Shown here: in pieces, positions 1-64,000 of the stretch
Layout: the number at the start of each line of letters is the position of its first letter
How positions within the stretch are numbered: position 1 is the first letter of the stretch
Assembly: GCA_964522435.1 (NCBI GenBank)
Contig: CAZFUL010000005.1
Span: 21,568-85,567 of the forward strand
Length of the DNA: 64,000 nt
Direction of reading: 5' to 3'
From: an uncultured Gammaproteobacteria bacterium
Lineage (GTDB): Bacteria; Patescibacteriota; Patescibacteriia; Magasanikbacterales; UBA922
Notes under the pieces: generated by a model
Database searches by the model: none
What the model was told of the DNA's origin: nothing
Seen by the model: the letters and a program-made list of their open reading frames with translations, nothing else
Position numbers and translations under genes: made by a program

Positions 1-260
1 TTGTTGGGGAGGTGGCTATCGATTGCAGCCATAAGCACTTGGTGTACTTCCCATTCACCTGGGTGGCTGATAACAAAAGGCGTTCCTGAAATAGAGATGG
101 AACCAGCCTCTGTTTGGGTATATATAGCAATATCTGCCAATAAATTGCGCGGAAATGCGCCTAGGGCAGGTTTATAGGGGTCAATAATAATGGTAACGTC
201 GTTGTCAAAGGGTTTTACTTGCAATTTTACTGCGGTCGAACCAAGCCAAGAGATGTGCAT
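1..260 (-). CDS. MBL-fold metallo-hydrolase, partial at the window edge (N-terminus MHISWLGSTAVKLQVKPFDNDVTIIIDPYKP...)
   Basis: Translating the minus strand from the ATG at 258-260 gives an open frame running off the window start. The N-terminus resembles MBL-fold (UPF0173-like) hydrolases. It is missing from the ORF track because it is incomplete. Confidence 0.5.
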   Translation of the reverse strand, partial: MHISWLGSTAVKLQVKPFDNDVTIIIDPYKPALGAFPRNLLADIAIYTQTEAGSISISGTPFVISHPGEWEVHQVLMAAIDSHLPN

Positions 261-468
261 ATCGTAGGGGGGAATCAAAAATAACCAGAATAAAGGAAAT
301 TCAGGCATAGTATACCTTTTTTATCCTGGCGAGGCAAGTCTTGATTTTTTTTAGCGTTCTGCTATACTGGTCAAATCCTCATCCCAAAGGGATAGGGGAG
401 TACTTACTTAATCCCGACAACGTCGGGAAGCTTACAAGAGTTTCTTGTAGGATAATTATAGAGAGTTT

Positions 469-1668
469 ATGGCTGAAGAAAAAAAGCCAACATCATCGTT
501 TGCAACGCTTTTAGAAGATTTTTTTGCCCAATTACCAAAACCTGGTGAAATGGTAGAAGGAAGCGTTATTTCTGTACAAAATGGTGCTGTTCGTATTGAT
601 ATTAACGGCTTAGTAACCGGAGTTGTTCGCGGACGCGAATTATTTACTGAGTCTCATGAGTACAGTACTATTAAACCAGGAGATAAAGTTGCCGCAACCG
701 TATTAGAACAAGAAAATGAAAATGGAGAAATGGAATTATCTTTCCGTATCGCTGGCTTCCAACGTGTTTGGGAACGCCTTGCACAATACGTTAAAGAAGG
801 TGTGACGGTTCCTGCAAAAGTATTAAATGCCAATAAAGGTGGTTTAATGATGAAAGTGGACGCGGTAACCGGGTTTATGCCGGTGAGTCAGCTTGCTCCA
901 GATAATTACCCACGTGTTCCAGGTGGAGACAAAAATCGCATTTTAGAACATTTACAAAAATTAATTGGTACTACCTTACAAGTAAAAGTATTAGACGCAA
1001 ATCAACAAGATGATAAGTTGATTGTTTCTGAAAAAGCGGTGTGGGAAGATGACCAAAAAGCCGTTCTTGATTCATACAAGATTGGCGACGTGGTAAAAGG
1101 TGAAGTAAGTGCCTTAACCAGTTTTGGTGCCTTTATGAAATTTGGCGCTGGATTAGAAGGCTTGATCCACATTTCAGAAATTGTGTGGCAACGCATTGAC
1201 CATCCAAAGGATGTGCTCAAAACTGGTGATAAAGTAGAAGCGCAAATTATTGATTTGAACAAATCAAAAATTTACCTTTCTATGAAACGTTTAGTGGATG
1301 ATCCATGGAAAGCAGTAAAAGAAAAATATAAAACAGGTGATAAAGTAGAAGGAGAAATTCACAAAATTGAACCATTTGGATTAATGGTAAAATTAGATGA
1401 AGATATTCATGGACTTGCTCATATTTCAGAAGTATCAAACAAGCAAGTGACTGACGTAAAACAACTTCGTGAATTATTCACCTTAGGTGAAAAACGCACC
1501 TTTGAAGTGATTAACATTGAACCAGCTGAACACCGTTTAGGCTTGCGCTTAGATGGCGTGAAAGCAAAATCAGCACCTGCTGCAGAAAAGAAAGAAGCTT
1601 CTGTAACAGAAGCTGCCCCTGTTGCTGAAGAGAAAGCAGAAGAACCAGCGCCAGAAGCGACAGCATAA
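469..1668 (+). CDS. rpsA: ribosomal protein S1-like protein with multiple S1 RNA-binding domains
   Basis: 399 aa with repeated S1-domain blocks (GxVxG, IHISE motifs) and an acidic Lys/Glu/Ala-rich C-terminus. A terminator follows. Confidence 0.8.
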   Translation: MAEEKKPTSSFATLLEDFFAQLPKPGEMVEGSVISVQNGAVRIDINGLVTGVVRGRELFTESHEYSTIKPGDKVAATVLEQENENGEMELSFRIAGFQRVWERLAQYVKEGVTVPAKVLNANKGGLMMKVDAVTGFMPVSQLAPDNYPRVPGGDKNRILEHLQKLIGTTLQVKVLDANQQDDKLIVSEKAVWEDDQKAVLDSYKIGDVVKGEVSALTSFGAFMKFGAGLEGLIHISEIVWQRIDHPKDVLKTGDKVEAQIIDLNKSKIYLSMKRLVDDPWKAVKEKYKTGDKVEGEIHKIEPFGLMVKLDEDIHGLAHISEVSNKQVTDVKQLRELFTLGEKRTFEVINIEPAEHRLGLRLDGVKAKSAPAAEKKEASVTEAAPVAEEKAEEPAPEATA

Positions 1669-1683
1669 TACAACTTCGTTGAT

Positions 1684-1719
1684 AAAAAAACACCCCGATT
1701 ACATCGGGGTGTTTTTTCT
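1684..1719 (+). terminator. intrinsic terminator (caccccgattacatcggggtg followed by a T-run)
   Basis: GC-clamped hairpin plus T7 directly after the S1 stop. An identical 33-nt copy lies at 4976-5010. Confidence 0.8.
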
Positions 1720-1826
1720 TTGGAAAGAATAGCTTTTGGACGGTATGATGATGGTTGACAAATAGCCTGAGGCGTGATACAGAAAAGTGTCCTCGCGTTG
1801 AGGGCATAACCGCCTAAGGAGGCAAC

Positions 1827-2282
1827 ATGTTTCTTTGGTATATTCTCAATTTTTTTACTCTCACCATTTTCCGCCCTTTTACGGGAGGGTGGGTTCTGCT
1901 GAGCTGGGATGACCAGCGCTTTCTCCAGGCGCGCTCTCTTTGTGTGAACGGGCAGCCCGCCGAAAAGGACCGCGGGATCCTGTCCCGCCGTTCTGCCTGG
2001 AAGACCTACGTTATTTTTGAGGTGCAGGGGGGTGAGGGGATGCTTGTTTGTTTGGACTGCAAAAACAATCTTCTCGCTTGTTGGCGGGGCTGGACGCCTT
2101 GGAAGCCGCGGCTGTTCCAGCCTGGCGACCAAGTCGCTCTCCGTGTGGGGGAACATGACGCCGACTGGCGGTTGTTCTATCCAAAGGGGTGCCCCCCGCG
2201 GACTTCTCCTAGCCTAAAGGTGTTGGGTCGCTGCCACGAGCGGGAGCTTTTCAAGAAGTTCCCGAAGGCAGTGAAGTACTGA
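1827..2282 (+). CDS. hypothetical protein in a high-GC islet
   Basis: 151-aa ORF in a GC-rich ~1.1 kb segment that contrasts with its flanks. No recognisable domain. Confidence 0.35.
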   Translation: MFLWYILNFFTLTIFRPFTGGWVLLSWDDQRFLQARSLCVNGQPAEKDRGILSRRSAWKTYVIFEVQGGEGMLVCLDCKNNLLACWRGWTPWKPRLFQPGDQVALRVGEHDADWRLFYPKGCPPRTSPSLKVLGRCHERELFKKFPKAVKY

Positions 2283-2288
2283 AAATAA

Positions 2289-2747
2289 TTGACAACCCTC
2301 AGAACGACGCGGGCGGAGGAAAAAATGAGTGACGAACCATTGTTTATCGTGGTGGATGGACGATACTTTCTGACCAGCGCGGGAAATAAGTTGTCTTCTC
2401 GGCAGCTTGCTGCCAAGTTGCAAGCCCTGGGGCTGGAGGTGTCGCATTCGACGGTGGCTCGGGCCCGGGAAAAGCCAGACCGTTCCTTCATTCCTGGGTA
2501 TCGCAAGCCAGGTCAGCCATTGCGGCGTAGCCTGCCCTACGGCTACGTGAAGTTGGCTTGGCATGAAAAGCTGTTGTCGGTTGATACCCTTGCCCGCAAG
2601 TTTGGTATCAGTGGTGAAACAGCTCGGCGAGCAAAAAAGAAAGGGTGGTTTGAAATTCTGAGCACCGGCTCAGAATTTCATACCCAGATCACGAAGGAGC
2701 GGACACAGGGTGCGGGGCAGCGGCTGCCCCTTGATCTTGAAGATTGA
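2289..2747 (+). CDS. hypothetical protein, possibly DNA-binding (HTH-like segments)
   Basis: 152-aa ORF in the same high-GC islet. Segments such as LSSRQLAAKLQALGLEVSHSTVARAR and LARKFGISGETARRAKK look HTH-like. The start may be at the internal Met13. Confidence 0.4.
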   Translation: MTTLRTTRAEEKMSDEPLFIVVDGRYFLTSAGNKLSSRQLAAKLQALGLEVSHSTVARAREKPDRSFIPGYRKPGQPLRRSLPYGYVKLAWHEKLLSVDTLARKFGISGETARRAKKKGWFEILSTGSEFHTQITKERTQGAGQRLPLDLED

Positions 2748-2865
2748 ATCTTCCTCACATTATTGTCTCGCAATTCATTGAATTGCGACGACTCTTCTCC
2801 CGGAGGATCTCCTGCCCCAGCGGCAGTTGATGGTCCTCCGGAAATCCCACATCAATTAACAATGA

Positions 2866-2935
2866 ACAATTAGCAATGAACAAGTTTTCGAAGTTTTGTT
2901 AATTGTTCATTGCTAATTGCTCATTGATTATCACT
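2866..2935. repeat. near-perfect 24-bp inverted repeat (caatgaacaattagcaatgaacaa / ttgttcattgctaattgctcattg) with a ~20-nt spacer
   Basis: Read directly from the sequence, with one mismatch across 24 bp. Each arm contains a duplicated caatgaaca. It lies between the high-GC islet and the ftsH promoter region. Confidence 0.7.
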
Positions 2936-3092
2936 TCCATCCCCAGATTGACAATGTGGATTTTTTTTTATATAGTTAGATAATGAAAAATAGCGTGGAT
3001 TGACGTAAGCAGCGTAAGCCACTACTATATACCTGCTATACTAGAGACAACCACCTTAGAAAACTCAGTCACTCCACATAACTCAGAACCCT

Positions 3093-4967
3093 ATGACCAA
3101 AGAACCAAACAATAAAAAAACGACCCCTCCATCAACCACAGCGCTGTTGCGTAATTTTGTGTTGATTATTATTTCGTTATTTTGTATTGCTGCTCTGGTA
3201 AATACTCTTACCAATAAGCAAAAAACATACGAAGATGTGGCAATTACTCGTCTGGTAGAAGAGGTAAACAAGACGAATGTAGAAAAAGTGGATATTGAAG
3301 GCAGTACCTTGTTAGTCACTTTAAAAGAAGGGGAAAAACAACTGCGCGTGAAAAAAGAATACGGTGAATCATTTACCGAGCTCATGAGTAACTTAGGCGT
3401 GGCGCCAGAAACATTGCAAACAGTAATAGTCTCTGTAAAAGAAGCACCGGCATGGAAATCCGTTCTGTTATCTATTGCACCATTTTTACTTCCCTTTGTG
3501 TTGATTGTTGGAGCAATTTACTTTATGAGTCGTCAAGTGCAAGGCGTCAATAACCGTGCCATGAGTTTTGGATCAAACAGTGGCAAAATGGCAAAGCCAG
3601 ATGATAAAGATAAAAAAACATTTAAAGATGTTGCTGGGTCAACCGAAGCAAAACATGAGTTAGAAGAAATTGTTGACTTCTTAAAATCACCAAAGAAATT
3701 CGCAGACATGGGAGCAAAAATTCCTCGTGGGGTGTTACTCATGGGTTCTCCTGGAACCGGAAAAACCTTACTTGCCAAAGCGGTTGCTGGGGAAGCAAAT
3801 GTGCCATTCTTTCATATTAGCGGCTCTGAATTTGTGGAAATGTTTGTTGGTGTGGGGGCGAGTCGTGTGCGTGATTTATTTGCGAAAGCAAAAAAAGCCG
3901 CACCCGCGATTGTATTTATTGATGAAATTGATGCTGTTGGACGCAAGCGTGGAGCAGGACTCGGCGGTGGTCATGATGAACGAGAACAAACACTCAACCA
4001 AATTCTGGTTGAAATGGATGGCTTTGAACCCAATGCAGGGATTATTGTGATTGCGGCAACCAACCGCCCTGACGTATTAGATCAAGCCCTGTTACGCCCT
4101 GGTCGTTTTGATCGTCGCGTGGTAGTAAATTTGCCAGACATTAAAGAACGAGAAGAAATTTTACAGGTGCATGCTCGTAATAAACCATTGTCAAAAGATA
4201 TTCAATTAAAAACCTTAGCAGAAAGAACCCCAGGATTTTCTGGAGCAGACTTAGCGAATTTGTTAAACGAAGCCGCTATTTTGGCAGTACGAAAAACCCA
4301 AAAAGAAATTACCGAAGACTTGATTCGTGAAAGTATTGATAAAGTTATCTTAGGGCCAGAAAAACGTTCTCGGGTGATGAGTGAAGAAGATAAAAAAATG
4401 ACTGCCTATCATGAAGCAGGGCATGCGGTTGTTGGTCATTTTATGAAGTATTGTGATCCGGTAAGAAAAGTCTCTATTATTGGTCGTGGCTCTGCTGGTG
4501 GCTACACCTTGTCTATGCCAGAAAGTGATAAACATTATCAAAAAATTGTTGAATTTAAAGATGACATGGCCATGATGATGGGGGGCTATGTGGCAGAAAA
4601 AATGATTTATGGTGATGAACAATTAAGTACCGGACCTTCCAGTGATTTGAAAAAAGCAACCCAGCTCGCCCGCAGAATGGTCATGCAATATGGTATGAGT
4701 ACGGAACTTGGTCCACGCGTGTATTCTGAAAATGAAGAAATGATTTTCTTAGCACAAGAAATTCATGATAAGAAAAATTATAGTGAAAAAACCGCAGAAA
4801 AAATTGACGAAGAAATTACTGCCTTATTAAAACAAGCGCTCAAACGAGCAGAGCAGTTGTTACAAGAAAAGCGCAGCCTTATGGACAAACTCGTTGCCGT
4901 GTTAATGAAAGAAGAAACCGTGGAGCAAGAACGATTTAGAGAAATTATGGAAGGAAAAGCGGTGTAG
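3093..4967 (+). CDS. ftsH: ATP-dependent zinc metalloprotease FtsH
   Basis: N-terminal TM segments, AAA+ Walker A (GSPGTGKT), Walker B, the SRH region and the HEAGH zinc site. Confidence 0.95.
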
Positions 4968-4972
4968 TATCT

Positions 4973-5010
4973 ATAAAAAAACACCCCGATGTAATCGGGG
5001 TGTTTTTTCA
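4973..5010 (+). terminator. intrinsic terminator, identical to the hairpin after the S1 gene
   Basis: aaaaaaacaccccgatgtaatcggggtgttttttc. Confidence 0.8.
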
Positions 5011-5016
5011 TCTTTG

Positions 5017-5409
5017 TTATGTATGTAAGTTGTCAATTGCTGTATCAACTTCATCTTTTAACGCTTCCTCATCAAGAAGATTTCTTATCGCAGCTTCTGT
5101 GTTTGCAATATCTGCTTCACTTAATCCCGTTGTTGGATCAACAATACGTTCGCTTGCTTGTGTGGGGGGTTCTTCTCTGTCTAAAGGCATTCCATCACGC
5201 ATAAGCCGTTTTATCTCATTTGCCCTTGCAGCATCTTTTTGTTGTTCAATATTTCTATCGATCATCGCCATATCTGCCCGGTCGGCCGTTGTTCCAAAAT
5301 TTTTTTTTGGAGGTTTTTCATTTGTTGGAATAAATGATTCTTGGGATGCCTCTACATTTCTCATAGGATATATTATTAATAAATAATTTCTTTGTTCACA
5401 AGTTTCCAT
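5017..5409 (-). CDS. hypothetical protein
   Basis: 130-aa ORF with host-like composition and no recognisable domain. Confidence 0.45.
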   Translation of the reverse strand: METCEQRNYLLIIYPMRNVEASQESFIPTNEKPPKKNFGTTADRADMAMIDRNIEQQKDAARANEIKRLMRDGMPLDREEPPTQASERIVDPTTGLSEADIANTEAAIRNLLDEEALKDEVDTAIDNLHT

Positions 5410-6143
5410 CTGCCAACCGGCAAAGTACCTATAGTGAGTTTTCCAATGCGTATTCGTTTTAATGATATCACACGAAACCCGAGTCTCCCAAACATATTTC
5501 TAATTTGTCTGTTTTTTCCTTCTTTCAGTATCACGGTGACGAGGGTTCTTTTTCCTTTATTTACTCGGGATACAATAGTTATTCCTTGATAGAGCTCTTC
5601 TTCTACTCGCATGCCTTTTTGTAATATTGCTTCTGAGCCTCGATTAAGCGGTTTATCTATCGTCACTTCATACTCTTTTTCATGTTCATAGCGAGGATGG
5701 GTAAGCTCATTTGTCAGCTCTCCATCGTTGGTAAGCAGGAGTAAGCCTTCTGAATCTTTATCCAGCCGACCTACGGGGTACAGTCGTGTGTTTAGGATTG
5801 ATGCAATATATTCTTTTGGTTCTTTGCCTACATAATTTGCGGCGGTAATAAGTTCTAATACCGATGCGCCTTGTTCGTTAGAGGCACTCGAAATATAATC
5901 AATGGGTTTGTGTAGGGCAATATAGATGTTCTTTTTTTCTTCGGCGGTTGTTGGTTGAATAACTTTTGCAGAACCAGTGCCATCAATAATTTCTATGACG
6001 TCTGTTGTTGGATCTATTTTTGTTCCTTGTTCTACAACAAGAATACCGTTCACACGGATGTTTCTTTCAGCAATCAAGAGTTCGGCTTTTCTGCGTGAGC
6101 AGATACCCGCATCTGCGAGATATTTGTGGAGACGAATGAGCAT
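5376..6143 (-). CDS. pseudouridine synthase, RsuA/RluB family
   Basis: N-terminal S4 domain (RLHKYLADAGICSRRKAELLI) and the catalytic core (VGRLDKDSEGLLLLTND). Confidence 0.85.
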   Translation of the reverse strand: MLIRLHKYLADAGICSRRKAELLIAERNIRVNGILVVEQGTKIDPTTDVIEIIDGTGSAKVIQPTTAEEKKNIYIALHKPIDYISSASNEQGASVLELITAANYVGKEPKEYIASILNTRLYPVGRLDKDSEGLLLLTNDGELTNELTHPRYEHEKEYEVTIDKPLNRGSEAILQKGMRVEEELYQGITIVSRVNKGKRTLVTVILKEGKNRQIRNMFGRLGFRVISLKRIRIGKLTIGTLPVGRWKLVNKEIIY

Positions 6144-6146
6144 AGT

Positions 6147-7103
6147 CTATCGCATGCTTGCGTAGATAATATAGCCAACGTAGATGAGTAAGAAAACACT
6201 TCCTTCTATTTTGGTGAGACGTTGTTTTTGTCCAACAAATAACGCGATAAATAACAAGAATGATACGAAGGTCGTAAATAGCGCGTCGATTTGTGCTTCT
6301 GCACTCACAGGGAGTGGGGTAACGACCGCGGTAATCCCTAAAATCCAGAATACATTAAAAATGTTTGATCCAACAATATTCCCGATGGCAATATCACTGT
6401 GACCCTTTTTTGCGGCAACAATGCTGGTGGCAAGTTCTGGAAGAGAGGTCCCAATGGCGATAATCGTTAAGCCAATGAGTGTTTCGCTCAGGCCTGCTGC
6501 GGTGGCAAGAATAATAGCATTATCGACGATAAATTTTCCTCCAATGATAAGGCCAACAAGTCCTGCAATAAATAACAAAATAGATTTTTTCCATGAATAG
6601 CTGTCTATTTTTTCGTCGCTGCCTTTTATTTTACTGAGACCATAGGTGTAGTAAAGGAAAATAATGAAAAAGGCAATAAAAATAAATCCATCTGATCGCG
6701 TAAGGACATTGGTTGCTGCGCCAGTTAATAAAGTATCATAGCCGACAATAAGGACAATAATCATGGCGAGAATAGCGAAAGGAATTTCTTTGTATGCGGT
6801 GCTGTTTTTTACAATAAGTGGTCGTATGCAAGCGCTGATTCCCAATATCAATAAGATATTTGATAGGTTTGACCCAACAACATTCGCAATCGCAATATCT
6901 GTTGTGCCGTTCATTGCGGCTAAGAGACTCACCACCAGTTCTGGGGCAGAGGTGCCAAATGCAACAATGGTAAGCCCAATCACAATACTTGGTACGCGCC
7001 ATTTTGTTGCCATGGATGATGCGCCTTTTACCAAGGCATCTGCGCCATAAATAAGAATGGCTAAGCCACCAAGAATAAAGATACTACTGATGAGAATACT
7101 CAT
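6147..7103 (-). CDS. Ca2+/Na+ antiporter of the CaCA (YrbG-like) family
   Basis: Polytopic membrane protein with two alpha-repeat motifs (GTSAPEL, GTSLPEL). Confidence 0.85.
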   Translation of the reverse strand: MSILISSIFILGGLAILIYGADALVKGASSMATKWRVPSIVIGLTIVAFGTSAPELVVSLLAAMNGTTDIAIANVVGSNLSNILLILGISACIRPLIVKNSTAYKEIPFAILAMIIVLIVGYDTLLTGAATNVLTRSDGFIFIAFFIIFLYYTYGLSKIKGSDEKIDSYSWKKSILLFIAGLVGLIIGGKFIVDNAIILATAAGLSETLIGLTIIAIGTSLPELATSIVAAKKGHSDIAIGNIVGSNIFNVFWILGITAVVTPLPVSAEAQIDALFTTFVSFLLFIALFVGQKQRLTKIEGSVFLLIYVGYIIYASMR

Positions 7104-7594
7104 AGGTTAGGAGAATTTTTTTTGAGGCTGTACATACCCAAAATGAATAATAGCGTAGAACTTATTGCCGAACCTAAGCAATAGATGCAGAGGGCCTGAA
7201 TCACAAAGGCCATAAGAAAAACAAAATACGCAGAAGCTAAAAATCCGAGTGGGGTAAGTAAACAAGCGAGTCGAAACAGTGTTTCTTTTTTACTATCTAA
7301 AAATGCGATAGAGAGTAAAAGAATACTCAAGTAGTAGAGCGCTCCACCCAAGGCAACGGGAATGCCAGCTATTTCTGAATAGGGACTACTCGTGACTTCT
7401 GCACAGCCTTCTAAAAACGAACAATTTGGTGGTACTCCCCGCAGATGTTCTATGGTGAGGTAACTGGCGTCTGCAAACCCAAGAAAACTCACCACAATAC
7501 ATATCCAGGCAATCACTGTTTTATTGAGCGGCTTTTTCTGCGTCAATGCGTTGTTTGAGTTGGTCATACGAACTAATTTGATATTGCGTTCCAT
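7100..7594 (-). CDS. vitamin K epoxide reductase (VKOR) family membrane protein
   Basis: Four TM segments, conserved Cys pairs and a CIYC (CxxC) motif. The annotated start overlaps the upstream DsbA by 74 nt, so the real start may be the GTG at about 7512. Confidence 0.75.
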   Translation of the reverse strand: MERNIKLVRMTNSNNALTQKKPLNKTVIAWICIVVSFLGFADASYLTIEHLRGVPPNCSFLEGCAEVTSSPYSEIAGIPVALGGALYYLSILLLSIAFLDSKKETLFRLACLLTPLGFLASAYFVFLMAFVIQALCIYCLGSAISSTLLFILGMYSLKKNSPNL

Positions 7595-8174
7595 TGATAA
7601 AGGTGGTTGGCGTGCCGCTTAAGCGTAAGGCTGCAGCACTTGCAGCATCTTCATTTACTTTTGCCATAACCTCTTTACTCGTAAGGTCTTTGGTAAATTG
7701 TGCTTCATCTAAGCTAAGAGAGACGGCTAAACGAATAAAAAACGCTTCTGGATCTTGTTCTTTTACCCATTGCGCTTGGGTATTAAATATGGCGTCATGC
7801 ATATCCCAAAATTTTCCTTGCAATGCGGCTGCTTCTGAGGCTTGTGCTGCTAATTGGGCATGGTCATGAATCGCGCGAAGAGGAAAGTGACGATACACAA
7901 AGCGAACATCATCTGGATATTCTGCAACAATTTGTTTAAAGAACGGATACACATTTGCACAATAGGGGCATTCAAAATCACTGTACTCTACAATGGTAAT
8001 TGGTGCATTGGGGTTACCACTCACGTGCTCTTGTGTACTATCAATTTGTTCGTTGAGTGTTTTATTTCCTTGAGACGCTGGGGCCGTGCCCAGTTTGGTA
8101 AGGAGCCATAAAAAAGCCACGAGGCCAAGAATAATAGCAGTCCAGAGAACAATACGTTTGGTCGTTGGATTCAT
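7521..8174 (-). CDS. DsbA-like thiol:disulfide oxidoreductase
   Basis: Signal/TM anchor followed by a thioredoxin fold with a CPYC active site. Pairing with VKOR is the known DsbB-replacement arrangement. Confidence 0.85.
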   Translation of the reverse strand: MNPTTKRIVLWTAIILGLVAFLWLLTKLGTAPASQGNKTLNEQIDSTQEHVSGNPNAPITIVEYSDFECPYCANVYPFFKQIVAEYPDDVRFVYRHFPLRAIHDHAQLAAQASEAAALQGKFWDMHDAIFNTQAQWVKEQDPEAFFIRLAVSLSLDEAQFTKDLTSKEVMAKVNEDAASAAALRLSGTPTTFINGTQYQISSYDQLKQRIDAEKAAQ

Positions 8175-8208
8175 AATGAATAGGTAAATAATAATTTTTT
8201 CTATTGTA

Positions 8209-9507
8209 TCACAGCTTTTCTAAGACCACGAGCCCCTCCACATGCGGGGTGCGAGGAAAAAAATTATATAATTTGATATATATGGGGCGGTAGCTTTCTG
8301 ATAATAATCGCATATCTCGCGCTTGAGTAGAAATGTTACAAGAAAGATAGATAATCTTGGGTGGACGCGCTTTACGGAGTTGTTTTACAACGCTATCATG
8401 CAGGCCAGCTCTCGGAGGATCGACGATAATTTGGCGAGTGCTTGTAATATGTTCGAGCATGTTTTCTGCTGGAACAGCAAAGGCACTTGCTCCAGTAATG
8501 CTATTTTGTTCAATATTTGCTTTTGCAAAGTCTATTGCTTCTTTGCTGCTTTCTACTAAGATCGTTTCACTCCGAGATTTTGCCAGGGCTAAACCAATAG
8601 CACCCACACCAGAATAATAATCAACAAGAGGCATTTTTGGATCTAAAAATGCGGCAATATCTTTAAGTGCGCGCATAAAGATGGGCGGATTAATTTGAAA
8701 AAAACTCAACAGACCAAATTGTAATGAGGTGCCAAGAATATGCTCGCTCAGTGTGGTTCTTCCTGTGCTATAGAGAAGTTCTGTAGGGACGGATGCTGGG
8801 CTTTTGTGGGTTGAGTAATAGAGATCAAGACCAATACATGGCGTGCTAAGAGTTGGGTAAGAAGAAAAGGGTAATTTGTCTTTAATAAATAAGGCAGCAA
8901 TGGTTTCTGTCACTCCTGTTGCATTGGTTGCTGAGCGAACAATAAGACTTTTGAGGCTACGAATAGGAATGTGCATCTCATTTACCCATGCAAGTATATG
9001 GTTTGCTGTTTGCATGATGTGAGGGTTTGCCAAACAGGAATCAGTAATTGCGCTTCGAACATTTTTTCCTCGTTCAAAAAAAGCAAGATGAATTGTCCCT
9101 GTCTCATCTTCTGCAAAACTAAATTCCATTTTATTGCGATAGCCGTATTGTTGGCTTCTATCGTTTTCTAACACAATATCTGCGGGAGATACAATAAGAT
9201 TCGCTATTTTATTATAGGCCTCAACCGCAATGATTTTTTTTTCTTGTTCTTCTTGCTCAATACTCATCATATCCCAGGCCGCAGAAGAGAGATAATGAGT
9301 GTCTTTAGGCACAACACGGTGCGGAGAGGGCGTGATAATTTCGACAGCGGTTGCTTCGAGATGATCTTTTTTGTTTTTTATATAGTCCACCCGTACGGTT
9401 TCACCTGGTAACGCATTCCACACAAAAACGACCTTGCCGTCGGGGGTGCGCGCAAGGCCTTGGCCGCCAAAAACAAGTTTTTCTATGGTAAGAATAGAGG
9501 GGAACAT
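8209..9507 (-). CDS. 23S rRNA (uracil-5)-methyltransferase, RlmD/RumA family
   Basis: N-terminal TRAM domain and a C-terminal class I SAM methyltransferase fold of RumA type. Confidence 0.8.
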   Translation of the reverse strand: MFPSILTIEKLVFGGQGLARTPDGKVVFVWNALPGETVRVDYIKNKKDHLEATAVEIITPSPHRVVPKDTHYLSSAAWDMMSIEQEEQEKKIIAVEAYNKIANLIVSPADIVLENDRSQQYGYRNKMEFSFAEDETGTIHLAFFERGKNVRSAITDSCLANPHIMQTANHILAWVNEMHIPIRSLKSLIVRSATNATGVTETIAALFIKDKLPFSSYPTLSTPCIGLDLYYSTHKSPASVPTELLYSTGRTTLSEHILGTSLQFGLLSFFQINPPIFMRALKDIAAFLDPKMPLVDYYSGVGAIGLALAKSRSETILVESSKEAIDFAKANIEQNSITGASAFAVPAENMLEHITSTRQIIVDPPRAGLHDSVVKQLRKARPPKIIYLSCNISTQARDMRLLSESYRPIYIKLYNFFPRTPHVEGLVVLEKL

Positions 9508-9513
9508 GGAGTA

Positions 9514-10077
9514 TTATGAGGCTAATTCGCAGTGCGTATGGGTTGCGAGTTGGTGGATATGAGATTCGAGACGATTGGATGTTGAGCGAAGAGCTGTGAA
9601 TTCTGTATCGAGCTTAAGATGGAGAGACATAAATCCATCTATGGTATTCATGATATCATTTTTTACTGTAGAAAGTGCTTCTTTTGTTGCCATTCCCGAT
9701 ATTTCTTGACGGAGGTCTTCATTCAGTAAATAGATTTCTGTGCGCAACTCCTTTTTTGCATTGGTAATATCATCTTTCGTCGCGCCGTTCTCTTGAATAA
9801 ACTGAACCATAGTAAGAATGTCTTGCGTTGTTTGTTCGTTTGTTGTCATTCTGTCTGCCAACACAGCGATGTCTTGTTTGGTAGCGCTTGTTTGTTTTAA
9901 TACGGTGACATCTTGGTTCAAATCATTGATGTTTCCTTTCATCGTATGTATATCTTCTTTTATATCTCCAACATCTTCTTTTAAATAGCCGACGTCTTCT
10001 TGTACTTTCGTTAGATTTTCTTTTAACGATAGAACGATCGTGAGGATATCCTGCACTGTTTGTTCATTGGCTTGCAT
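9514..10077 (-). CDS. coiled-coil protein with 11-residue (hendecad) repeats, paralog of 15123..15590
   Basis: Repeats such as VQEDVGYLKED / VGDIKEDIHTM and an ATKDD motif. It has host-like low GC. The N-terminus is trimmed to Met31 (MQANEQTVQDILTIV), which aligns with the paralog's start. Confidence 0.55.
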   Translation of the reverse strand: MQANEQTVQDILTIVLSLKENLTKVQEDVGYLKEDVGDIKEDIHTMKGNINDLNQDVTVLKQTSATKQDIAVLADRMTTNEQTTQDILTMVQFIQENGATKDDITNAKKELRTEIYLLNEDLRQEISGMATKEALSTVKNDIMNTIDGFMSLHLKLDTEFTALRSTSNRLESHIHQLATHTHCELAS

Positions 10078-10344
10078 ACAACAAAAATTATGAATAAAGG
10101 TGGAGGATATAGAGCGATTATAGCAGGGAGGGTTTGTATAGGCAAGGAATCCTAAATCTAAAATCATAAATCAAAAGTCAACAATTGTAATATAGTTTTT
10201 ACTGGTTCAATAGACTATTTCATCTATATTACGATGGAGCCAAAGATTACTTAAGGTTTATTCTCCAATTTTGATTTATGACGTTAGATTTATAATTTTT
10301 TCTCTTATTTTAGCAAAATTTTGTTATTTATGAGGCTGATACAC

Positions 10345-10373
10345 TTGACAAAATTGTTTTTTTATGATATTAT
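10345..10373 (+). promoter_or_regulatory. sigma70-like promoter (TTGACA, 17 nt, TATTAT) pointing into the island
   Basis: cttgacaaaattgtttttttatgatattat read directly. The spacing is consensus. Confidence 0.5.
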
Positions 10374-10379
10374 CTCCCG

Positions 10380-10603
10380 TTCTGAAAATGAAAGCTACAG
10401 ATAGAACAACTGACAATTACATAACATATCACTCCGTTTGCCTATATCTCGTCTACCTACGCCCCTTGGGCTTCGGTAGACAAAGGCGGACAAAGGAAAG
10501 AGAGAGCCTTAACAGTGATAGTTCAAAGAAATCCAGCACCCACCTACGCTAAAGCTTCGGTGGGCAAGTCAACCACTCTCTCAAACAGAGTGGTTTTGTT
10601 TTG
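10380..10603 (+). ncRNA. candidate small structured RNA (~220 nt) between the promoter and an intrinsic terminator
   Basis: Two related hairpins, ccTACGC..CTTCGGTag and ccTACGC..CTTCGGTgg, then the terminator ccactctctcaaacagagtgg plus ttttgtttt. No ORF is present. Confidence 0.35.
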
Positions 10604-10827
10604 ACAAGCTAACGCATTAGAAACAACTATTGCAGTAGCTTCTCGAAATAAACTCGAGAATGGTAGCGGAGGTTGTAGGACCTATGAGTGAAAGCAATTT
10701 TGCTCGTTCTCCCTCGCGGCTGCTCTAGATATCTAGTACCGAGTGCGTCTTGCCATGTGGCGAAAGTCACGTGGACAGGACACTCTGTAGTAGTACAGAG
10801 ATAAGCGATCTTTATACATACTCTACC

Positions 10828-10900
10828 TTGTTGGTGGAACCACTGTCTTTCTCACGTGAATAATACGATTGGGAAAGAGAGTGGTTCCACCGACGTCAAG
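10828..10900 (+). other. long imperfect hairpin (ggtggaaccactgtctttc ... gaaagagagtggttccacc)
   Basis: Stem of about 19 bp. It shares an agagagtgg segment with the upstream terminator stem. Confidence 0.5.
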
Positions 10901-10991
10901 CTGTGCTGTCCAGCGTTACGCATCTGGGAATGGTTCTCAGTGCGTTAAAGACGTCATCCACATCTGTGGATGTTTGACAGAGGAGTGCCCC

Positions 10992-11255
10992 ATGAACGCC
11001 CCCGCGCTGACCGAGACGACCCCCGCCGCCAACGCCTACCGCCCCACCCTCGCCGAAGCTCGCCGCCGCGCCCGGAGCGCGGAGCGAAGTGGCCGTCCCC
11101 TCGAGCGGATCTACGCGATCCGGCTCGAGGAGGAGGAGACCCCCGCCCAGCCCGAGCGGGTGGTGGTGGCTCCGAAGAAGCCGGTCAGCCGTTCCAATCG
11201 GCGGTGCCCTGCTGAAAATCAGGGTGCGTTCGGCAAGGGACGACGCATCGACTAG
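10992..11255 (+). CDS. hypothetical small protein (Arg/Pro-rich)
   Basis: First gene of the high-GC island. The start is chosen at the internal Met (MNAPALTETT). Weak evidence. Confidence 0.3.
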   Translation: MNAPALTETTPAANAYRPTLAEARRRARSAERSGRPLERIYAIRLEEEETPAQPERVVVAPKKPVSRSNRRCPAENQGAFGKGRRID

Positions 11256-11735
11256 CCCCACTTCTGGGGTAACCATCCCTCAGCAAGGCTAGCTGAGGAT
11301 TACGATGGTCAACGATAGCCAAAAAAATGGAGGTACGTAACAATCACGTACCGTGATATAGCTTGGTGGAGAACGCTCCACCACCAGGCCCTGCGCAGCC
11401 CCCTCGGAGCGGGGGGCGAAAACGAAGATCGGTTGGGACTTCGCGTCTTTCCCAACCACGGCAGAGCAGGTGGCCAACTACCTGCAATCAAGCACTCGGA
11501 GTAAGGGAAGTATGCACATGCTTCCCACTCCACTATTCATCTCAAGTTTGTTGAGGTGAGTAGTGGAGGTTCCGTCTACTCCCGATTGAATCGGGATTTG
11601 ATGGATAAAACTGTTCATTAAAAATAACAGCCACACTCAGAAAAAGAGTTCTTTGAAAAAAGGAATGTTTTTCTGAGTGTGGTTTTTGCATTTCAACCAA
11701 CGCTGGAAATTCCAGCCGCAACCAGGAGGTGACTC

Positions 11736-12767
11736 ATGGACAAGGCGGCAGGGAATGTTCCAGGCTCGCCAAATATATTCCCGATCGGGGCCTGGAAATG
11801 GCTCGTGGTCGGGGAAAAAGTAGACCTCGACGCTATTCTGGCGTTGTACATTATGGGCATCCGCCCATGGTACGACATCCGGGTGGTGTCGGGGTCGGCG
11901 ACGGGTGCAGAGCTCGCGGATTCCCGCGTGCTCTGCATCGAAGTTGGAGGGAGCGGCCGGGTGGAAGAAGGAAACTTCGACCACCATGGTAGCTCCGGAG
12001 TTGTTGAATGCGCCAGCCGTCAGGCTTGGTGCATTTGGCAGAAAGAACAAGAACAGCGCGCGCGGATCCTCAACGGGTTGGTCGATTATGTCGGCCTCCT
12101 TGATGAAGGGCACCGTCGCGCCGAGTCCGGACAGGTTGCGTTTCCCTCGTTGACGCAACTCTTTTCCGGCATGCTCCTCTCTGTGCGTAAGCCTGAGGAG
12201 CAAATTCAACAGGGCTTGCTGTTGATCGACGCTGCTGTCCGCGTTGGTCTGAACCCGTTCCTTGAGAGCGGGAGCAAGTTGTTTGAGGTTCTGGACAGTG
12301 CCCGGCTGTGGGCTGCCACCAAGCGTGCGCATGAAAAGAATGGCGAAGCCATTCTGGCGAACGCAACGTGGCTCACCAGTCGGGAAGGGCGCCGGGTCGC
12401 GGTCATTGAGACCACCTGGTTCGGCGCCCCTGGTGCGTTGCAGGGGGCTGGGGCAGATCTCGTGATCGCCCTGAATCCTCGCCACTGTGTGAACGTAGCG
12501 GATTATTTTCGCAAGTTCACGGTGGCAGCGCATCGAGAAGCAGGCATTTCGGTTCTTCCTGCCCTGCCCGAGCTGAATCAGCTCGAGCTTGGATGGGACG
12601 GGCCTGGCCACGGCACAATCATCGGGTCACCCCGAGGAAAGAGCAGCTGCCTGAGTATGTCTCAGGTGGTAGCCGTGGTCTTTCGGCAAATTTTTGGGGA
12701 AGCGTTGCAGATCGATGAGATTTGCAACACCCCGGAAATTTTGCCGGAGGAATGCCTGGCGGCCTAA
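11736..12767 (+). CDS. DHH-superfamily phosphoesterase-like protein
   Basis: Strong RBS (AGGAGGT) 7 nt upstream and high GC3. Motifs DLDAILAL (DxDAxGS-like), NFDHHG (DHH) and GPGHG (GGGH-like) appear in DHH/DHHA1 order. Confidence 0.5.
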   Translation: MDKAAGNVPGSPNIFPIGAWKWLVVGEKVDLDAILALYIMGIRPWYDIRVVSGSATGAELADSRVLCIEVGGSGRVEEGNFDHHGSSGVVECASRQAWCIWQKEQEQRARILNGLVDYVGLLDEGHRRAESGQVAFPSLTQLFSGMLLSVRKPEEQIQQGLLLIDAAVRVGLNPFLESGSKLFEVLDSARLWAATKRAHEKNGEAILANATWLTSREGRRVAVIETTWFGAPGALQGAGADLVIALNPRHCVNVADYFRKFTVAAHREAGISVLPALPELNQLELGWDGPGHGTIIGSPRGKSSCLSMSQVVAVVFRQIFGEALQIDEICNTPEILPEECLAA

Positions 12768-12881
12768 CAGCCGCTCCCCATCTGGTTGGGGGTGAGGTAA
12801 TCAGACCCGTTTGCTTGCACGGGTAATGCAACAAGCACACGATGAATCTCCCAGCGCAAACAAAGTAGCGAAAACTGCGAA

Positions 12882-13433
12882 ATGATTGCCAAAATGTTTC
12901 CGGGTAAAAACTCCGCCCGGGAAGTTTACACACAGAGGCAACTCTGGCACATGCGTGCATATTGTGTAGACTGGCTCAATTACGAGCAACATTCCTCCTT
13001 TTCCTTTCCGGGCGGAGCGCCTGGAAGAGGAGGGGGAGCATGCGTCGTGCATACCTCTACTCAGGATGACATCTTGAATGCCACCCAACATATCCCGACC
13101 GCCGAGCAGTTCGCTGCCGGCGTGATCGAACCCTGTTCGGAGGTGAAGGAGCGTATCGTCGTGCTTCTTACCTTCAACAAAATCCCTTCGCAAACTGAGG
13201 TTCTCGATCGGGCGCGTGCTTTGGCCGCGCTTGTGAAAGAACAGGGGTACAACGCCGCCATGATTGGTGGCGTCGCCTACCTGATGCCTCCCTTTGAGCG
13301 GGAGCTGCGTCGGGTGGGCGTGATCCCGCTGCATGCGTTCACCGAACGACGTGCGGTGGAGAAGCACACCCCCGAAGGCGTGGTGAAGACGAACGTCTTC
13401 GTCCACGTCGGTTTTTTTGAGGGGATTGAGTAA
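12882..13433 (+). CDS. hypothetical protein
   Basis: 183-aa ORF in the island on the same strand as its neighbours. No motif recognised. The start is uncertain and may be Met24. Confidence 0.4.
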   Translation: MIAKMFPGKNSAREVYTQRQLWHMRAYCVDWLNYEQHSSFSFPGGAPGRGGGACVVHTSTQDDILNATQHIPTAEQFAAGVIEPCSEVKERIVVLLTFNKIPSQTEVLDRARALAALVKEQGYNAAMIGGVAYLMPPFERELRRVGVIPLHAFTERRAVEKHTPEGVVKTNVFVHVGFFEGIE

Positions 13434-13918
13434 AAAAAAAGAAAGGAAAAAAAGATGAGAAGATAGCGCGCCACTCACTTGGGCGCAAGGCATAAATACA
13501 ACTGAGGGGTGCCGTATCACCCCCTGCAAAACCATTCTCGTCTATACGGAGATAGAGCATGGCGATTGGTCCACGTTAAGGATGCACTCGGATTCGGCTT
13601 TGCACAAAGTCGATTCCACCGGAATATTTTTCTTAGACAGAAGAATATTGGGGTGGGATAGAATGCGACTGTTCTTTAAAAAATTATCCGCCTTCGTCAC
13701 CTTCTGGTGGCTACGGCGGACAAAGATAGCGTGTGCTCAAAAAGATTTTTGGCAAACAGAAATTTTTTTGAGCATACGCTCGTTTCCTACTCGGCAGGCA
13801 TGGTGTCTCGCCGGGTTAAACCAGGAACTGACCCCACTGAGTTGGGGAAAAAATGGGACAGCAACCCCATCAGTTCCCGCCGCATGTTCACGCGGCGTTA
13901 CTCTCTTTGGAGAGAAAC

Positions 13919-14857
13919 ATGAACAACTTCAAGACCTTGTCCTTCCTCCTGGGCCTCCAGCCCAGCGATCCGGCCTCCGTCATGGAGGTCGCCCCCACCC
14001 TCAACCTCGGGGCCGACGACAAGGTCGTGCCCCAGCTCGAGGCCGCCCTCCGGGCGGCCGGCCTCGAGGGCCTGGCCCTCGAGCGCATCGTGTTCCCCGG
14101 CAACGGGGCGGCGGCGATCGCCATGGTCGCCCTGTACGAGGGTGCGCAGGGGATGCAGCTGCCCACCCATGTGGTAGCGACGGCCCCCTTCAAGGGCAAC
14201 GCGGAGGTCGGTGAGTTCAACCTCGCCAACCTCCGTCACAACGAGGCCCGCAGCCTCCGGGACGAATTCGAGACCGACGAAGAGAATGCCACCGCCAACG
14301 GCGCGTGGCTCCTGCTCGACGGCTCGGGGCGCCCCGTGCCCAACCAGATCCTCCTGGATCTGATGCGGGAGACCGCCGGTGCCACCGACATCACGGTCGT
14401 GCCGTTGGGCATGCCCGCCCAGCGCAGCGTCACCGAGCCTTGGAAGGCCGCGGACGGTTCGACCACCACGGTCGACCGCCTGCGCGCCCTGCTCGCGGAC
14501 GGCGCCTTCACCCGCGCCGACCTGATGTCCGGGCGGGTGGCCTTCCTGCCCCCCGGGATGGGCACCGCGGCGCTCTGCGACGCGGCGATCATCTACGGCG
14601 TGGCCGAGTCCTGGCCCACCGTGGTACGGCAGGCTGGAACGGCGCCCTTCCCCTTCGCCGAGCTGGTGCGCGTGCACGAGCTGCGCCAGCTGGGCGCGCA
14701 GATCGCGGCCGAGCTGAAGACCGCCGAAGCCCCGGTGCTGGTGCCCCGTCACCTCCTGAACGAGGTGGTCGAGGCGCTGCAGACCCGCAACGAGGAGGGG
14801 GCGGACTACGGTGAGCTCCTCGACGAGCTCACCACCCTCCTCGCCCGCGGCCGCTAG
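13919..14857 (+). CDS. hypothetical protein (313 aa)
   Basis: A GGAGAG RBS precedes the ATG at 13919. High GC3 and no recognised domain. Confidence 0.55.
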   Translation: MNNFKTLSFLLGLQPSDPASVMEVAPTLNLGADDKVVPQLEAALRAAGLEGLALERIVFPGNGAAAIAMVALYEGAQGMQLPTHVVATAPFKGNAEVGEFNLANLRHNEARSLRDEFETDEENATANGAWLLLDGSGRPVPNQILLDLMRETAGATDITVVPLGMPAQRSVTEPWKAADGSTTTVDRLRALLADGAFTRADLMSGRVAFLPPGMGTAALCDAAIIYGVAESWPTVVRQAGTAPFPFAELVRVHELRQLGAQIAAELKTAEAPVLVPRHLLNEVVEALQTRNEEGADYGELLDELTTLLARGR

Positions 14858-15000
14858 CCCACATGGTTCCCCAACTGGAACCGCAGTAACGCCAAAATCC
14901 TTCGTGACATGAGTTGGCATGTTACAAGGTAGGATGGCTCTCCTGGAACTTCTCCAATGAGCCACGCAACGGAGAGCGGAAATCTCCATGCACTCGGGAC

Positions 15001-15067
15001 GGCTTGCAATGCACAACGCAAGCCATTCCCTTTATCGCTCTAAGAAATATCTTGGGTCGATAAAGGG
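15001..15067 (+). terminator. two consecutive perfect hairpins (ggcttgc..gcaagcc and ccctttatcg..cgataaaggg) at a GC transition
   Basis: Read directly. They sit where the high-GC DNA gives way to the AT-rich insert. Confidence 0.5.
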
Positions 15068-15122
15068 GATACAAAAAAACAATCCCTGTTGAGACTGTTC
15101 TTTAAAAAAATGTATTGAAACA

Positions 15123-15590
15123 TTAGACCCGCATGAGGTCGACTTTTTCTTCGACTCGCTGTTGACGTAAACTCACTGCGGCAAGGTCTGATTCTTGTTT
15201 TTGATAGAGGCCGATAAAGTCATCAACATGATTGTTGATTTCATGACGAAGGACAGCAATATCAGTTTTGAGTTCAGTTCTGACCAAAGTAATTTCTTGG
15301 TATAGCTCGGTTTTTGCTGATCGGATTTCTTTGTTCATATCCTTTCTTACCGATGTAATTTCTTGGCTGAGCTCCTTTTTTACCGATTGTATTTCTTGAT
15401 TGAGTTCTGTTCTTACTGATGTAATTTCTGTTTGTAATTCTTTTTGAAAGCGATTGATTTTTTTATCAAGTCTTTGTTCTACCTGAAAAAGATCGTCTTT
15501 GGTGGCAGCGTTATCTTTGAGAAAATCAATGGCTTCTCGATTTTCGTGAACGGCTTGGAGGATATCTCTGAGAGTTGGCTCGTGTTCCAT
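15123..15590 (-). CDS. coiled-coil hendecad-repeat protein, paralog of 9514..10077
   Basis: Repeats ELQTEITSVRT / ELNQEIQSVKK / ELSQEITSVRK, an ATKDD motif and an N-terminus MEHEPTLRDILQAV. It is low-GC and on the minus strand, embedded inside the high-GC island. Confidence 0.55.
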   Translation of the reverse strand: MEHEPTLRDILQAVHENREAIDFLKDNAATKDDLFQVEQRLDKKINRFQKELQTEITSVRTELNQEIQSVKKELSQEITSVRKDMNKEIRSAKTELYQEITLVRTELKTDIAVLRHEINNHVDDFIGLYQKQESDLAAVSLRQQRVEEKVDLMRV

Positions 15591-15954
15591 AGAAGAAGAC
15601 AGGTACCTAAATAATATATATACCATATCACAAACAAAAAAAAGAGACTATCAAAAAAATAAAAAAATTCGAAAATGCGCGATTGCTGATAGCTATTCAC
15701 GAGGAGTGGAATATTATCAGGAGTTGCGACAAGTATATACGGCAGTTCCTTACAAAAAAATATTTATGGTGAACAGCCTTCCACCACTCAATTAAGAGTA
15801 GAACAAGATAGATTACCCTATCTTGCTTTTTGCTTTTAGTTGAGTGGTGAAAGGGAAGAGAGACAAAAAAGCCGTCTCCCTCTAACACCATTAAACCGTC
15901 CCGCAAACTGGGGCGTCCGGCTGCTCGCCGGCTCTTTCAAAACGAGGAGGGGAA

Positions 15955-16509
15955 ATGAGCGCACATATGATGCGGTGGTTTGAGTTTTTGATGATCCCGC
16001 GCAACATGCTTGTGTTGGGATTGAGCGTCGGCCTCCTGGTCGCCATCATCGGCGGCTGGGACATTCTCGAGCCCACGAGCGGACTCGCCACCCTGGCCTT
16101 CGCTGCCGCCACCTGGTGGCAGACGAAGAAAAAGGCCAAGGCTCGCTACGCGAACATCGAGGGCGAGGATTTCATCATCGTTCTCGAGCTCAAAAGGACG
16201 GTGGTGGAGTCGATGACGAAGCAGTTTGGTCGGGCACCCGACCAGGTGCTCTTTGTCAAAAAATTGATCGGCACCATCGAGTTGACTACTGAAGAACACT
16301 GGGAAACACTCGTACGGGCTGTATGGGAGGTGATGTCCTCCCATCAGGATAAAAATATCTTATTTGCCAGTGACGTTCCCGGGCAACTCTGGGCATGTCT
16401 CGGACAGATGGCCGGGATGGACCGTCTCCGAGTCAAATGGCTCGGGTACTTCAATGGTCAAATCGATGAGAGCTGTCCTCGCCCCCGAGGTGATTGGATG
16501 TTGCCATGA
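15955..16509 (+). CDS. membrane-anchored hypothetical protein (N-terminal TM helices)
   Basis: GAGGAGG RBS and two predicted TM segments. It overlaps the next gene by 16 nt (ATGTTGCCATGA), suggesting translational coupling. Confidence 0.55.
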   Translation: MSAHMMRWFEFLMIPRNMLVLGLSVGLLVAIIGGWDILEPTSGLATLAFAAATWWQTKKKAKARYANIEGEDFIIVLELKRTVVESMTKQFGRAPDQVLFVKKLIGTIELTTEEHWETLVRAVWEVMSSHQDKNILFASDVPGQLWACLGQMAGMDRLRVKWLGYFNGQIDESCPRPRGDWMLP

Positions 16510-16976
16510 TTTGGTGCCTCCGCTCTGGCGAATCCGTGCGGGATCGGGATGATTCCCACCTGCACGGGGACGTCGTGAGGTACCTGCCCGAAGTGTTGGC
16601 TGCCACCAATTCGCGGGGGCAGGCAAGCATTGTTCGGGAGCACCGCTTTCCCAGGGTCGTTGGTGTGAAGAATGTGGTGCAGACCAACCAGTCTGACAGC
16701 ATTCTCTTCGCCCAACGGCCGGGGAGAGCGGGCTTATCGCGGTTCGTGTTGAACCGTCGCCCGGAACCCACCAATTGGGTTACGGTCATTCTGCGCCAGC
16801 AACCAACTGGCGAGTACATGATCGTATCTGCTTGGTGCGGACCGGCGACGACCCACGAACCGTGGGACAAGTACGCGACCCTGTCAGTCAGCCGCCGGTT
16901 CTGGAGCACCCACGCGATTGTGTGGGGCACCGAACCGGCGGACGAAGAAACCATAACCACAACCTGCCCCTGGTGA
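16494..16976 (+). CDS. hypothetical protein (160 aa)
   Basis: Coupled to the upstream gene and on the same strand as the MoxR/VWA pair. Confidence 0.45.
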   Translation: MDVAMIWCLRSGESVRDRDDSHLHGDVVRYLPEVLAATNSRGQASIVREHRFPRVVGVKNVVQTNQSDSILFAQRPGRAGLSRFVLNRRPEPTNWVTVILRQQPTGEYMIVSAWCGPATTHEPWDKYATLSVSRRFWSTHAIVWGTEPADEETITTTCPW

Positions 16977-17179
16977 ATGTGGGCAGAAAAAAGGAGGCAC
17001 TCGAGGCTCGTTATGATATGCACATTCATACGAGCCGGCTTCACGAGTAGTGATTGCAAATGCAATGACTACTGATGAAGCCGCAACAGTAGCAGACCTG
17101 CTGCTGTGTGGTGTGTTCTTGAAAATCGAAAACAGTTTTTTGACATCCTCGATTTGATCGGGGAGAGGAGGAAGAGGCC

Positions 17180-18448
17180 ATGAAGCCGGTAATCGCTACC
17201 ATTCTGACTGCGGCGCTTGCGCTGCGGACGAAGATTGTGGAAACTCAGCGCGCCCTTGCGGGGGCGCTGGTCGAGCGTGAGGACGAAGTCCTCGCCTGCC
17301 TGGTCGCCATGGTCTGCGATCAGGCGGTGTTCTTCTATGGCCCGCCCGGCGTGGCCAAGACCTTCGTGGCCGAGCTCTTGCTCAAGGCCATCGAAGGTGC
17401 CACGTACTACACTGCCCTCATGCCGGGCGTGGCCGACCCTGACGACCTGTTCGTCGAGGGGATCTCGGTGGTGAAAATCGATGAGGGTGGCGGCCATATC
17501 CGTACCATCATCGAAAAAACACCTGGCAGAGCGGCGCTCGTCAACGGTGTCCTGCTCGATGAGCTCTTCAAGGTGGACGATCCACGTGTCCTCCAGGCGC
17601 TCCTGGATTTGACCTTGTCGGACGGTGTGCGCCTGGAAGGCCGGCGTCTGGCCGACCAGGCGCACCTCGTGATGGGCATCTCGAACGAAACTCCCAATTC
17701 TGGGAGCGAGTTCGATGCCCTTTGGGCACGGTTCGTCCTGCGTTTGTCCGTCAAGCCCCTCGGGGCTGACGGGCGTAAGCGCATGATCCGTATCCAAGAG
17801 GCTGCGGCTCGTAATGGCGGAGCAGGAGTCGTCCGCCCAGCGAATCCACTCACGTTGCAGGACATCGCGACCCTGCAGCAGGCTGCGGCGCAGGTCGACA
17901 TCGGAGATGACATCCTCGACCTCATCGAGGAGACCATCGACGAACTGTTCAGCCAAGATGCGGATGCCTTCCGCTGGCTGAAGCAGGACGATCGCCGTCG
18001 TGGCCTGATGGTCAAGGCGTTGAAGGCGCACGCCTTGATCCACGGACGGACGGCCGTTTCCAAGGCCGACCTGGTCATTCTGAAATGGATGATGTGGAAT
18101 CATCCAGATCAAATCGAGCAGGTCGAGGAAAAGGTGAAGCCGCTTGCGGCGACACCTTTCTCCGAAGCCTTGGAGGAGATCGATGACCTCCTCGCCCCCA
18201 ACGGCAAGGTGTGGAGGGCGTTTGAGAAGCGGGAAATGACCTGCTTCACGGACGCCGCCGCTCAGATCAACCGTTTGAAGGACACCGTCCTTCCTCGGTT
18301 GATCAGCCAAGCCAGTGGGATTGAACTCAGCCGTCTGGAAGCCATGAAGAATGGTGTCCAACGGCTGTTCACGGGAGTGATGGCGCGCATCTCGGGCCAG
18401 GAGTCCGAGATGAGCTGGGACGCTTTCGTCCAGCTCCTCAAGAGCTGA
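17180..18448 (+). CDS. MoxR-family AAA+ ATPase
   Basis: Walker A GPPGVAKT, Walker B VLLDELF, a sensor-1 Asn region, an Arg-containing second region of homology (SRH) and a C-terminal helical lid. A GAGGAGG RBS is present. Confidence 0.8.
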   Translation: MKPVIATILTAALALRTKIVETQRALAGALVEREDEVLACLVAMVCDQAVFFYGPPGVAKTFVAELLLKAIEGATYYTALMPGVADPDDLFVEGISVVKIDEGGGHIRTIIEKTPGRAALVNGVLLDELFKVDDPRVLQALLDLTLSDGVRLEGRRLADQAHLVMGISNETPNSGSEFDALWARFVLRLSVKPLGADGRKRMIRIQEAAARNGGAGVVRPANPLTLQDIATLQQAAAQVDIGDDILDLIEETIDELFSQDADAFRWLKQDDRRRGLMVKALKAHALIHGRTAVSKADLVILKWMMWNHPDQIEQVEEKVKPLAATPFSEALEEIDDLLAPNGKVWRAFEKREMTCFTDAAAQINRLKDTVLPRLISQASGIELSRLEAMKNGVQRLFTGVMARISGQESEMSWDAFVQLLKS

Positions 18449-18458
18449 GGAGGGAGAC

Positions 18459-20192
18459 ATGTCTTCGTCCGAAAAAAGGCGAGGAGCCCCACCGCTCCGA
18501 AGGCAAGATCTCGAACCTGCTCTGGTCACTGATGCCGATTCCGTAACGGTACGGCGTTATTTGTCCAGGCGGTCTGAGACCCCTGCCATCTGGGGGCTCG
18601 AACAGAGCGCAAATATCTCGGGTGCTCCCGCTGCACTCGCAGATACCTTCAACGTCTTGCTGTCCTCAGCGGTCGGCGTCAAGCCAGAGGACAGTGTCAA
18701 ACCTGCGCAACGCTATTGGCGAGGGATCCTTGATCAATCAATGGAGACCTCGCCGTTCGAGGCGTTGCGTGGAAAAACCCGTGGCGATGAACTCTTGTCT
18801 ACGATTGGCACCTTGGAGGCGGCGAACACCGTCTTCGGTCTGGTGCCCAAACAGGACAAAGAGAAACTCGATAAGTTGGCCCAGGCGCAAGCCGAGGCTG
18901 ATGAATTCGAGGCTGATGCGCAAAAAGCAGAAATGGACGCGCAAGCGTTTCAAGATCTGCTCGCGCAGATGCAAGCCGCGGTACAAACCGAAGACGGGGC
19001 TGGTCAGGGAAGCGGACAACCGCAACCTGGTCAGCCTAGTGTTGGTCAAGCAGGAGGAAAAGCTTCGGGTAAGTCCTCCAGCGGATCGGCGCAGATGAGT
19101 GCTGAACAAGCACAACAAATCGCTGATCAATTGACCAAGGCGCAGAACAAAGCAGCAGAAGCCCGTGAATTGGCAGATGCTGCTCAAGAAGAGCTTCAGG
19201 CCAAAGCTGACGCATTGATGGGGAAACCCGGAACTGCAGAGGCAGAAGCCAAGCTCGACGAACTGCGTCGACTCGGTCGTGCGGCCATGCAACAGGCAAA
19301 CGAAACGGTCGGAGAAGTCCGAGATACCGTGGCGGCCTGGGGCGTGGAAGCTGGCGAGATTGCCAACCTGGATCCGACGGAAGCGATGGCGCTTCTCGAG
19401 CGCATGAAGAGCAATCAGCATTTCAAAAAATTTGCTGAGTTGCTTGGACGCTTGCGTCGGGCCGCGGAGAAAAAGGCTCGGATGGAAGAAAAGGGTAAAA
19501 GCACACGCGTGCCCCGAATCCATCTGGGTCGAGATATCGGCCGAGCACTGCTCAGTGAGGTCGCTGCCTTCGCGATGGGTGATATCCATGAGGATATGGT
19601 CACCGAGCGATGGGCACGCGGTACATTGCGACAGCGCGGAGCCGTGACCAAGCGCCAACAAAGCGCAAGCGAAGGCCCGATGGTGATCTGCGAAGATGCC
19701 TCGGGATCGATGGCTGGTGAGCCCTATCGCTGGGCAAAGGCCGTCACCTTGGCGCTGGCCACACTTGCTCGTGAAAAGAAGCGGGGCTACGGCTGGGTCA
19801 TGTTCGATGAACGCGTTCAGCGTTCGCGCGCATATCCTGCCGGAAAACTCGGAGCGCGTGACATCCTCGAAATTGCCGAAACGGCAGCAACCGGTGGTGG
19901 CACAAACTTTGAGGCACCGCTTCTCCAGGCAAAGAAAATGATCGACGAAGAAGGTCTTGAAAAAGCCGACATCGTTCTGATCACGGATGGGGACTGCGCG
20001 GTTTCGCAGCAGTTCCTCGAAAAATTCTTGGCCTGGAAGCAAGAACGGTCGGTGACAGTGATCTCCGTGGTTATCAATGTGGGAAGCTATGCTTGCTCCA
20101 CTGCCACGGTTGATAAATTCTCCGACCGCGTCGAGCGCGTCTCGAGCTTCACCGCGGAAGCGGCTGAAGCTCAGGTGTTCGCCCACCTCTGA
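18459..20192 (+). CDS. von Willebrand factor A (VWA/MIDAS) domain protein with a long N-terminal coiled-coil, Q/A/G-rich region
   Basis: C-terminal VWA with MIDAS DASGSM, GGGTNF and LITDGD motifs. It is the obligate partner type for MoxR ATPases, as in RavA-ViaA, CoxD-CoxE and NorQ-NorD. Confidence 0.8.
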   Translation: MSSSEKRRGAPPLRRQDLEPALVTDADSVTVRRYLSRRSETPAIWGLEQSANISGAPAALADTFNVLLSSAVGVKPEDSVKPAQRYWRGILDQSMETSPFEALRGKTRGDELLSTIGTLEAANTVFGLVPKQDKEKLDKLAQAQAEADEFEADAQKAEMDAQAFQDLLAQMQAAVQTEDGAGQGSGQPQPGQPSVGQAGGKASGKSSSGSAQMSAEQAQQIADQLTKAQNKAAEARELADAAQEELQAKADALMGKPGTAEAEAKLDELRRLGRAAMQQANETVGEVRDTVAAWGVEAGEIANLDPTEAMALLERMKSNQHFKKFAELLGRLRRAAEKKARMEEKGKSTRVPRIHLGRDIGRALLSEVAAFAMGDIHEDMVTERWARGTLRQRGAVTKRQQSASEGPMVICEDASGSMAGEPYRWAKAVTLALATLAREKKRGYGWVMFDERVQRSRAYPAGKLGARDILEIAETAATGGGTNFEAPLLQAKKMIDEEGLEKADIVLITDGDCAVSQQFLEKFLAWKQERSVTVISVVINVGSYACSTATVDKFSDRVERVSSFTAEAAEAQVFAHL

Positions 20193-20199
20193 AAACCAA

Positions 20200-20400
20200 A
20201 AACTCCCCCAGCATTGCTGACAACTGGGGGAGCCTGAAAAACAGTCAGTCAGTGTTTCTCGCCTGGCAATGAGAAAACACTGTCAAAAAGTTACGCCAAA
20301 GGAGATTCGTGGTGACTCCAAATAATTTCATCACACAACCGGTCGTTTGTTTTGCTGCACACACTGCAAACGACCCTTCAACTTTCTTTCTGATAGGAAT
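20200..20400 (+). repeat. structured intergenic element, copy 1 (three hairpins), paralogous to 23233..23428
   Basis: The 3' core of ~105 nt is ~96% identical between the copies. The upstream hairpins are diverged with compensatory changes. Confidence 0.6.
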
Positions 20401-20527
20401 GTCGGGGAGAAAGAGAAGAGATTCCTGGAATCGGACGCTGCAACCGATTCACACACAAAACCGTTCCAGTATGGAAAGCTCTATCCGTACTACGCAGAAG
20501 GAACAAGCCTCTTGAAAGGAGGAGAGC

Positions 20528-20839
20528 ATGCAGTGGACTATTGTATTTTTTTCATCGTGGGATCACCCCGTCGATGAACGCCCTGGCCTGGTGCCCGAAG
20601 GGTGTCTGGGTCTGTACCTCATTGATGTGAGGCACGATTCCGAAGAATTCTTGCTCGAGGGGTATCTTCCTATGGGGCAAGAAGTCGACGCACAGGTCTG
20701 CTTCGACTTGAAAAGTACGGAGCAGGTGTACCGAGGGGTGGGGGCAGAGTCTCCCATCGCGGAGTTCCGCAACGCCCAAGGTGAGGTGGTCGTCCGCCTC
20801 ATCTGGGATCAGGAGACGGGGGAGTACCGGCGGGAGTGA
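20528..20839 (+). CDS. hypothetical small protein (103 aa)
   Basis: GGAGGAG RBS, downstream of repeat copy 1. Confidence 0.45.
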   Translation: MQWTIVFFSSWDHPVDERPGLVPEGCLGLYLIDVRHDSEEFLLEGYLPMGQEVDAQVCFDLKSTEQVYRGVGAESPIAEFRNAQGEVVVRLIWDQETGEYRRE

Positions 20840-21117
20840 TCTCGCCGTAGCCATAGAAAAAGAAAGGGGGAACAGTGGTGATCTCGTGCCCTCCGAGATC
20901 GCCTTCCCAAACCACTTCCACAGACAGGTTCTGATAGATATGTACTCTCTCTCATATCTGTTACGAAATTATCTGTATGGGGAAGTGATTTGGGGAAACC
21001 CTAAAATTCGTTTTTCGCTCTAACAATCCTGTTGGCACGAAAAACATTGGTCTTTCAAATCAAAAATAAACCAGCCCCCCGACTTTAGGTCGGGGGGTGT
21101 AGACAAGGAGATTTGCG

Positions 21118-23223
21118 ATGTCGACCACCACCCCAGCTCCGGAAAAGATCATTTCCCTCATCACTTCTGAAGAGGGAAAAGATTTTAAGACAAATGGGGA
21201 AGTGGTGGGAAACTATCGCTACTCCATTGTTTTTTTCCCGCGCGGGGAAAAGTGTGAGCCGGGGAAAGAATACCGGCTTGAGCTGACTCCTTTACGGGGT
21301 CAAGACGGAAACCCTCGAACCGACAAGCGCGGAAAGGTGATGTACACATCACGCCCCGCTGCCGTGGAGATCACCGAGACCTGGGAATCCTTGCCCGACG
21401 GCAATATCCAGCAGCTGCAAGTCCGCACGGACTGGCGCTTGCAGGAAGTTGGTCGCCGGGTCATCGACGGCCCCCGCCCACCTGCGGCGCGCGAAGCTGC
21501 CGAGTTGTTCCCCACCACCCGAAAGGAGTTGGTGTTTGGCAGCTCGGTTGCCGACACGCACCTGGCAGAGGTTGTCGTGCACACCTTTCCCATCGAACAG
21601 GAAGAGGTGAAGGCCGGCAAAATCAGCTGGGTGCGCAGCGGGGAACGCCAGGTGGAGGACTCTCCCGTCCTCTACCTGGTGGACAGCCTTGTAGGCGTGC
21701 TGTATACCGGCACGCTCGACCTGGTGTACCCGCCGGAGCGTGACTGCTCCGTTGAGGTACGATTTACCGGAGGAAAATCCGGCACCCGCCTGTCGCTGCG
21801 CTGGGATGCTCTCCCGGCCTGGTTTCAGGCAGAGGTGCAGCGGCCGTATCCCGTCTGCCCCTGCGGCCGCAAGCGCGTGGGCTCCAACTCAGATGGCTAC
21901 GCCAAGTGCGAAAGCTGTCGGGACGAGGAAACCTGCGTGCGTTGCAACCAAGAGCGGCGCATCAACCTCATTGAGGGGCTCGCGATCTGCAAGGGTTGCG
22001 AGCCCATGGCTCGGCTTGAGGCGGAGGTACATATCCATGTGCCACAGTCCAAGCGAGCTGAGCTGGCTGCGCAAGCGGCTCGGCTCATGTCGGCGAATGC
22101 GCTTCCTGGTGATGTCGGCTACTCCCTGCTCAAAGAATTGTTGAGCGCTGAGGGGGTGGAAGGCGAAACCCAGGAAGTGTTGCTGCGGCGAGCAGATCAT
22201 GCCTGGCTCTACTTCTTCCCTACGGGAGAAGTATGGGCCAGCCACCTGCCTCTGGTGGCGCTGCAGATTTTGGCAACAGCGCTCGGCGCGGCGCAGGGCA
22301 ACGGCCTGGTCACCTTGGTGGCCTGGATGGTTAGCCCGACCTACTTTGTGGCCACGCAAGTGGAACACAAAGAGCTCTCCCTGTATTGGGAGACGCCGCT
22401 GCACAGCGTGCAGCTCGCCAAGCGGGTGCGCCAGGCGCATGCCGAGCGGCAACGCCGCCTCGATCAGATTGACGTGTTGATGGCAGGGCTCATGAACACT
22501 GATTTCAATGACGAGTGGCGGCTCAAACAGCTCCGCTCGGCGACGCTTCTTGATCAAGAGGATGGGGCTAGCGATAGCCAAATCCTCTTGGAAATAGAAA
22601 GCACGCAGGCGAAGCGGAAGGCGGAACGCGAGGAGCTCGTGGCAGTGAAAGCTGCGGCAAAGCCGATCGCGGAGAAGATCTTTGCTGAGGAGCATGATCT
22701 TCCCAAGGCCTGCCGCAAGGCCAACCGCGACAGCCAAGCCGAGGCGGTTGAGCACGCCTATGGCTGGATCACCAGCCGTCGTCGCTGGGAGCACGATGAG
22801 CCGGTCGTCCAGAATTGGCTGGACTGGGAAAATCTTGAGCGCCTCCGGGAGTTTGTACAAAAGTACTCCTGGGTGCTCGAGCCCATCCGTCCGCTCGTTG
22901 TGCCGCCTCGCCCTCGTTGGGGCGATCTCCCGAACCCGAGCGCCGTCCCGACCCCTGCTCGCCAGAGCAACGGTACTGTGGCCACCTTCACCGATACTGG
23001 TGATGGTCGACACTTCCGTTGTTCTGCTTGTAACGGTACCCATCGGGTAACAAAAGCAGAACAGCGCAGCTACAAAGATGGCGAAGAAATTCACCTGATC
23101 TGTGGCTGTAGTGCCGAAGGAAGGGTACGGCAGGTTGTTGCTCCCGTGTCTCCCAGCACCGCTGGTGCTGGAGACATGGCTGATCAACTGGCCGCTTTGC
23201 GCAGCAAGTGGGGTGGCTCCTAG
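21118..23223 (+). CDS. large hypothetical protein (701 aa) with multiple CxxC zinc-ribbon-like clusters
   Basis: Cys clusters CPCGRK..CESC..CVRC..CKGC mid-protein and CSACNG..CGC near the C-terminus. A GC hairpin and an AAGGAG RBS lie upstream. No known catalytic motif. Confidence 0.65.
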   Translation: MSTTTPAPEKIISLITSEEGKDFKTNGEVVGNYRYSIVFFPRGEKCEPGKEYRLELTPLRGQDGNPRTDKRGKVMYTSRPAAVEITETWESLPDGNIQQLQVRTDWRLQEVGRRVIDGPRPPAAREAAELFPTTRKELVFGSSVADTHLAEVVVHTFPIEQEEVKAGKISWVRSGERQVEDSPVLYLVDSLVGVLYTGTLDLVYPPERDCSVEVRFTGGKSGTRLSLRWDALPAWFQAEVQRPYPVCPCGRKRVGSNSDGYAKCESCRDEETCVRCNQERRINLIEGLAICKGCEPMARLEAEVHIHVPQSKRAELAAQAARLMSANALPGDVGYSLLKELLSAEGVEGETQEVLLRRADHAWLYFFPTGEVWASHLPLVALQILATALGAAQGNGLVTLVAWMVSPTYFVATQVEHKELSLYWETPLHSVQLAKRVRQAHAERQRRLDQIDVLMAGLMNTDFNDEWRLKQLRSATLLDQEDGASDSQILLEIESTQAKRKAEREELVAVKAAAKPIAEKIFAEEHDLPKACRKANRDSQAEAVEHAYGWITSRRRWEHDEPVVQNWLDWENLERLREFVQKYSWVLEPIRPLVVPPRPRWGDLPNPSAVPTPARQSNGTVATFTDTGDGRHFRCSACNGTHRVTKAEQRSYKDGEEIHLICGCSAEGRVRQVVAPVSPSTAGAGDMADQLAALRSKWGGS

Positions 23224-23232
23224 AACTAAACC

Positions 23233-23428
23233 TTTCCCGGTTGATGCTGGTATCCCGGGGGAGTCTGAAAAAATTTACCAGTGCGTGTCTCTTGCTTGGC
23301 AACAGGAAGACACGGAAAAAAAGAAACGCCAAGGGAGATTCGTGGTGACTCCAAATAATTTCATCACACAACCGGTCGTTTGTGTTGCTGCACACACTGC
23401 AAACGACCCTTCCACATTCTTTCTGTCA
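23233..23428 (+). repeat. structured intergenic element, copy 2
   Basis: See copy 1. It follows the 701-aa gene by ~10 nt and precedes the next gene. Confidence 0.6.
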
Positions 23429-23575
23429 CAACGCAGTTTGGTACGGAGAGAATGAGAAGTGTTTCCGCCCGAGAGAAGAACGGGCGGTGTGTGTGGTCTC
23501 GTCAGTGGGTTACTGATTGAGGCCTTTCCAACCCAGTCCCCGCTACCGTGGGAGAAAACGGAGAAGGAGAAGATC

Positions 23576-24109
23576 ATGGCTCGTCGTGATGAGCCCATGT
23601 CGCGTGAGAAGTGGCTCGCGCAGCGAAACAATGGACGAATCTTTGAGAGCTGGGAGGATTTCCTCTCGGCCATCAAAGAGGCACCCACGGTATCCATGGG
23701 GAACGAGCCGGAGGGGACCATTCGTTTCTCCTCGTGCTTCGTTCTCGCACACGGTCCGACCCGCTATGTGGTGTACACGCTCGGCACCCCAATCTTTGGG
23801 GTGAGCGTGGGGCAACAAGGCGTTTCTGAGCTCTCCTGGTTCCCTCTGGAGCCGGTCGAGTTCACGCCCGAAATGCTTCTCACCCTCGTTGGGGTGGGGT
23901 GTAAGTTCAACGACACTGGGAGCGAGATTCGCTCCCTCACGGGCTGGGAAGCCATGCTCCACCTGGAGCAGCGCTACAACTGGCTCGTGCAATCCGGCAA
24001 GGTGGATCCTCGCGGTGGTGGGCTGCTCTCACCGAGTTCGGCCTTCTTCCGTGAAGGCGAAGACATGGCCGATCTCGAACAGCAGATCGCTGCGCTCGAG
24101 ATCGCCTGA
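23576..24109 (+). CDS. hypothetical protein (178 aa from the RBS-supported start)
   Basis: GGAGAAGGAG RBS. The C-terminus GEDMADLEQQIAALEIA resembles the C-terminus of the 701-aa protein (GAGDMADQLAALRSKWGGS). Confidence 0.5.
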   Translation: MARRDEPMSREKWLAQRNNGRIFESWEDFLSAIKEAPTVSMGNEPEGTIRFSSCFVLAHGPTRYVVYTLGTPIFGVSVGQQGVSELSWFPLEPVEFTPEMLLTLVGVGCKFNDTGSEIRSLTGWEAMLHLEQRYNWLVQSGKVDPRGGGLLSPSSAFFREGEDMADLEQQIAALEIA

Positions 24110-24671
24110 AGCGTGTAACCAAAAACAAAGGAGAAAATAGCAAAAAATAAAAAAGCTGCGCCATAATTCAAAGGCGTAGAGGTGGGTGACCTCGCGGGAT
24201 TCCTAAAATTCCCAACAGAGCCAACCCCGACGAGGTCGGGGAGAATTGCGCCCATGCTATCACGGGCGCGGACTAGAGAGTCCGAAGTGCGCAAGCACAA
24301 GTCAAGCATCTGGAGCAGTTGCTCCTCGTGCGATAGTTGCTGAGCTTATCCTATTCCAATCGAGAATGCCCAAAACGGTCACGTATGTGACTTCTCGATA
24401 TACAAGCGCTTGTATAGGCTTGTCGGAGTACCCGGGGTAGGCCAGTACCAATTTAGGGTACTGTTCTTTTTCTCTTCCGCTTCACGCCAAGGGGGGTGGG
24501 CGGAGTGATGAACTGTTGCTACAAGCGACAATTCGTCCAATAACGACGGGAGTGTTTATTGCAAACACCCCCGGTTCGACTATCATTTTCTTTTTTATAA
24601 AAGGAAGTGATTGAGAATATATATAATCAATCAGCTGCCCCACCAGCGGATTTTTTATTTTCCAAAATTAC

Positions 24672-25316
24672 TTAGTTCTTCAACAACAGCGAAATAGGAT
24701 CACTCTCATCCAGCACTTTTCTCGCCGGCGAATATTGTCTGCCATATTCAATCATACGCACGGTAAATAAAAACCATTCTTCTTTTGGTAATAATTGCAT
24801 CAGCTCTTGCTCAATTTTTTTTGGATCACTGTGTGTGGTTAATCCAAATTTTTGTGCCAGGCGTGTGACATGCGTATCAACCGCAATCCCTTCTGCAATA
24901 CCGTAGGCTTGCCCCAACACAACATTTGCGGTTTTTCTTCCCACGCCTGGAAGGAGCCTCAACTCGGTAATTGTTTTTGGGAGCACACGATTGAATTGCT
25001 CATCAAATATCTTTGCGGCTGCCAAAATATGTTTTGCTTTTGTTTTGTAAAAACTTACTGAATGCATGTCTTCTGCAAATACGTCCAACTCAGCAGTTAA
25101 ATAATCATCGAGTGTTTTATATGTTTGAAATAAGGTCTTGGTTACCACATTTACTTGTTTGTCCGTTGTTTGCGCGGAGAGCACCACGGCGACAACGAGT
25201 TCCCAATCATTACTAAAATTGAGGCTGGGTGTTGGTGCAGGGAATAATTTTTTTAGTGTATCGAGAACGATAGTTGCACGCTGTTGCGTAGTCATATGAA
25301 GGGGGGAGTATATCAC
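24672..25316 (-). CDS. nth: endonuclease III-like DNA glycosylase (HhH-GPD)
   Basis: HhH-GPD motif LPGVGRKTANVVL and a catalytic Asp region. No C-terminal Fe-S cysteine cluster is seen. Confidence 0.8.
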   Translation of the reverse strand: MIYSPLHMTTQQRATIVLDTLKKLFPAPTPSLNFSNDWELVVAVVLSAQTTDKQVNVVTKTLFQTYKTLDDYLTAELDVFAEDMHSVSFYKTKAKHILAAAKIFDEQFNRVLPKTITELRLLPGVGRKTANVVLGQAYGIAEGIAVDTHVTRLAQKFGLTTHSDPKKIEQELMQLLPKEEWFLFTVRMIEYGRQYSPARKVLDESDPISLLLKN

Positions 25317-26428
25317 GCTGGCCGAAACACTTCATCACTTTCAATAAGCCGAATATATTTTCCTTGTTCTAACAAATACTTAATACCTTCGCCATAAATG
25401 CGTTCATCTGCCGCATCTTTACTGCCAATAATTACCCATTTACAATTTTTGAGTTCAGCAATGTGCTCTGCACAGGGAATGTGTCCTGCGTCATTTCTAT
25501 AAATACAGGGCTCCATGGTCGAATACACGGTTAATTGTCGTGTTGACCAATCAGGACAGTTTTGTTTTAACATCGTGACGGCATCTTGTTCGGCATGCAG
25601 TTTGCCACGGCGAAAGCCCCAGGCAAGAATATCAAAATTTTGTGCGTCTACAATAATACTCCCCACACCATAGCCACGTTTTGATACATTAGAAAAGGTA
25701 GAACAGGTTTCGGTAATATCAAAAAAACGTTCATCCATGGCTTTCCAAAAGGCATGTTTTAGGTCATAGGATAACTCTGCGTTTACCTTGCCAGTTTCTG
25801 GAGTAATGTGCGTAGTAATAAGATATTTGTAAGGATATCCGTACAATGTTTTATCTGTTTCACGATAATTATGTTTATCGTTCACACAGTAAATGCCCAT
25901 AATCTCTGTTTGGGGAAGGGATTCAATAGCCGCAACCAGTGCTTTTACCGTACCACCTGTAGAGACCATACAATCCACAATCGCTACTTTTTTTCCTTCT
26001 ATCACTTTTGATAAATACATGTCTCGTTTATGGTAGCCAGCTTCTTGCACGAGTTGTACACAAGGGACATTATAGTGAAATGATTTGCTAATAATAAGTG
26101 GAAGCGCTAGTTCTCCAGCAACAAAGGTGGCAATACCAATACCATCCGACTCAATAGACACAATCACTTCTGTTTCTTTGGGAATCATGCCAGCCAAATA
26201 GCGTCCCAATAGTTTATAGTGTTTGGTATTTGCCAGGGTAAATCCTTTAAAGGGATACAAAAAATACCAATAGTCTTCAATACTTCCATTATTTCCACTC
26301 ACTTTATACGTTTGTGCTTCTGTAAATAAATCAACGGCTTCATCTAAGAGTCGCTTTTCTTGCATCACGTCGCTACTGATGCGTTGAATATCCTCTTCGA
26401 GTGTTTGATACAGCACGGGTTGTTTCAT
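25313..26428 (-). CDS. fusion protein: N-terminal phosphoribosyltransferase-like domain plus C-terminal cytidine/deoxycytidylate-deaminase-like zinc-binding domain
   Basis: PRPP-binding loop VAIVDCMVSTGGT. Deaminase HAE motif followed by PC...C (HAEQDAV ... EPCIYRNDAGHIPC) with atypical Cys spacing. Confidence 0.6.
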   Translation of the reverse strand: MKQPVLYQTLEEDIQRISSDVMQEKRLLDEAVDLFTEAQTYKVSGNNGSIEDYWYFLYPFKGFTLANTKHYKLLGRYLAGMIPKETEVIVSIESDGIGIATFVAGELALPLIISKSFHYNVPCVQLVQEAGYHKRDMYLSKVIEGKKVAIVDCMVSTGGTVKALVAAIESLPQTEIMGIYCVNDKHNYRETDKTLYGYPYKYLITTHITPETGKVNAELSYDLKHAFWKAMDERFFDITETCSTFSNVSKRGYGVGSIIVDAQNFDILAWGFRRGKLHAEQDAVTMLKQNCPDWSTRQLTVYSTMEPCIYRNDAGHIPCAEHIAELKNCKWVIIGSKDAADERIYGEGIKYLLEQGKYIRLIESDEVFRPA

Positions 26429-26542
26429 ACAATGATCTCTGGTTATAGCATATATAGCATTGTAGCATGCGCCTCGTCACCTTGACAAAAGGTCAAAAAT
26501 ATGCTACATTATGCGGCTTTCTACTTTTAATCGGAGGTACTT

Positions 26543-29026
26543 ATGAATCGATTACGATGTTCCTATATTGTGTTATTTTTCGCTGTATTCAGCCTATTTT
26601 TTGCATTTCCTTCTCTGGCACAAGCAGATAATGCCGTTATAGACGGGGATATGGAAATAGAAGGGCTCCCAGAATGGCGTCGCTATGGGAATCCTGATTC
26701 CTGGACTAAAAACACCACGACGGTGTTTGAGGGACAACAAAGTATGCAAATTATCACGAATGGGACCGGTGGTCGTGGGGGCATACAAAAATTTTTTATT
26801 TCGAATAGCCCTATTTTGCTCTATCCTGATACTCCCTATATCTATCGATTTCGCTATCATTTTACCGGGACTCGTATTACGAGTTATTTAGGTATTACTG
26901 ACTCGAATAGTGATTTTCAAAACATGGTATTTACTACCACTACTGCTTCTCAAGGCTGGCAAACCTATACCCGTGAATTTACTATTTCTTCAGATCGTGG
27001 GTATGCCCTGAATGATGATGGGACGGTATTTGATGTTCGGCTTATTATTACGACACAAAATGCAGAGCTGTACGTTGATAACGTAGAAATTATTGAGAAA
27101 AAAGACATTACGATTACCACACCACAGACATTATTTATTACGCAACGAGATGAAGATAATACGGGTGATATCTTGGTTGAGGGAACCTATGTAGGGACAG
27201 CAGAACAGATTGAGGCCCGCTTTAATGGTGGTGCGTGGACCGTTATCGAAGATATGCCAGAAAACGGCGTATTTTCTGCGGTCTTAGAAGATCAACCCGT
27301 GGGACAAGGAGTACTTGAAGTACGTTTTAGTAATGATGAAGAAGTTGTTGATAGTGTTGAGCAGGTAGGTGTTGGCGATTTGTTTGTCATTGCCGGATCG
27401 AGCAATGCAGAAGGGCAATTACTTGAGCTCACTGAATTTAATCATGAATTTCTTCAGGCAACCGTGTACACCGAAGCGGATGTGTGGCAACTCGCCAACG
27501 GTGCCATTGATAGTGATACGGTCTTTGGTTCATTTTGGCCATTGTTTGCCAGCCGCATCATGACAGAACAACATATTCCTATTGGTTTTATTACTACAGC
27601 TGATCAAAACACAGGTGTGTTGACTGGTGATTGGATACCGGGCGGCGCCGCGTACGTTCAGATGATAGAACAGATCCAAGAAGCAACACAACAACAGCAA
27701 CGCGTTGCTGGCGTACTCTTTATGGGAGGAGAACAAGAGTTGCGGGATCAGATTGATTCTGTTGCCTATGCACTTTCGTTACAAGATGTTGCAATTGGTA
27801 TACAACAAGAGACTGGCAATAGTATTCCAGTATTTATTGGTCAAACTCCCGGTATTATTTTTGGTATTGCAGATGCACAAACAGAAGCAGGGTATCTTAC
27901 GGCTATTCGTGTAGGAGAAAAAATCGCCGTGGATAATATTGAAGGACAAGCGCCACTCTATCTAGGGCCTGAGCTCTATGACATTGGACCATTACGAGAC
28001 AATCAATTTATTACCAATGAGCAAGCGGCTCTTGTTGCCAATCGTTGGGCTCTGCGAGTAAGTGATCAATTATATGCCGAGCAAGATTCAGCTGGTCCAC
28101 TTCTGCTTACCGCCACAAGCACGAGTAGTACACTTACGCTTACCTTTGAAGAAGAAACACTTCCATTGATTATTCAAAACAGCGATGCATTTTTGGTACG
28201 CGATGATCAGGGAAGGGTTGGGATTATTTCTGCGGTGATTGATGCAGAGAACCCACTCATTATTCGTATTGTTCTTGAGCGCGCACTAACGCATCCTGCG
28301 TTTATTTCTTTTGGCACCGGCATAGAAGAAGTCGCCTTGACCGATAGTACCCCAGAAGCCTTTGCTGCTCAGTTTGTTGCGCAAGGAGAGATTGTTCTTA
28401 TTGAACCAGAGGTCGTTGAAGAACCAGAAGATAATGGTGGTGGGGGAGATAACCCCGCAGATGGCGAAGAACCGGAAGAGGATAATGACAATAATCCAGA
28501 GGAAGAACCTGTTGATGACGAACAACAAGAAGAGAATAATCCACCACAAGAACAACCTTTAGGCGCGTATTATTATTTTTCACCAAATAGTCAAAAACCA
28601 GCTTCAGAACAATATATTGATCCAGCGCTCTGTCCACTTCCTATTGATTACAGCTTTTTGGAGCCTAGCACGGGTGAGATTTATTATGTAACCGACCGTT
28701 GTGAAAAACGTCGTTATGCATCCTACGAGGTGTATCGATCATATCAGTACAACTACCGAGAACCGTTTATTGACACAAAAGAACGCTTAGCAGATATTCC
28801 TGATGCAAAAGACGCTACCTTATATTGGGGACCCTATACCAAACTTAAAGGAAATCGGTTAGTAACAAGTATCGCAGATGGAAAGATCTATATTGTATTA
28901 GGAAATAAAAAACATTGGCTTCCCAATAAACAAACCTTTGATGCCTTAGGCTTTCGTCTGGATCAGGTCCTTGTGGTGAGTACTGATTTTCTTTTGTCAC
29001 TTGAGCAAGGAGTCACTATACCTTAA
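26543..29026 (+). CDS. large secreted protein with an SGNH/sialate-esterase-like segment and an acidic linker
   Basis: Signal peptide, a GDLFVIAGSSNAEGQ block resembling the GQSNM esterase motif, and a D/E/N/P-rich low-complexity linker before the C-terminal domain. Confidence 0.6.
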   Translation: MNRLRCSYIVLFFAVFSLFFAFPSLAQADNAVIDGDMEIEGLPEWRRYGNPDSWTKNTTTVFEGQQSMQIITNGTGGRGGIQKFFISNSPILLYPDTPYIYRFRYHFTGTRITSYLGITDSNSDFQNMVFTTTTASQGWQTYTREFTISSDRGYALNDDGTVFDVRLIITTQNAELYVDNVEIIEKKDITITTPQTLFITQRDEDNTGDILVEGTYVGTAEQIEARFNGGAWTVIEDMPENGVFSAVLEDQPVGQGVLEVRFSNDEEVVDSVEQVGVGDLFVIAGSSNAEGQLLELTEFNHEFLQATVYTEADVWQLANGAIDSDTVFGSFWPLFASRIMTEQHIPIGFITTADQNTGVLTGDWIPGGAAYVQMIEQIQEATQQQQRVAGVLFMGGEQELRDQIDSVAYALSLQDVAIGIQQETGNSIPVFIGQTPGIIFGIADAQTEAGYLTAIRVGEKIAVDNIEGQAPLYLGPELYDIGPLRDNQFITNEQAALVANRWALRVSDQLYAEQDSAGPLLLTATSTSSTLTLTFEEETLPLIIQNSDAFLVRDDQGRVGIISAVIDAENPLIIRIVLERALTHPAFISFGTGIEEVALTDSTPEAFAAQFVAQGEIVLIEPEVVEEPEDNGGGGDNPADGEEPEEDNDNNPEEEPVDDEQQEENNPPQEQPLGAYYYFSPNSQKPASEQYIDPALCPLPIDYSFLEPSTGEIYYVTDRCEKRRYASYEVYRSYQYNYREPFIDTKERLADIPDAKDATLYWGPYTKLKGNRLVTSIADGKIYIVLGNKKHWLPNKQTFDALGFRLDQVLVVSTDFLLSLEQGVTIP

Positions 29027-29284
29027 TCCAAGCGACAGTGATACCTGATACCAAAAAAACAGAGAAGAGAGACTCTGTTTTTTTGTGCTACTTTCTTTTT
29101 TTCTCGATCCATTCTTGTACGGTGATATATTCTTGTTGTTCCATAAAATAATTGCCGTCTGGTGAAAATACTTCATACGCTACGGTATGGGGAATAATGG
29201 CTGCCCTGGTAATTATATAGACGGTTAGGAACAGAGCCGGCAGAACAACGACTGTTAGTAATATGGAAATACCTATGCTTTTTT

Positions 29285-30604
29285 TCATAGAGAGGATGAT
29301 GGTTTCTGTGATTGTGTGTGCATGAGTAAAAGCGCGAACAGGCTCCACCAGAGAATGCTCCAATCATTTTTACTATAGGGACTATCAACAAAGCCGGTAA
29401 TAATCCAGGTGGTCATACTAGCGAGTAAATATATCGGCAGGAGATTATTCTTTTTTTGTATTGCTGTGAGAGAGACGCGGATAAACCAGACAAGAAGCCA
29501 GGTAAAGGCAATCATTCCCAAGAGACCCAGGTTCATCCACATGGTTAAAAAGATATTGTGTGGATGGTGAAACACTTCAATCCATTTATCAATACGATAG
29601 GGATAAATGCGTTGTTGATATGAGGCAAGACCTGCTCCAACAACCGGATGTTCGCTAATATATTGTACGGCTTCTCCCCACATGTCAACACGAATTTGAC
29701 CAGAACGATCTTGAGCAAGCAGTTCTTGTTTTATTGGGTGCGTTGCTGGCATGGCAATGAGGATTGCCAAACCCAGCATACCAAGAATAACCGCAGGAAT
29801 GCGTGTTTTTTTATAACACAGCAGCAGGATACCTATTCCTCCTGTTACGCCAATTATTGCGCCGGTTGATTGAGCAAAAAGAATCGCAAACGGGGCGGTG
29901 AGCAAAAAGAGTGCGGAAATAATCGCCGTAGTGATTGATAGGGGGAGGAACTTCTTTCCTTTGTTTTTCCACACGGTTGCAATAACAAATAGCGCAAGAG
30001 GAATAAGTGGGGCTAAAAATAACCCAACCCCATTCGGGAAACCGTACCAACCGGTTATTCGGTAGGTATTACGATTTTCCCAAAAATCCCAGGGCACCAT
30101 CCATCCCGTTTGTTGTTGATAGAGAGAGAGCATTGCCGTAATCAGACCAAGTGTGAGGAGTGGTAAAAAAATGGTATGAGTGATTGCTGATTCTTGTGTC
30201 TGTTTTTTTGTTTTTGTAAACGCTGTTATAAGTATGAGTGCAAACAGTATTGGTTCAATATAAAACGCTTTCCATTCGCCGAGCGCCGCGCGTGTATTGA
30301 TGCTGGTGATGACACTTATCGTTGCGGCAATAATAAAGAGCAGTGTTCCCATACACAAAGAAGGGTGTGTCCGCCAAAGATCCTGAACCGTATGACGAAT
30401 TGTTTGTATGATATGCTTTCGTTCGTGTATTCCCCAGGTGATAATAAGAATCAACAACAATATTTCTAAAAAGGTTGTGGAGATTGGTCCAATGCTAAAA
30501 CGGACCAGGTAACTAGGAAGAAGGAAAAAAAATACCGCAAGCGCAATACGCCAACGAAGCAGAGCGATCGTGGTAAAGCAGAGAAAAGAAATCGTGAGGA
30601 GCAT
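29285..30604 (-). CDS. O-antigen ligase/polymerase-like polytopic membrane protein
   Basis: About 10-12 TM helices with a Wzy/WaaL-like large periplasmic loop. It is adjacent to the flippase. Confidence 0.6.
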   Translation of the reverse strand: MLLTISFLCFTTIALLRWRIALAVFFFLLPSYLVRFSIGPISTTFLEILLLILIITWGIHERKHIIQTIRHTVQDLWRTHPSLCMGTLLFIIAATISVITSINTRAALGEWKAFYIEPILFALILITAFTKTKKQTQESAITHTIFLPLLTLGLITAMLSLYQQQTGWMVPWDFWENRNTYRITGWYGFPNGVGLFLAPLIPLALFVIATVWKNKGKKFLPLSITTAIISALFLLTAPFAILFAQSTGAIIGVTGGIGILLLCYKKTRIPAVILGMLGLAILIAMPATHPIKQELLAQDRSGQIRVDMWGEAVQYISEHPVVGAGLASYQQRIYPYRIDKWIEVFHHPHNIFLTMWMNLGLLGMIAFTWLLVWFIRVSLTAIQKKNNLLPIYLLASMTTWIITGFVDSPYSKNDWSILWWSLFALLLMHTQSQKPSSSL

Positions 30605-30609
30605 AGCAA

Positions 30610-32028
30610 TTAGGAGCGTGAAAAAATTTCAACAAGGGTTTGTTTTTTTATTCCTCCCAGGGCATAGAGGACGACCGCATATATGGCTATTGCCATACCA
30701 ATACGCATGAGTGTATGCAGATGGGCAAAGAACCACAGGGCAACACACATAAGAGCTGTTGCCATACATACTTTGAAAAAGGTTTTATAGGATAAGCGTT
30801 CTCCCAATATACGATGCACGACAATAAATAATAATACCCCAACAAGCAGTTCAGAAAACACACTCATCCATGCGGCGCCAAGCATCCCAAATCGGGGAAT
30901 AAAATAGAGGTATCCAATAAGGGTAATCCCTGCCCCAAGGATATAAATCCACATGGTTTTTTTTTGCTGATCAATAGCCACCGCAACATGGCCAAAAATG
31001 GAGCCAAGGTATAATCCAAATATGGCAAGAGAAAGAATTTGTAATGGGACACCAGCTGCAGAAAATTCTGCGCCAGCAACCAAGGTCATGATGGGTGTTG
31101 CGAGCATATATAAGCCCGCAACCATAGGAATCGCCATCATCATCATGCCATCAAACGATTGTTGATAGCGCTTACTAAAAAGGCTATGGTCTGATTGCGC
31201 ATAGGCGAATCCGAGTAATGGGAGGAGTAGTCCCATAAGGAGCATGGCGGTTTGAGAAACTAAATCAATAACTCGGTAGGCTGCTCCGTAGAGCCCTACT
31301 TCACTCGCGCTTCGCACCAGAGAGAGAATAATCGCGTCACCTTTAAGGTACATCACATTAAATATAATAGAGATGGCAATAGGCCACATTTTTACCATAA
31401 TCGCTTTCCATATGAGCCGATCATAGGAAAAACGCAGCGGTTGTATCTTATTGACGCCATAGAGAAGGTACGCGGTGTGTGCGATGCTTGCCACAGTGAT
31501 TACCCACATAAGCGGGAGAAATCCGTAGGATCCTTTGATAACTGCCCAGAGACCTACGACGAGGACAATACGGCTCATAACTTCTGCAATCGCCTGAATA
31601 TGCATGTTGAGTTTATATTGGAGCAATCCCGTTGCTACTTGGTTGAGGGCAATAGCAATAAAAGAAATAGTAATAATACTTACCGCATGACGAATTTCTG
31701 TCGTATAGGGAAATAAGAGAATGACAAATGGAACCGTTGCTAAACACAGACAGGCCGTGACTAAGCGGAAGGTGAAAATATTTTGAAAAAGTGTTGTTTT
31801 TTCAAATCGTCCTTCGCTTAACATCTGCGCCGTTACCGGGATCATGCCAAAGTCAATGAGAATACCAACAAATTGTAAAAAATAAATTGCTGTCGTATAC
31901 CAGCCAAATTGTTCTTGCCCTAAGTAGCGAGTCATCATGCCAATCGCAATCAAACCTAAAAAGGTAGAAATAATTTTTCCAATCAGTTGAATAATGGTAT
32001 TGTGGGCAATTTTTTTTGTGGTTGACAT
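30610..32028 (-). CDS. polysaccharide biosynthesis flippase (Wzx/MOP superfamily)
   Basis: 472 aa with about 12-14 TM helices and an N-terminus typical of Wzx/MurJ-like exporters. Confidence 0.75.
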   Translation of the reverse strand: MSTTKKIAHNTIIQLIGKIISTFLGLIAIGMMTRYLGQEQFGWYTTAIYFLQFVGILIDFGMIPVTAQMLSEGRFEKTTLFQNIFTFRLVTACLCLATVPFVILLFPYTTEIRHAVSIITISFIAIALNQVATGLLQYKLNMHIQAIAEVMSRIVLVVGLWAVIKGSYGFLPLMWVITVASIAHTAYLLYGVNKIQPLRFSYDRLIWKAIMVKMWPIAISIIFNVMYLKGDAIILSLVRSASEVGLYGAAYRVIDLVSQTAMLLMGLLLPLLGFAYAQSDHSLFSKRYQQSFDGMMMMAIPMVAGLYMLATPIMTLVAGAEFSAAGVPLQILSLAIFGLYLGSIFGHVAVAIDQQKKTMWIYILGAGITLIGYLYFIPRFGMLGAAWMSVFSELLVGVLLFIVVHRILGERLSYKTFFKVCMATALMCVALWFFAHLHTLMRIGMAIAIYAVVLYALGGIKKQTLVEIFSRS

Positions 32029-32138
32029 AGGAAAACACTATGCAAAATATATCACTGTTTCTTGCTTTATTCAATTGTTTCGTTTCGCATATTTTGCTAT
32101 ACTAAAAAACACTTCCTTCTCTTTATCTTGTTAGTATT

Positions 32139-33950
32139 ATGAATAAAGCCTATTATTTTTTTCTCTCACTCGTCGTGATTTTTTTTGCTTGTGTGAGTAC
32201 TGCTCCCGTACAGGCGGCTGATCCAAAACCGACCATCCGCGATGCCCAAGCCTATCAAGCCAAATATGTTTCTCAAAGCGTTGCTGATCCTATTGTTATT
32301 GAGGCAGGGGAAAGTAAGGTGGTGGATATTACCTTTAAAAATACCGGAACCGCAACCTGGAATACCAGCGGTTCTCGCTATATTTCTGCCTACACCATGG
32401 AACCCCGAGAACGGGTATCTGTGTTTTTGAATGCAAAACAGACGAAACCAATTCTTAAACCCGCTAAGCCCGGAGAAAACGCTGTATTACGGTTAACGCT
32501 TACGGCGCCAGAAAAAGTTGGCGAGTATACAGAAGAATTTTATTTAGCTGCAGAAAATTATTCTTGGCTCCAAGGGGGATATTTTTTCTTAAAAATAGTG
32601 GTTGTCCCCAAAAAAACACTGACGGTACAACATACTACCACAACCCCGGTTGCTGCCAGCGGAACACCAGCATCTGCCGCAGATGCAAAGCTCATGGGGC
32701 AAAGCATAAAAACTGTGACAACCAAAGGTGGGGAGCCAGTATCACTTAAAGTGTTGTTTCAACACACAGGCAAAGAGGCGTGGAAAGGCTACAATCTTAT
32801 TGCAAAAGAAGGCTCTGGTGCCGTAATTGCCGATGACTCTTGGAAAGACGCTCGTACTATTGTTGATCGCAGTAGTACGGCAGTGGCGGCGGGAAGTATT
32901 GTAAAAGAGACCATAACCTTTCGAGCGCCATCAAAAGTCGGAAGCTATGAAGCACAATTTTTTCTCGAAGGAAAAGAGCAATCAGCCGCGATTGTCATGA
33001 TACAGGTAACAGAAGATGCAAAGAGCGATACATTGCCATTTGCTCCTGTGGATTCAGAGGTGTCTGAGGAGACCCCGCGTGTGGCAGAGGAACCACGGAT
33101 ACGTGTGGGACTGGTAGGAGAAGGGACGACGGTGCAATTTGTTTCCTATGACGATGAGTATGCCGTACTTGTTGATGGGTTGTCTGAAGGAACATTGCCA
33201 AAAAGAAAAGTAGCTATTGTTATCTATGACAATGGAATTTATCGAGTGCGAGGTGCAGGATTAGACATAAACACGAGCGGCGTGGTTCGCTTTGAACCAA
33301 TGAATAATCCGCATGCCATTATCGAAGTCATGAATGGATTAAAAGATCGTAGTATTGGTTGGGTGGGACCAAGTCGCTTCATCCGCTATCATGGAGCGGT
33401 AGAATATCGTCGTGGGGTAAAAGATGGAGAAATGTATGTGGTAAATGATCTGTTACTTGAGGATTATGTAAAAGGTATTGCGGAAACAGGCAAAGAGGTG
33501 CATGAAGAAGCCGTGAAAGCAAATATTATTGCTGCAAGAACCTATGCCTATTTGAGTAAAGGAAAATATGCGTTTTTTGATGTCTTGGGCAGTACCTATG
33601 ATCAGTTATATTTAGGGGCGGATGTCGCACAGTTTTTAACAAAAGTGCCGCTCGCTACCCAAGCGACACGTGGACAAATGGTGACCTATAATGATGAGAT
33701 TGTTACCACGCCCTATTTTGGCAATTCTAACGGGAAGACAAAAAGTTGGAGTAGTGTGTGGGGAGGGGCAAATAAACCATGGCTTGTTCCCGTCAGTGCT
33801 GCCTATGATGCGGGGCGAAAACAATTTGGTCATGGCGTAGGCATGAGTCAACGCGATGCGGCGCTGAAAGCAGCAAAAGATGCTTGGGATTATAAACAAA
33901 TTTTAGGACATTATTATACCAATACAGACGTTACCCTCATTTATCGCTAG
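32139..33950 (+). CDS. secreted SpoIID/LytB-domain protein with N-terminal Ig-like repeats
   Basis: Signal peptide, and a C-terminal SpoIID-like region (ANIIAARTYAY). Confidence 0.75.
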   Translation: MNKAYYFFLSLVVIFFACVSTAPVQAADPKPTIRDAQAYQAKYVSQSVADPIVIEAGESKVVDITFKNTGTATWNTSGSRYISAYTMEPRERVSVFLNAKQTKPILKPAKPGENAVLRLTLTAPEKVGEYTEEFYLAAENYSWLQGGYFFLKIVVVPKKTLTVQHTTTTPVAASGTPASAADAKLMGQSIKTVTTKGGEPVSLKVLFQHTGKEAWKGYNLIAKEGSGAVIADDSWKDARTIVDRSSTAVAAGSIVKETITFRAPSKVGSYEAQFFLEGKEQSAAIVMIQVTEDAKSDTLPFAPVDSEVSEETPRVAEEPRIRVGLVGEGTTVQFVSYDDEYAVLVDGLSEGTLPKRKVAIVIYDNGIYRVRGAGLDINTSGVVRFEPMNNPHAIIEVMNGLKDRSIGWVGPSRFIRYHGAVEYRRGVKDGEMYVVNDLLLEDYVKGIAETGKEVHEEAVKANIIAARTYAYLSKGKYAFFDVLGSTYDQLYLGADVAQFLTKVPLATQATRGQMVTYNDEIVTTPYFGNSNGKTKSWSSVWGGANKPWLVPVSAAYDAGRKQFGHGVGMSQRDAALKAAKDAWDYKQILGHYYTNTDVTLIYR

Positions 33951-34008
33951 AGCTTGAAATAAAAAACAGAGTGTTTCCACTCTGTTTTTATGTTGATAGC
34001 TATATTTT

Positions 34009-35076
34009 TTATTGTGTTTCTTCTACATCTTCTGCTTCTCCACTTTTACCACCTTCTTCGTCAGGAGCTTGACCACGGTCAACGGCTTCCCAAATTTTTT
34101 CGGTAATTTGTTTCATCAGTTTTGGATTTTCTTTTAAGTGCATTTTTACTTTTTCTCTTCCAACGCCCAATTTTTCTTCACCAAAGCTATAACTGTTTCC
34201 TGATTTTTGTACCACTTTTTCTTGCACCGCAACATCTAACACGTCACCGGCAACAGAAATACCTTCATTATACATAATATCAAATTCGGTCGTTCTAAAT
34301 GGGGCAGCTACTTTATTTTTTACAATTTTTACTTTTACGCGGTTTCCAATAATTTTTTCTGCTTGTTTAATTTGCGCACTTCTGCGAATTTCAATACGAA
34401 CAGAAGAGTAAAATTTTAAGGCGTTTCCACCCGTTGTTGTTTCTGGATTGCCAAAAAAGACCCCAATTTTATTTCGTGTTTGGTTGATAAAGACCACAAT
34501 CGTATTTGTTTTACTCACAATACCCGTTAACTTGCGTAATGCTTGACTCATAAGACGTGCTTGTAGTCCCATGTGTGAGTCACCCATTTCTCCTTCAATT
34601 TCTGCTTTTGGCACTAAGGCCGCAACAGAGTCGATAACCACAACGTCAACCGCATTAGAGCGCACTAAGGTTTCTAAAATTTCTAATGCTTGTTCTCCGG
34701 TGTCTGGTTGAGAAATAAGTAAATTATCAACATCGACGCCAATTTTGCGTGCATAGTCTGGATCAAGTGCATGTTCTGCGTCAATAAACGCAGCAATACC
34801 GCCCTTTTTTTGCACCTCAGCAACAATGTGTTGCGCGAGGGTTGTTTTACCACTGGATTCTGGTCCAAAGATTTCAATAACACGTCCACGTGGGACACCA
34901 CGCACGCCAAGAGCAATATCTAAAGAAATACTTCCTGTTGGAACAACGTCAACATTGGTTGCACGCGCTTCGCCAAATTTCATAATAGAGCCAGCGCCAA
35001 AGCGTTGTTTAATTTGCTCTACGGCGCTTTGTGCTGCGTCTAATTTTGCTGTTACCTGTTCGCTTTGTTTTGCCAT
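34009..35076 (-). CDS. recA: recombinase RecA
   Basis: Walker [10 protein letters not shown] plus the L1/L2 loops, with an acidic C-terminus. Unmistakable. Confidence 0.97.
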
Positions 35077-35267
35077 AACATATCAAATAATAACCCCAGT
35101 GATTGGGGCGAAGGTTTCCCTTCATTACCAAAAACGTTTCTCTCGTATTGGCGCGCGGTACAGGCACGTCACGTCCAATAATCAATAAATAGTTACATAT
35201 AGATCCCCCCCCTTGTGACCTATAGAATACGTGGTTTTGAAAGCGGTGTCAAACAAAATATATCTGC

Positions 35268-35975
35268 TTATAACTCATTGCTTTGGTGCGCAGAAACAGT
35301 GAGTTGTTGTTCTTTTTTATACACAATATGGCGTGTTTCACTCGTCATTTTTCCGTGTTTTTTTTGAGCAGAAAATATAAGGGTATTTACCCCTTCAGAA
35401 AGACTTATTTCTTCATCAAAGAATCCTTCTTTTGAATTCATAATGGGTTTGCCATTAATATGCACTTGTACCTCAGATTCTGTTTTGCCTTGTACGCGAA
35501 TGAGTGGTGCGCGCGTTACCATACCGTCATAAGGGGCATACACCGCAAGATTGGGTGGCTCAACAATATGTTTTACCTGTAATGCCAAGTACCCGACAAC
35601 GGTGATGAGCAGAAGCATAACCACACTAAAGCGGGCAATAAGCGGAATGTCAGACAAATACGAAAGGAAGGGTTTTTTTTGCTGTTTCTTTTTTTGCGCA
35701 TTCTGGCCCCGGAGTTCCTCAAAGACAAATTGATCAATAAAATGTTTTGGGTGTAAGCCGAGGATTTTTATATAGGAACGAATGAAATTTTTTTGATATA
35801 TTTCAGAAAAAGGAAGATTGTCAAACTGACAGGATTCAAGAGCGGTAATATGGTCTTCGCTGGTGCGCAATTTTTTTGCCATATGTGCCAAAGAAATGCC
35901 ACGCGTTTCGCGAGCTTCTTTAAGACGAAAGCACACTCTCTTTGGGGGAGTAATTTTTTTTGTTGTTAACTCCAT
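35268..35975 (-). CDS. HTH-domain membrane protein (RodZ-like)
   Basis: N-terminal XRE-type HTH, a basic linker, one TM helix and a C-terminal periplasmic domain. Confidence 0.55.
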   Translation of the reverse strand: MELTTKKITPPKRVCFRLKEARETRGISLAHMAKKLRTSEDHITALESCQFDNLPFSEIYQKNFIRSYIKILGLHPKHFIDQFVFEELRGQNAQKKKQQKKPFLSYLSDIPLIARFSVVMLLLITVVGYLALQVKHIVEPPNLAVYAPYDGMVTRAPLIRVQGKTESEVQVHINGKPIMNSKEGFFDEEISLSEGVNTLIFSAQKKHGKMTSETRHIVYKKEQQLTVSAHQSNEL

Positions 35976-35993
35976 ATCGGGGCAACAGAATAA

Positions 35994-38537
35994 TTATGGG
36001 CTGATGCGGGGGATAGTATTGGTATCTTTTTCTTCATCTATTTCCTCCTCATCAGGATAGGCATCTTCTTCATCACTGTCTTCTTCAGCCTCATCATCAA
36101 GCGGTTCATCGTCTCGGTCATCTGCAGTATCATCAGCATCAGTGTTGTCATCTTGTTCTTCCTCGGTATGCATATCGTCTTCGTCTTCCTCATCGAGGGC
36201 ATCATCTTCCTCAGGTTCTTCCTCATCAATTTCTTCTGTGTCTAATTGAGCAGGAGTAACTGGTTTTCGCTCATCTCTTTGTTTATATACATTTAATGAT
36301 TGTCCGGCATCCATGCTATGCATGTCTTTTTCTGAAAGCAAAATATCTCTGGGTTTTGCCCCATTTGCTGGACCAATAACACCTGCTTCTTCTAATTCAT
36401 CGAGTAAGCGCGCAGCGCGGGCATAACCCACTTTTAATTTTCTTTGTAAAAAGGAAGCACTTGCTTTTTTCGATTCAATAATAGCATGTTTCGCTTCTTC
36501 AAACAATGAATCTTGGTCATCATCTGGTCCACCAAACATGCTGGGCGTACTGCCAGATGATTGTTTGTCTGTAATAGATTCATCGTATACCGGTTCGTCG
36601 TCTCCGCGCAGATAATCAATAATATCTTTTGTTTCTTTTTCAGAAATATAGGCCCCCTGAATACGCACGGGTTTTGAAAAATCAGAGGTCATGAGTAACA
36701 TGTCTCCTTTTCCAATAAGTTTTTCTGCACCAGAGGTATCAAGAATGGTTCGAGAGTCAGTAAGGGAAGCGACCGAAAAAGCAATACGCGCAGGGATATT
36801 TGCTTTCATGAGCCCGGTAATCACGTCAACACTTGGTCGTTGTGTGGCAACAATTAAATGAATACCAACGGCGCGAGCCATTTGTGCAATACGAATAATC
36901 CCTGTTTCCACATCCGCAGAAGCGGTGACCATTAAGTCTGCTAATTCATCAATGATAAAAATAATATGTGGTAGTTTTTCTTTGGGGTGCGCTTGATTAT
37001 ACGAACCAATATCACGGTTTCCTGCTTTGCTCAGGACATCAAACCGTCTATCCATTTCTGCAATAGTCCAACGCAGGGCATTAATGGTTTTTTTCGTGTC
37101 GGTAATAACCGGCGTTAATAAGTGGGGGATACCATTATACAAGGTTAACTCAACGCGTTTCGGGTCAACCATAATAAAGCGTAACTCCTGTGCTGTATTT
37201 TGGTAGAGCAAACTGGTGATAATGGTATTCATACACACTGTTTTTCCAGAACCTGTTGAACCAGCAATAAGCAAGTGGGGCATGCGGGGTAAGTCCGCAA
37301 ACCACACCGTGCCAGCAACGTCTTTGCCTAAGCCAATCATCAGGTTGTGTTTGCGCTTTTTGTATTCTTTACTTTCAATTAATTCTCTCAGTGATACCAC
37401 GGCAGTCTTATTATTTGGTACCTCAATACCCACCAATGATTTTCCGGGGATAGGTGCTTCAATACGAATAGGGTGGGCAGCTAAGGCAAGAGCCAAGTCA
37501 TTGCCAAGGGTCGTAATACGGGTGAGTTTTACGCCACGCGCAGGTTTCATGGTGTATTGGGTCACTGTTGGTCCAACACGCACGTCTTGCATTTCTACCT
37601 CAATCTTAAATTCTCTAAAGGTATCTTTAATAATGCGTTGATTATCATCAATGTCTCCGCTCGTTGGTTTATCTTTGCGTACTTCTAATAAGGAAACAGA
37701 AGGTGGTTTACGAATAATTACGTGTTGTTGCCAAAAAGGCATGGTTGGTTCTGCAGGAATAAGGTGTGTTTTGGGATCACTGTCATCAGCACTTTCCTCA
37801 GTCTCTTCTTCCTCTTCTGTGTCATCTTCTTCACTTAGTTCTTCATCGTCCTCTTGAACCCGTTTTCGGGTAAAGCTGCGTTCTTCTTCCTCTGTGGTGT
37901 CTTCCTCGTTGTCTTCTTCGTCTGCTTCATCAATACGGCGTTCCTCTTCTTCTTGCTCTACAAATAGGGTATCCACACTTTGTTTTATGCCGCTGCCCAC
38001 AAAGCCCATTTTTTCCATGAGGCGTTTGTGGATGGTAACAAAGTGCGCAATAGAGGTGTTAAACATTAAAATAAGAGAAATAACGATAAGTCCAATCAAG
38101 ACCACAACGGATGCAATTGATCCTAAATAGGTTTTTAGAAGCCACGCAAGCATGCCAAATACGCCACCACCATTACCATCCAATGCCTGTTGCCACATGG
38201 TTTCTAGGGGAAAATGAAGATGCAGCAGGCTGGATGTTGTGAGAAAAAATAATAAGGCGCCAATACCATGGGTAGGGCGGTAGTTATATTTTTTGTCTGT
38301 AACCAAATACCAGGCTAATACAATAATAACAACAGGAACCACAAAGCGGATGCTTCCAAAAAAGAAGCTCAGGATCCATTCATTAATAATAATCCCTAAG
38401 GTGCCTGCTTGATTAAAGAAACTTAAAAAAGAAATGATTGCAAATAATAACAAAAGAATAGCAATCACTCCTCGTGATACTTCGTGTTGTTCTCTTTCCT
38501 TACGGCGGCGACTCATAGTGGAAATAGTATAGCACAC
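35994..38537 (-). CDS. ftsK: DNA translocase FtsK/SpoIIIE
   Basis: N-terminal TM domain, an acidic linker, motor Walker A GSTGSGKT, and a gamma-like winged-helix segment. It ends in an unusually long poly-acidic tail. Confidence 0.93.
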   Translation of the reverse strand: MCYTISTMSRRRKEREQHEVSRGVIAILLLLFAIISFLSFFNQAGTLGIIINEWILSFFFGSIRFVVPVVIIVLAWYLVTDKKYNYRPTHGIGALLFFLTTSSLLHLHFPLETMWQQALDGNGGGVFGMLAWLLKTYLGSIASVVVLIGLIVISLILMFNTSIAHFVTIHKRLMEKMGFVGSGIKQSVDTLFVEQEEEERRIDEADEEDNEEDTTEEEERSFTRKRVQEDDEELSEEDDTEEEEETEESADDSDPKTHLIPAEPTMPFWQQHVIIRKPPSVSLLEVRKDKPTSGDIDDNQRIIKDTFREFKIEVEMQDVRVGPTVTQYTMKPARGVKLTRITTLGNDLALALAAHPIRIEAPIPGKSLVGIEVPNNKTAVVSLRELIESKEYKKRKHNLMIGLGKDVAGTVWFADLPRMPHLLIAGSTGSGKTVCMNTIITSLLYQNTAQELRFIMVDPKRVELTLYNGIPHLLTPVITDTKKTINALRWTIAEMDRRFDVLSKAGNRDIGSYNQAHPKEKLPHIIFIIDELADLMVTASADVETGIIRIAQMARAVGIHLIVATQRPSVDVITGLMKANIPARIAFSVASLTDSRTILDTSGAEKLIGKGDMLLMTSDFSKPVRIQGAYISEKETKDIIDYLRGDDEPVYDESITDKQSSGSTPSMFGGPDDDQDSLFEEAKHAIIESKKASASFLQRKLKVGYARAARLLDELEEAGVIGPANGAKPRDILLSEKDMHSMDAGQSLNVYKQRDERKPVTPAQLDTEEIDEEEPEEDDALDEEDEDDMHTEEEQDDNTDADDTADDRDDEPLDDEAEEDSDEEDAYPDEEEIDEEKDTNTIPRISP

Positions 38538-38929
38538 TTTTTATTCGGGATATACCCGACGTCACTGCGCTCGGCTCGAGATGACATAATTTATGGTATG
38601 CTGACAGAGGTGGGCTAACTGTCCACATTATTCATTTGACAATTACGCTATAATCTATTATTATAGAGCAGCTTATAGATTACAGCGAAACGTCTTGATT
38701 TTTTGCTAAGTATAGCGGAATTCTGGATGTTAGACGCGCATGCGACGGTTTTTGCTCTTTGATTGCATCTTGCATATATACATTCTTCTCTAAGCGTATA
38801 CGCATGCATGAGAACATTATTAACAAGTAAATAAAAAGACGGATTTTCATAAAAGCCGCTTTTTTGTATTTTACACACAGATTTATCTATATTCAACTGG
38901 TATCACAATGTAATACCAATTGACTATAG

Positions 38930-41900
38930 ATGAATCGTTTAACTTTTTTTTCTCGCCCTATGCCTATCTACAAGCGTCAACCTACGACACAAAAGGAGCG
39001 AAAGTTCTTTACCCAACGTGCGCAAACCGCACAGCTCCCTGACTTAATTGGGACACAAAAATCATCATACCAATGGTTTTTGAATCAAGGGATTAAGGAT
39101 TTGTTTGAAGAAATTTCTCCGATCACCGACTTTACCGGGCGAGATTTGGAGCTCTATTTAGAAGACTATAGTATTGATGAGCCAAAATTTGATGAGCGCA
39201 CCAGTCGTGAAAAAAATATTTCATTTGAGGCACCATTACGGGTAAAAGCACGATTGATTAACAAACGAACCAAAGAAGAACAACTCCAAGAAATTTATTT
39301 GGGCGACATGCCAGTCATGACCGATCGCGGAACGTTTGTGGTAAATGGTATTGAACGGGTTATTATTTCTCAGCTTATTCGTAGTCCTGGCGCGTACTTT
39401 ACGGCAGAAAATGTTCGTGGTCGTCGTTACTATGGGGCAAAAATTATCCCTAACCGTGGGGCGTGGATTGAAATTGAAACAGACCAAAATAATGTTTTGT
39501 GGATTAAAGTAGACAGAAAACGCAAAGTAGCGGCAACAGCACTGTTGCGTGCCTTTGGTCATGGAAACAATGACGTGATTCTTGACTTGTTTAAAGAGGT
39601 AAATAATCACCCAAATATTGATTTTATTGAAGCGACTTTGAAAAAAGATATTTCTACCACAGAAGATGAAGGGTTGATTGAAGTATATAAACGTATTCGT
39701 CCGGGTGACCTTGCTACTGCAGATAATGCCCGTGGGTTAATTCACTCCATGTTTTTTAACTTTGATCGCTACGATTTGAGTCGTGTTGGGGTGTACAAAT
39801 TAGATGCAAAATTTGATTTGCATTTAGCTGACACAGATTTTGATAGTAAAGAACACCGTGTTCTTTCTCCAGAAAAACTAATTGCCGTCTTAAAAGAAGT
39901 GGTGCGCTTAAACGTGACCCAAGAAGAACCAGATGATATTGATCATTTGGGAAATCGTCGTATTCGTGCGATTGGAGAATTGGTACAAGACCGATTCCGC
40001 ATTGGGTTAGCCCGCATGGAACGTATTATTAAAGACCGCATGAGCACCTATGAATTAGAAGGATTGGTGCCAAATAAATTGATTAATGCACGACCCGTTA
40101 TTGGTGCGGTGCGAGAATTTTTCATGAGTTCTCAGTTGTCACAATTCATGGATCAAATTAATCCGCTTGCAGAATTGGAACATAAACGTCGTGTGTCTGC
40201 GCTTGGGCCAGGGGGGTTATCTCGTGACCGCGCAGGATTCGAAGTTCGTGACGTACATACCACTCACTATGGTCGTATTTGTCCCATTGCTACTCCAGAA
40301 GGACCAAACATCGGGTTGGTTGGCCACATGGCAAGTTATTCAAAAATTAACAGTTTTGGCTTTTTAGAAACTCCCTACCGTAAAGTGATTCACCGTGTAC
40401 CAAATGAAGCGCGCTTTACCGAAGGCGAAATTGCAGGAGAAGATATTGCGGGAGTCGTAAAGATGGGAGAAGATATTACTGCAGCCGTTGCGAAAAAATT
40501 AGAAGCAAAAAAAGAGCTGACAGAAGTACGCGTAAAACCTCGTGTATCAGATGAAGTGTTGTATTTAAATGCAACGCAAGAAGAACGATCGATTACCGCA
40601 AGTGCAACCACACCAATCGATGCGCGCGGCTACTTTTTGGTAGACAGAACACCAGCACGTATTCATGGAAAACCAGCACCAGCGGACATTGTTGATATTC
40701 AATATATCGACGTTGCGTCAAATCAAATTTTAAGTATTGCAACCAGTTTAATTCCATTTTTGGAACACGACGATGCGACCCGTGCGTTGATGGGAACAAA
40801 CATGCAGCGCCAAGCGGTTCCTTGTATTAATCCAGATGCACCACTTGTTGGAACTGGGGTAGAAAAAGCAGCAGCAGCCTATAGTGGGCATGTATTTTTT
40901 GCAGAAGAAGATGCAGAAGTAACCTATGTTGATGGTGGTCGTATTGAATTAACCGGAAAAAAAGGAAAAGTATACACCTATCAATTAAATAAATTTATTC
41001 GATCAAATGCGTCTAGTTGTATTAACCAACGTCCTACGGTGAGCCTTGGTCAAAAAGTGAAAAAAGGTGAACCGTTGTGTGATGGACCAAGTATTCAACA
41101 TGGTGAGTTAGCGCTTGGACAAAATGTGTTGGTTGCCTACATGGTATGGGATGGATACAACTACGAAGATGCGATTATTTTATCAGAACGCATGGTGCAA
41201 CGAGATCGCTACACCTCTGTTCAGATTGAAAATTATGTTACCGATGTTCGCGAAACAAAACTTGGACCGGAAGTCGTAACGAGTGATATTCCAAATGTTG
41301 CGGAAGAAAAATTAAAAAATCTTGACTCTGAAGGAATTGTGCGTGTTGGAGCTGAAGTAAAATCTGGAGACATTTTGGTTGGAAAAATTACGCCAAAAGG
41401 AGAAACCGAATTAACTCCAGAAGAACGCTTATTGCGCGCGATCTTTGGAGAAAAAGCACGCGATGTCCGTGATTCTTCATTGTATTTAGAACATGGTGAA
41501 CATGGAAAAGTTATTGATGTAAAAGTATTCTCAGCAGACGAAGGTGATAAATTGCAACCTGGGGTAAACAAACAAGTACAAGTAACGGTTGCCGACATGC
41601 GTAAAATTCAAGTCGGAGATAAAATGGCAGGACGTCATGGAAACAAAGGGGTTATTTCTCGTGTTGTTCCGGTAGAAGACATGCCATTTTTAGATGATGG
41701 AACACCCGTGGATATTATTCTTTCTCCACTCGGGGTTATTTCTCGTATGAACTTGGGGCAATTGCTCGAAACCCATCTTGGGTTAGCAGCAAATGCGTTA
41801 GGATACCGTATCGCTACCCCCGTGTTAGATGGTATTACCGAAGAACAAATTAAAGGAGAATTAGCAGCAGCAGGATTTACGACTGATGGACAATTACAAT

Positions 41901-42400
41901 TGTTTGATGGAAGAACAGGCGAACCGTTTGATAGTAAAACTACCGTGGGGTATAACTATATGTTAAAACTCAACCATATGGTTGAAGATAAAATGCACCA
42001 ACGGTCTATTGGTCCATACTCATTAATTACCCAACAACCGTTGGGAGGAAAAGCCCAATTTGGTGGACAACGGTTTGGGGAAATGGAAGTGTGGGCGCTA
42101 GAAGCATATGGCGCGGCACATACCTTGCAAGAAATTTTGACAATCAAATCAGATGATGTTCCTGGTCGGTCAAAAGCCTATGAATCTATTATTAAAGGTG
42201 AAGCAATTACCAGAGTAAACTTACCAGAATCCTTTAATGTGTTAGTGCGTGAATTGAAAGGGTTAGCCCTTGACGTAGAAGTGTTAAAAGAACACCAAGG
42301 ACAATACTTACCCGTAGAAGAGGCAAAAGCGCTTAGTCGAGAAGACGCGTCTCTTGATCCGAAAAAAGAGGGAGCGCCAGAAGAAGCTGCGTCATTTTAG
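38930..42400 (+). CDS. rpoB: DNA-directed RNA polymerase subunit beta
   Basis: Canonical RpoB blocks throughout. The start may be at Met11 (38960). Confidence 0.97.
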   Translation: MNRLTFFSRPMPIYKRQPTTQKERKFFTQRAQTAQLPDLIGTQKSSYQWFLNQGIKDLFEEISPITDFTGRDLELYLEDYSIDEPKFDERTSREKNISFEAPLRVKARLINKRTKEEQLQEIYLGDMPVMTDRGTFVVNGIERVIISQLIRSPGAYFTAENVRGRRYYGAKIIPNRGAWIEIETDQNNVLWIKVDRKRKVAATALLRAFGHGNNDVILDLFKEVNNHPNIDFIEATLKKDISTTEDEGLIEVYKRIRPGDLATADNARGLIHSMFFNFDRYDLSRVGVYKLDAKFDLHLADTDFDSKEHRVLSPEKLIAVLKEVVRLNVTQEEPDDIDHLGNRRIRAIGELVQDRFRIGLARMERIIKDRMSTYELEGLVPNKLINARPVIGAVREFFMSSQLSQFMDQINPLAELEHKRRVSALGPGGLSRDRAGFEVRDVHTTHYGRICPIATPEGPNIGLVGHMASYSKINSFGFLETPYRKVIHRVPNEARFTEGEIAGEDIAGVVKMGEDITAAVAKKLEAKKELTEVRVKPRVSDEVLYLNATQEERSITASATTPIDARGYFLVDRTPARIHGKPAPADIVDIQYIDVASNQILSIATSLIPFLEHDDATRALMGTNMQRQAVPCINPDAPLVGTGVEKAAAAYSGHVFFAEEDAEVTYVDGGRIELTGKKGKVYTYQLNKFIRSNASSCINQRPTVSLGQKVKKGEPLCDGPSIQHGELALGQNVLVAYMVWDGYNYEDAIILSERMVQRDRYTSVQIENYVTDVRETKLGPEVVTSDIPNVAEEKLKNLDSEGIVRVGAEVKSGDILVGKITPKGETELTPEERLLRAIFGEKARDVRDSSLYLEHGEHGKVIDVKVFSADEGDKLQPGVNKQVQVTVADMRKIQVGDKMAGRHGNKGVISRVVPVEDMPFLDDGTPVDIILSPLGVISRMNLGQLLETHLGLAANALGYRIATPVLDGITEEQIKGELAAAGFTTDGQLQLFDGRTGEPFDSKTTVGYNYMLKLNHMVEDKMHQRSIGPYSLITQQPLGGKAQFGGQRFGEMEVWALEAYGAAHTLQEILTIKSDDVPGRSKAYESIIKGEAITRVNLPESFNVLVRELKGLALDVEVLKEHQGQYLPVEEAKALSREDASLDPKKEGAPEEAASF

Positions 42401-42421
42401 TCATCACTCACTTATCTTTCC

Positions 42422-45400
42422 TTGCATATGAGCCGTCAACAACACATTAGTCTCAAGGATTTTGATGCATTAGCGCTGCGCGTTGCATCTCCTGAGGTTA
42501 TTCGTCGCTGGTCACATGGTGAAATTACCAAACCAGAAACTATTAATTATCGTACACAAAAACCAGAAAAAGCTGGGTTATTTGCCGAAGAAATTTTTGG
42601 GCCTACCAAAGATTGGGAATGTTATTGTGGAAAATATAAAAAAATTCGATATAAAGGAATTGTCTGTGATAAATGTGGCGTAGAAGTAACCCATTCACTC
42701 GTTCGTCGTGAACGCATGGGACATATTGAACTCTCTAGTCCAGTAAGTCACATTTGGTTTTTTCGCTCTATTCCATCAAAGATTGGTTTGGTATTGGATT
42801 TATCAATTCAGTCATTAGAAAAAGTTATTTACTTTGCGTCTTTTATTATTACGCAAGTGGATGAAGAAGAAAAAGCAACGATTGAACAAGCCTTGAAAGA
42901 AGAATATAAACAAAAGAAAAAACAATTAGAAAAAGAATCAGAAAAGCGTATTGCTGATTTAGGAGAGGGTGCAAAGAAAGCGGACATCAAAGCAGTAGAA
43001 GATGTTCGTGATGAAAAATTGGCAGCGCTTGACGCTGACATGGAAAGTGCCTCTGAAGAATTAAAAGATATTCACATGTTGAATATTATTTCAGAAGCGC
43101 GCTATCAAGAATTGGCATTACGCTATGGCCACATGTTTGAAGCAGAAATTGGTGCAGAAGCCATTCGTCGCTTGCTTGAAAAAATTGATTTGGATCAAAC
43201 CATTGAACGATTAAGTGTTGAATCTGAAAAAAGCAAAGGAGCAAAACGAGAACGTTTGGTGCGCCGCTTAAAATTGTTAAAAAGTTTCAACAAAAATGAT
43301 ATTCGTCCAGAATGGATGGTGTTAACTGCGATTCCTGTTATTCCACCAGATTTACGTCCTATGGTGGCACTCGATGGTGGTCGTTTTGCAACCAGTGATT
43401 TAAACGATTTATATCGTCGCGTAATTAACAGAAACAATCGGTTAAAACGGTTACAAACATTAAATGCACCAGAAGTTATTTGCCGAAATGAAAAACGCAT
43501 GTTGCAAGAAGCAGTCGATGCATTAATTGATAACAATGCTCGTGCAACCAAAACCGTGACTGCGTCAACCGGACAAAAACGTCAGTTGCGTTCATTGGCA
43601 GATATTTTGAAAGGAAAACAAGGTCGTTTCCGCCAAAACTTACTTGGAAAACGCGTGGATTATTCTGGTCGTTCTGTTATTGTGGTTGGACCACGCTTGA
43701 ATATTGATGAATGTGGCTTGCCAAAGAAAATGGCACTTGAGTTGTTCAAACCCTTTGTCATGGCAGAAATTATTAAACGGGAATTAGCGCACAATGTTCG
43801 GAGTGCATCTCGGTTTATTGAAACCAACGCACCAGAAGTGTGGGATATTTTGGAAGATTTGATTAAAACCCGCCGTGTGTTATTAAACCGTGCACCTACC
43901 TTGCACCGTTTAGGTATTCAAGCATTTAAACCAACATTGGTTGAAGGAAAAGCAATTCGTCTTCATCCATTGGTTACTCCACCATTTAATGCGGACTTTG
44001 ACGGAGATCAAATGGCCGTGCATCTTCCATTAACAGAAGAGTCTGTTTGGGAAGCAGAAAATTTAATGGCGGCAGAAAAAAATATTTTAAAACCAGCAAC
44101 CGGAAAACCAGCGATTACCCCACAACAAGACGTTGCGCTTGGTTGTTATTACTTAACCAAGTATGTGGAAACAGATAAAGCAGAAGTAACAAGAGTATTT
44201 GCAAATGTTACCGAAGCAAAATATGCGTACAAAACACGCCATATTGGGTTAAAAGATCGTATTAAAATTCGTTTTGCTGATCTCACAAAATTTGAAAAAG
44301 GAACACCATCAATTGTCGAAACTTCTATTGGTCGTGTGTTCTTTAATGAAATTCTTCCAGAAAAACTTCCCTTCTATAATGAAACCATTACCAAAAAACA
44401 TTTGGGCATTATCATTGGATTGTTACTCGAGTTATACGGACAAGAAGAAACCGCGTACGTTCTTGATAAAATGAAATCTCTTGGATTTAAATATGTTACC
44501 AAATCAGGATACTCATTGGGTATGGACCAATTTGGTCGTATTGAAGAGAAAAAAGCATTGCTCGAAAAAGGGGATGCAGAAGTACAAATGGTAGAAGAAC
44601 AATATCAAGAAGGGTTATTAACCGATTCTGAACGTCATGCAAAAATTCTTGAAATTTGGACCGATATTAAAGAACGCGTTATTTCTCATAACAAAGAAGC
44701 AATTGATAAAGACGGCTCTGTATTTGCCATGATCGACTCTGGTGCTCGTGGAAGTTGGGGACAATTAGGGCAGGTTATTGGTATGAAAGGGTTGGTTGCC
44801 TCTCCAACCGGAGATATTATCGAATTGCCGGTAAAAGGAAACTTTAAAGAAGGGTTCGATGTATTGGAATTCTTTATTTCTAGTCATGGTACCAGAAAAG
44901 GGTTATCCGACACCGCGCTTCGTACCGCAAACGCAGGATACTTAACACGTCGTTTGGTGGATGTTGCACAAGATGTGGTGGTGCGAGAAGACGATTGTGG
45001 CGATAAGCAAGGAGAAGTCATTACCAAAGCGCAAAGTGAACACATGGGCAAAAAATTATCAGAACGCGTTGTGGGTCGCTTTGTGTTAGCAGATGTTGTT
45101 GGTAAAGACGGCAATGTTATTTTAAAGAAAAAAGAACTCGTTACTCAAGCAGCCTCACGCGATATTGATGACATGGGTGTTGAAGACGTGCATGTACGCA
45201 GTGTGTTGCAATGTAAACTTGCAAAAGGAATTTGTATTAAATGTTACGGCGCGGATTTAAGTACCAATGATGTGGTAGAAAAAGGGATGGCCGCTGGAGT
45301 TATTGCTGCACAATCTATTGGGGAACCTGGTACTCAGCTTACCATGCGTACCTTCCATCTTGGGGGGGTTGCTGGTGGTGGAGATATTACCCAAGGGTTG

Positions 45401-46312
45401 CCTCGTGTAGAAGAATTATTTGAAGCACGTACTCCAAAACGTAAAGCAATTCTTGCCGAAGTTGGTGGAACCGTAGAAGTAGAAGATGCGGATGGGAAAA
45501 TTATCACCAGCCCGTCTGGAAGAAAAGTATTTGAAGGTCGTCGAGGACAAAAAATCGTTAAAGTGCATTTTGATGGCATTGATGAAATGGAAATCAAAAT
45601 TAGCAAAGCCGATGATATTAAAGTTGCGGATGGTGATAAAGTGAAAAAAGACGAAATACTCGTTATCCTTGGTTCTTCTGGAGAAAAAGTATTGGCAGAG
45701 TACAACGGAACAGTGCGTGTTGAAAAACGTCGTATTGTCTTAAACTACGAAGGTCGCCATACCAAAGAATATATTATTCCAATTGGATATAAATTGTGGG
45801 TAAAAAATGGAGATGTTATTGAAAAAGGTGCGCAGCTCAGTGAAGGAAGTATTGATTTGAAAGAATTGTTCTTGTTAAAAGGACGAGATGCGGTACAACG
45901 CTATGTCTTGGAAGAAATTCAATATATCTATTCTTCACAAGGGCAAACCTTAAATGATAAACATATTGAAATTATCATTAAACAACTCTTCTCTCGTGTG
46001 TATATTGAAGATCCAGGAGATACTGATTTACTCCCAGGTGAGGTGTTAGAAAAAACACAATGGATGCTTGCAAATCAAGAAGTAGAAGCGGAAGGCAAAA
46101 CCCCAGCAAACGCACGCGAATTGTTCTTGGGTATTAGTAAAGTTGCGTTGTCTACACAAAGTTTCTTGTCAGCAGCAAGTTTCCAAGAAACATCAAAAGT
46201 GTTGATCAACGCCGCGATCACTGGAAAAGTAGACTTCTTAGAAGGGTTAAAAGAAAATGTGATTATTGGTCGCTTGATTCCTGTAGGAACAGGATTCAAG
46301 AGTCGAGAATAA
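42422..46312 (+). CDS. rpoC: DNA-directed RNA polymerase subunit beta'
   Basis: Zn-binding Cys cluster and NADFDGD catalytic motif. Confidence 0.97.
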   Translation: MHMSRQQHISLKDFDALALRVASPEVIRRWSHGEITKPETINYRTQKPEKAGLFAEEIFGPTKDWECYCGKYKKIRYKGIVCDKCGVEVTHSLVRRERMGHIELSSPVSHIWFFRSIPSKIGLVLDLSIQSLEKVIYFASFIITQVDEEEKATIEQALKEEYKQKKKQLEKESEKRIADLGEGAKKADIKAVEDVRDEKLAALDADMESASEELKDIHMLNIISEARYQELALRYGHMFEAEIGAEAIRRLLEKIDLDQTIERLSVESEKSKGAKRERLVRRLKLLKSFNKNDIRPEWMVLTAIPVIPPDLRPMVALDGGRFATSDLNDLYRRVINRNNRLKRLQTLNAPEVICRNEKRMLQEAVDALIDNNARATKTVTASTGQKRQLRSLADILKGKQGRFRQNLLGKRVDYSGRSVIVVGPRLNIDECGLPKKMALELFKPFVMAEIIKRELAHNVRSASRFIETNAPEVWDILEDLIKTRRVLLNRAPTLHRLGIQAFKPTLVEGKAIRLHPLVTPPFNADFDGDQMAVHLPLTEESVWEAENLMAAEKNILKPATGKPAITPQQDVALGCYYLTKYVETDKAEVTRVFANVTEAKYAYKTRHIGLKDRIKIRFADLTKFEKGTPSIVETSIGRVFFNEILPEKLPFYNETITKKHLGIIIGLLLELYGQEETAYVLDKMKSLGFKYVTKSGYSLGMDQFGRIEEKKALLEKGDAEVQMVEEQYQEGLLTDSERHAKILEIWTDIKERVISHNKEAIDKDGSVFAMIDSGARGSWGQLGQVIGMKGLVASPTGDIIELPVKGNFKEGFDVLEFFISSHGTRKGLSDTALRTANAGYLTRRLVDVAQDVVVREDDCGDKQGEVITKAQSEHMGKKLSERVVGRFVLADVVGKDGNVILKKKELVTQAASRDIDDMGVEDVHVRSVLQCKLAKGICIKCYGADLSTNDVVEKGMAAGVIAAQSIGEPGTQLTMRTFHLGGVAGGGDITQGLPRVEELFEARTPKRKAILAEVGGTVEVEDADGKIITSPSGRKVFEGRRGQKIVKVHFDGIDEMEIKISKADDIKVADGDKVKKDEILVILGSSGEKVLAEYNGTVRVEKRRIVLNYEGRHTKEYIIPIGYKLWVKNGDVIEKGAQLSEGSIDLKELFLLKGRDAVQRYVLEEIQYIYSSQGQTLNDKHIEIIIKQLFSRVYIEDPGDTDLLPGEVLEKTQWMLANQEVEAEGKTPANARELFLGISKVALSTQSFLSAASFQETSKVLINAAITGKVDFLEGLKENVIIGRLIPVGTGFKSRE

Positions 46313-46325
46313 TCCAATAGTTGAA

Positions 46326-46358
46326 TTAAAAAATCCCGATTACATCGGGATTTTTTTA
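46326..46358 (+). terminator. intrinsic terminator after rpoC
   Basis: aatcccgattacatcgggatttttttat. Confidence 0.8.
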
Positions 46359-46428
46359 TAGTTGACAGAGCTTTCTTTTTTAGGATAGTCTATGAACGTT
46401 CTCATCACTGAAACAAAAGGAATACACC

Positions 46429-46848
46429 ATGCTCATTTTCGTGTTAAGCGCAGAAATGCACGGCATTGTGGCAATCCGTGCCATCCTGAACGGGGTGGAA
46501 GCACCGCTCCAATTCAATGTGGATCCTCTTGCGATTATGGAACAAGTGGTACGTGACCGAGATTATACCGAAGACCGACCCATCATCATCGCGGCGACGC
46601 ATTTTGAGGTCAATGATCATGTGGCGCTCAGTATCTTCGCCATGGCCGTGAAGCGCATGGATCCGCGTGCGTGGGTGTTTGCCTATTCTATGATGGCCTT
46701 GAGCTCCGAAGACCGAGGGGAACACCTCGACGGTGTTATCCCCAAGGGGGTAGAAGGAGTAGACAAGCTTATCGAGTTTCTCCAGGCCGATCCTCAAAAG
46801 GCAAAAACCTTGGCAGAGCTCAAAGCGCAGTTTCCTTGGCTGAAGTAG
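46429..46848 (+). CDS. hypothetical protein in a small high-GC islet
   Basis: 139 aa. GC is clearly above the flanks, and hairpins/terminators lie on both sides (46326-46358, 46868-46905, 46921-46950). Confidence 0.4.
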   Translation: MLIFVLSAEMHGIVAIRAILNGVEAPLQFNVDPLAIMEQVVRDRDYTEDRPIIIAATHFEVNDHVALSIFAMAVKRMDPRAWVFAYSMMALSSEDRGEHLDGVIPKGVEGVDKLIEFLQADPQKAKTLAELKAQFPWLK

Positions 46849-46920
46849 CCAAGAAAGGAGAAAAAATCCCTTTGCCTGTGTTGTTCCTTTAACACCAGCA
46901 AAGGGAATGACACACAATAT

Positions 46921-46950
46921 AAAAAACCCCGATTAGCTCGGGGTTTTTTT
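46921..46950 (+). terminator. intrinsic terminator
   Basis: aaaaaaccccgattagctcggggttttttt. Confidence 0.75.
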
Positions 46951-46974
46951 AGTATGGTTGAAAAAGCGTATTGA

Positions 46975-47427
46975 TTATGTCTCTACATGGAGCATCCATT
47001 TTTGTATGCTGCCATCAGAAGAATGCCAGGCCGCAATAAATTGAGGGATGGGTAATTCGTAGCCATCACCATTTTTTGGATCAGCAAATATAATATGTGC
47101 TTCTGTGATGCCTTTTACCACCGCAAAATGACCCACGCCAGAAACAGGATTAAGATAATTAACGATTACCGGTGCATTGTTTTGTAAGGCGGCAATAATA
47201 TCTGTCGTATCTGCGGGGTAGGTGACCTTTGCCTGTAGGCCATATGTTTGTAGGGCAAGGGGCATGCGCGCATTGTCTGTGCCTTTGCCTGGTTGCGCAT
47301 CACACATGTTTTGAATTGTTTCAACATCAAAAGGAATACGGTAGTACAACAACAGCATTTCAATACACACTGGCCCGCAAGAATAATTATCTTGTTGGGC
47401 AATATACGGCAGGGATAACAATAGCAT
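46975..47427 (-). CDS. papain-like cysteine peptidase (C39-like)
   Basis: N-terminal catalytic Cys in QQDNYSCGPVC, and a His in GVGHFAVV. Confidence 0.55.
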   Translation of the reverse strand: MLLLSLPYIAQQDNYSCGPVCIEMLLLYYRIPFDVETIQNMCDAQPGKGTDNARMPLALQTYGLQAKVTYPADTTDIIAALQNNAPVIVNYLNPVSGVGHFAVVKGITEAHIIFADPKNGDGYELPIPQFIAAWHSSDGSIQKWMLHVET

Positions 47428-47544
47428 ACCGAAGCTATGTATAAAAAAATAATATATCTCATGGAAGAGATATATTATGAATGTGCAATAGAATACGGGT
47501 TTTTTTGCTTTTTGTCAATCAGGGGCCTATCAATTAAGTAAGAA

Positions 47545-47940
47545 TTATCGATTTAAATAGGTAATGGTTATTTGCAATATAGTGGCAAAGGTGCCCCAAA
47601 GGAGATAGGGGATATTTATATAGACCACCCAACGAGCACGTGGCCATATTGCATAAAACGCCCAAATGAGTGTGCCAACCACGAGCAGAATATCAACACA
47701 GGCCAAAAGGTTGTTTTTTAATACAAATTGAATTGGGGTAAACATGGCATTAAAAAACAGGTTTAACACAAATGGTAAGGCAATGCGCGAGGGAATTTTT
47801 TTTGTGATTGCTTGATAAAAAACAAAGCCAAATGAAATAACAATTAAGATATACAGTATGGTCCAGACCGGACCAAAAAGCCATGCGGGTGGTGCCCATA
47901 ACGGCTTTATGAGGTCGCTATAGTAGGTGAGTTCGTTCAT
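47545..47940 (-). CDS. tspO: TspO/MBR family tryptophan-rich sensory protein
   Basis: Five TM helices with Trp-rich motifs (PPAWLFGPVWTILY). Confidence 0.8.
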   Translation of the reverse strand: MNELTYYSDLIKPLWAPPAWLFGPVWTILYILIVISFGFVFYQAITKKIPSRIALPFVLNLFFNAMFTPIQFVLKNNLLACVDILLVVGTLIWAFYAIWPRARWVVYINIPYLLWGTFATILQITITYLNR

Positions 47941-48004
47941 AGGAGTGTTACATTACTAAAGCATCGATGAGAGAAATTGCTCGGGGAAAGAGTTTCTTGG
48001 CTAT

Positions 48005-48280
48005 TTACTGTTCCCAACTGTTTTTTTGTTCGCCGTATTCTTCGCAGCCAATTTCAGTACCCACGAAGCTTCCATCATCTTGGCAGGTATGCCAGTTACA
48101 GCCGTCGTAATATGATTCGTCTGGTTTATATGATACGTCATTATACATGCATACGTTATCATTATACGCAGGGGCTTTATCACCTAACATTGGTGTTGTT
48201 TGACAGCCCACTACTGTTGCTAAGCAACATAGCGAAAAACATAGTTGTAAAAATTTTTTCATAGGTAGAAAGCGTAGCAT
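48005..48280 (-). CDS. small Cys-rich secreted protein or lipoprotein
   Basis: Signal peptide with a lipobox-like LATVVGC, and 8 Cys in the mature part. Confidence 0.45.
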   Translation of the reverse strand: MLRFLPMKKFLQLCFSLCCLATVVGCQTTPMLGDKAPAYNDNVCMYNDVSYKPDESYYDGCNWHTCQDDGSFVGTEIGCEEYGEQKNSWEQ

Positions 48281-48460
48281 TGATTGTTATTTCGTACAAC
48301 GTTGGTGTATATGCGATGTTTGCCGTAGCGTAGCGGAAGAAAAATTTGGCTGAGCCACGAGCCGAGGGACGAACCTTTTATCGCGTGCTGTGCGAGGGTT
48401 CTTTTTGGCTTCCTTATTATATTATTTTTTGCCAAAAAGAAAGTGAAACGACCCCTTGAG

Positions 48461-49324
48461 TTATTTTGTGACAATTTTACCTTTTGATTTAGCAATTAAA
48501 AAATCTATCATTTGCCCTGAAATATCAATATTTGTTAAATGTTGAGTAGTTGGGAAATAACAAGGGAAATTTACTTCTGCAATATAGGGATTGTTTGTTT
48601 CTTCCTCAAAAAGTATATCCACTCCTCCAAAGTCTAAACCAATAGATTGTACAGCTTTTACGGCAATTTGCTGTACATTTTCTGGGAAAACCATCGCCTC
48701 TCTCATTCTTTCTTGATTACTGCCTACATTCGACCTAAAATCTTTATTGCAGTAATTCAAATGACTTGCAATTACCTTATCTCCAAGAACAATTAATCTT
48801 CCTTGTTTTTTATGTTTAATAAATTTACGCAAAATAATATTTTTTGAGGTTGTTTTTAAATAGTCACTAAATGATTTAAGGGATTCAATCGAATCAATTT
48901 TAATAACTCCAACACCATGACTTCCTCCAGTAATTTTAATTATTAGAGGAAATCCTCCAACAAAATTTACATAATTATCTATTTGATCAAAATTACTAAA
49001 GAAATCAGGTATGGTTTGAATAATCGGAAGACCACTCGCTCTGTTAGAAAAAAAACTTGATGATCTATCATTTAATAAGTAAAAATTATCCTTATAAAAA
49101 GTTGTTGAATTACCCGCAATCCACTTTTCGATTACTCTACTTTTAGTTCCAGGTGTTGCTCTATAGAGAATTGAATCCTCTTCTATATAAGAATTTATAT
49201 AGTTAAATTCTTCTGGAATGATTTTTATAAAATCAATATTTTTATTTATACAAGATTCCTCTAATAGTGCATATCTTTTTTGACTATCTTCGTTATCTTT
49301 TTCAATAATACAATAGAACTTCAT
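48461..49324 (-). CDS. ATP-grasp domain protein (RimK/glutathione-synthetase-like)
   Basis: Segments GGSHGVGV and DFGGVDIL. The gene is very AT-rich, below backbone GC. Confidence 0.65.
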   Translation of the reverse strand: MKFYCIIEKDNEDSQKRYALLEESCINKNIDFIKIIPEEFNYINSYIEEDSILYRATPGTKSRVIEKWIAGNSTTFYKDNFYLLNDRSSSFFSNRASGLPIIQTIPDFFSNFDQIDNYVNFVGGFPLIIKITGGSHGVGVIKIDSIESLKSFSDYLKTTSKNIILRKFIKHKKQGRLIVLGDKVIASHLNYCNKDFRSNVGSNQERMREAMVFPENVQQIAVKAVQSIGLDFGGVDILFEEETNNPYIAEVNFPCYFPTTQHLTNIDISGQMIDFLIAKSKGKIVTK

Positions 49325-49406
49325 AGTTTTATCATTAAATAATAAAAATTGTCACAAAATAATTTCACATAAGGTTCGGGCGTGTCTGTTTTTTGCTGAC
49401 TCTATA

Positions 49407-49700
49407 CTATCCCAAAGCGCTAGAGCGTGCAAGTATGCACGTAGCAACAGGAAGTAGCTCTTCGGCGATAGATTTTGTGATACGACCTGGGCCACAACCA
49501 AGGTCTAGAACGCGAAATTCATGATTTAATGTTTCTTGAATTTTCTCACGGATAACGGTTTGGCGCTTGGCGAAGAAGCGGATTTCGATGCACTAAACTG
49601 TCTGCCAGCACTGAACTTGATACGAAGCACAAAGCTTCATTTAAGCACTGTACCCGCTTTTTTGCCAAACGCCTGTTAGCAGTATGTGCTTTCATTTTTC
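49407..49700 (-). pseudogene. remnant of a class I SAM-dependent methyltransferase
   Basis: Minus-strand translation gives ...FAKRQTVIREKIQETLNHEFRVLDLGCGPGRITKSIAEELLPVATC... bounded by stops, with no start codon. It contains MTase motif I (VLDLGCGPG) only. Confidence 0.45.
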
Positions 49701-50335
49701 TAAAATTTACAATTGCCATCTGTCCAAATAGCACTTAAGGATTCAAGCGGAACAATACTACAATCATAAAATGTACCTGTTGTGGTAAATTTAGTGTCAC
49801 CGTTACGTCTAAATTCTAGAAGTCTTTTTGGTGTTAGAAATTCCATTAATTCTAGAAAGAAGTTTATGTCTGTTTCGGTTAAGTCAATTTGAATTGTTTG
49901 ACCACGTTTTAAAGCAGGTATTAATTGATTGTGATAATTATTAATTTTTTCTAGATGACGGTTTAATTCGTCCCAATAAGTATATTTTGTTTCAAGTTCC
50001 TTTACAGTTTGTGTAAAGTTTGAAAAGTCAATGTCAGGGGTCTTTGAACCAAGTGCTTGGGCTAAGACTGGGAATAATAGTTTTAAACTTGAAACTTCAC
50101 TTGCAGTTGCTGCTTGTAAAAAATTTAACGGCATTGGTAGTTTGGATGGAGTCATCCCAGAATGGCAGAAGGGAATAACAGGAATGTCTCTAATCCAACC
50201 TGCACCAGCTTCAAAGTTTATCCACGGTCTTGTTATTGATTTTGGACTGCACAAGATAATTTCAATCGCGCAAGTCTTGAGTGATTGAGTAATATTGTCC
50301 AACCATTTTTGTCCATATGGTTTGTCTTTAAGCAT
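49700..50335 (-). CDS. hypothetical protein with a weak resemblance to the C-terminal half of a TIR-like fold
   Basis: Segment IILCSPKSITRPWINFEAGAGW..IPVIPF resembles the TIR betaD-alphaD-betaE region. No N-terminal TIR part is present. Low confidence. Confidence 0.3.
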   Translation of the reverse strand: MLKDKPYGQKWLDNITQSLKTCAIEIILCSPKSITRPWINFEAGAGWIRDIPVIPFCHSGMTPSKLPMPLNFLQAATASEVSSLKLLFPVLAQALGSKTPDIDFSNFTQTVKELETKYTYWDELNRHLEKINNYHNQLIPALKRGQTIQIDLTETDINFFLELMEFLTPKRLLEFRRNGDTKFTTTGTFYDCSIVPLESLSAIWTDGNCKF

Positions 50336-50621
50336 TACTGCTAACTCGCTCTTATCCGAAATGTTTTCGTATAAACAGCAATATACTGCCTTATTAGGCT
50401 ATGTGTGTATCTGTATAGGATAAATATATATTCATCATAATCTAAATAAGGGGGGTATGCAATATTCCATTAATCAGCTCGAATATGATTGATTCCTCTC
50501 GGATATTCCGCTACACTAGCTCTATTATGATGATATATACCTATTATGTACCCATTGCCGCGCCACCGCCGTTTTTGATTGATGTATAAGGGCGGTATTA
50601 TGTTTAATAATATAGTATTCT

Positions 50622-51353
50622 ATGTCAGGACATTCAAAATGGCACAATATACAAGGCCGCAAAGGCAAAGCAGATAAAGCAAAAAGTGGGCAATTTACGC
50701 GTGCGTCACGCATGATTACGGTTGCCACAAGAGAAGGTGGGGCTGATCCAGAAACAAATTTTTCGTTGCGTTTAGCAATTACCAAAGCAAAAGAAGTAAA
50801 CATGCCCAAAGACACGATTGAGCGGGCAATAAAAAAAGGCAGTGGTGAGCTAAAAGACGGCGAACAATTAGAAACATTATTATATGAAGGCTTTGGTCCA
50901 GGCGGTGTTGCCATATTAATTGATGTCTTAACAGATAATCGGAATCGTTCAGCATCAGATATTAAGCATATGGTCTCCAAACTCGGGGGCACGCTTGGTG
51001 CTCCTGGGAGTGTACAATGGCAGTTTGAAAAACGAGCGGTTATTCGTATTACGGCAGAAGTAAAACAACAGGTAGCGTCTTGGGACAGTGCTGAACTGGC
51101 GTTTATGGATGCTGGGGTATTGGATATTCAAGAATCTCAAGAAGGGGTGGTATTATTGGCAGAGCAACACGACTTTGCTCGTGTGGTTCATGCCGCCGAA
51201 AAGTTGAACATTCCGTTATCAGAATCCGGTATTGAGTGGCTACCAAAAGATACCCTGACGATAGATGACGCATCTCGTGCCGCACTCGATACATTTATGG
51301 ATACGCTCTACGATATGGATGATGTGAATACGGTCTATACCAATGCTGAATAA
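50622..51353 (+). CDS. yebC: YebC/PmpR family transcriptional regulator
   Basis: N-terminus MSGHSKWHNIQGRKG, typical of the family. Confidence 0.9.
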   Translation: MSGHSKWHNIQGRKGKADKAKSGQFTRASRMITVATREGGADPETNFSLRLAITKAKEVNMPKDTIERAIKKGSGELKDGEQLETLLYEGFGPGGVAILIDVLTDNRNRSASDIKHMVSKLGGTLGAPGSVQWQFEKRAVIRITAEVKQQVASWDSAELAFMDAGVLDIQESQEGVVLLAEQHDFARVVHAAEKLNIPLSESGIEWLPKDTLTIDDASRAALDTFMDTLYDMDDVNTVYTNAE

Positions 51354-51364
51354 TAACCGCGTAT

Positions 51365-51850
51365 ATGGCAACAACGCCAATAACAATTTTAGGTATTGAT
51401 CCGGGATATGGTCGTATTGGCTGGGGAGTAATTGAAGGAGCTCGCAATACCTGGGTGCATAAAGCCCATGGTTGTATTATGACTGACCCAAAACAATCGC
51501 TATCTGAGCGGCTCTGCGTTATTCAAGAAGATTTGCAAGAAATCATTACACGCTATAGCCCGCAAGTAGCAGGGGTAGAGTCCTTGTTTTTTAAAAAAAA
51601 TGTCACGACCGCATTACAAGTTGCGCATGCCCGTGGGGTTATGTTAGTGCTGTTGCAGCAACAGGGAATTATCCTGCATGAAATCACTCCCTTGCAGGTA
51701 AAGCAGTCAATTACTGGTTATGGCAAAGCAGATAAACTTCAGGTACAGCATATGGTGTCCTTGTTATTGGGATTAAAAGAACGGCGCTTTCAGGATGACG
51801 CTGCGGATGCCTTGGCAGTTGCGTTTGCTACTACTGCGTTTATTAGGTAG
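51365..51850 (+). CDS. ruvC: Holliday junction resolvase RuvC
   Basis: ILGIDPGYGRIGWGVIE with catalytic Asp/Glu residues. It follows yebC as in many bacteria. Confidence 0.9.
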   Translation: MATTPITILGIDPGYGRIGWGVIEGARNTWVHKAHGCIMTDPKQSLSERLCVIQEDLQEIITRYSPQVAGVESLFFKKNVTTALQVAHARGVMLVLLQQQGIILHEITPLQVKQSITGYGKADKLQVQHMVSLLLGLKERRFQDDAADALAVAFATTAFIR

Positions 51851-52010
51851 TAGTAGGTAATGATTGTATCGTACAAAAATTATTTAAAGATAGTGGTGAA
51901 GTAAGTTCTTAACAGAATTTTTTTCCCTTCTTTCACCCACAATATACATTGAGAAGGAAAGAAGGGGATGCGAGCTCAACCCAGAGGGAACTCGCGAATA
52001 GAGGGAGGTT

Positions 52011-52301
52011 TTACTCTATGTCAGTCTCCTTGAAAAAATGCTCTTTAAGGTGTGCGATGATTGCCTCCAGGTGATGTTGGTGGAGCATATAGTGATACCC
52101 CCCTGTGATGTCCTCAAGCAGTTGCACAGCAGCTGCAATGTAGGCTTTTTGCAGCTCTGTTCGCCCCGGCCCTGGCCATACAGATTCCAGAAAAATGATA
52201 AGCGTTTGTACAATCGGGATTGGGCTGTACTGTTCGAGCCCTTGTCGCTTGTTGTTATCATAGATCCAATTATGGAGTTGGGTGTATTCTTGGCTATGCA
52301 T
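52011..52301 (-). CDS. hypothetical protein
   Basis: 96-aa ORF with no domain. Confidence 0.35.
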   Translation of the reverse strand: MHSQEYTQLHNWIYDNNKRQGLEQYSPIPIVQTLIIFLESVWPGPGRTELQKAYIAAAVQLLEDITGGYHYMLHQHHLEAIIAHLKEHFFKETDIE

Positions 52302-52498
52302 GTTGTCTCCTGTACGATGTAGATCGAATGTATAGTAGCGGGTATAGTCTTGTCAAGAGTAATCTCGCCTATTGCCTATGATTGACAAATTGAATGAGTC
52401 ATGATAGTATGAACAGGTCATTAATTCTTCCCAAATACCATTGGGAGCGGACGCGGCAGGACATGCCCGGCTGATCGCCCGTTGATATATATGCATGT

Positions 52499-52837
52499 AT
52501 GTTAAGTAAACAAAAAAAGAAGAACGTCATCAAAAAGTTTCAACAACATGAAGGTGACACCGGGTCTAGCGAAGTACAAATCGCTATCCTTTCAACCGAG
52601 ATTAATGAGTTGGTTGGGCATTTAAAAATGCACCACAAAGACCATTCATCACGCCGCGGGTTACTCCGAAAAGTTGGTGAACGTCGACGTTTATTGCGTT
52701 TCTTGAAAAAAGAAAACGCAGCATCATATGAATCATTGGTACAAAAACTCAAATTAAAACAAGCTAAACAATTTGAGACAAAAGAAGAAGCACCTATCGA
52801 TGAACCAGAAGATATCATCGAAGAAGTGATTGAATAA
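52499..52837 (+). CDS. rpsO: ribosomal protein S15 with an acidic C-terminal extension
   Basis: Core GDTGSSEVQIAILSTEINELVGHLKMHHKDHSSRRGLL. A terminator lies at 52841-52868. Confidence 0.85.
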   Translation: MLSKQKKKNVIKKFQQHEGDTGSSEVQIAILSTEINELVGHLKMHHKDHSSRRGLLRKVGERRRLLRFLKKENAASYESLVQKLKLKQAKQFETKEEAPIDEPEDIIEEVIE

Positions 52838-52993
52838 CAAAAAAATCCCGACTCAGTCGGGGTTTTTTAATTAATAATGAATAACTTAAAATAACCACGC
52901 CTTGCCCGTCCTTAAAAAGGAGGGGAGGATCGCCTATTGTATTGTTTCTGTTTGACAATATAGCATTTTTGTGCTAGTATAAGCGTATCTTTT

Positions 52994-53542
52994 ATGCCAT
53001 CTTCTCAACAACTACCACTCAATCCTCTTAAACGACCAGACCAACGGGTTGGTATTTTTATTGATGTACAAAATTTATACTATAGTGCCAAGAATTTATT
53101 TGGAAAAAAAGTAAATTTTGGTCAAATTGTGAAAGAAGCCGTCGCTGGCCGTAAGTTAATTCGGGCGATTGCCTATGTGGTGCGCACCGAAACCAATGAA
53201 GAGCAACCGTTTATTGAAGCCTTGTATAATTCTGGTATTGAAACACGAGAAAAAGATTTACAAATCTATCATGGAGGTAACAAAAAAGCAGATTGGGATG
53301 TTGGCTTAACCGTTGATGCGATTCGCTTAGCCAGTAGTTTAGATGTGATTGTGCTTGTGTCTGGAGACGGTGATTATCTGCCATTGGTAGAATATTTGCA
53401 AAAAAGTAGTGGCAAACAAGTAGAATTAGTCTCATTTCGCGAAACCACCTCTAGCCGTTTGTTAGAAGAAGTGGATGATTTTATGGACGTGAGCGATGAT
53501 AGACGAAAATTTTTGATTCCGACAAAAAGAAGTAAAGCCTAA
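52994..53542 (+). CDS. NYN/LabA-like (PIN-related) domain protein
   Basis: VGIFIDVQNLYYSAK and VLVSGDGDY, which are NYN-domain acidic residues. Confidence 0.75.
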   Translation: MPSSQQLPLNPLKRPDQRVGIFIDVQNLYYSAKNLFGKKVNFGQIVKEAVAGRKLIRAIAYVVRTETNEEQPFIEALYNSGIETREKDLQIYHGGNKKADWDVGLTVDAIRLASSLDVIVLVSGDGDYLPLVEYLQKSSGKQVELVSFRETTSSRLLEEVDDFMDVSDDRRKFLIPTKRSKA

Positions 53543-53686
53543 GCGCCTGAGTTTTCTTTGTTATCTCAATTCCTTGAGTCAACGAAGAAAGCTCAGACAA
53601 CTGAGTATTATTAATCATCGTGGTCTTGAGCCATCTAGATCTTTCAAGAGATCTATCGTATCAAGATCACGGGTAACAACAGCTAT

Positions 53687-55963
53687 ATGTTGAACACCAA
53701 ACGTTGGTCTACCTCTTGGGGCGGCCGTGAACTTATTATCGAAACAGGACGCTATGCCTTATTAACGGATGCAAGCTGTACCGTGCAATACGGAGATACG
53801 GTTATTTTAGCAACCGTTGCGAAAAGTGATAGTATTCGCGAAGGCATGGATTATTTTCCCCTTACCGTGAGTTTTGAAGAAAAATTGTACGCTGCCGGAA
53901 AAATTAAAGGCAGCCGATTTATGAAACGAGAAGGACGTCCAAGTGATGAAGCGATTCTTACTGGCCGTTTGATTGATCGTGCTATCCGTCCATTATTTGA
54001 TGATAGTATCCGTCAAGAAGTGCAAGTGATTTTAACACCACTTTCAGTAGATGGTGAAAATGATGCGTCTATTACGGCATTGATTGCGGCGAGCGCTGCA
54101 CTGGCTATTTCAACGATTCCTTGGAAAGGTCCTATTGGCGCAGTGCGTGTTGGACAAACAGAAACAGGAGAATTTATTTTAAACGCGACCCTTGCAGAAT
54201 TAAAAGCAGGCGCGCTTGATTTAGTGGTTGCAGGAACACCAGAAAAATTAGTGATGGTAGAGTCTGGTGCAAAAGAAATTCCTGAACAAAAAATGATTGA
54301 CGCAATGATGTGGGGAGCAGAACAAACAAAACCGGTTATTGACTTGATTACCCGCATGCAGCAAGAGTTGGTTATTGTGAAAAAAGCACCAGAATCAGTG
54401 GTGAGTGAAGAACAAGCACAAGCAAATATGGCAGTGCGTGCGTTTGTGTCCTCTGTTGCGGACTCTATGATTTTTAATAGCGCAAAAATATCTCGTACCG
54501 AACGTAATACCATGGTTGCGGATATCAAAACTGCGGCAAAAGAAAAGTTGCTTGCGGATGGGATGGATGAAGCACTCGTGAGTAAAGCACTTGGACAAAT
54601 AAAATTATATGTAAGTGAAGAAGTGAGTAAACGTATTTTAGAAAAAAAACAACGTCTTGATGGCCGTTCAATGACAGATATTCGTGAATTGGTTATTGAT
54701 GTAGACTTACTTCCTCGTGTGCATGGTTCTGCCATGTTTATGCGTGGAGATACCCAAGCCTTATCTATTGTTACTTTAGGGGCGCCAGGGGACGTACAAA
54801 CATTAGACACCATGGAAGAAGAAGGAACAAAACGCTATATGCATCACTATAATGATGCACCATATACCTATGGTGAAGCGGGGATGATGCGTGGTCCAGG
54901 ACGCCGTGCCATTGGGCACGGAGCACTTGCGGAACGAGCGATTGAACCAGTGTTACCGGATGAAGAAACTTTCCCATACGCGATTCGTGTGGTATCTGAA
55001 GTATTAGGATCAAACGGATCAAGTTCTATGGCTTCTACCTGTGGCTCTAGTTTGTCTTTAATGGCAGCTGGTGTACCCTTGCGTACTGCTGTTGCAGGAA
55101 TTGCTATGGGATTAGCGACAAATAGTAGTGGGCAATGGGAAGTGCTCACTGATTTACAAGATGTAGAAGATGGTCCAGGTGGAATGGATTTTAAAATTGC
55201 CGGAACAATGCAGGGGATTACTGCCATGCAAATGGATACCAAAACAGAAGGATTGTCTTGGGACATTGTGAAAAAAACCATTATCCAGTCATACGAAGCG
55301 CGTGTCCGTATTTTAAAAAGCATGACGGATGTGATTGCAGAACCTCGTGCAGATTTATCTCCATATGCGCCTCGTATTGAAACCATCCGTATTGATCCAG
55401 AAAAAATTGGTGATGTTATTGGACCTGGTGGAAAAACCATTAAAAAGATTATTGAAGAAACTGGTGTTAACATTGATATTGAACAAGATGGTCGTGTCAT
55501 GATTACCTCAAACGATGCTGAAGCAATGAAAAAAGCACGCGAATGGGTGGAATTACTCACTAAAGAAGTGCAAGCAGGAGAAGTGTACGAAGGAAAAGTA
55601 GTGCGCTTAGAAGATTTTGGTGCCTTCGTGAACTTAATTCCAGGAAAAGATGGTTTGGTCCATGTCAGTGAAGTTGCTTGGGCACGTACGAATAAACCGA
55701 GTGATGTATTAAAAATGGGTGATACCGTAAAAGTGGTGGTAAAAGAAATTGATAATTTAGGACGCGTGAATTTGTCTATCAAAGCGCTTTTACCAAAACC
55801 AGAAAACATGCCAGAACAATCGTTTTCTCCTCGTCCACCAAGAAGTAATACTGGTGGCGGTGGATCTCATTCACCTCGACCGTATCAAGATCGCGGTGGT
55901 GCTGCAAGTGGCGGCGGAGACGCAGCCCCTAAAAAAAGAGGATTCTTCCGTAGAGATTCATAA
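53687..55963 (+). CDS. pnp: polynucleotide phosphorylase
   Basis: Two RNase PH domains plus KH and S1, with a Gly/Arg tail. Terminator at 55977-56004. Confidence 0.95.
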   Translation: MLNTKRWSTSWGGRELIIETGRYALLTDASCTVQYGDTVILATVAKSDSIREGMDYFPLTVSFEEKLYAAGKIKGSRFMKREGRPSDEAILTGRLIDRAIRPLFDDSIRQEVQVILTPLSVDGENDASITALIAASAALAISTIPWKGPIGAVRVGQTETGEFILNATLAELKAGALDLVVAGTPEKLVMVESGAKEIPEQKMIDAMMWGAEQTKPVIDLITRMQQELVIVKKAPESVVSEEQAQANMAVRAFVSSVADSMIFNSAKISRTERNTMVADIKTAAKEKLLADGMDEALVSKALGQIKLYVSEEVSKRILEKKQRLDGRSMTDIRELVIDVDLLPRVHGSAMFMRGDTQALSIVTLGAPGDVQTLDTMEEEGTKRYMHHYNDAPYTYGEAGMMRGPGRRAIGHGALAERAIEPVLPDEETFPYAIRVVSEVLGSNGSSSMASTCGSSLSLMAAGVPLRTAVAGIAMGLATNSSGQWEVLTDLQDVEDGPGGMDFKIAGTMQGITAMQMDTKTEGLSWDIVKKTIIQSYEARVRILKSMTDVIAEPRADLSPYAPRIETIRIDPEKIGDVIGPGGKTIKKIIEETGVNIDIEQDGRVMITSNDAEAMKKAREWVELLTKEVQAGEVYEGKVVRLEDFGAFVNLIPGKDGLVHVSEVAWARTNKPSDVLKMGDTVKVVVKEIDNLGRVNLSIKALLPKPENMPEQSFSPRPPRSNTGGGGSHSPRPYQDRGGAASGGGDAAPKKRGFFRRDS

Positions 55964-56017
55964 GTATAGATAAATAAAATCCGCTTCATCAGCGGATTTT
56001 TTTATTATTGTGCAGAG

Positions 56018-56057
56018 GTGCGGATCCCTTGGAGATACCTCTCCTTTGGATCCGCAC
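56018..56057 (-). terminator. palindromic hairpin gtgcggatcc-N20-ggatccgcac, 3' of the membrane-protein gene
   Basis: Read directly. A second copy lies at 56591-56629. Confidence 0.6.
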
Positions 56058-56065
56058 ACTGCTGT

Positions 56066-56434
56066 TCAGTTTCCTTCGCTTTTTGGCATTTTTTTGTGCG
56101 ATGTTTCCCAACAAAACGTTGTTGTGAGAAGCAGGTACAGTGTGCTATGGATTGCACAGCTGCTAGAAGGCACATTGGGGAGTGCTGTGATGAACAAAAA
56201 CCGTTGAAGGTAGAGAAGCATGAGAAACGCAGCCAACGCTATTCCCATATACCATTCACGCGTTTTGTTTTTGATGGCGAGAACCAGCAATGCACCCATG
56301 ATGAAGTGCAGAATAGTGTCTACACTACGATGGAGTGCTCCCCATCGAATCCCCATCACCCGCCATTCAAAGAGAAACATCATGAATGTAACACTCATAA
56401 AAAGAAACACTGGGTGAACAGCGAACTTCCTCAT
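56066..56434 (-). CDS. small polytopic membrane protein (paralog A)
   Basis: 122 aa with four TM helices. Paralogous to 56640..57038 (MRK..VHP.F start and an HxxxGA.L core). Confidence 0.5.
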   Translation of the reverse strand: MRKFAVHPVFLFMSVTFMMFLFEWRVMGIRWGALHRSVDTILHFIMGALLVLAIKNKTREWYMGIALAAFLMLLYLQRFLFITALPNVPSSSCAIHSTLYLLLTTTFCWETSHKKMPKSEGN

Positions 56435-56590
56435 ATATCCCCCGTATGCAAGAGAAAGGTTTGGTATATATAAGCGCGAATAGACTAATTTGTCAATAAA
56501 TTCGGGTTAGATAGAAGTGTTTGAGTATATAAAAAACCCGATACTATCGGGGGGGTGAGTTCATAGAAAGTAACGATAGGGGGGCGGCAG

Positions 56591-56629
56591 GTGCGGATCC
56601 GGGGAGATGTGTCTCTTTTGGATCCGCAC
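56591..56629 (-). terminator. second copy of the gtgcggatcc palindromic hairpin
   Basis: Same 10-bp arms as at 56018-56057, with a different loop. Confidence 0.6.
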
Positions 56630-56639
56630 GAGTCGCTGT

Positions 56640-57038
56640 TCATCGGGTGATTGGGTTTTTTTGCTCCTGGCGCAAACCGGTTAACCACCAGAACACCATC
56701 CCAACCACAATGAACATCATCGTGTGGACGAGCGCCTGAGAGGCAGTAGCCTCTGGGAACACGCTGCTGAACAGGAAGCGTTGAAACGTCAGCAGCATGA
56801 TGATGACTGCAATCGCCATCACGCTGCGCCATTGCTCACGGTTGTTTTTCATCAGGAAGACGAACAATGCACCTACGATCAGGTGCAGAATCGTATTCAT
56901 GATCATGAGGAGGGTGTTGATTTTCCCCCAGTGAAGGCCGATCAGGTAGTGATCGATGGCATGGAAGAGTACTACTCCTGCGACCAGCAGCAGGGGAAAC
57001 AGGGGATGAACAACGATCTTTCTCATAGAAGCCTCCAT
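56640..57038 (-). CDS. small polytopic membrane protein (paralog B, higher GC)
   Basis: 132 aa. See paralog A. Confidence 0.5.
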   Translation of the reverse strand: MEASMRKIVVHPLFPLLLVAGVVLFHAIDHYLIGLHWGKINTLLMIMNTILHLIVGALFVFLMKNNREQWRSVMAIAVIIMLLTFQRFLFSSVFPEATASQALVHTMMFIVVGMVFWWLTGLRQEQKNPITR

Positions 57039-57120
57039 TTCGCTGAGAGAAAGTAGGAGTATATAAACTCAAAAAGAAGGAACTGTCAATCATGTATCAT
57101 GTTGTGATATAGAAAACAAT

Positions 57121-57240
57121 AGATCCTTTTGTCATTCCGAGCGGAGCCCGCAGGGCATAGTCGAGGAATCTTTAATAGATGGTTTGTTATATAAAGAATA
57201 TATTATAGATCCCTCGACTCCCTTTGGTCGCTCGGGATGA
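57121..57240. repeat. long imperfect inverted repeat (tgtcattccgagcg...cgctcgggatgaca) around an AT-rich core
   Basis: Arms of about 35 bp with several mismatches, 3' of the NUDIX gene. Confidence 0.5.
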
Positions 57241-57274
57241 CAATATAATTGATGTTAATTTATTAGTGGTAGAT

Positions 57275-57685
57275 TTATACACCCAAAGGAGAATAGCCTT
57301 GTGTAAGTAAATTTTGTATAGGAATAAATAATTGTTCGGGTAAGTTGTTCCAGTCAAACCATTCCCAGGTTTCACATTTATCTGGTTCCATAATCGTGAC
57401 GTCACCAGCGTCATAGTCGCAGACCATAGAAATAGTAATATAGTGTTTTTGTTCATCTAAAAAAATATCATTTGTTGCCGTACCAAATCGGATATTTTTC
57501 ACCGTAATGCCTGTTTCTTCCATTACTTCTCGCTTCACACAGTCTTCCCAAGATTCACCATATTCAAGATGTCCTCCTGGAAATGCCCATGAGCCAGTAC
57601 CGTGCGCATTTTTTCTTTTTCCAAGTAGCACTTTTCCATTTTTTATAATGGCAACGCCTATGCCTACTTTTGGTCTGTCGGTCAT
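57275..57685 (-). CDS. NUDIX hydrolase
   Basis: Nudix box GGHLEYGESWEDCVKREVMEETGI. Confidence 0.85.
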   Translation of the reverse strand: MTDRPKVGIGVAIIKNGKVLLGKRKNAHGTGSWAFPGGHLEYGESWEDCVKREVMEETGITVKNIRFGTATNDIFLDEQKHYITISMVCDYDAGDVTIMEPDKCETWEWFDWNNLPEQLFIPIQNLLTQGYSPLGV

Positions 57686-57850
57686 ATAATATTCTCTATT
57701 TTTTATAAGTTATGAGCGCAAAAAAACTATAGCAACCCTGGAGGGATTTATCAAGAAATATATTTTGCCTATCAGGGTGTCCTAATTGACAGAACCTAGC
57801 GAATATGCTAGGTTTTTTTGTTCATCTGACGGAATAACAGGAGGTACAGC

Positions 57851-58639
57851 ATGAACATGGAGATCCTGACCAACTTCGTTCTTGGGATCGGGCTTATCGT
57901 TAGCTCGGTCATCGTCTTTTTTGTTCTGCGCTTTTGCGCTCACACTCTGCTGAGGCTGTTTACGTCCTCGCAGCTGAAGACGCTCATCTTCGACATCGAT
58001 CGGACCTTGCATCTTTCTACAGCATTCAAGGATTATTGGATCGGTGAAGACTTGATCCTCATCAACAAGCTGCGTCGACGCCATGGGAAAGCTGCTCTCA
58101 CTGCGGCTGAATATGGCAATAGTGTTGATGATATTGGGCCAGACGAGGCATTTCGGGACGCGTGGTCGGATGCGTCTGGACAATGGCTTTCCGACAAGGC
58201 CTTGTGTCGTCTTCGTAGACGTGGACGGCGGGCGCAAGGGATCGAGCAGAACAGGAATCTGATCACCACCTTTTCCTGTCTGCGTGAGCAGGGGTATACG
58301 ATTGTGGCCTACAGCGACAATCCGATTTCCCTCAAGATGCTCAAAGCGCTGGGCATTGCGAAGTACGTTCATCGGGTGGTAGTCGCACCTGCTCGCTTTG
58401 GGAAGCTGAAACACAAGCTTCGCTTCATTCATGTGTTGCGGAGCACCTGGAGTTTTCCCACGCAAACAGCCATGTTTGGTGATTCTCAGGTATCAGACAT
58501 TGCACCTGCCCAAAAGTATCTGCCCAACAATCGTTGCTGTCGCGTCGTAGGGCCAGGCCAGTTGATTGAAGCGCTGCTTCGAGTTCTTCCTCACGAAGAG
58601 TCCAAGGAGTTGAAGCAGAAACTTACGGTTCGGCAATAA
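57851..58639 (+). CDS. HAD-superfamily hydrolase with an N-terminal TM anchor (higher GC)
   Basis: Motif I FDIDRTL and motif IV FGDSQVSD. Confidence 0.65.
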   Translation: MNMEILTNFVLGIGLIVSSVIVFFVLRFCAHTLLRLFTSSQLKTLIFDIDRTLHLSTAFKDYWIGEDLILINKLRRRHGKAALTAAEYGNSVDDIGPDEAFRDAWSDASGQWLSDKALCRLRRRGRRAQGIEQNRNLITTFSCLREQGYTIVAYSDNPISLKMLKALGIAKYVHRVVVAPARFGKLKHKLRFIHVLRSTWSFPTQTAMFGDSQVSDIAPAQKYLPNNRCCRVVGPGQLIEALLRVLPHEESKELKQKLTVRQ

Positions 58640-58791
58640 TTTAGGAGCAGGCGGTATGCAGGAAGAATACCGCCGCAAAAGAAAGAAGCGTATGCCATGC
58701 ATAGGCTTTTTTCTTTTAGTTGCACCCGAATAAAAACTAGGCTACACTAAATACGATTATATTCCATTTTCTTGATATTGATGAACTCTCT

Positions 58792-59775
58792 ATGAATAAA
58801 CAAATTATTGTTTCTGGTATTCAGCCTACGGGAAACCAGCATGTTGGAAATTATCTTGGCGCTGTAAAAAATTGGGTTGATCTTCAAGCAACTGGTGAAT
58901 ACGACATGTATATTTTTATTGCCGATCTCCATTCTCTTACGGGGGACATGGATGCTGATACACGCAGAGCCTGCATTATCCGTACTGCGGCAGAACTGTT
59001 AGCCATTGGCATTGACCCACATAAAACAACGCTATTTGTTCAATCAACTATTCCTGAACATACCGAATTGGCTTGGGTGTTTAATACGATTACTCCACTA
59101 GCAGAATTAGAACGGATGACACAGTTTAAAGACAAATCGCAACGACAGGCAAAAAACATTAATACGGGGTTATTAACATACCCAGTGTTACAAGCCGCTG
59201 ATATTTTACTCTATCGCGGGACACATGTCCCTGTTGGGATTGATCAAGTGCAACATGTTGAGTTAACGCGCGATTGTGCTCGTTGGTTTAATAATCGCTA
59301 CGGAGAATATTTTAAAGAAGTAGCGCCACTGCTTACCGACACGCCTAAAATTATGAGTTTGTTAGAACCAGAGAAAAAAATGAGTAAAAGTCATGGTCTT
59401 GATTCTGTTATTGAACTAGCAGATGAGCCAGACGTGATTACAAAAAAATTAAAAAAAGCGGTTACAGCGACAGAAGGAGGTACTGGATCAGTTGGCGCCC
59501 AAAACCTTATTCAATTGCTGAAGTATGTTGGCAATCAAGAAGCCTACACTCGCTACACGCAAGAAGAAAAAGATGGGACTATTCGGTATGGAGAATTAAA
59601 AACAGAGTTAGGAAATACACTGAGCACGGCATTTGCTGCATTTCGTGAGAGACGTCGTGAGTTGTTAGAACAGCATGACGAAATTGCCGCACTATTAAGT
59701 ATTGGTACAAAAAAAGCACAACAGGTTGCGAGTGACACCATGCAGCATGTTCGTAACGCGGTTGGTATTCGCTAA
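58792..59775 (+). CDS. trpS: tryptophan--tRNA ligase
   Basis: Class I HIGH-type region (GNQHVGNYLG) and KMSKS. Confidence 0.95.
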   Translation: MNKQIIVSGIQPTGNQHVGNYLGAVKNWVDLQATGEYDMYIFIADLHSLTGDMDADTRRACIIRTAAELLAIGIDPHKTTLFVQSTIPEHTELAWVFNTITPLAELERMTQFKDKSQRQAKNINTGLLTYPVLQAADILLYRGTHVPVGIDQVQHVELTRDCARWFNNRYGEYFKEVAPLLTDTPKIMSLLEPEKKMSKSHGLDSVIELADEPDVITKKLKKAVTATEGGTGSVGAQNLIQLLKYVGNQEAYTRYTQEEKDGTIRYGELKTELGNTLSTAFAAFRERRRELLEQHDEIAALLSIGTKKAQQVASDTMQHVRNAVGIR

Positions 59776-59834
59776 TTATTGTTTTTTTGCTATACTGACA
59801 CTAGTCACTTGGATGAAATAATTTTTTTAGATAT

Positions 59835-60077
59835 ATGAAATTTATTCTTGGCTTTTTGGTGATTGGGATTGGTGTATTCATGGTAGTAAAGACAGAGTGG
59901 ATGGTAGAAAATTTTGGAAGAAGCGCGTGGGCTGAAGAAAAATTTGTTACGAGTGGGGGGACACGGTTACTCTATAAACTCATCGGTATTGTTGCCATTT
60001 TCCTTACCTTTATGGTATGGACAGGGGGATTTCAACGACTCTTGTTGGGAACCTTTGGATCGTTATTTGGATTATAA
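59835..60077 (+). CDS. small membrane protein
   Basis: 80 aa with two TM helices. It overlaps the next ORF's unlikely N-terminal extension. Confidence 0.35.
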   Translation: MKFILGFLVIGIGVFMVVKTEWMVENFGRSAWAEEKFVTSGGTRLLYKLIGIVAIFLTFMVWTGGFQRLLLGTFGSLFGL

Positions 60078-60081
60078 TTGT

Positions 60082-60636
60082 ATGTCGTATCACAGCGGGA
60101 ATCAACTTGTTGATCCGCACATGTTATTTGATAAATTGCCATTGCAACCAGGGATGCATGTGGCAGATTTTGGTTGTGGAAGAACGGGACATATTGTATT
60201 CCCGGCGGCATTAATTGTGGGAGAGCGAGGATTGATTTTTGCGGTTGATATTTTAAAAGATGTATTAGACAATATTCAAAAGCGAGCAAAAATTGAATCC
60301 TTACATCAAATACAAACCATTTGGTCTAACATAGAATATGTTGGAAAAACGGCTATTCCTGATGAATCTCTTGATGTGGTATTTATTGTTAACGTGCTTT
60401 CTCAATCAGATAATCGCCACGGGGTGTTAGAAGAAGCAAAACGCTTATTAAAAAAGAAAGGCAGAATTGTTGTCGTAGATTGGAATAAACAAGGGTTGAG
60501 TTTTTGTCCAGACCATACCCGGTTTGTGAATTTTGATGATGTGATTCAGTGGGGAAGAGTGCAAGGATTTGGGGTTCAAGAAGAGTGTATTGTTGGGCCC
60601 TATCATCGCGGAGTTATTTTATATAGAAATAGTTAG
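60082..60636 (+). CDS. class I SAM-dependent methyltransferase
   Basis: Motif I VADFGCGRTG. The start is trimmed to the Met at 60082 to avoid the overlap. Confidence 0.65.
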   Translation: MSYHSGNQLVDPHMLFDKLPLQPGMHVADFGCGRTGHIVFPAALIVGERGLIFAVDILKDVLDNIQKRAKIESLHQIQTIWSNIEYVGKTAIPDESLDVVFIVNVLSQSDNRHGVLEEAKRLLKKKGRIVVVDWNKQGLSFCPDHTRFVNFDDVIQWGRVQGFGVQEECIVGPYHRGVILYRNS

Positions 60637-60660
60637 GGACTCGCCGTCGCCCTTTGGGCT

Positions 60661-61062
60661 ATGGCGAGCGAGGGGGGAAATATGATATCTCAAAATAGAC
60701 GCCTAGGAAACTGGGGCGAGCACGTTGCGGTACGATTTTTAGAAAAAAAACAGTATCAGATCATACAAAAAAACTTTACGACTCGTGTGGGGGAAATAGA
60801 TATTATCGCCTACCGCGAGTACCCCATCCATGGGCGTACGCTCTGTTTTATTGAAGTAAAAACGCGTTCTTCTCCATTGGATGCCGCATCACGCGCAACC
60901 GGATTTCGCAAACAGCAGCATATGCAAGCGGCAGCTCGCATATTTTGCTTACAGCAGCGGATTCCTATGGACAGAGTCCCTATACAATTTGAACACGTGA
61001 GTATCTATTCATTAGCGAAAGAAACCGCCAAAATATATCACTATGTGGTACCCATCTCTTGA
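60661..61062 (+). CDS. yraN: YraN/UPF0102 family endonuclease
   Basis: [17 protein letters not shown] ... [10 protein letters not shown] ... IEVKTRS. Confidence 0.8.
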
Positions 61063-61155
61063 CAAACGGACATATGTATGGTATAGTCTTTTTATATAAA
61101 GTAGCTTGACAATCAAGCTGCTTTTTTTATTCTTACTTAATATACTCTTATATAT

Positions 61156-62418
61156 ATGTCTGAAATAACCAAACAGATTCAATTTATTTGTGATGAAAAG
61201 GGCATTGATTATGCGACCGTGATGAACGCTCTTGAGAGTGCTCTTGGTGCAGCGTACAGAAAAGATTTTGGGAATCGTCAACAAAATATTAAAGTAAAAT
61301 TTGACCCAGAAACCGGCAGTATGCAAATGTGGGATGTAAAAGAAGTTGTTGCGGATATAGAGGAAGATGTTTTGGAACAAGCCCAAGAAGAACTCACCAA
61401 ACGCCGAGAACAATTTATGGCAGAAGGACGCGAGTTAACAGAAGAAGATGTGGCAGACCTTCCTCGATTTAATCCAAAAAACGACATGATGCTTCGCGAT
61501 GCCGTGCTTATTAAACCTAAAGCAAAAGTGGGTGATATCTTGGAAATTGAGTTAACTATTCCGAGTGATTTTGGACGCATGGCAGCCCAAACCGCAAAAC
61601 AGGTGATTATCCAAAAATTGCGTGAAGCAGAGCGAAATAGTGTATTTGAAGATTTTAAACGTCAAGAAAAACAAATTGTGCAAGGGGTTATTCAACGCCG
61701 AGACCGTAGTGGCAATGTGGTGGTTGATTTAGGAAAAATTACCGGTACTTTGCCACAACGACAACAAATTGCTCGTGAATTTTATAAACCAGGAAGCAAA
61801 TTTCGTTTTTATGTTGTTTCTGTTGGCTTAGAAGCACGCGGTCCTGAGATTGTGTTATCTCGTTCTCATGAAGATATGGTACGAACCGTATTTGAACAAG
61901 AAATTCCTGAAATTGAAAACGGGGAAGTGATTATTAAAGCCATTGCCCGAGACGCAGGGAATCGATCGAAAGTAGCCGTGTCTACTGATGATCAAAATAT
62001 TGATCCTATTGGCTCTTGTATTGGACAACGAGGGAGTCGTATTACCACTATTATTGAAGAATTAGGTGGTGAAAAAGTAGATATTATCCAATACACCGAG
62101 AATGCTGCGGATTTTATTAAACAAGCGCTTTCGCCGGCAAAAGTGGATAAAGTAGAATTAAACGAAGAAGAAAAACTCGCAACGGTTCATGTGGCGGAAG
62201 ATCAATTTTCTTTAGCCATTGGCCGCGGGGGACAAAATGTTCGTTTAGCAGCAGCCTTGACTGGTTGGCAAATTAACGTTGTTCAACTCAATGATCCAGA
62301 AAAATTAGTGAGTAGTGAAGACGCTCTGCCTGTTGTTGAGGAAGTGTTAGCATCAGAAGAAAACAGCCCGTCTGTAGAAGCAGAGCAAACTGCTCAAGAA
62401 GAACTACCAAAAGAATAA
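61156..62418 (+). CDS. nusA: transcription termination/antitermination factor NusA
   Basis: N-terminal domain, S1 and two KH domains. A terminator hairpin lies at 62425-62460. Confidence 0.93.
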   Translation: MSEITKQIQFICDEKGIDYATVMNALESALGAAYRKDFGNRQQNIKVKFDPETGSMQMWDVKEVVADIEEDVLEQAQEELTKRREQFMAEGRELTEEDVADLPRFNPKNDMMLRDAVLIKPKAKVGDILEIELTIPSDFGRMAAQTAKQVIIQKLREAERNSVFEDFKRQEKQIVQGVIQRRDRSGNVVVDLGKITGTLPQRQQIAREFYKPGSKFRFYVVSVGLEARGPEIVLSRSHEDMVRTVFEQEIPEIENGEVIIKAIARDAGNRSKVAVSTDDQNIDPIGSCIGQRGSRITTIIEELGGEKVDIIQYTENAADFIKQALSPAKVDKVELNEEEKLATVHVAEDQFSLAIGRGGQNVRLAAALTGWQINVVQLNDPEKLVSSEDALPVVEEVLASEENSPSVEAEQTAQEELPKE

Positions 62419-62514
62419 GTTTCGCAACTATACCATAAAACCCTGCACCAGAACGCTGCAGGGTTTTGTTTTTATTCATTGTAAGAATATGCTATACTTT
62501 GCTTTCAATAGCAT

Positions 62515-64000
62515 ATGGATGAATACGTTATCTCAGTAGAAGAAAAACAGACCAAAAACCGGCGCTGTTCTTTTTGTCATACCCTGGGACATACCAAACG
62601 ACAGTGTGGGGTATATAAAGAGCATCTGCGTATTATTCCTATTCAATCTCAAACACCACAAAGACAATCCGTGCATATTATTAATTTACGAGAACGAGAG
62701 CCGCAACAGACCATAACAGAGGACATACCGGTGTTTATTGAACCAAAAATAGCGACCACACGCTCAGAAGTTATATCCTTTGCTGCGCTTATTAACGAGC
62801 AGCAGACAAGCCGGGTGCAAAAAGAATCATCTATCTCTGCAAAAGAGAAAAATAGACCGGCTTTTTCCTTGCGCGTGCTAGGAAAAAAGACAATAACATC
62901 GATGCAAGAACAGTTTTCTCGCTTTCAACGAGGATCTGCGGGCATACTATTTCGTCCGAGCATTGCCATGGTGCTTGTATTACTCATAATTTCTTTTCCC
63001 CTGAGTAAATATATTTCTTCGGTAAAAGCAGATACAGAAAAAATTGCACAAATAAGTACTCATGCTTTTACCTCGCTTGGGGATGCTACCTTTGCTGCAT
63101 TTCAGTCTGATATGGGGAAGGCAGAAGCGTCGTTAAGTGATGCGCTGCAAGCATTTTTTGACGCCAGTGTGTTGATTGAAGAAAAACATCCTCTATTGCA
63201 GTCTATTGCTCGTGTGTTACCTGTGATTGGGAAAGATATTAATGGAAAATATCACTTGCTTGAAGCAGGACAACACATGAGCATTGGAAATACCTATTTA
63301 TTAAAAGGAGTAAAAGAAGCGCAGACAGCGACGTCTTTAAGTACCTCTAACCAGTTAGAATTACTCATTCAACATTTACGAGCGGCAAAACCGCAATATC
63401 AAGCAGCACTGCTGTCACTTGCTGCTGTCGATGCTGAGATATTGCCGTTAGCATATCAAAAACAATTTCGAGATCTCCAAGTATTATTTACGGCCTTTGT
63501 TGATGATATTGATGATATCACGACGCTTGCCGACACCATGAATACTATTGTGGGTTCTAATGGGTTTCGTCGTTACATTGTGGTAACACAAAATTCGGCT
63601 GAAATTCGTGCAACGGGAGGATTTTGGGGAGCAGCAGCACTCTGTGATTTTCAACAAGGAAACTTTTTAGGCTGCGAGGTATTAGGCGGAGGGTTATATG
63701 ATCTACAAGGACAATACGGAGAATATATTGCTCCTCCTGCGCCATTGCAAATCGTTAATAAACGCTGGGAATGTCATGATATGAATTGGTGGCCTGATTT
63801 TGCGTCGTCTGCAGAATTATTAGCCAATTGTTTTCAAAAAAGTCGTGGGATAACGGTTGATGGGGTGATTGCCGTAAATGCCTCTGTACTAGAAAAGATA
63901 TTGTCCATCACTGGTCCGATTATAAATGAAGAACATGATGTTGTCCTTACGGCAGAAACTGCGCTTGAGGTACTTCAGAAAAAAGTTGAGGTAGATTATG
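62515..64000 (+). CDS. DUF4012-domain protein, 3'-partial, with an N-terminal CCHC zinc knuckle
   Basis: The frame stays open from the ATG at 62515 to the window end. It has CSFCHTLGHTKRQC (CX2CX4HX4C), a TM segment, and YIVVTQNSAEIRATGGFWGAAA, typical of DUF4012. Confidence 0.7.
   Translation, partial: MDEYVISVEEKQTKNRRCSFCHTLGHTKRQCGVYKEHLRIIPIQSQTPQRQSVHIINLREREPQQTITEDIPVFIEPKIATTRSEVISFAALINEQQTSRVQKESSISAKEKNRPAFSLRVLGKKTITSMQEQFSRFQRGSAGILFRPSIAMVLVLLIISFPLSKYISSVKADTEKIAQISTHAFTSLGDATFAAFQSDMGKAEASLSDALQAFFDASVLIEEKHPLLQSIARVLPVIGKDINGKYHLLEAGQHMSIGNTYLLKGVKEAQTATSLSTSNQLELLIQHLRAAKPQYQAALLSLAAVDAEILPLAYQKQFRDLQVLFTAFVDDIDDITTLADTMNTIVGSNGFRRYIVVTQNSAEIRATGGFWGAAALCDFQQGNFLGCEVLGGGLYDLQGQYGEYIAPPAPLQIVNKRWECHDMNWWPDFASSAELLANCFQKSRGITVDGVIAVNASVLEKILSITGPIINEEHDVVLTAETALEVLQKKVEVDY

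What the first reader, a model, noticed from the sequence alone, without database searches (positions are those of the whole stretch)
10170..24670. A ~14.5 kb high-GC island with strong ribosome-binding sites, sitting in a low-GC, Shine-Dalgarno-poor backbone
GC rises from roughly 35-40% to roughly 60-65% by eye. The rise occurs between the rRNA methyltransferase plus coiled-coil gene on the left and endonuclease III on the right. Every island gene is on the + strand and carries an AGGAGG-like RBS, whereas backbone genes mostly lack one. Codon third positions in the island are G/C-dominated. None of the island genes is a housekeeping function. Both edges, at 10.2-11.0 kb and 24.1-24.7 kb, are long non-coding stretches full of hairpins. 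No tRNA, integrase or transposase is visible, so the mobilisation mechanism is unknown. Such an extreme, sharp compositional break is unusual for a naturally ameliorated insertion, so a chimeric contig must also be considered.
Basis: seen in the sequence. Interest (0 to 1): 0.75.

Follow-up and report, generated by a model that had tools for sequence, protein, structure and literature searches.

The report
Foreign high-GC island in CPR bacterium
A 14.5 kb block of foreign, GC-rich DNA has really been inserted into a conserved operon of a tiny Candidatus Magasanikbacteria (candidate phyla radiation, CPR) bacterium; it carries a rare, uncharacterised gene module (MoxR ATPase, VWA partner and a new zinc-ribbon protein) separated by unusually hairpin-rich spacers.

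Summary
GC rises from about 0.40 to 0.52-0.70 between 10.4 and 24.6 kb. GC3 is 0.57-0.92 against 0.26-0.41 in the backbone. Shine-Dalgarno (SD) motifs precede 8 of 11 island genes but only 1 of 31 backbone genes. One detail is wrong: a low-GC coiled-coil gene (15123-15626) sits inside the island on the minus strand.

The backbone is a Candidatus Magasanikbacteria chromosome. In two relatives (RlmD 66-67% identical) nth lies 4 nt from rlmD, or is separated from it by one unrelated ORF, and both flanks stay collinear. The 14.5 kb is therefore a true insertion, not a chimera.

The island belongs to a rare family, seen on three other short, all-high-GC metagenome contigs. The shared core is a TM/SAVED-like protein, a phrog_23674-like protein, a MoxR AAA+ ATPase, a VWA protein and a 700-aa eight-cysteine zinc-ribbon protein. 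That last protein has about 95 relatives, no Pfam domain and no fold match.

Every spacer is packed with hairpins (z -4 to -13), some kept by compensatory changes in a relative. No integrase, tRNA, flanking repeats or virion genes were found.

Best reading: a horizontally acquired, now immobile, mobile-element-derived conflict module. Its function is inferred only.

The parts
8209..9507 (-). Left backbone flank: 23S rRNA U-C5 methyltransferase RlmD
   Evidence: NCBIfam TIGR00479 at 2.1e-52. The closest homologs are named Candidatus Magasanikbacteria or Patescibacteria.
9514..10167 (-). Coiled-coil gene cc1. It is low GC (0.38) with no SD; the likely true start is M31, near 10077. It is absent at this site in both relatives, so it may belong to the variable region.
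   Evidence: It is a weak paralog of cc2. L010 has no gene here, and L008 has an unrelated 236-aa ORF.
10117..10145 (-). Promoter-like site (TTGCCT-17-TATAAT, extended -10) that could drive cc1-rlmD now that the operon is split
   Evidence: This is a consensus match only.
10345..10373 (+). Near-consensus sigma-70 promoter-like site (TTGACA-17-TATTAT, 11 of 12 matches, TG extended) facing into the island
   Evidence: sequence.
10380..10605 (+). Structured leader or sRNA-like stretch ending in a terminator-like hairpin plus T-run (10571-10603)
   Evidence: Fold z = -3.2; terminator scan; no Rfam match.
10606..10991 (+). Hairpin-dense non-coding spacer
   Evidence: MFE -159.8 kcal/mol, z = -8.9; a 25-nt-arm inverted repeat at 10830-10894.
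10992..11255 (+). p87: an 87-aa Arg-rich ORF, GC 0.71, SD AGGAG
   Evidence: Called as a gene on Logan contig L003; no Pfam hit.
11256..11735 (+). Hairpin-dense spacer with about 10 consecutive stem-loops
   Evidence: MFE -210.8 kcal/mol, z = -10.3.
11736..12767 (+). p343: unknown protein, SD AGGAGGTG
   Evidence: No Pfam, PHROG, PADLOC or PDB match. The same protein is present in a Logan assembly of SRR12762285.
12882..13433 (+). p183: weak Csx20/CARF-like similarity. A possible true start is the GTG at 13047, which lies behind GGAGGGGGAG.
   Evidence: PADLOC Csx20 at 6e-5; upstream sequence.
13434..13852 (+). Spacer with AT-rich hairpins
   Evidence: z = -6.4 for 13643-13852; inverted repeat I5.
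13853..14857 (+). p334: unknown protein, GC 0.70, GC3 0.92. It has a homolog on L001. The likely start is at 13919.
   Evidence: tblastn to L001 at 29% identity, 1e-16.
15123..15626 (-). cc2: a low-GC (0.38), SD-less coiled-coil gene nested in a spacer on the opposite strand. It interrupts the p334-p184 adjacency seen on L001.
   Evidence: phrog_9415 at 1.6e-13. L001 has a 407-nt spacer and no gene at this position. Only one relative, at 35% identity, exists in 5.8 billion proteins.
15955..16509 (+). p184: an N-terminal TM segment plus a SAVED-like domain. Core gene of the element family.
   Evidence: PADLOC SAVED4 at 4.6e-6. The L001 homolog hits Pfam SAVED at 2.6e-5, 24.5 bits, below the cut-off of 26.2. 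63.5% identical to L013; alignment A4.
16494..16976 (+). p160: phrog_23674-like core gene. It is N-terminally about 85 aa shorter than its homologs.
   Evidence: PHROG at 9.6e-20; 47-48% identical to the L001 and L013 homologs of 242-246 aa.
16977..17179 (+). Spacer upstream of MoxR whose hairpins are conserved in L001 through compensatory changes
   Evidence: z = -5.4. RNAalifold gives 41 pairs, 13 changed on both sides, 0 broken. Only two sequences were compared.
17180..18448 (+). MoxR-type AAA+ ATPase
   Evidence: Pfam bpMoxR PF20030 at 7.8e-14, AAA_lid_8 and AAA_5; phrog_19600 at 4e-34.
18459..20192 (+). VWA (CoxE-like) protein with a long acidic helical N-terminal region
   Evidence: Pfam VWA_2 and VWA_CoxE; phrog_24053 at 4.9e-47; about 30% identical to jumbo-phage ATPase-partner proteins.
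20193..20527 (+). Spacer carrying copy 1 of a ~170-210-nt repeat (core 20246-20392), with a possible small ORF VVTPNNFITQPVVCFAAHTANDPSTFFL
20528..20839 (+). p103: unknown protein, SD AAGGAGG
21118..23223 (+). p701: the third conserved partner of MoxR-VWA. It has a beta-rich N-terminal domain, four CxC/CxxC pairs, a helical region, and a small C-terminal zinc-ribbon module that other proteins also carry.
23224..23458 (+). Spacer carrying copy 2 of the repeat (core 23279-23425)
23459..24109 (+). p216: unknown protein. Its C-terminal tail (DMADLEQQIAAL) resembles the p701 tail (DMADQLAAL).
   Evidence: the tail similarity is not significant by BLAST.
24110..24671 (+). Right-hand hairpin-dense non-coding stretch
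   Evidence: MFE -204.3 kcal/mol, z = -6.5.
24672..25316 (-). Right backbone flank: endonuclease III (nth). In relatives it is immediately followed by rlmD.
   Evidence: TIGR01083 at 1.5e-62; L010 and L008.

Best explanation
Window 10168-24671 is a genuine, horizontally acquired 14.5 kb genomic island in the chromosome of a Candidatus Magasanikbacteria (Patescibacteria/CPR) bacterium. The insertion may begin at 9508 if the first coiled-coil gene is included.

It was inserted, in the opposite orientation, into a conserved co-directional gene string (APRT/deaminase - nth | rlmD - dsbA - vkor). That split the string, so rlmD and the genes downstream of it now depend on a new promoter.

The DNA comes from a high-GC, Shine-Dalgarno-using gene pool. 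It belongs to a rare family of mobile-element-like, one-directional gene arrays. Their conserved core is a TM/SAVED-like protein, a phrog_23674-like protein, a MoxR AAA+ ATPase, a VWA co-chaperone and a ~700-aa eight-cysteine zinc-ribbon protein (p701). The genes are separated by long spacers that fold into rows of hairpins on the coding strand.

Inferred mechanism:
- The MoxR hexamer and its VWA partner act as an ATP-driven chaperone and co-chaperone switch on the third component, p701, and perhaps on the membrane SAVED-like protein. This would make the core a MoxR-vWA ternary conflict module, either defence or counter-defence.
- The variable neighbouring genes (Csx20/CARF-like here, Csx3-like in a relative) point to cyclic-oligonucleotide signalling.
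- Transcription probably enters from the near-consensus promoter at 10345-10373. The spacer hairpins then act on the RNA, in termination, processing or stabilisation of individual cistrons.

No recombinase is encoded. The island was therefore either inserted by a recombinase supplied in trans or captured by illegitimate recombination after DNA uptake, and it is now immobile.

Shown: the insertion, its foreign composition, the element family and its core, and the hairpin density. Inferred: function, transcription pattern, donor and route of entry.
For: True insertion. L010 has the nth stop 4 nt from the rlmD start. L008 has nth, one unrelated ORF, then rlmD. Both flanks are collinear with the window over more than 10 kb. 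The backbone lineage comes from named RlmD homologs.

Foreign composition. GC, GC3, SD and tetranucleotide data.

Element family. L001, L013 and L014 are high GC throughout (0.52-0.72) and share the gene order p184-p160-MoxR-VWA-p701. L001 also carries p334. Identities are mosaic: p184 is 63% identical to L013 but 26% to L001, while MoxR is 44% against 68%.

The third partner. The p701 family has 95 cluster representatives below 1e-10 and lies next to MoxR-VWA in all 3 contexts where this could be checked.

MoxR and VWA. Domains. Their role as a chaperone and co-chaperone pair, and the ternary conflict systems built on it, are described in PMC7159879. Occurrence in jumbo phages is shown and by PMC7824862.

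Signalling hints. SAVED, Csx20 and Csx3 hits.

Hairpins. Island spacers have z = -4 to -13, against -0.4 to -3 for most backbone intergenic regions. L001 spacers show the same. The + strand is the more stable one in 10 of 12 spacers. Two hairpins upstream of MoxR are kept in L001 with 13 compensatory pairs.

Precedent. Genomic islands are already documented in Patescibacteria (PMC12455944).
Against: - No independent contig spans a junction. The Logan contigs from the same run stop at about 9561 and about 10978.
- There are no flanking direct repeats, tRNA or recombinase, so no integration mechanism is demonstrated.
- The SAVED, Csx20 and Csx3 hits are weak or borderline, and no nucleotide cyclase or effector enzyme was recognised.
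- None of the four third components described for MoxR-vWA ternary systems is present.
- The donor lineage is unidentified. There are no relatives of MoxR in 185,579 GTDB species genomes, and none of MoxR or p701 in IMG/VR. Phage and plasmid records hold no DNA or p701 match, and only distant (~30%) VWA relatives in jumbo phages.
- p160 is N-terminally truncated relative to its homologs, so the module may be decaying.
- It is untested whether an SD-independent CPR translation apparatus expresses these genes.
Confidence: 0.6

Rival explanations
1. Chimeric or misassembled contig: a high-GC fragment from another organism was spliced into a CPR contig by the assembler.
For: The compositional step is extreme. 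The Logan contigs from the same run break near the left edge, at about 9561 and 10978. The palindromic hairpins are the kind of sequence that confuses de Bruijn assemblers; the ends of L014 are palindromes.
Against: The contig returns to exactly the same operon junction after 14.5 kb, and both flanks are collinear with two relatives. A low-GC host-like gene is nested inside the island. A second small islet at 1.7-3.1 kb shows the same signature. Backbone and island proteins both occur in the same sequencing run.
Confidence: 0.04
2. Remnant of a prophage or other virus-derived region: MoxR-VWA and their neighbours are virion-assembly chaperones, and the rest of the phage has been lost.
For: Three consecutive genes hit PHROGs 23674, 19600 and 24053, and cc2 hits phrog_9415. 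ATPase-VWA pairs occur in Bacillus phage 0305phi8-36 and Moorella phage MTATph1 at about 30% identity. A MoxR-vWA pair assists tail assembly in an archaeal virus and is proposed to aid assembly in jumbo phages (PMC7824862). Identities among family members are mosaic.
Against: No capsid, portal, terminase, tail, lysis or integrase genes appear in the window or on L001, L013 or L014. No relatives were found in 2.9 million IMG/VR contigs or 50,697 phage records for p701 or at the DNA level. A phage of a 40% GC host would not be expected to be 58% GC.
Confidence: 0.18
3. Fragment of a conjugative or integrative element, for example a leading-region-like array. In that case the hairpins would act in single-stranded DNA (ssDNA promoters or origins) and the genes would be early anti-defence functions.
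For: A distant MoxR-VWA pair (31% identity) sits in an element with AAA_24, PD-(D/E)XK, DUF6744, RadC, resolvase and FtsK/SpoIIIE genes. The genes are one-directional with dense hairpins. Ring-nuclease-like (Csx3, Csx20) and Lar-like hits are typical of anti-defence cargo.
Against: No relaxase, coupling protein, T4SS, replication or partition genes were found. There is no match in 72,556 plasmids. G-U-containing stems and greater stability of the coding strand fit RNA at least as well as ssDNA.
Confidence: 0.13
4. Native CPR region whose high GC reflects local selection or biased repair rather than transfer.
For: Nothing beyond the lack of an identified donor.
Against: The region is absent from the syntenic site in two relatives. 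It uses SD in an SD-less genome. Its homologs lie on contigs that are high GC throughout.
Confidence: 0.02

Closest known systems
Horizontally acquired genomic islands in Patescibacteria (e.g. PMC12455944: hundreds of islands in 125 aquifer genomes)
   Same: A compositionally deviant block of non-housekeeping genes, absent from relatives, in a streamlined CPR genome.
   Different: The GC excess is very large (+17 points) and unameliorated. The block sits inside an operon rather than next to a tRNA. It has no integrase or flanking repeats. Its cargo is an uncharacterised module rather than R-M or metabolic genes.
MoxR-vWA-centric ternary conflict systems (Kaur, Burroughs, Iyer, Aravind 2020, eLife; PMC7159879)
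   Same: A MoxR AAA+ ATPase that scores above threshold on the bpMoxR model, an adjacent vWA protein, and a conserved third large protein with variable C-termini. Nucleotide-sensor-like domains lie nearby.
   Different: The third component is none of VMAP, iSTAND, FtsH or a beta-propeller fused to vWA. It is a new zinc-ribbon family with no recognised effector domain. The host is a CPR bacterium, not a multicellular actinobacterium or cyanobacterium.
Phage and ICE MoxR/CoxD-like ATPase plus CoxE/VWA pairs (Bacillus phage 0305phi8-36 gp66/gp63; Moorella phage MTATph1; element on DJJR01000027)
   Same: The same two-gene pair in the same order, about 30% identical, embedded in mobile elements.
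   Different: The neighbours differ, and there is no p701, p160 or p184 in those elements as far as tblastn shows.
Phage 'morons' and cassette-like arrays
   Same: Independently bounded genes separated by structured spacers. A gene of different GC content (cc2) is inserted between two genes, on the opposite strand.
   Different: No phage backbone and no integron integrase. Apart from one duplicated ~200-nt spacer, the spacers share no sequence; attC-type structure was not tested.

Membership tests
Genomic island (classical criteria) | Base composition and codon usage differ from the core genome | tested here: met
   GC 0.575 against 0.41; GC3 0.55-0.92 against 0.26-0.41; tetranucleotide correlation 0.23-0.60 against 0.64-0.74.
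Genomic island (classical criteria) | Absent from the syntenic site of related genomes | tested here: met
   L010 has nth and rlmD adjacent. L008 has nth, one unrelated ORF, then rlmD. The flanks are collinear.
Genomic island (classical criteria) | Inserted at a tRNA or tmRNA gene | tested here: not met
   ARAGORN finds no tRNA or tmRNA in the 64 kb window. The insertion lies between two protein-coding genes.
Genomic island (classical criteria) | Flanking direct repeats (att sites or target-site duplication) | tested here: not met
   No repeat links the two edges. Very short duplications cannot be excluded, because no host intergenic sequence remains for comparison.
Genomic island (classical criteria) | Mobility gene (integrase, transposase or recombinase) | tested here: not met
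   No such domain was found in Pfam, PHROGs or PADLOC for any island ORF. Unknown proteins could still hide one.
MoxR-vWA ternary conflict system | MoxR-clade AAA+ ATPase | tested here: met
   PF20030 bpMoxR at 51.7 bits (cut-off 27), plus AAA_5 and AAA_lid_8.
MoxR-vWA ternary conflict system | Adjacent vWA-domain partner | tested here: met
   VWA_2 at 37.3 bits and VWA_CoxE at 28.3 bits. The gene starts 11 nt after MoxR.
MoxR-vWA ternary conflict system | One of the four described third components (VMAP, iSTAND, FtsH, or a beta-propeller fused to vWA) | tested here: not met
   There are no Pfam hits for such domains. The VWA protein has a helical N-terminal region and no propeller. The conserved third gene is p701, a family without any Pfam domain.
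MoxR-vWA ternary conflict system | Recognisable effector domain (peptidase, nuclease, TIR and similar) | tested here: inconclusive
   None was detected by sequence. The p701 model has no significant structural neighbour. Only one of nine unknown proteins was modelled.
Prophage | Virion and packaging genes (capsid, portal, terminase, tail) and lysis genes | tested here: not met
   PHROG hits are limited to three non-structural families and a coiled-coil family.
Conjugative or integrative element | Relaxase, coupling protein, T4SS or replication genes | tested here: not met
   None was found in Pfam or PHROGs. There is no plasmid match.
CBASS / type III CRISPR cyclic-oligonucleotide signalling | Nucleotide cyclase (CD-NTase or Cas10) | tested here: not met
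   No PADLOC or Pfam hit.
CBASS / type III CRISPR cyclic-oligonucleotide signalling | SAVED or CARF sensor domain | tested here: inconclusive
   p184 hits PADLOC SAVED4 at 4.6e-6. Its L001 homolog hits Pfam SAVED at 24.5 bits, below the cut-off of 26.2. p183 hits Csx20 at 6e-5. The L014 neighbour hits Csx3 at 24.6 bits, above the cut-off of 21.
Integron cassette array | IntI integrase and attC sites at cassette ends | tested here: not met
   There is no integrase. The spacers hold many unrelated hairpins rather than one attC-like site each. No attC covariance model was available, so attC itself was not formally tested.

The most novel reading that the evidence does not exclude
The island is an integrated copy of a previously undescribed class of genetic element. 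The class is defined by a MoxR-vWA-p701 ternary module and by RNA-hairpin-delimited, SD-driven cistrons. It circulates between CPR bacteria and their high-GC hosts or neighbours. It has stayed invisible because its palindromic spacers break short-read assemblies and because composition-based binning removes it from CPR genomes. Under this reading p701 has a new fold and acts as the sensor or effector of a new defence or counter-defence system.
Probability: 0.25. Interest if true: 0.7.

Novelty: new variant of a known kind. Interest (0 to 1): 0.5.

Why it matters
Three points follow from this island.

1. Transfer into CPR genomes. CPR bacteria have tiny genomes and depend on other cells. This is a clean, unameliorated 14.5 kb import from a very different gene pool, dropped into the middle of a conserved operon. 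It shows that large foreign blocks can enter and persist in these genomes. It also raises the question of whether strongly SD-dependent genes are expressed by a host that does not use SD.

2. A new gene family. The cargo defines a rare MoxR-vWA-plus-zinc-ribbon-protein module: about 100 sequence clusters, no Pfam domain, and a confident model with no structural neighbour. This extends the known set of MoxR-vWA ternary systems and gives a concrete candidate for experiments.

3. The spacers. They are hairpin-saturated and conserved in structure but not in sequence. This is an unusual regulatory architecture, and it may explain why such elements assemble poorly and are missed in binned genomes.

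Tried and rejected
- DNA search of the island against plasmids and phages: no match.
- GTDB species-genome scans with the MoxR alignment and with RlmD: no relatives.
- IMG/VR scans with MoxR, p701 and a p701 family alignment: nothing.
- tblastn of p701 against phages and plasmids: nothing.
- Exact-protein look-ups for nth, MoxR and cc1: not on record.
- Logan contigs from the source run are only 2-2.4 kb and do not cross a junction.
- Rfam at gathering and at permissive thresholds: only chance-level miRNA/snoRNA hits.
- Paper searches for the run and sample identifiers: nothing.
- PDB sequence and profile searches for p343, p701, p334, p184 and p160: no usable hit.
- The idea that cc2 is a recent duplicate of cc1 was rejected, since they share only 23-27% identity.
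- The idea that the L008 ORF between nth and rlmD is a cc1 homolog was rejected.
- The minus-strand coiled-coil gene on L014 shows no detectable similarity to cc1 or cc2.
- Circularity of L001, L013 and L014: no terminal overlaps.
- Island spacers have no sequence similarity to spacers of related loci or to the rest of the window, apart from the one internal duplicate.

Full report
**1. The observation**

A 1-kb sliding window shows a backbone of 0.36-0.45 GC and a plateau of 0.52-0.70 from about 10.5 to 24.5 kb, with one dip to 0.39 at 15.0-16.0 kb. In 80-nt windows the left step lies at about 10.4 kb and the right step at about 24.56 kb.

Gene by gene, island ORFs have GC 0.55-0.71 and GC3 0.57-0.92. 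Backbone ORFs have GC 0.38-0.45 and GC3 0.26-0.41.

A core of at least 5 nt of AAGGAGGTGA lies upstream of 8 of 11 island genes, against 1 of 31 backbone genes (Fisher p = 1.2e-5).

Tetranucleotide z-score profiles correlate as follows:
- 0.64-0.74 among backbone segments and two related genomes;
- 0.23-0.60 between island and backbone;
- 0.57-0.70 between the island and a related element.

The refutation criterion of a uniform k-mer signature is therefore not met.

There is no tRNA or tmRNA, no Rfam family and no recombinase domain.

One statement is wrong. A low-GC (0.38), SD-less coiled-coil gene (cc2) lies on the minus strand at 15123-15626, and it causes the internal dip.

**2. What the backbone is, and whether the junctions are real**

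The window carries rpoB, rpoC, ftsH, ftsK, rlmD and nth. The best RlmD relatives (54-67% identity) that carry source names are Candidatus Magasanikbacteria or Patescibacteria.

Two relatives supplied the empty site:
- On L010 (RlmD 67% identical) the order is Wzy - APRT/deaminase - nth - rlmD - dsbA - vkor - Na/Ca exchanger, with 4 nt between nth and rlmD.
- On L008 (66% identical) nth is followed by one unrelated 236-aa ORF and then rlmD. The flanks reach SASA, APRT and Wzy on one side and ftsH on the other.

The window has the same genes in the same order on both sides of the island. The 14.5 kb is therefore an insertion into a co-directional gene string, on the opposite strand.

An assembler chimera that leaves and re-enters the same junction is not credible. 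The nested low-GC gene, and a second islet with the same signature at 1.7-3.1 kb, argue the same way.

What I could not obtain is an independent contig across a junction. The Logan contigs from the same run (SRR12762285) contain both backbone and island proteins, but they are only about 2 kb long and stop at about 9561 and 10978.

**3. What the island contains**

The plus-strand genes are:

| Gene | Coordinates | Annotation |
|---|---|---|
| p87 | 10992-11255 | unknown |
| p343 | 11736-12767 | unknown |
| p183 | 12882-13433 | weak Csx20/CARF-like |
| p334 | 13853-14857 | unknown |
| p184 | 15955-16509 | TM + SAVED-like |
| p160 | 16494-16976 | phrog_23674 |
| MoxR | 17180-18448 | bpMoxR, AAA_5, AAA_lid_8 |
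| VWA | 18459-20192 | VWA_2, VWA_CoxE |
| p103 | 20528-20839 | unknown |
| p701 | 21118-23223 | zinc-ribbon family, no Pfam |
| p216 | 23459-24109 | unknown |

p160, MoxR and VWA match PHROGs 23674, 19600 and 24053. The ATPase-VWA pair occurs at about 30% identity in Bacillus phage 0305phi8-36 and Moorella phage MTATph1. It also occurs in an ICE-like region with resolvase, RadC and FtsK genes.

**4. The element family**

A protein search with MoxR found only one close relative, at 68% identity. Its 5.9 kb contig, L001, is 0.53-0.72 GC throughout. It carries, in order, homologs of p334, p184, p160, MoxR and VWA.

A JGI metagenome scan found L013 (9.1 kb), with homologs of p184 (63.5%), p160 (48%), MoxR (44%), VWA (51%) and p701 (27%).

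The best p701 relative lies on L014 (12 kb, GC 0.60-0.68). There it again follows MoxR and VWA, among one-directional genes with strong SDs. That contig also carries a Csx3-like gene and one lower-GC minus-strand coiled-coil gene.

The identities are mosaic, as is usual for mobile elements.

On L001, p334 is followed directly by p184 across a 407-nt spacer. In the window that spacer holds cc2. So cc2 was either inserted after the two blocks were already joined, or it was lost from L001.

**5. p701**

An exhaustive HMMER search gave 118 hits, 95 of them below 1e-10. They share an N-terminal ~405-residue region and have variable C-termini. Eight cysteines are invariant, and none of 51 members has a Pfam domain.

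The last ~80 residues form a small zinc ribbon plus a helix. This module also ends several unrelated proteins.

**6. The spacers**

Every non-coding stretch of the island folds far better than dinucleotide shuffles, with z from -3.4 to -12.9. Most backbone intergenic regions give -0.4 to -3.

The spacers of L001 behave the same way, with z down to -9.8. Those of the CPR relatives mostly do not. The trait therefore belongs to the element, not to the host.

The stems are unrelated in sequence, except for one ~170-210-nt spacer present twice, after VWA and after p701.

The coding strand is the more stable one in 10 of 12 spacers.

The spacer upstream of MoxR can be aligned with that of L001. RNAalifold finds 41 pairs, 13 changed on both sides and none broken. 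This is suggestive, but it rests on two sequences.

A near-consensus promoter-like site (10345-10373) faces into the island and is followed by a structured stretch and a terminator-like hairpin.

**7. Interpretation**

The secure part is a real, recent or poorly ameliorated horizontal acquisition in a CPR genome. It comes from a high-GC, SD-using pool and carries a rare mobile-element-like module.

The functional reading rests on three things: what is known about MoxR-vWA pairs (PMC7159879, PMC7824862), the strict adjacency of p701 to the pair, and borderline hits to sensor and ring-nuclease families. On that basis MoxR-VWA would be an ATP-driven switch acting on p701, or on the SAVED-like membrane protein, in a conflict system. 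The reading fails the membership test for the described ternary systems, because the third component is different. I therefore call it a new variant rather than a member.

The prophage-remnant and conjugative-fragment readings remain possible and are scored below the best explanation. The chimera reading is very unlikely.

Genomic islands as such are already documented in Patescibacteria (PMC12455944). The island itself is thus a known kind of thing. Its cargo and spacer architecture are the new elements.

Noticed in passing
window 1669-3092: A second, small high-GC islet lies between rpsA (S1) and ftsH. It holds two + strand genes: 1827-2282 (GC 0.57, SD AAGGAGG) and about 2326-2747 (weak HTH hits). 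Both are flanked by hairpin-dense spacers (z -4.4 and -8.1). The signature matches the main island.
   Followed up: partly
window 57851-58639: A HAD-like hydrolase gene has GC 0.52, GC3 0.59 and a perfect AGGAGGT SD in an otherwise SD-less backbone. The upstream non-coding stretch 56474-56702 is also strongly structured (z -5.9).
   Followed up: no
window 48000-50500: This stretch is unusually low in GC (0.31-0.36). It includes a RimK-like ATP-grasp gene (48461-49324, GC 0.28, GC3 0.17) and could be a separate acquisition from a lower-GC source.
   Followed up: no
window 46444-46917 (- strand): A 157-aa ORF with GC 0.51 and GC3 0.59 has no Pfam hit and stands out from its neighbours.
   Followed up: no
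window 9514-10167 and 15123-15626: The two minus-strand coiled-coil genes are distant paralogs. They share an N-terminal motif (E-x-T-x-x-DIL-x-x-V ... ATKDD). Each sits immediately to the left of a high-GC block. Neither is present at this site in the relatives. cc2 matches phage families phrog_9415 and phrog_21734.
   Followed up: partly
window 20246-20392 and 23279-23425: The duplicated spacer contains a possible SD-preceded small ORF (VVTPNNFITQPVVC[F/V]AAHTANDPSTFFL). Two of the three differences in the core are synonymous. It may be a leader peptide rather than pure RNA structure.
   Followed up: partly
window 16494-16976: p160 lacks the ~85-residue N-terminal region present in its L001 and L013 homologs, and it overlaps the end of p184. 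This suggests a deletion, so the module may be partly degraded.
   Followed up: partly
window 22918-23223 (p701 residues ~603-700): The C-terminal zinc-ribbon-plus-helix module of p701 recurs at the extreme C-terminus of several otherwise unrelated, Pfam-less proteins (P0230, P0237, P0240, P0248-P0252). p216 ends with a similar DMAD...AAL tail. It could be a docking tag.
   Followed up: partly
L014 1-40 and 12047-12086; Logan contigs L002, L003: Contigs of this element family end in perfect palindromes, and the Logan contigs of the source run break near island spacers. The hairpins probably fragment short-read assemblies, and composition-based binning would then discard the pieces.
   Followed up: no
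L008 3135-5929: A related Magasanikbacteria contig has about 2.8 kb of extra genes between APRT and SASA that the window lacks: Trp-repressor-like, AstE/AspA-like, an acetyltransferase and two unknowns. GC is raised to 0.51 at 4-6 kb. This neighbourhood is a variable region in the lineage.
   Followed up: no
L010 2980-3472: A 490-nt non-coding stretch with a promoter-like site and a terminator hairpin lies between APRT and nth in the relative. It has no counterpart in the window, where APRT and nth overlap.
   Followed up: no
window 26543-29026: The SASA/CBM-domain gene is the only backbone gene with an SD-like motif (GGAGGT). Its position relative to nth differs between the window and L008.
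   Followed up: no

Follow-up and report, generated by a model that had tools for sequence, protein, structure and literature searches.

The question raised by the region at 15955-20192 of the window (the whole 64,000-nt stretch of DNA that was analysed) is what a MoxR AAA+ ATPase gene and a VWA/MIDAS gene do together in an island of foreign DNA, and which of their neighbours belong with them. Here we describe the gene content of this island, the domain and fold assignments of its products, the genes that co-occur with them in related loci and the foreign composition of the DNA. The explanation that we favour, with confidence a little short of even, is that the region is part of a type of horizontally acquired conflict island recurrent in Patescibacteria and encodes a defensive effector module responsive to cyclic oligoadenylates (cOA); a role in counter-defence is a serious alternative.

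All four plus-strand ORFs of the first-pass annotation were confirmed at their positions: TM184 (15955-16509, 184 aa), p160 (16494-16976, 160 aa from a TTG start), the MoxR ATPase (17180-18448, 422 aa) and the VWA protein (18459-20192, 577 aa). The tight linkage ascribed to them holds at the first and last junctions but not between the second and third genes. TM184 and p160 overlap by 16 nt with the TTG start; the p160 start may instead be the ATG at 16506, as in the public annotation (156 aa, P0001), which gives an ATGA stop/start at 16506-16509, and the two genes are coupled under both choices. The gap from the MoxR stop to the VWA start is 10 nt and includes GGAGG, whereas p160 and MoxR are separated by a 203-nt spacer (16977-17179, no strand assigned). 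This spacer contains two hairpins and is possibly an internal terminator/attenuator or a second promoter region; a promoter scan found no consensus promoter in it. Immediately 3′ of the VWA gene, a GC-rich hairpin, CTCCCCCAG...CTGGGGGAG (20203-20232, no strand assigned), is likely to be the terminator of the MoxR-VWA unit, and its minus-strand version was detected by a terminator scan.

These four genes are one part of a horizontally acquired island that spans about 10.8-24.4 kb. GC3 is 0.57-0.92 in the island genes against 0.26-0.39 in the host genes of the window, a contrast that marks the island as foreign DNA; in most related MAGs the module lies 10-20 GC points above its flanks, and the island type was seen almost only in Patescibacteria. 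Among the remaining plus-strand ORFs, p343 (11736-12767, GC3 0.66) has VDLDA and GNFDHHG motifs, read from the sequence, that resemble those of DHH phosphoesterases but no Pfam, PADLOC, NCBIfam or PDB match, and p183 (12882-13433) has only a hint of Csx20 at its C-terminus (PADLOC Csx20 6e-5, NCBIfam CAS_Csx20 1.2e-4, residues 143-178 only) and no PDB sequence match. No family match was obtained for the small p103 (20528-20839, GC3 0.68), which lies between VWA and p701 and is not kept in related loci, or for p216 (23459-24109, GC3 0.72), the last high-GC ORF. The earlier statement that the pair sits in a foreign island among uncharacterised partners agrees with our results. The pair also lies outside any known metabolic operon: CODH, NOR and RuBisCO genes were looked for in the island, in its flanks and in related loci, and none was found. 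A metabolic maturation operon (CoxD-CoxE, NorQ-NorD, CbbQ-CbbO) is rejected because these client enzyme genes are absent. Nor is the island a type III CRISPR or CBASS locus, as no nucleotide cyclase (Cas10, CD-NTase) was found among its ORFs or in the precomputed Pfam lists of related loci, and no CRISPR-like array in the window, the cellular loci and the phage-record stretches up to L051 (761 kb in total).

The product of 17180-18448 is a member of the MoxR AAA+ ATPase family, with AAA+ module, Walker motifs and lid. It matches Pfam PF20030 bpMoxR (7.8e-14, 51.7 bits, cutoff 27), AAA_lid_8 (43.7 bits, cutoff 22.8), AAA_5 (34.4 bits, cutoff 22) and phrog_19600 (4e-34), and both Walker A (GPPGVAKT at 54) and Walker B (VLLDE at 124) are intact. 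The closest solved protein is RavA (PDB, 3e-21, residues 18-322, AAA+ module only); an identity as RavA equivalog is rejected, as the NCBIfam RavA model (PRK13531, 1.1e-26, residues 14-322 only) gives 94 bits where 681 are required and there is no LARA domain. The adjoining gene encodes its VWA/MIDAS partner, a ViaA/CoxE-like protein with matches to Pfam VWA_2 (4.5e-9, 37.3 bits, cutoff 27), VWA_CoxE (1.4e-6, 28.3 bits, cutoff 26.4) and phrog_24053 (5e-47), and with the MIDAS motif at DASGS (413) and TDG (509); its score against NCBIfam ViaA (1.3e-14, 54 bits) is below the 500-bit equivalog cutoff. The unusual N-terminal region of ~350 aa, rich in Gln, Ala and Gly, that was first ascribed to this protein proved narrower. 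The enrichment covers only about residues 150-340 (Gln 12%, Ala 21%, Gly 9%), with a low-complexity insert at 185-240 common to the window protein and L042. Outside this stretch the N-terminal region can be aligned to homologues from phages and from Patescibacteria (L042, L034 and phages), and residues 215-510 align with the ViaA model, so that the region is a family feature and no oddity; the Q/A/G-rich insert is lineage-specific.

The four genes do not correspond to the functional unit that they were first taken to be. In the lineage of the window, the set kept in all five loci is MoxR-VWA-p701, and p334, which lies outside the region originally delimited, belongs to the conserved gene set by synteny. 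The p701 gene (21118-23223, plus strand) encodes a multi-zinc-ribbon protein of 701 aa with CxxC pairs at 264, 273, 291 and 635, and homologues with 25-33% identity (E 1e-31 to 1e-57) are found immediately downstream of VWA in L042, L047, L049 and L050/L051; p701 has no PDB match and no Pfam match, VMAP included (E 0.1; homologues E 0.05). TM184 (the window, L042 and L050) and p160, each in three of the five loci, alternate with Csx15-like and P-loop-Csx3 genes. The P-loop-Csx3 gene adjoins p160 or MoxR in L034, L047 and L049, and Csx3 and B116-like genes adjoin the trio in other loci.

Two of the upstream genes may point to cOA. The p334 gene (13853-14857, plus strand, GC3 0.92) encodes a C-terminal Csx15-like domain and an extra N-terminal region, Csx15 being a cOA-binding/ring-nuclease family. 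The window protein scores 19.6 bits (8e-4) against NCBIfam CAS_Csx15 (NF040560, cutoff 35), and its homologues beside MoxR-VWA score 36.9 bits in L047 (3.6e-9, above the cutoff) and 32.8 bits in L050 (6.9e-8); the top PDB match of the family profile is 9teu_A 'csx15' (E 0.013). TM184, first described simply as a TM protein, indeed has a strong TM helix at about 17-38, the only one, with a weaker hydrophobic segment at 44-56, but these are followed by an alpha/beta domain. This domain (residues about 70-170) is SAVED-like by profile and fold, although it forms a single CARF-like unit and not the full two-lobed SAVED in a model of medium quality built from three sequences; its best structural match is the viral ring nuclease AcrIII-2. 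TM184 is predicted to be a membrane protein that binds a cyclic oligonucleotide, with an N-terminal anchor.

The p160 protein belongs to a large unnamed family for which an RNase A-like/BECR fold is predicted, and it is a candidate metal-independent nuclease or phosphodiesterase. Its relatives include fusions of the P-loop+Csx3+p160 (P0040) and p160+2H phosphoesterase (P0060) types. Of 35 loci found through p160, 21 have the gene beside MoxR-VWA; the pair is complete in 17 of these and truncated by a contig end in 4. Two divergent MoxR-VWA lineages are involved, with the gene order either way, and such recurrent linkage in permuted order speaks for a functional connection. The proposed check of whether the TM and 160-aa proteins accompany such pairs elsewhere was therefore positive for both, TM184 through L042 and L050. 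No conserved immunity-like gene, and no adjacent immunity gene, was found beside p160.

In the defensive module that we favour, the engine consists of the RavA-like MoxR AAA+ ATPase with its ViaA/CoxE-like VWA-MIDAS partner, and the upstream slots hold interchangeable genes for putative cOA binders or cleavers, here the membrane-anchored SAVED-like TM184 and the Csx15-like p334, in relatives P-loop-Csx3 and B116-like proteins. Through the cOA-binding proteins the module would respond to a cyclic-oligonucleotide signal, and p160 would be the catalytic output, a metal-independent nuclease/phosphodiesterase whose substrate would be either RNA or the cyclic nucleotide itself. MoxR, through ATP, and the VWA protein, through its MIDAS site, may hold, assemble or release p701 and/or p160 and so serve as a threshold switch, a role already suggested for other MoxR-vWA conflict systems. 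This interpretation draws on the intact MoxR and VWA motifs, the linkage of p160 and its fusions, the cOA-type neighbours, the conservation of MoxR-VWA-p701, the foreign DNA and the precedent of related systems. It is weakened by the lack of a cyclase or array, the medium-quality TM184 model with its single CARF-like unit, the loss of p160 from two of the five loci, the missing immunity-like gene and the frequency of the same MoxR-VWA clade in large phages that lack these partners. IMG/VR has 44 such viral loci, 41 of them with an adjacent MoxR gene and none with p160, p701, Csx15-like or TM184 genes; the MoxR-VWA pair alone is thus no sign of cOA biology.

The serious alternative, unlikely as it stands but with a substantial claim to attention, is that the island is counter-defence cargo of a mobile element, whose enzymes (the SAVED-like protein with its resemblance to AcrIII-2, the Csx15-like, Csx3/Crn3 and B116/AcrIII-1-like proteins, and p160 as an extra phosphodiesterase) would destroy cOA and so blunt type III CRISPR or CBASS, with a separate role for MoxR-VWA. 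The structural match of TM184 to AcrIII-2 (PMC12751052) fits this, as do the ring-nuclease families Csx15, Csx3, Csx20 and B116 (10.1101/2024.09.24.614671; PMC13148439), the foreign composition, the want of a cyclase or CRISPR array nearby, the lytic jumbo phages and Otagoviruses that carry p160 relatives, the 2H phosphoesterase fused to one of these relatives and the spread of the MoxR-VWA clade among phages. However, no integrase, att repeats, tRNA or structural genes were found in the island of the window, the p160 alignment matched nothing in IMG/VR, and the partners are missing from all 44 viral MoxR-VWA loci. Furthermore, an anchored SAVED-like protein and large fusions (P-loop-Csx3, the N-terminal domain of p334) resemble a sensor-effector arrangement and not a minimal anti-CRISPR.

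It is improbable that the pair is an ordinary chaperone acquired from a phage, which would mature or assemble a complex in the manner of RavA-ViaA or of the tail-assembly pair of Acidianus two-tailed virus, with p701 and/or p160 as clients and the cOA-type neighbours as unrelated cargo. The kinship with RavA and ViaA, the annotation of phage homologues as chaperonin subunits, the virion-assembly roles proposed for MoxR-vWA pairs of phages and archaeal viruses (PMC7824862) and the solitary MoxR-VWA pairs in 41 of the 44 viral loci would all be expected of such a chaperone. Against it, virion, respiratory and metalloenzyme genes are absent within and around the island, the scores fall well short of the equivalog cutoffs for RavA and ViaA, and LARA is missing; four to five different cOA-related families also turn up repeatedly next to the pair across independent loci, with one Csx3-p160 fusion, which makes chance hard to credit. 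Least probable of all is an RNA repair/processing module in which p160, a P-loop kinase-like protein, a 2H phosphoesterase and a DEAH helicase would have damaged or precursor RNA, for example tRNA, as their substrate and MoxR-VWA as remodeller, by analogy with Ro60 (vWA)-RtcB systems: the p160 genes among tRNA genes of jumbo and T4-like phages, the P-loop and 2H fusions and the DEAH/HA2 helicase 3′ of VWA in L034 agree with it, but that is the only locus with a helicase, no locus contains an RNA ligase (RtcB, Rnl) or a Ro/TROVE domain, and the SAVED-like and Csx15-like partners suggest nucleotide signals over RNA ends.

For the individual proteins of the favoured module, the closest systems are partial matches. 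TM184 is nearest to TM-SAVED/TM-CARF effectors (CBASS Cap14, PMC10402079) and AcrIII-2, but has only 184 aa and a single CARF-like unit of ~100 aa, where SAVED has two units and ~250 aa, and it carries one or two TM helices and lacks a cyclase partner. Other BECR-fold RNases to which p160 is likened are RelE, colicin E5 and BrnT; it shares 8% identity with the RNase A-like CdiA-CT of Yersinia kristensenii (PDB 5e3e; PF18431) and is ~45 residues longer, with no direct Pfam match, and in none of the best 150 members of its family does it sit at the C-terminal end of a long polymorphic toxin.

For the pair itself, phage pairs (Bacillus phage 0305phi8-36 gp66/gp63, Moorella phage MTATph1, Aphanizomenon phage CL131 and the IMG/VR contigs) belong to the same clade, with 28-34% identity, the same two phrogs and the order MoxR then VWA, but have none of the p160, p701, SAVED-like or Csx15-like neighbours. 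RavA-ViaA of E. coli resembles it in the AAA+ module including AAA_lid_8, in the N-terminal region and domain of the VWA protein and in two adjacent genes of the same orientation; it differs in that the window pair is foreign in composition and has other partners, with no lysine decarboxylase, fumarate reductase or Nuo genes nearby.

The first-pass annotation knew of no named system with this combination, which does not wholly hold for its kind. The window system falls within the MoxR-vWA NTP-dependent ternary conflict systems of Kaur, Burroughs, Iyer & Aravind (2020), which include Csx3 and RNase effectors (PMC7159879), without their defining third components. Their CARF/Csx3 links had already been noted (PMC7159879; PMC10910872), and CARF-linked vWA-MoxR(-VMAP) systems lie near type III CRISPR loci (PMC10910872), whereas no CRISPR locus adjoins the pair here. 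A vWA-MoxR-VMAP system is rejected, given no Pfam match for p701 or its homologues and no VMAP in the other island ORFs, as is a MoxR-vWA-beta-propeller system, with no WD40/beta-propeller family in the ten island ORFs or the related-locus neighbours. The third component here is the zinc-ribbon p701, or p160 in the other lineage, with no VMAP, FtsH or beta-propeller match; the effector domains are separate genes, unfused to the vWA protein; and the hosts are unicellular, reduced-genome Patescibacteria in place of multicellular bacteria. What the window shares with the systems of Kaur et al. is a MoxR AAA+ gene beside a vWA/MIDAS gene, a third protein that is conserved, a varying set of surrounding effector and sensor genes, RNases and Csx3 among these, an island-like, sporadic distribution, and a MoxR protein that matches PF20030, a Pfam family built from those very systems.

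The four plus-strand genes that the first-pass annotation had grouped into one module lie where it placed them, at 15955-16509 (TM184, a 184-aa membrane protein), 16494-16976 (p160, 160 aa), 17180-18448 (a MoxR AAA+ ATPase, 422 aa) and 18459-20192 (a VWA/MIDAS protein, 577 aa), but their linkage is tight only within pairs. The 16-nt overlap described for TM184 and p160 holds if p160 is translated from the TTG at 16494; in the public annotation this protein begins with the ATG at 16506 (156 aa), which gives an ATGA stop/start overlap at 16506-16509. MoxR and VWA are indeed separated by 10 nt, with GGAGG inside the spacer, and a GC-rich hairpin follows VWA at 20203-20232. Between p160 and MoxR, however, lies a 203-nt spacer with two hairpins, and the genes thus form two coupled pairs rather than one block.

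The four-gene unit was likewise borne out only in part when five loci of the window's own lineage (the window, L042, L047, L049 and L050) were compared. MoxR, VWA and the multi-zinc-ribbon protein p701 (21118-23223, +) are present in 5/5 loci and therefore make up the invariant set, while the genes upstream vary: p160, TM-SAVED and Csx15-like genes were each found in three of the five loci and P-loop-Csx3 in two. In the window, the core is preceded by p343 (11736-12767, +), p183 (12882-13433, +), the Csx15-like p334 (13853-14857, +), a low-GC gene, TM184 and p160; p103 (20528-20839, +) stands between VWA and p701, and p216 (23459-24109, +) follows. The corresponding upstream genes are TM184 and p160 in L042; a Csx15-like gene, p160, P-loop-Csx3 and a gene for a 604-aa protein with an N-terminal p160 domain in L047; P-loop-Csx3 in L049; and Csx15-like and TM-SAVED-like genes in L050. 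A further locus, L034, is intermediate, with P-loop-Csx3, p160, MoxR and VWA followed by a DEAH helicase. The p701 protein contains four CxxC pairs, and neither it nor its homologues matched Pfam or the PDB.

The MoxR protein has intact Walker A and Walker B motifs and matches bpMoxR (PF20030, 7.8e-14), AAA_lid_8 and AAA_5 in Pfam; its nearest solved relative is RavA (3e-21, residues 18-322), over the AAA+ module only, and its score is far under the RavA equivalog cutoff. The VWA protein carries a VWA domain (VWA_2, VWA_CoxE) with the MIDAS motif DASGS...TDG, and the ViaA model aligns to it over residues 215-510. Its N-terminal region had been considered unusual, a view that we do not uphold: the N-terminal 400 residues can be aligned to Patescibacteria and phage homologues, and the sole lineage-specific stretch is a Q/A/G-rich insert at ~185-240. 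About 30 full-length homologues of this VWA were found at 40-54% identity, one of them in Candidatus Uhrbacteria. Both proteins match PHROGs, their closest phage relatives being in Moorella phage MTATph1 and Bacillus phage 0305phi8-36. A scan of IMG/VR recovered 44 viral loci with the VWA clade of the window, in 41 of which MoxR is adjacent; p160, p701, Csx15-like and TM184 genes were carried by none of the 44.

No match to p160 was obtained in Pfam, NCBIfam or PADLOC, whereas phrog_23674 did match. A profile search of 1.84 billion cluster representatives nonetheless gathered a family of 1,345 members at E<=1e-3, typically stand-alone proteins of ~160 aa. Two fusions are informative: P0040 joins a P-loop domain, a Csx3-like domain and p160, and P0060 joins p160 to a 2H phosphoesterase with the motifs HSTI and HITL. 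A fold search of BFVD with p160 returned no significant match; the predicted fold is RNase A-like, with a modest score, and p160 would be a metal-independent nuclease or phosphodiesterase. Scanning GTDB species genomes for the family gave 29 loci, mostly in Patescibacteria MAGs, with a few in Verrucomicrobia/Opitutae and other bins. When contigs reached via close p160 homologues were added to these, a MoxR-VWA pair stood beside p160 in 21 of 35 loci (17 complete pairs and four cut by contig ends), p160 preceding MoxR in some and following VWA in others. The majority of these pairs (MoxR ~360 aa, VWA ~470 aa) have diverged so far from the window's that tblastn at 1e-3 does not detect them, and p160 is thus linked with two distant MoxR-VWA lineages.

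Lytic jumbo phages, among them GAP32, CBB and BF, and Pseudomonas Otagoviruses also encode p160 homologues, which stand alone among tRNA genes. Two such genes, from lytic jumbo and T4-like phages, are those of Cronobacter phage GAP32 (4944-5417) and Pseudomonas phage Astolliot (5001-5471), neither of them next to a MoxR-VWA pair; the Astolliot gene has an RNaseH-like (PF04308) gene beside it. A scan of IMG/VR for p160 found none of the Patescibacteria type.

Several of the variable genes may connect the module to cyclic oligoadenylate (cOA). TM184 combines a single strong TM helix (~17-38) with a weaker hydrophobic segment (44-56), and its C-terminal 100 residues match the PADLOC profile SAVED4 (4.6e-6). 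It contains a single CARF-like unit, and so a SAVED-like site would presumably require dimerisation. Searches of 5.8 billion proteins and of JGI metagenome contigs found only two close TM184 homologues, one of them in L042, which is syntenic with the window over TM184, p160, MoxR, VWA and p701; a distant homologue (25% identity; NCBIfam SAVED, 5.6e-6) lies upstream of MoxR-VWA-p701 in L050. The p334 family is Csx15-like by sequence comparison: its L047 homologue scores 36.9 bits, above the NCBIfam cutoff, and solved Csx15 is the top PDB match of the family profile. In other loci, the p160-MoxR-VWA trio adjoins a gene for stand-alone Csx3 and one for a B116-like (AcrIII-1 family) protein. Related loci have ORF-poor gaps of 1-4 kb upstream of the trio, in which no DNA is widely conserved; the one stretch that is conserved, shared by L004 and L011, derives from a B116-like gene, of which L004 retains a remnant. 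Apart from RavA for MoxR and Csx15 for p334 by family profile, PDB sequence searches with p160, TM184, VWA, p701, p183, p334 and p343 gave no useful match. Almost all of another 20 high-GC neighbour ORFs, taken from related loci, had no Pfam family; the matches were to DUF3228, a transposase fragment, an AAA protein, GATase and an HD domain. Separately, p343 contains VDLDA and GNFDHHG motifs reminiscent of DHH phosphoesterases; searches of Pfam, PADLOC, NCBIfam and PDB sequences gave no match to it.

All of these window genes lie in a foreign island. The host DNA is ~41% GC and carries genes typical of bacteria (S1, FtsH, a DsbA-like protein, a tRNA methyltransferase and endonuclease III; their size suggests that the ORFs at 38930-46312 are rpoB/rpoC), whereas ~10.8-24.4 kb is 55-72% GC, broken only by a low-GC minus-strand coiled-coil gene at 15123-15626; the GC junctions fall at ~10.8, 15.0, 15.9 and 24.4 kb. 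GC3 is 0.57-0.92 in the ten island genes versus 0.26-0.39 in host genes, and in the protein collection every island protein is a singleton at 90% clustering. Because GC3 in p334 (0.92) is far above that of the rest of the island (0.57-0.76), the island appears to be a mosaic of pieces with different histories. The coiled-coil gene has a paralogue at 9514-10167 (-). Both contain internal tandem repeats of 33/66 nt, each stands directly to the left of a high-GC block, and L019 has a homologue close to its p160-MoxR-VWA trio. The MoxR-VWA block exceeds its flanks by 10-20 GC points in nearly all Patescibacteria loci. An assembly chimera is an unlikely source of the GC jump, since the same high-GC block within low-GC flanks recurs in over 20 independent MAGs of different studies and since a low-GC gene separates the two high-GC blocks in the window.

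Nor could the island be assigned to a recognisable mobile element. A prophage or integrative element with recognisable machinery was rejected, as the window lacks an integrase (none among the island ORFs), tRNA genes, att-like flanking repeats and structural genes; among related contigs, an integrase was found only in L007. Hairpins and short repeated motifs between genes led us to consider an integron-like cassette array, but neither an integron integrase nor a consistent attC-like site was found. No CRISPR array was detected in the window or in the 761 kb scanned, and the window gave no Rfam family at the gathering threshold; across the window and eight related loci, only tRNAs reached that threshold, with chance-level matches at the E-value threshold.

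Several other features of the window and of related loci were recorded. A direct repeat of 147-169 nt (20226-20392 and 23257-23425, 86-88% identical) has each copy just after a terminator-like hairpin, following VWA and p701 respectively, and shortly before the next gene; it contains two conserved plus-strand hairpins (z about -1.9), matches no Rfam family and occurs in none of the 95 fetched loci. At the left edge of the island, a candidate small RNA (10345-10615, +) combines a promoter close to consensus (TTGACA-17-TATTAT) with UUCG-loop hairpins and an intrinsic terminator; its MFE z-score is -3.3, 0/200 shuffles folded as well, and no Rfam family matches it. The long ORF-poor stretch between it and p343 includes a putative short ORF (10993-11255, +; ~87 aa from the ATG at 10993, ~69% GC, Arg/Pro/Ala-rich). 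Of 39 related loci, 17 have genes for a TrmB-family regulator and for an uncharacterised protein of 900-1200 aa, both of host-like GC, 1-4 kb upstream of the MoxR-VWA block, the TrmB-family gene being on the opposite strand and overlapping the 3' end of the large gene (for example, L004 4281-8169, L050 1272-4653, L049 88-975). The arrangement, which is absent from the window, could reflect regulation or an insertion hot spot.

Our interpretation starts from what was observed: which genes are present, the domains and folds assigned to them, their co-occurrence and their foreign composition. The SAVED-, Csx15-, Csx3- and B116-type proteins would connect the module to cOA signals, and MoxR-VWA may gate or assemble p701 and/or p160, as proposed for MoxR-vWA conflict systems (PMC7159879). 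There is precedent in the Csx3 and RNase effectors of those systems (PMC7159879) and in CARF-linked vWA-MoxR loci near type III CRISPR (PMC10910872). This reading has weak points: neither a nucleotide cyclase nor a CRISPR array was found locally, the window's MoxR-VWA clade is often met in phages that lack the island partners, and the p160 fold score is modest and the TM184 model of medium quality. Counter-defence, with ring nucleases as cargo of a mobile element, fits several facts equally well: the best match of TM184 is AcrIII-2-like, several ring-nuclease families are present, there is no cyclase and p160 has phage relatives, although the membrane-anchored and multi-domain architectures fit less well. 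A plain chaperone pair and RNA repair are both less likely. The most novel possibility, held with low confidence, is an undescribed and largely Patescibacteria-restricted conflict system in which a phage-type MoxR-VWA motor and the new RNase A-like p160 and zinc-ribbon p701 families are wired to cOA signals via swappable SAVED-like, Csx15-like, Csx3 and B116-like modules, without a local cyclase, and in which p160 represents a new class of cOA/RNA phosphodiesterase shared with jumbo phages. Such a system might sense or destroy signals of outside origin, conceivably as part of an episymbiotic lifestyle.

Patescibacteria are a poorly studied radiation with tiny genomes and few recognised defence systems. 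A recurrent foreign island combining a MoxR-VWA motor with several cOA-binding or ring-nuclease families would represent a new branch of cOA-based conflict biology in this group. The island provides a concrete case for asking what MoxR-VWA "threshold switches" do; it also suggests a testable function for p160, a large orphan family that extends to jumbo phages and has no Pfam model, and makes p701 a new third partner of MoxR-VWA pairs. The GC offset raises a separate question, that of the origin and movement of island-type genes.

With respect to known systems, a metabolic operon was rejected, no client enzymes being present, and tests of membership placed the locus outside the metabolic maturation pairs, RavA-ViaA and both the VMAP and beta-propeller ternary systems. 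It probably works in the manner of the MoxR-vWA NTP-dependent conflict systems and should be classed close to them; what is new here is the two partner families, p160 and p701, the encoding of swappable cOA-type modules as separate genes, the distribution in Patescibacteria and the GC offset.

Follow-up and report, generated by a model that had tools for sequence, protein, structure and literature searches.

Paralogous structured spacers as candidate cis-acting RNA elements in the MoxR-VWA gene cluster of a CPR bacterium

Introduction

Hairpins between genes serve as processing and stability elements in several systems, including the early RNase III sites of phage T7 and the hairpins and REPs of Rhodobacter puf and of E. 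coli pap and malEFG. Leaders of the ermC, cat, and trpL types act as leader-peptide attenuators or translational coupling leaders, whereas REP/BIME, pneumococcal BOX, and Neisseria Correia elements occur genome-wide in tens to hundreds of copies. The lambdoid nutL/nutR and HK022 putL/putR sites are present in few copies, which are identical in any one locus but differ from one locus to the next, and EAR sits inside its operon. The HK022 putRNA is the subject of PMC9378689 and STAB-SD stabilizers are that of PMC4113751 and PMC3997798; ribosome-at-Shine-Dalgarno stabilizers and RNase Y cleavage in structured 5′ UTRs count as established mechanisms (PMC5737220).

Here, we compare these systems with two copies of a structured spacer, each a chain of six hairpins (hp1 to hp6), in a window of 64,000 nt (the whole stretch of DNA analyzed). 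Like intercistronic processing elements, the spacers are hairpin-rich, lie between co-directional genes, recur at several operon junctions, place a hairpin without a U-tract just 3′ of a stop codon, and have single-stranded A/U-rich linkers between hairpins. Unlike these elements, they are much longer (170-340 nt with 5-8 hairpins), share a paralogous, near-invariant core that includes a Shine-Dalgarno-like box, and show no sequence relation to any described site; their cleavage is a prediction. With the ermC, cat, and trpL leaders they share a Shine-Dalgarno sequence, a start codon, and a short ORF running through alternative hairpins, and, as in coupling leaders, the ORF of copy 1 stops within the hairpin that sequesters the Shine-Dalgarno sequence of the next gene; in contrast to such leaders, peptide and ORF length are not conserved, the composition resembles that of non-coding DNA, and a third copy has no ribosome-binding site. 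Like REP/BIME, BOX, and Correia elements, they are repeated, hairpin-forming intergenic modules that are probably co-transcribed and may affect mRNA stability, but they are confined to one gene cluster, in two to three copies, and a homologue from another genome is syntenic with them. Small hairpins with specific loops and a proposed cis action on the nascent transcript recall the nut and put RNAs, and the intra-operon position recalls Bacillus EAR. As in lambda nutL/nutR and HK022 putL/putR (PMC9378689 for putRNA), the few copies are near-identical within a genome and divergent between relatives. Unlike nut, put, and EAR, the spacers have no boxA/boxB or put consensus, no recognized partner protein, and no Rfam match, both copies lie in one string of genes, and no U-tract terminators to be overcome were detected. 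Finally, in the B. subtilis hbs leader and in STAB-SD of cryIIIA (PMC4113751, PMC3997798, PMC5737220), a Shine-Dalgarno-like box likewise lies far upstream of the real start in a structured leader, which by analogy suggests a role in protecting the downstream message; here, in contrast, the box is followed by a hairpin-clamped GUG and an open frame.

Results

The host contig belongs to Candidatus Magasanikbacteria, has a GC content of 41%, and carries a 13-kb island at 57% GC. The contig derives from a MAG and the island could conceivably be misassembled, yet both island junctions lie inside one contig. The MoxR-VWA gene cluster in this CPR (Candidate Phyla Radiation) bacterium is horizontally acquired, and UGA is an ordinary stop codon in this DNA. 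The cluster and its spacers are arranged as follows:

14886-15072, + strand: third, strongly diverged relative of the spacer, after a 334-aa ORF (covariance-model match)
17180-18448, + strand: MoxR-type AAA ATPase (Pfam, homologues, PHROG matches)
18459-20192, + strand: VWA protein, stop codon ending at 20192 (Pfam, homologues, PHROG matches)
20193-20453, + strand: structured spacer, copy 1 (hp1-hp6), immediately behind the VWA stop codon
20528-20839, + strand: 103-aa ORF downstream of copy 1
20840-21117, + strand: second structured leader, ending where the 701-aa gene starts
21118-23223, + strand: 701-aa Cys-rich (zinc-ribbon-like) protein (homologue comparison)
23224-23495, + strand: structured spacer, copy 2 (hp1-hp6), immediately behind the stop codon of the 701-aa gene
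23576-24109, + strand: 177-aa ORF downstream of copy 2, with an alternative GUG start at 23459

The ATPase and VWA genes (17180-20192) form a conserved pair upstream of copy 1, and in 54 of 57 related loci the gene directly behind VWA encodes a homologue of the 701-aa protein (~30% identity). The 103-aa ORF has a gene-like codon-position GC, and a search for its homologues found none. The leader at 20840-21117 is itself strongly folded (z = -6.4), and its hairpin at 21075-21097 stops ~10 nt short of the Shine-Dalgarno sequence; at its 3′ end it is similar to the leader of a further locus (L008), and 21011-21044 resembles 15031-15064.

An earlier sequence-only reading had placed two copies of the element after the VWA gene and after the 701-aa gene, and there they are. 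Apart from the diverged relative, the 64-kb window contains exactly two copies, 3033 bp apart and both intergenic within the co-directional string of genes. A repeat search found a direct repeat of 147 nt at 88% identity (20246-20392 versus 23279-23425), two core patterns of 35-40 nt each occurred twice apiece in the window (chance expectation 0), and the window's 50 kb of host DNA held no copy of the core. The homologous region spans ~260 nt rather than the ~200 nt first proposed, and the ~96% identity reported for the core holds over the stretch then quoted, falling to 94% (6 differences) over the full 103 nt (20290-20392 versus 23323-23425). By comparison, the copies are 67% identical in the hp1-hp2 flank and 51% in the hp5-hp6 segment (core versus flank, Fisher p = 1.7e-10). 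The core is sharply bounded, and its loops and linkers are conserved as much as its stems, which argues for sequence-specific recognition or gene conversion rather than structure alone; recent gene conversion instead of constraint could account for the high identity. The assembler breaks at the repeat. Segmental duplication of gene plus spacer was rejected because the adjoining coding sequences are not paralogous (103-aa versus 216-aa ORF, E = 2.5; VWA versus 701-aa protein, E about 1). A duplicated segment with coding function, which the sequence-only reading had named as a threat to its own claim, thus does not explain the copies, the coding reading of the core also being weak.

The three hairpins of the sequence-only reading were predicted independently in each copy, but they are part of a total of six; overlooked were hp3 (GUGGUGA..UCAUCAC), which clamps the start codon, the long hp5, and hp6. 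Also unnoticed was that the core opens with AAGGAG or AGGGAG-N7-GUG, a ribosome-binding site with a short ORF. The features within the two gaps are:

20203-20232, + strand: copy 1 hp1, CUCCCCCAG..CUGGGGGAG, 10 nt past the stop codon (fold)
20250-20282, + strand: copy 1 hp2, then the linker GUCAAAAAG (fold, pair count)
20290-20392, + strand: copy 1 conserved core, 94% identical to 23323-23425
20299-20314, + strand: copy 1 Shine-Dalgarno-like AAGGAG and GUGGUG start codons (sequence)
20309-20334, + strand: copy 1 hp3, GUGGUGA-12 nt-UCAUCAC, predicted to sequester GUG (fold)
20309-20515, + strand: copy 1 short ORF, 68 aa, its UGA ending 12 nt before AUG 20528
20341-20375, + strand: copy 1 hp4, GGUCGUUUG..CAAACGACC, loop motif GCACA (fold)
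20376-20418, + strand: copy 1 hp5, long stem abutting hp4 (fold, pair count)
20428-20450, + strand: copy 1 hp6 (fold)
20506-20530, + strand: final hairpin of the fold, in which CCUCUU pairs with AGGAGG, the Shine-Dalgarno sequence of the 103-aa ORF
23232-23263, + strand: copy 2 hp1, CUUUCCCGG..CCGGGGGAG (fold, pair count)
23284-23314, + strand: copy 2 hp2, then GGAAAAAAAG (fold, pair count)
23323-23425, + strand: copy 2 conserved core, with AGGGAG and GUGGUG (23333-23347)
23342-23367, + strand: copy 2 hp3, within the core
23342-23455, + strand: copy 2 short ORF, 37 aa
23374-23408, + strand: copy 2 hp4, within the core
23409-23459, + strand: copy 2 hp5 (fold, pair count)
23465-23487, + strand: copy 2 hp6 (fold)

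In copy 1, hp1 is followed by an A-rich linker without a U-tract, the hp4 stem is a perfect 9-bp inverted repeat, hp5 is rich in pyrimidines in its 5′ arm and in purines in its 3′ arm, and the last hairpin (20506-20530) encloses the UGA of the short ORF (20513-20515).

The chain of six hairpins is maintained by compensatory and G.U-preserving changes and is specific to the sense strand. The T-to-C and A-to-G pair change described for hp2 is real, hp1 likewise has an A-U to G-C exchange, and hp5 differs between copies by U-A to A-U and A-U to U-A. Using the structure derived from copy 1 (68 pairs), we found 7 of 68 pairs altered on both sides yet still paired, in helices 1, 2, 5, and 6; slid controls gave 0-2 such pairs and 2 of 500 shuffles reached seven, in a low-powered comparison of two sequences, one of which supplied the test structure. 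Helices 3 and 4 are identical in both copies and therefore give no evidence on pairing either way within the window. Two G.U pairs in hp1 of copy 2 would be mismatches if read from the opposite strand. Compared to shuffles, the sense (+) strand folds at z = -5.1 in the gap of copy 1 (20193-20527) and at -3.6 in that of copy 2 (23224-23575), against -1.9 and -1.6, respectively, for the antisense strand.

Among ~170 loci, nhmmer and a covariance model gave a single cross-species homologue (L009), from another CPR genome; the covariance-model search proposed in the sequence-only reading thus yielded L009, the diverged third copy, and nothing else. The homologue lies at the same junction, in the gap between VWA and the next gene, and keeps the hairpin order: in hp3 (stem GUAGUGA..UCACUGC) all 7 of 7 pairs are kept (one double change, two wobble changes, none broken), hp5 is kept through several double changes, and hp4 is swapped for a hairpin of different sequence in the same place. 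The third copy is a weak covariance-model match (23.4 bits, E = 0.002) with a fold z of -6.4. It contains a AACGCCAAAA box, a clamp similar to hp3 (14904-14925), a hairpin similar to hp4 whose loop carries GCACA (15001-15024), and, abutting this, a long stem similar to hp5 (15025-15070), in the same hairpin order as copies 1 and 2 and with further compensatory changes. The GCACA loop motif of hp4 is common to copy 1, L009, and the third copy. Structural support for hp3 and hp4 comes from L009 and from this weakly matching third copy.

In many related genomes, the MoxR-VWA cluster is likewise marked by structured spacers that evolve fast. Across 32 related CPR loci, with ORFs called crudely and 'in cluster' defined by position, the median fold z of gaps was -5.08 in the cluster versus -2.39 outside (p = 6e-7), and in-cluster gaps folded with an advantage of 7.6 kcal/mol for the sense over the antisense strand (p = 2e-6), whereas gaps outside showed no asymmetry. 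Structured gaps occur at most cluster junctions, and strong hairpins follow nearly every cluster gene. Many related loci bear locus-specific paralogous repeats with near-invariant cores, at equivalent junctions and on the sense strand, and cross-species leaders of one group (L092) show 8 compensatory pairs. Together, the compensatory pairs, the covarying homologues (L009 and the third copy), the strand-biased folding, and the 32-locus class uphold the earlier claim of selection on RNA structure, here on the sense strand, over neutral duplication.

We also compared the copies with known element classes. An Rfam search, suggested in the sequence-only reading, returned 0 matches in the whole window at gathering thresholds (Rfam 15, with families including riboswitches, leaders, sRNAs, OLE/GOLLD/ROOL, and EAR), and a permissive scan of 14800-24300 gave 4 sub-threshold matches, none on the elements. 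A + strand scan for intrinsic (Rho-independent) terminators flagged none at either copy, hp1 and hp2 preceding A-rich tracts; host terminators in the window do possess T-runs. Integron attC sites were rejected on the multi-hairpin architecture, the lack of readable core sites, and the synteny of the flanking genes in 54 of 57 loci, and no integrase domain was found among the scanned island ORFs. A diversity-generating retroelement TR/VR pair was rejected on the intergenic position of the copies and the types of difference between them (A/G, T/G, A/C, T/A), and no RT domain was found among the same ORFs. A CRISPR or short-repeat array was rejected on the number and spacing of the copies. The element is a new, unclassified RNA element, and its DNA is non-coding and confined to gene junctions.

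Discussion

Our preferred reading, to which we give a probability of about 0.5, is that the copies are paralogous cis-acting RNA spacers, or intercistronic 5′ leaders, in a + strand cluster mRNA, which would place the two downstream units under shared post-transcriptional control. Several other readings have to be weighed against it. Translation of the short ORF, rather than its peptide, might melt hp4-hp6 and the hairpin sequestering the next Shine-Dalgarno sequence, and thereby couple or attenuate the next gene. Both copies do have a ribosome-binding site (AAGGAG or AGGGAG, 7 nt before GUG), a start codon, and an ORF, and L009 retains GAGGA-N6-GUG; in addition, the ORF of copy 1 stops 12 nt before AUG 20528, inside the hairpin that pairs the Shine-Dalgarno sequence of the next gene, each short ORF lies in the frame of the ORF that follows it, and 2 of 3 differences in the 28 shared codons are synonymous. 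However, this 2:1 ratio is not significant (p about 0.16), the in-frame arrangement has a chance of ~1/9 given that UGA is a normal stop here, the ORF of copy 2 ends 120 nt short of a strong SD-AUG, and the start codon is buried in hp3 in the predicted fold. Nor did the leader-peptide comparison find a conserved peptide or ORF or a coding-type composition: ORF lengths are discordant (68, 37, and 17 aa), codon-position GC is flat, unlike that of every real island gene, no credible homologue of the peptide exists among 1.84 billion representatives, the 17-aa peptide of L009 is unrelated after ~8 residues while the hairpins persist, and the third copy has no Shine-Dalgarno sequence. We therefore consider a translated leader unlikely. 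Slightly more doubtful is a processive antitermination site of the nut, put, or EAR type, in which the core, alone or with a locus-encoded protein, would let the polymerase pass the hairpins of the cluster. Few copies per locus that are identical within and diverged between loci, as in the lambdoid and HK022 sites, an intra-operon position like that of EAR, the strong hairpins behind nearly every cluster gene, and the conserved GCACA loop motif would all fit. Against this, no boxA/boxB or put-like consensus was identified in the sequence, the Rfam models gave no match, no N-, Q-, or LoaP-like protein was recognized in the island, and a single site upstream should be enough for the co-directional gene string that holds both copies; moreover, the intergenic hairpins have no U-tracts, so that termination by them is in doubt.

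Two further readings we regard as very improbable. In one, the core is a promoter or operator for an island-specific sigma factor or regulator, each copy starting its own unit, and the hairpins are incidental. The sharply bounded, 94% identical core with its equally conserved loops and linkers, the perfect inverted repeat of hp4, and a hairpin before each core that could end the upstream unit speak for it. Yet neither copy has a sigma-70 promoter site (-35/-10 with 16-18 nt spacing), the best scores equaling shuffle means (z about 0, versus 3.9 for the host gap 10168-10400), and no DNA-binding regulator was recognized in the island. The G.U pairs and the more stable sense folding, in the window and across the class, favor RNA, the compensatory changes preserve pairing rather than a fixed half-site sequence, and hp4 of L009 differs in sequence in the same place. 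In the other, a functionless or selfish repeat (a recent duplication, a gene-conversion tract, or a REP-, BOX-, Correia-, or MITE-like element) landed in two already structured gaps. Sharp core boundaries against much older flanks, the assembly break, and locus-specific repeats in many related loci are in line with this, but the flanks are homologous too and retain pairing by compensatory change, another genome carries a homologue at the same junction, and the relatives' repeats lie at equivalent junctions on the sense strand. In addition, all copies (2 plus 1 diverged within 64 kb) are in the island and none in the window's 50 kb of host DNA, and neither terminal inverted repeats nor target-site duplications were seen in the sequence at the copies.

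On the preferred reading, the mRNA would span the MoxR-VWA-(103 aa)-(701 aa)-(177 aa) cluster. The sequence-only reading had assigned the copies to two separate transcription units. No sigma-70 promoter or hairpin-plus-U terminator is detectable at either copy, which fits co-transcription, and one operon is at least as likely as separate units; we infer transcription, processing sites, and the 5′ and 3′ ends of the element. We propose that hp1 (~10 nt behind the stop codon) and hp2, each followed by an A-rich single-stranded linker, create a site for endonuclease entry or processing. After a cut at this site, the upstream message would end in a 3′ hairpin and the downstream message begin with a 5′ hairpin, so that each cistron would have its own stability. 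The near-invariant core would combine the Shine-Dalgarno-like box with hp3 as start-codon clamp, hp4 and its GCACA loop, and an anti-SD/SD-like hp5, and might be read by a common factor, either a ribosome docking at the box, as a STAB-SD-type stabilizer or ribosome-loading site, or a locus-encoded RNA-binding protein. Such common reading would place both downstream units under shared control, and one shared recognized sequence, or gene conversion, would account for identity within a locus together with rapid turnover between genomes.

A bolder possibility, which we hold to be rather improbable, is that the spacers are the RNA half of a ribonucleoprotein system, in which hp3 and hp4 with its GCACA loop dock a protein of the MoxR-VWA-zinc-ribbon cluster or yield stable small RNAs working with it. 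RNA and protein would then co-evolve locus by locus, which would explain the identity within loci, the fast turnover between genomes, and the sense-strand structured RNA at nearly all gene junctions in the cluster. If true, a conflict-type MoxR-VWA system would have an operon architecture of a new kind.

Two copies of a structured spacer in the MoxR-VWA cluster

The element lies at gene junctions of the cluster:

14886-15072, + strand, third, strongly diverged copy of the element, after a 334-aa ORF
17180-18448, + strand, MoxR gene
18459-20192, + strand, VWA gene
20193-20453, + strand, copy 1 of the element
20528-20839, + strand, 103-aa ORF
21118-23223, + strand, 701-aa ORF
23224-23495, + strand, copy 2 of the element
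23576-24109, + strand, 177-aa ORF

A repeat search within 20200-23428 paired 20246-20392 with 23279-23425 as a direct repeat (147 nt, 88% identity), and the whole-window repeat search returned no further copy. Two long patterns from the core are each present at exactly two places in the 64-kb window and never in shuffles. Copy 1 begins directly behind the VWA stop codon and copy 2 directly behind that of the 701-aa ORF, as the sequence-only reading had placed them. The alignment of the copies, counted by segment, is a mosaic of identity levels in which the core is more conserved than its flanks (Fisher p = 1.7e-10). The repeat is real; the core identity of about 96% given at first holds for the stretch quoted then, against 94% over the 103-nt core.

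Identity between copies 1 and 2, by segment of the alignment
hp1-hp2 flank: 67%
Core, 103 nt, 20290-20392 / 23323-23425, + strand: 94%
hp5-hp6 region: 51%
Remainder to the next start codon: ~41%

Segmental duplication was rejected, as the neighbouring genes are unrelated. An independent Logan assembly of the same sample (locus L001, SRR12762285 contig, 1858-1995) stops inside the core of copy 1, and so the repeat breaks short-read assembly here, a practical point for any short-read assembly of this locus.

Sense-strand folding and compensatory pairs

When folded independently, both copies give the same hairpins in the same order (hp1, hp2, hp3, hp4, hp5, and hp6), with hp1 about 10 nt past the stop codon and a long hp5 abutting hp4. 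The three hairpins reported from the sequence alone correspond to hp1, hp2, and hp4 and appear in both folds, and the compensatory base changes cited as examples are correct. For the pair test, the centroid structure of copy 1 was projected onto the two-copy alignment before pairs were counted. Seven of 68 pairs, in helices 1, 2, 5, and 6, had changed on both sides yet still paired; this number was matched by 2 of 500 shuffles, and sliding the structures by 1-3 columns left 0-2 such pairs. Within the window, hp3 and hp4 are uninformative because they are invariant between the copies. Against dinucleotide shuffles, the complete gaps fold with z = -5.1 (copy 1) and -3.6 (copy 2) on the + strand and with z = -1.9 and -1.6 as reverse complements; separate folding-tool runs on the + strand gave z = -4.3 and -2.5. 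Read on the opposite strand, hp1 of copy 2, hp3, and hp5 would have A.C mismatches in place of their G.U pairs.

A-rich linkers follow hp1 and hp2 (GAAAAA and CAAAAAG in copy 1, GAAAAAA and GGAAAAAAAG in copy 2), and in the fold of copy 1 the AGGAGG of the 103-aa gene is base-paired to CCUCUU in the last hairpin. In the long hp5-type hairpin, seen in both copies and in the gaps of four related loci (L009, L010, L013, and L020), the 5' arm is rich in pyrimidines and looks like the 16S 3' end (CUUUCU/CCUCC). The 3' arm is rich in purines and resembles a Shine-Dalgarno sequence, although it is not the one that serves the downstream gene.

Homologues of the element

Reading the long VWA-to-next-gene gaps of related loci yielded one clear relative, in L009, the only foreign homologue found. 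This gap carries CGCCACGAGGAUUCGUAGUGACCUCAAAACAAAAUUUCACUGCA where the window has CGCCAAAGGAGAUUCGUGGUGACUCCAAAUAAUUUCAUCACACA, followed by a hairpin that takes the place of hp4 but differs from it in sequence, and by a long hp5-like stem. With RNAalifold on copies 1 and 2 and L009, all 7 pairs of hp3 are kept, with one G-C to A-U double change and two wobble changes, and hp5 shows several double changes. A second covariance model was given up, as the helix registers in its MAFFT alignment are off by 1-2 columns. The first covariance model, built from these three sequences, recovered its seeds and a weak third copy in the island (14956-15096, 23.4 bits, E = 0.002), in which inspection by eye and folding identify a AACGCCAAAA box, an hp3-like clamp, an hp4-like hairpin with GCACA again in its loop, and an abutting long stem. 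The few existing homologues do covary, whereas the sequence-only reading had named homologues without covariation as what would speak against it.

Other searches gave no additional member. The covariance model matched none of the other loci and nothing on the four closest Logan contigs, blastn against 165 loci returned the same-sample Logan contig alone, and nhmmer recovered only the seeds. No Rfam family matched the element, whether gathering thresholds or permissive settings were used. Viral contigs contained no match to the exact core pattern, the 10 viral matches to a degenerate core pattern were dismissed as chance since none fits the covariance model, and blastn against a phage collection found nothing. 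Identity as a DGR, CRISPR, or attC element was also rejected.

Structured spacers across related loci

The gaps of related loci have no sequence homology, yet they share the same anatomy: a GC-rich hairpin without a U-tract after the stop codon, then several strong hairpins, and finally a small GC hairpin that stops 2-10 nt short of the Shine-Dalgarno sequence. In many loci, gene junctions hold paralogous repeats peculiar to that locus, as in L003/L004 (104 nt, 99%), L089 (125 nt, 98%), and L097, whose layout of VWA gene, repeat, 647-aa gene, and repeat is that of the window. L011 has five copies with a two-hairpin core, and because this core is invariant the family holds no covariation information. 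Across species, a leader subfamily (L092, L113, L097, and L099) shares a long stem with 8 compensatory pairs.

From 32 non-redundant related loci we took the co-directional gaps of 100-350 nt and set those inside the cluster against those outside. With crude ORF calling and with 'inside the cluster' defined by distance from VWA, the gaps inside (n = 59) had a median z of -5.08, with 80% below -3, and those outside (n = 40) a median of -2.39, with 38% below -3 (Mann-Whitney p = 6e-7). For the inside gaps, the sense strand was more stable than the antisense by a mean of 7.6 kcal/mol (Wilcoxon p = 2e-6); outside, there was no strand asymmetry (p = 0.27). Structured gaps lie ahead of MoxR, behind both VWA and the zinc-ribbon gene, and also further downstream.

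The gene cluster and its host

Host RpoB (38930-42400) shares 82-84% identity with proteins labelled Candidatus Magasanikbacteria. The cluster sits on an island of about 13 kb (~10.99-24.2 kb) with 55-59% GC in a 41% GC contig, which points to acquisition of the MoxR-VWA cluster by horizontal transfer, probably from a high-GC lineage of the Candidate Phyla Radiation (CPR). An imperfect direct repeat lies near both island borders (10637-10662 / 24343-24368, 73%), and no tRNA gene or integrase was seen. The island codes for a MoxR-type AAA ATPase and a VWA protein whose homologues, 40-54% identical, come almost all from CPR/Patescibacteria MAGs.

For the Cys-rich 701-aa protein, a word-indexed search of 5.8 billion proteins returned only the self-match and a first locus scan found nothing; in 54 of 57 close CPR loci, however, tblastn placed a homologue (~30% identity) as the next gene behind VWA. 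We therefore rejected an orphan cassette between recombination repeats: this is a core gene, and its product is a conserved zinc-ribbon partner of MoxR-VWA that is as yet uncharacterised. Related loci also have in common a 160-aa protein encoded upstream of MoxR, and the conserved core thus comprises the 160-aa protein, MoxR, VWA, and the zinc-ribbon protein. VWA and its partner gene are separated by either 8-27 nt or 120-300 nt, a bimodal distribution.

The 160-aa/MoxR/VWA triad matches only unnamed PHROG families and phage tblastn reached only remote jumbo phages, so a prophage was rejected; PADLOC gave nothing relevant for a defence system, PDB sequence searches were uninformative as to whether the neighbours are Ro60-like (TROVE+VWA) or otherwise RNA-binding, and no description of this cluster or its spacers was found in the literature. 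Upstream of MoxR, L002-L005 encode a ~410-aa protein with Cas_csx3 Pfam matches (faint in L003-L005) and L168 a weak HD-domain protein, and a 184-aa ORF in the window (15955-16509) has a weak SAVED-like PADLOC match; these hint at possible nucleotide- or RNA-related functions in the cluster. A low-GC insert (15100-15850) separates the third copy from the next + strand gene. Its minus strand encodes a coiled-coil ORF (15123-15626) in which 33-nt units repeat in tandem-like fashion (15268-15429).

The left border of the island holds a candidate small RNA gene (10345-10605, + strand; no Rfam match). Behind a strong sigma-70 promoter (TTGACA-17-TATTAT) come ~230 nt of structured, non-coding sequence (z = -3.3), which end in a hairpin-plus-T-run terminator. 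The loop CGCUAAAGCUUC of its hairpin CCCACC-UACGCUAAAGCUUC-GGUGGG is found again in leader hairpins of Uhrbacteria (L003:6715) and Harrisonbacteria (L017:1924) loci.

Weighing the explanations

The element is a non-coding, sense-strand, multi-hairpin RNA at gene junctions, maintained by compensatory change, with a near-invariant core common to paralogues, and it belongs to a cluster-wide class. The earlier proposal of selection on RNA structure is supported by double-sided pairs, sense-strand folding, and covarying homologues; we consider the structural claim reasonably supported, and the function is inferred. The explanation we favour, at a probability of about 0.5, is a family of cis-acting RNA spacers that combine processing or end protection with a core read by a common factor.

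A translated leader ORF starting in the core is unlikely. The core opens with AAGGAG/AGGGAG-N7-GUG, giving ORFs of 68 and 37 aa with 27 of 28 N-terminal residues in common, and a Shine-Dalgarno-like box at the right distance from an hp3-clamped GUG persists across species. However, the frame in L009 yields an unrelated 17-aa peptide though the hairpins persist, the third copy has no Shine-Dalgarno sequence, and the codon-position GC of the short ORFs is flat (0.43/0.49/0.45 and 0.53/0.45/0.39), whereas real island genes, the 103-aa and 177-aa ORFs included, all show ~0.65/0.42/0.70. HMMER against 1.84 billion representatives found nothing credible. UGA recoding (code 25/4), considered for short ORFs in frame with the next genes, was rejected because the TGA that closes VWA coincides with the ends of its homologues and TGA stops regularly elsewhere; the genetic code is standard in host and island alike. 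The idea that the copies are ends of a duplicated coding segment finds no support in the neighbouring genes, which are unrelated, and the coding reading of the core is weak. Since the box and the clamped GUG are kept across species, ribosome docking or a non-conserved leader ORF at the core is possible.

Lambdoid nut and put sites are alike within one genome and diverged between genomes, as is the element. An antitermination signal of the nut, put, or EAR kind (put antitermination RNA is treated in PMC9378689) is nonetheless quite unlikely in our estimate. A scan for hairpin-plus-U terminators on the + strand at the element found none. Five bidirectional terminator-like hairpins in the host part of the window (AAAAAACACCCCGAU..AUCGGGGUGUUUUUU; 1682-1718, 4973-5009, 46323-46359, 46916-46952, and 52835-52871) contrast with the island hairpins, which have no U-tracts. 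A promoter or operator acting at the DNA level is very improbable: a scan for sigma-70-type promoters found none in the copies, with best scores equal to those of shuffles, against z = 3.9 in a host gap. We give a similarly slim chance to a functionless or selfish repeat.

Under the favoured reading of a cis-acting spacer, the cluster would be transcribed as one or a few long mRNAs, and hp1 and hp2 with their A-rich single-stranded linkers would be sites of processing and end protection, giving each cistron a separate stability. A common factor may read the core, either the ribosome at the Shine-Dalgarno-like box or an RNA-binding protein encoded at the locus, and the last hairpin of copy 1 is a plausible extra translational switch. 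Precedents for a ribosome acting at such a box are STAB-SD and the hbs leader, in which RNase J1 is blocked by ribosomes at initiation and the structured 5' UTR is a target of RNase Y (PMC5737220, PMC4113751, PMC3997798).

Implications for CPR bacteria

Cis-acting structured intercistronic or leader RNAs are an established kind; the element matches no described family. Its setting is unusual: a CPR-wide, apparently horizontally mobile MoxR-VWA-zinc-ribbon cluster, present across many CPR lineages, in which the spacers between genes are long, fast-evolving, and structured on the sense strand, and are often near-identical paralogues within one locus. To our knowledge, almost nothing is known of post-transcriptional control in CPR bacteria. 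If confirmed, these spacers would constitute an undescribed family of cis-acting structured RNAs in this radiation, and the cluster-wide pattern offers a concrete, testable handle on the expression of the MoxR-VWA-zinc-ribbon cluster.
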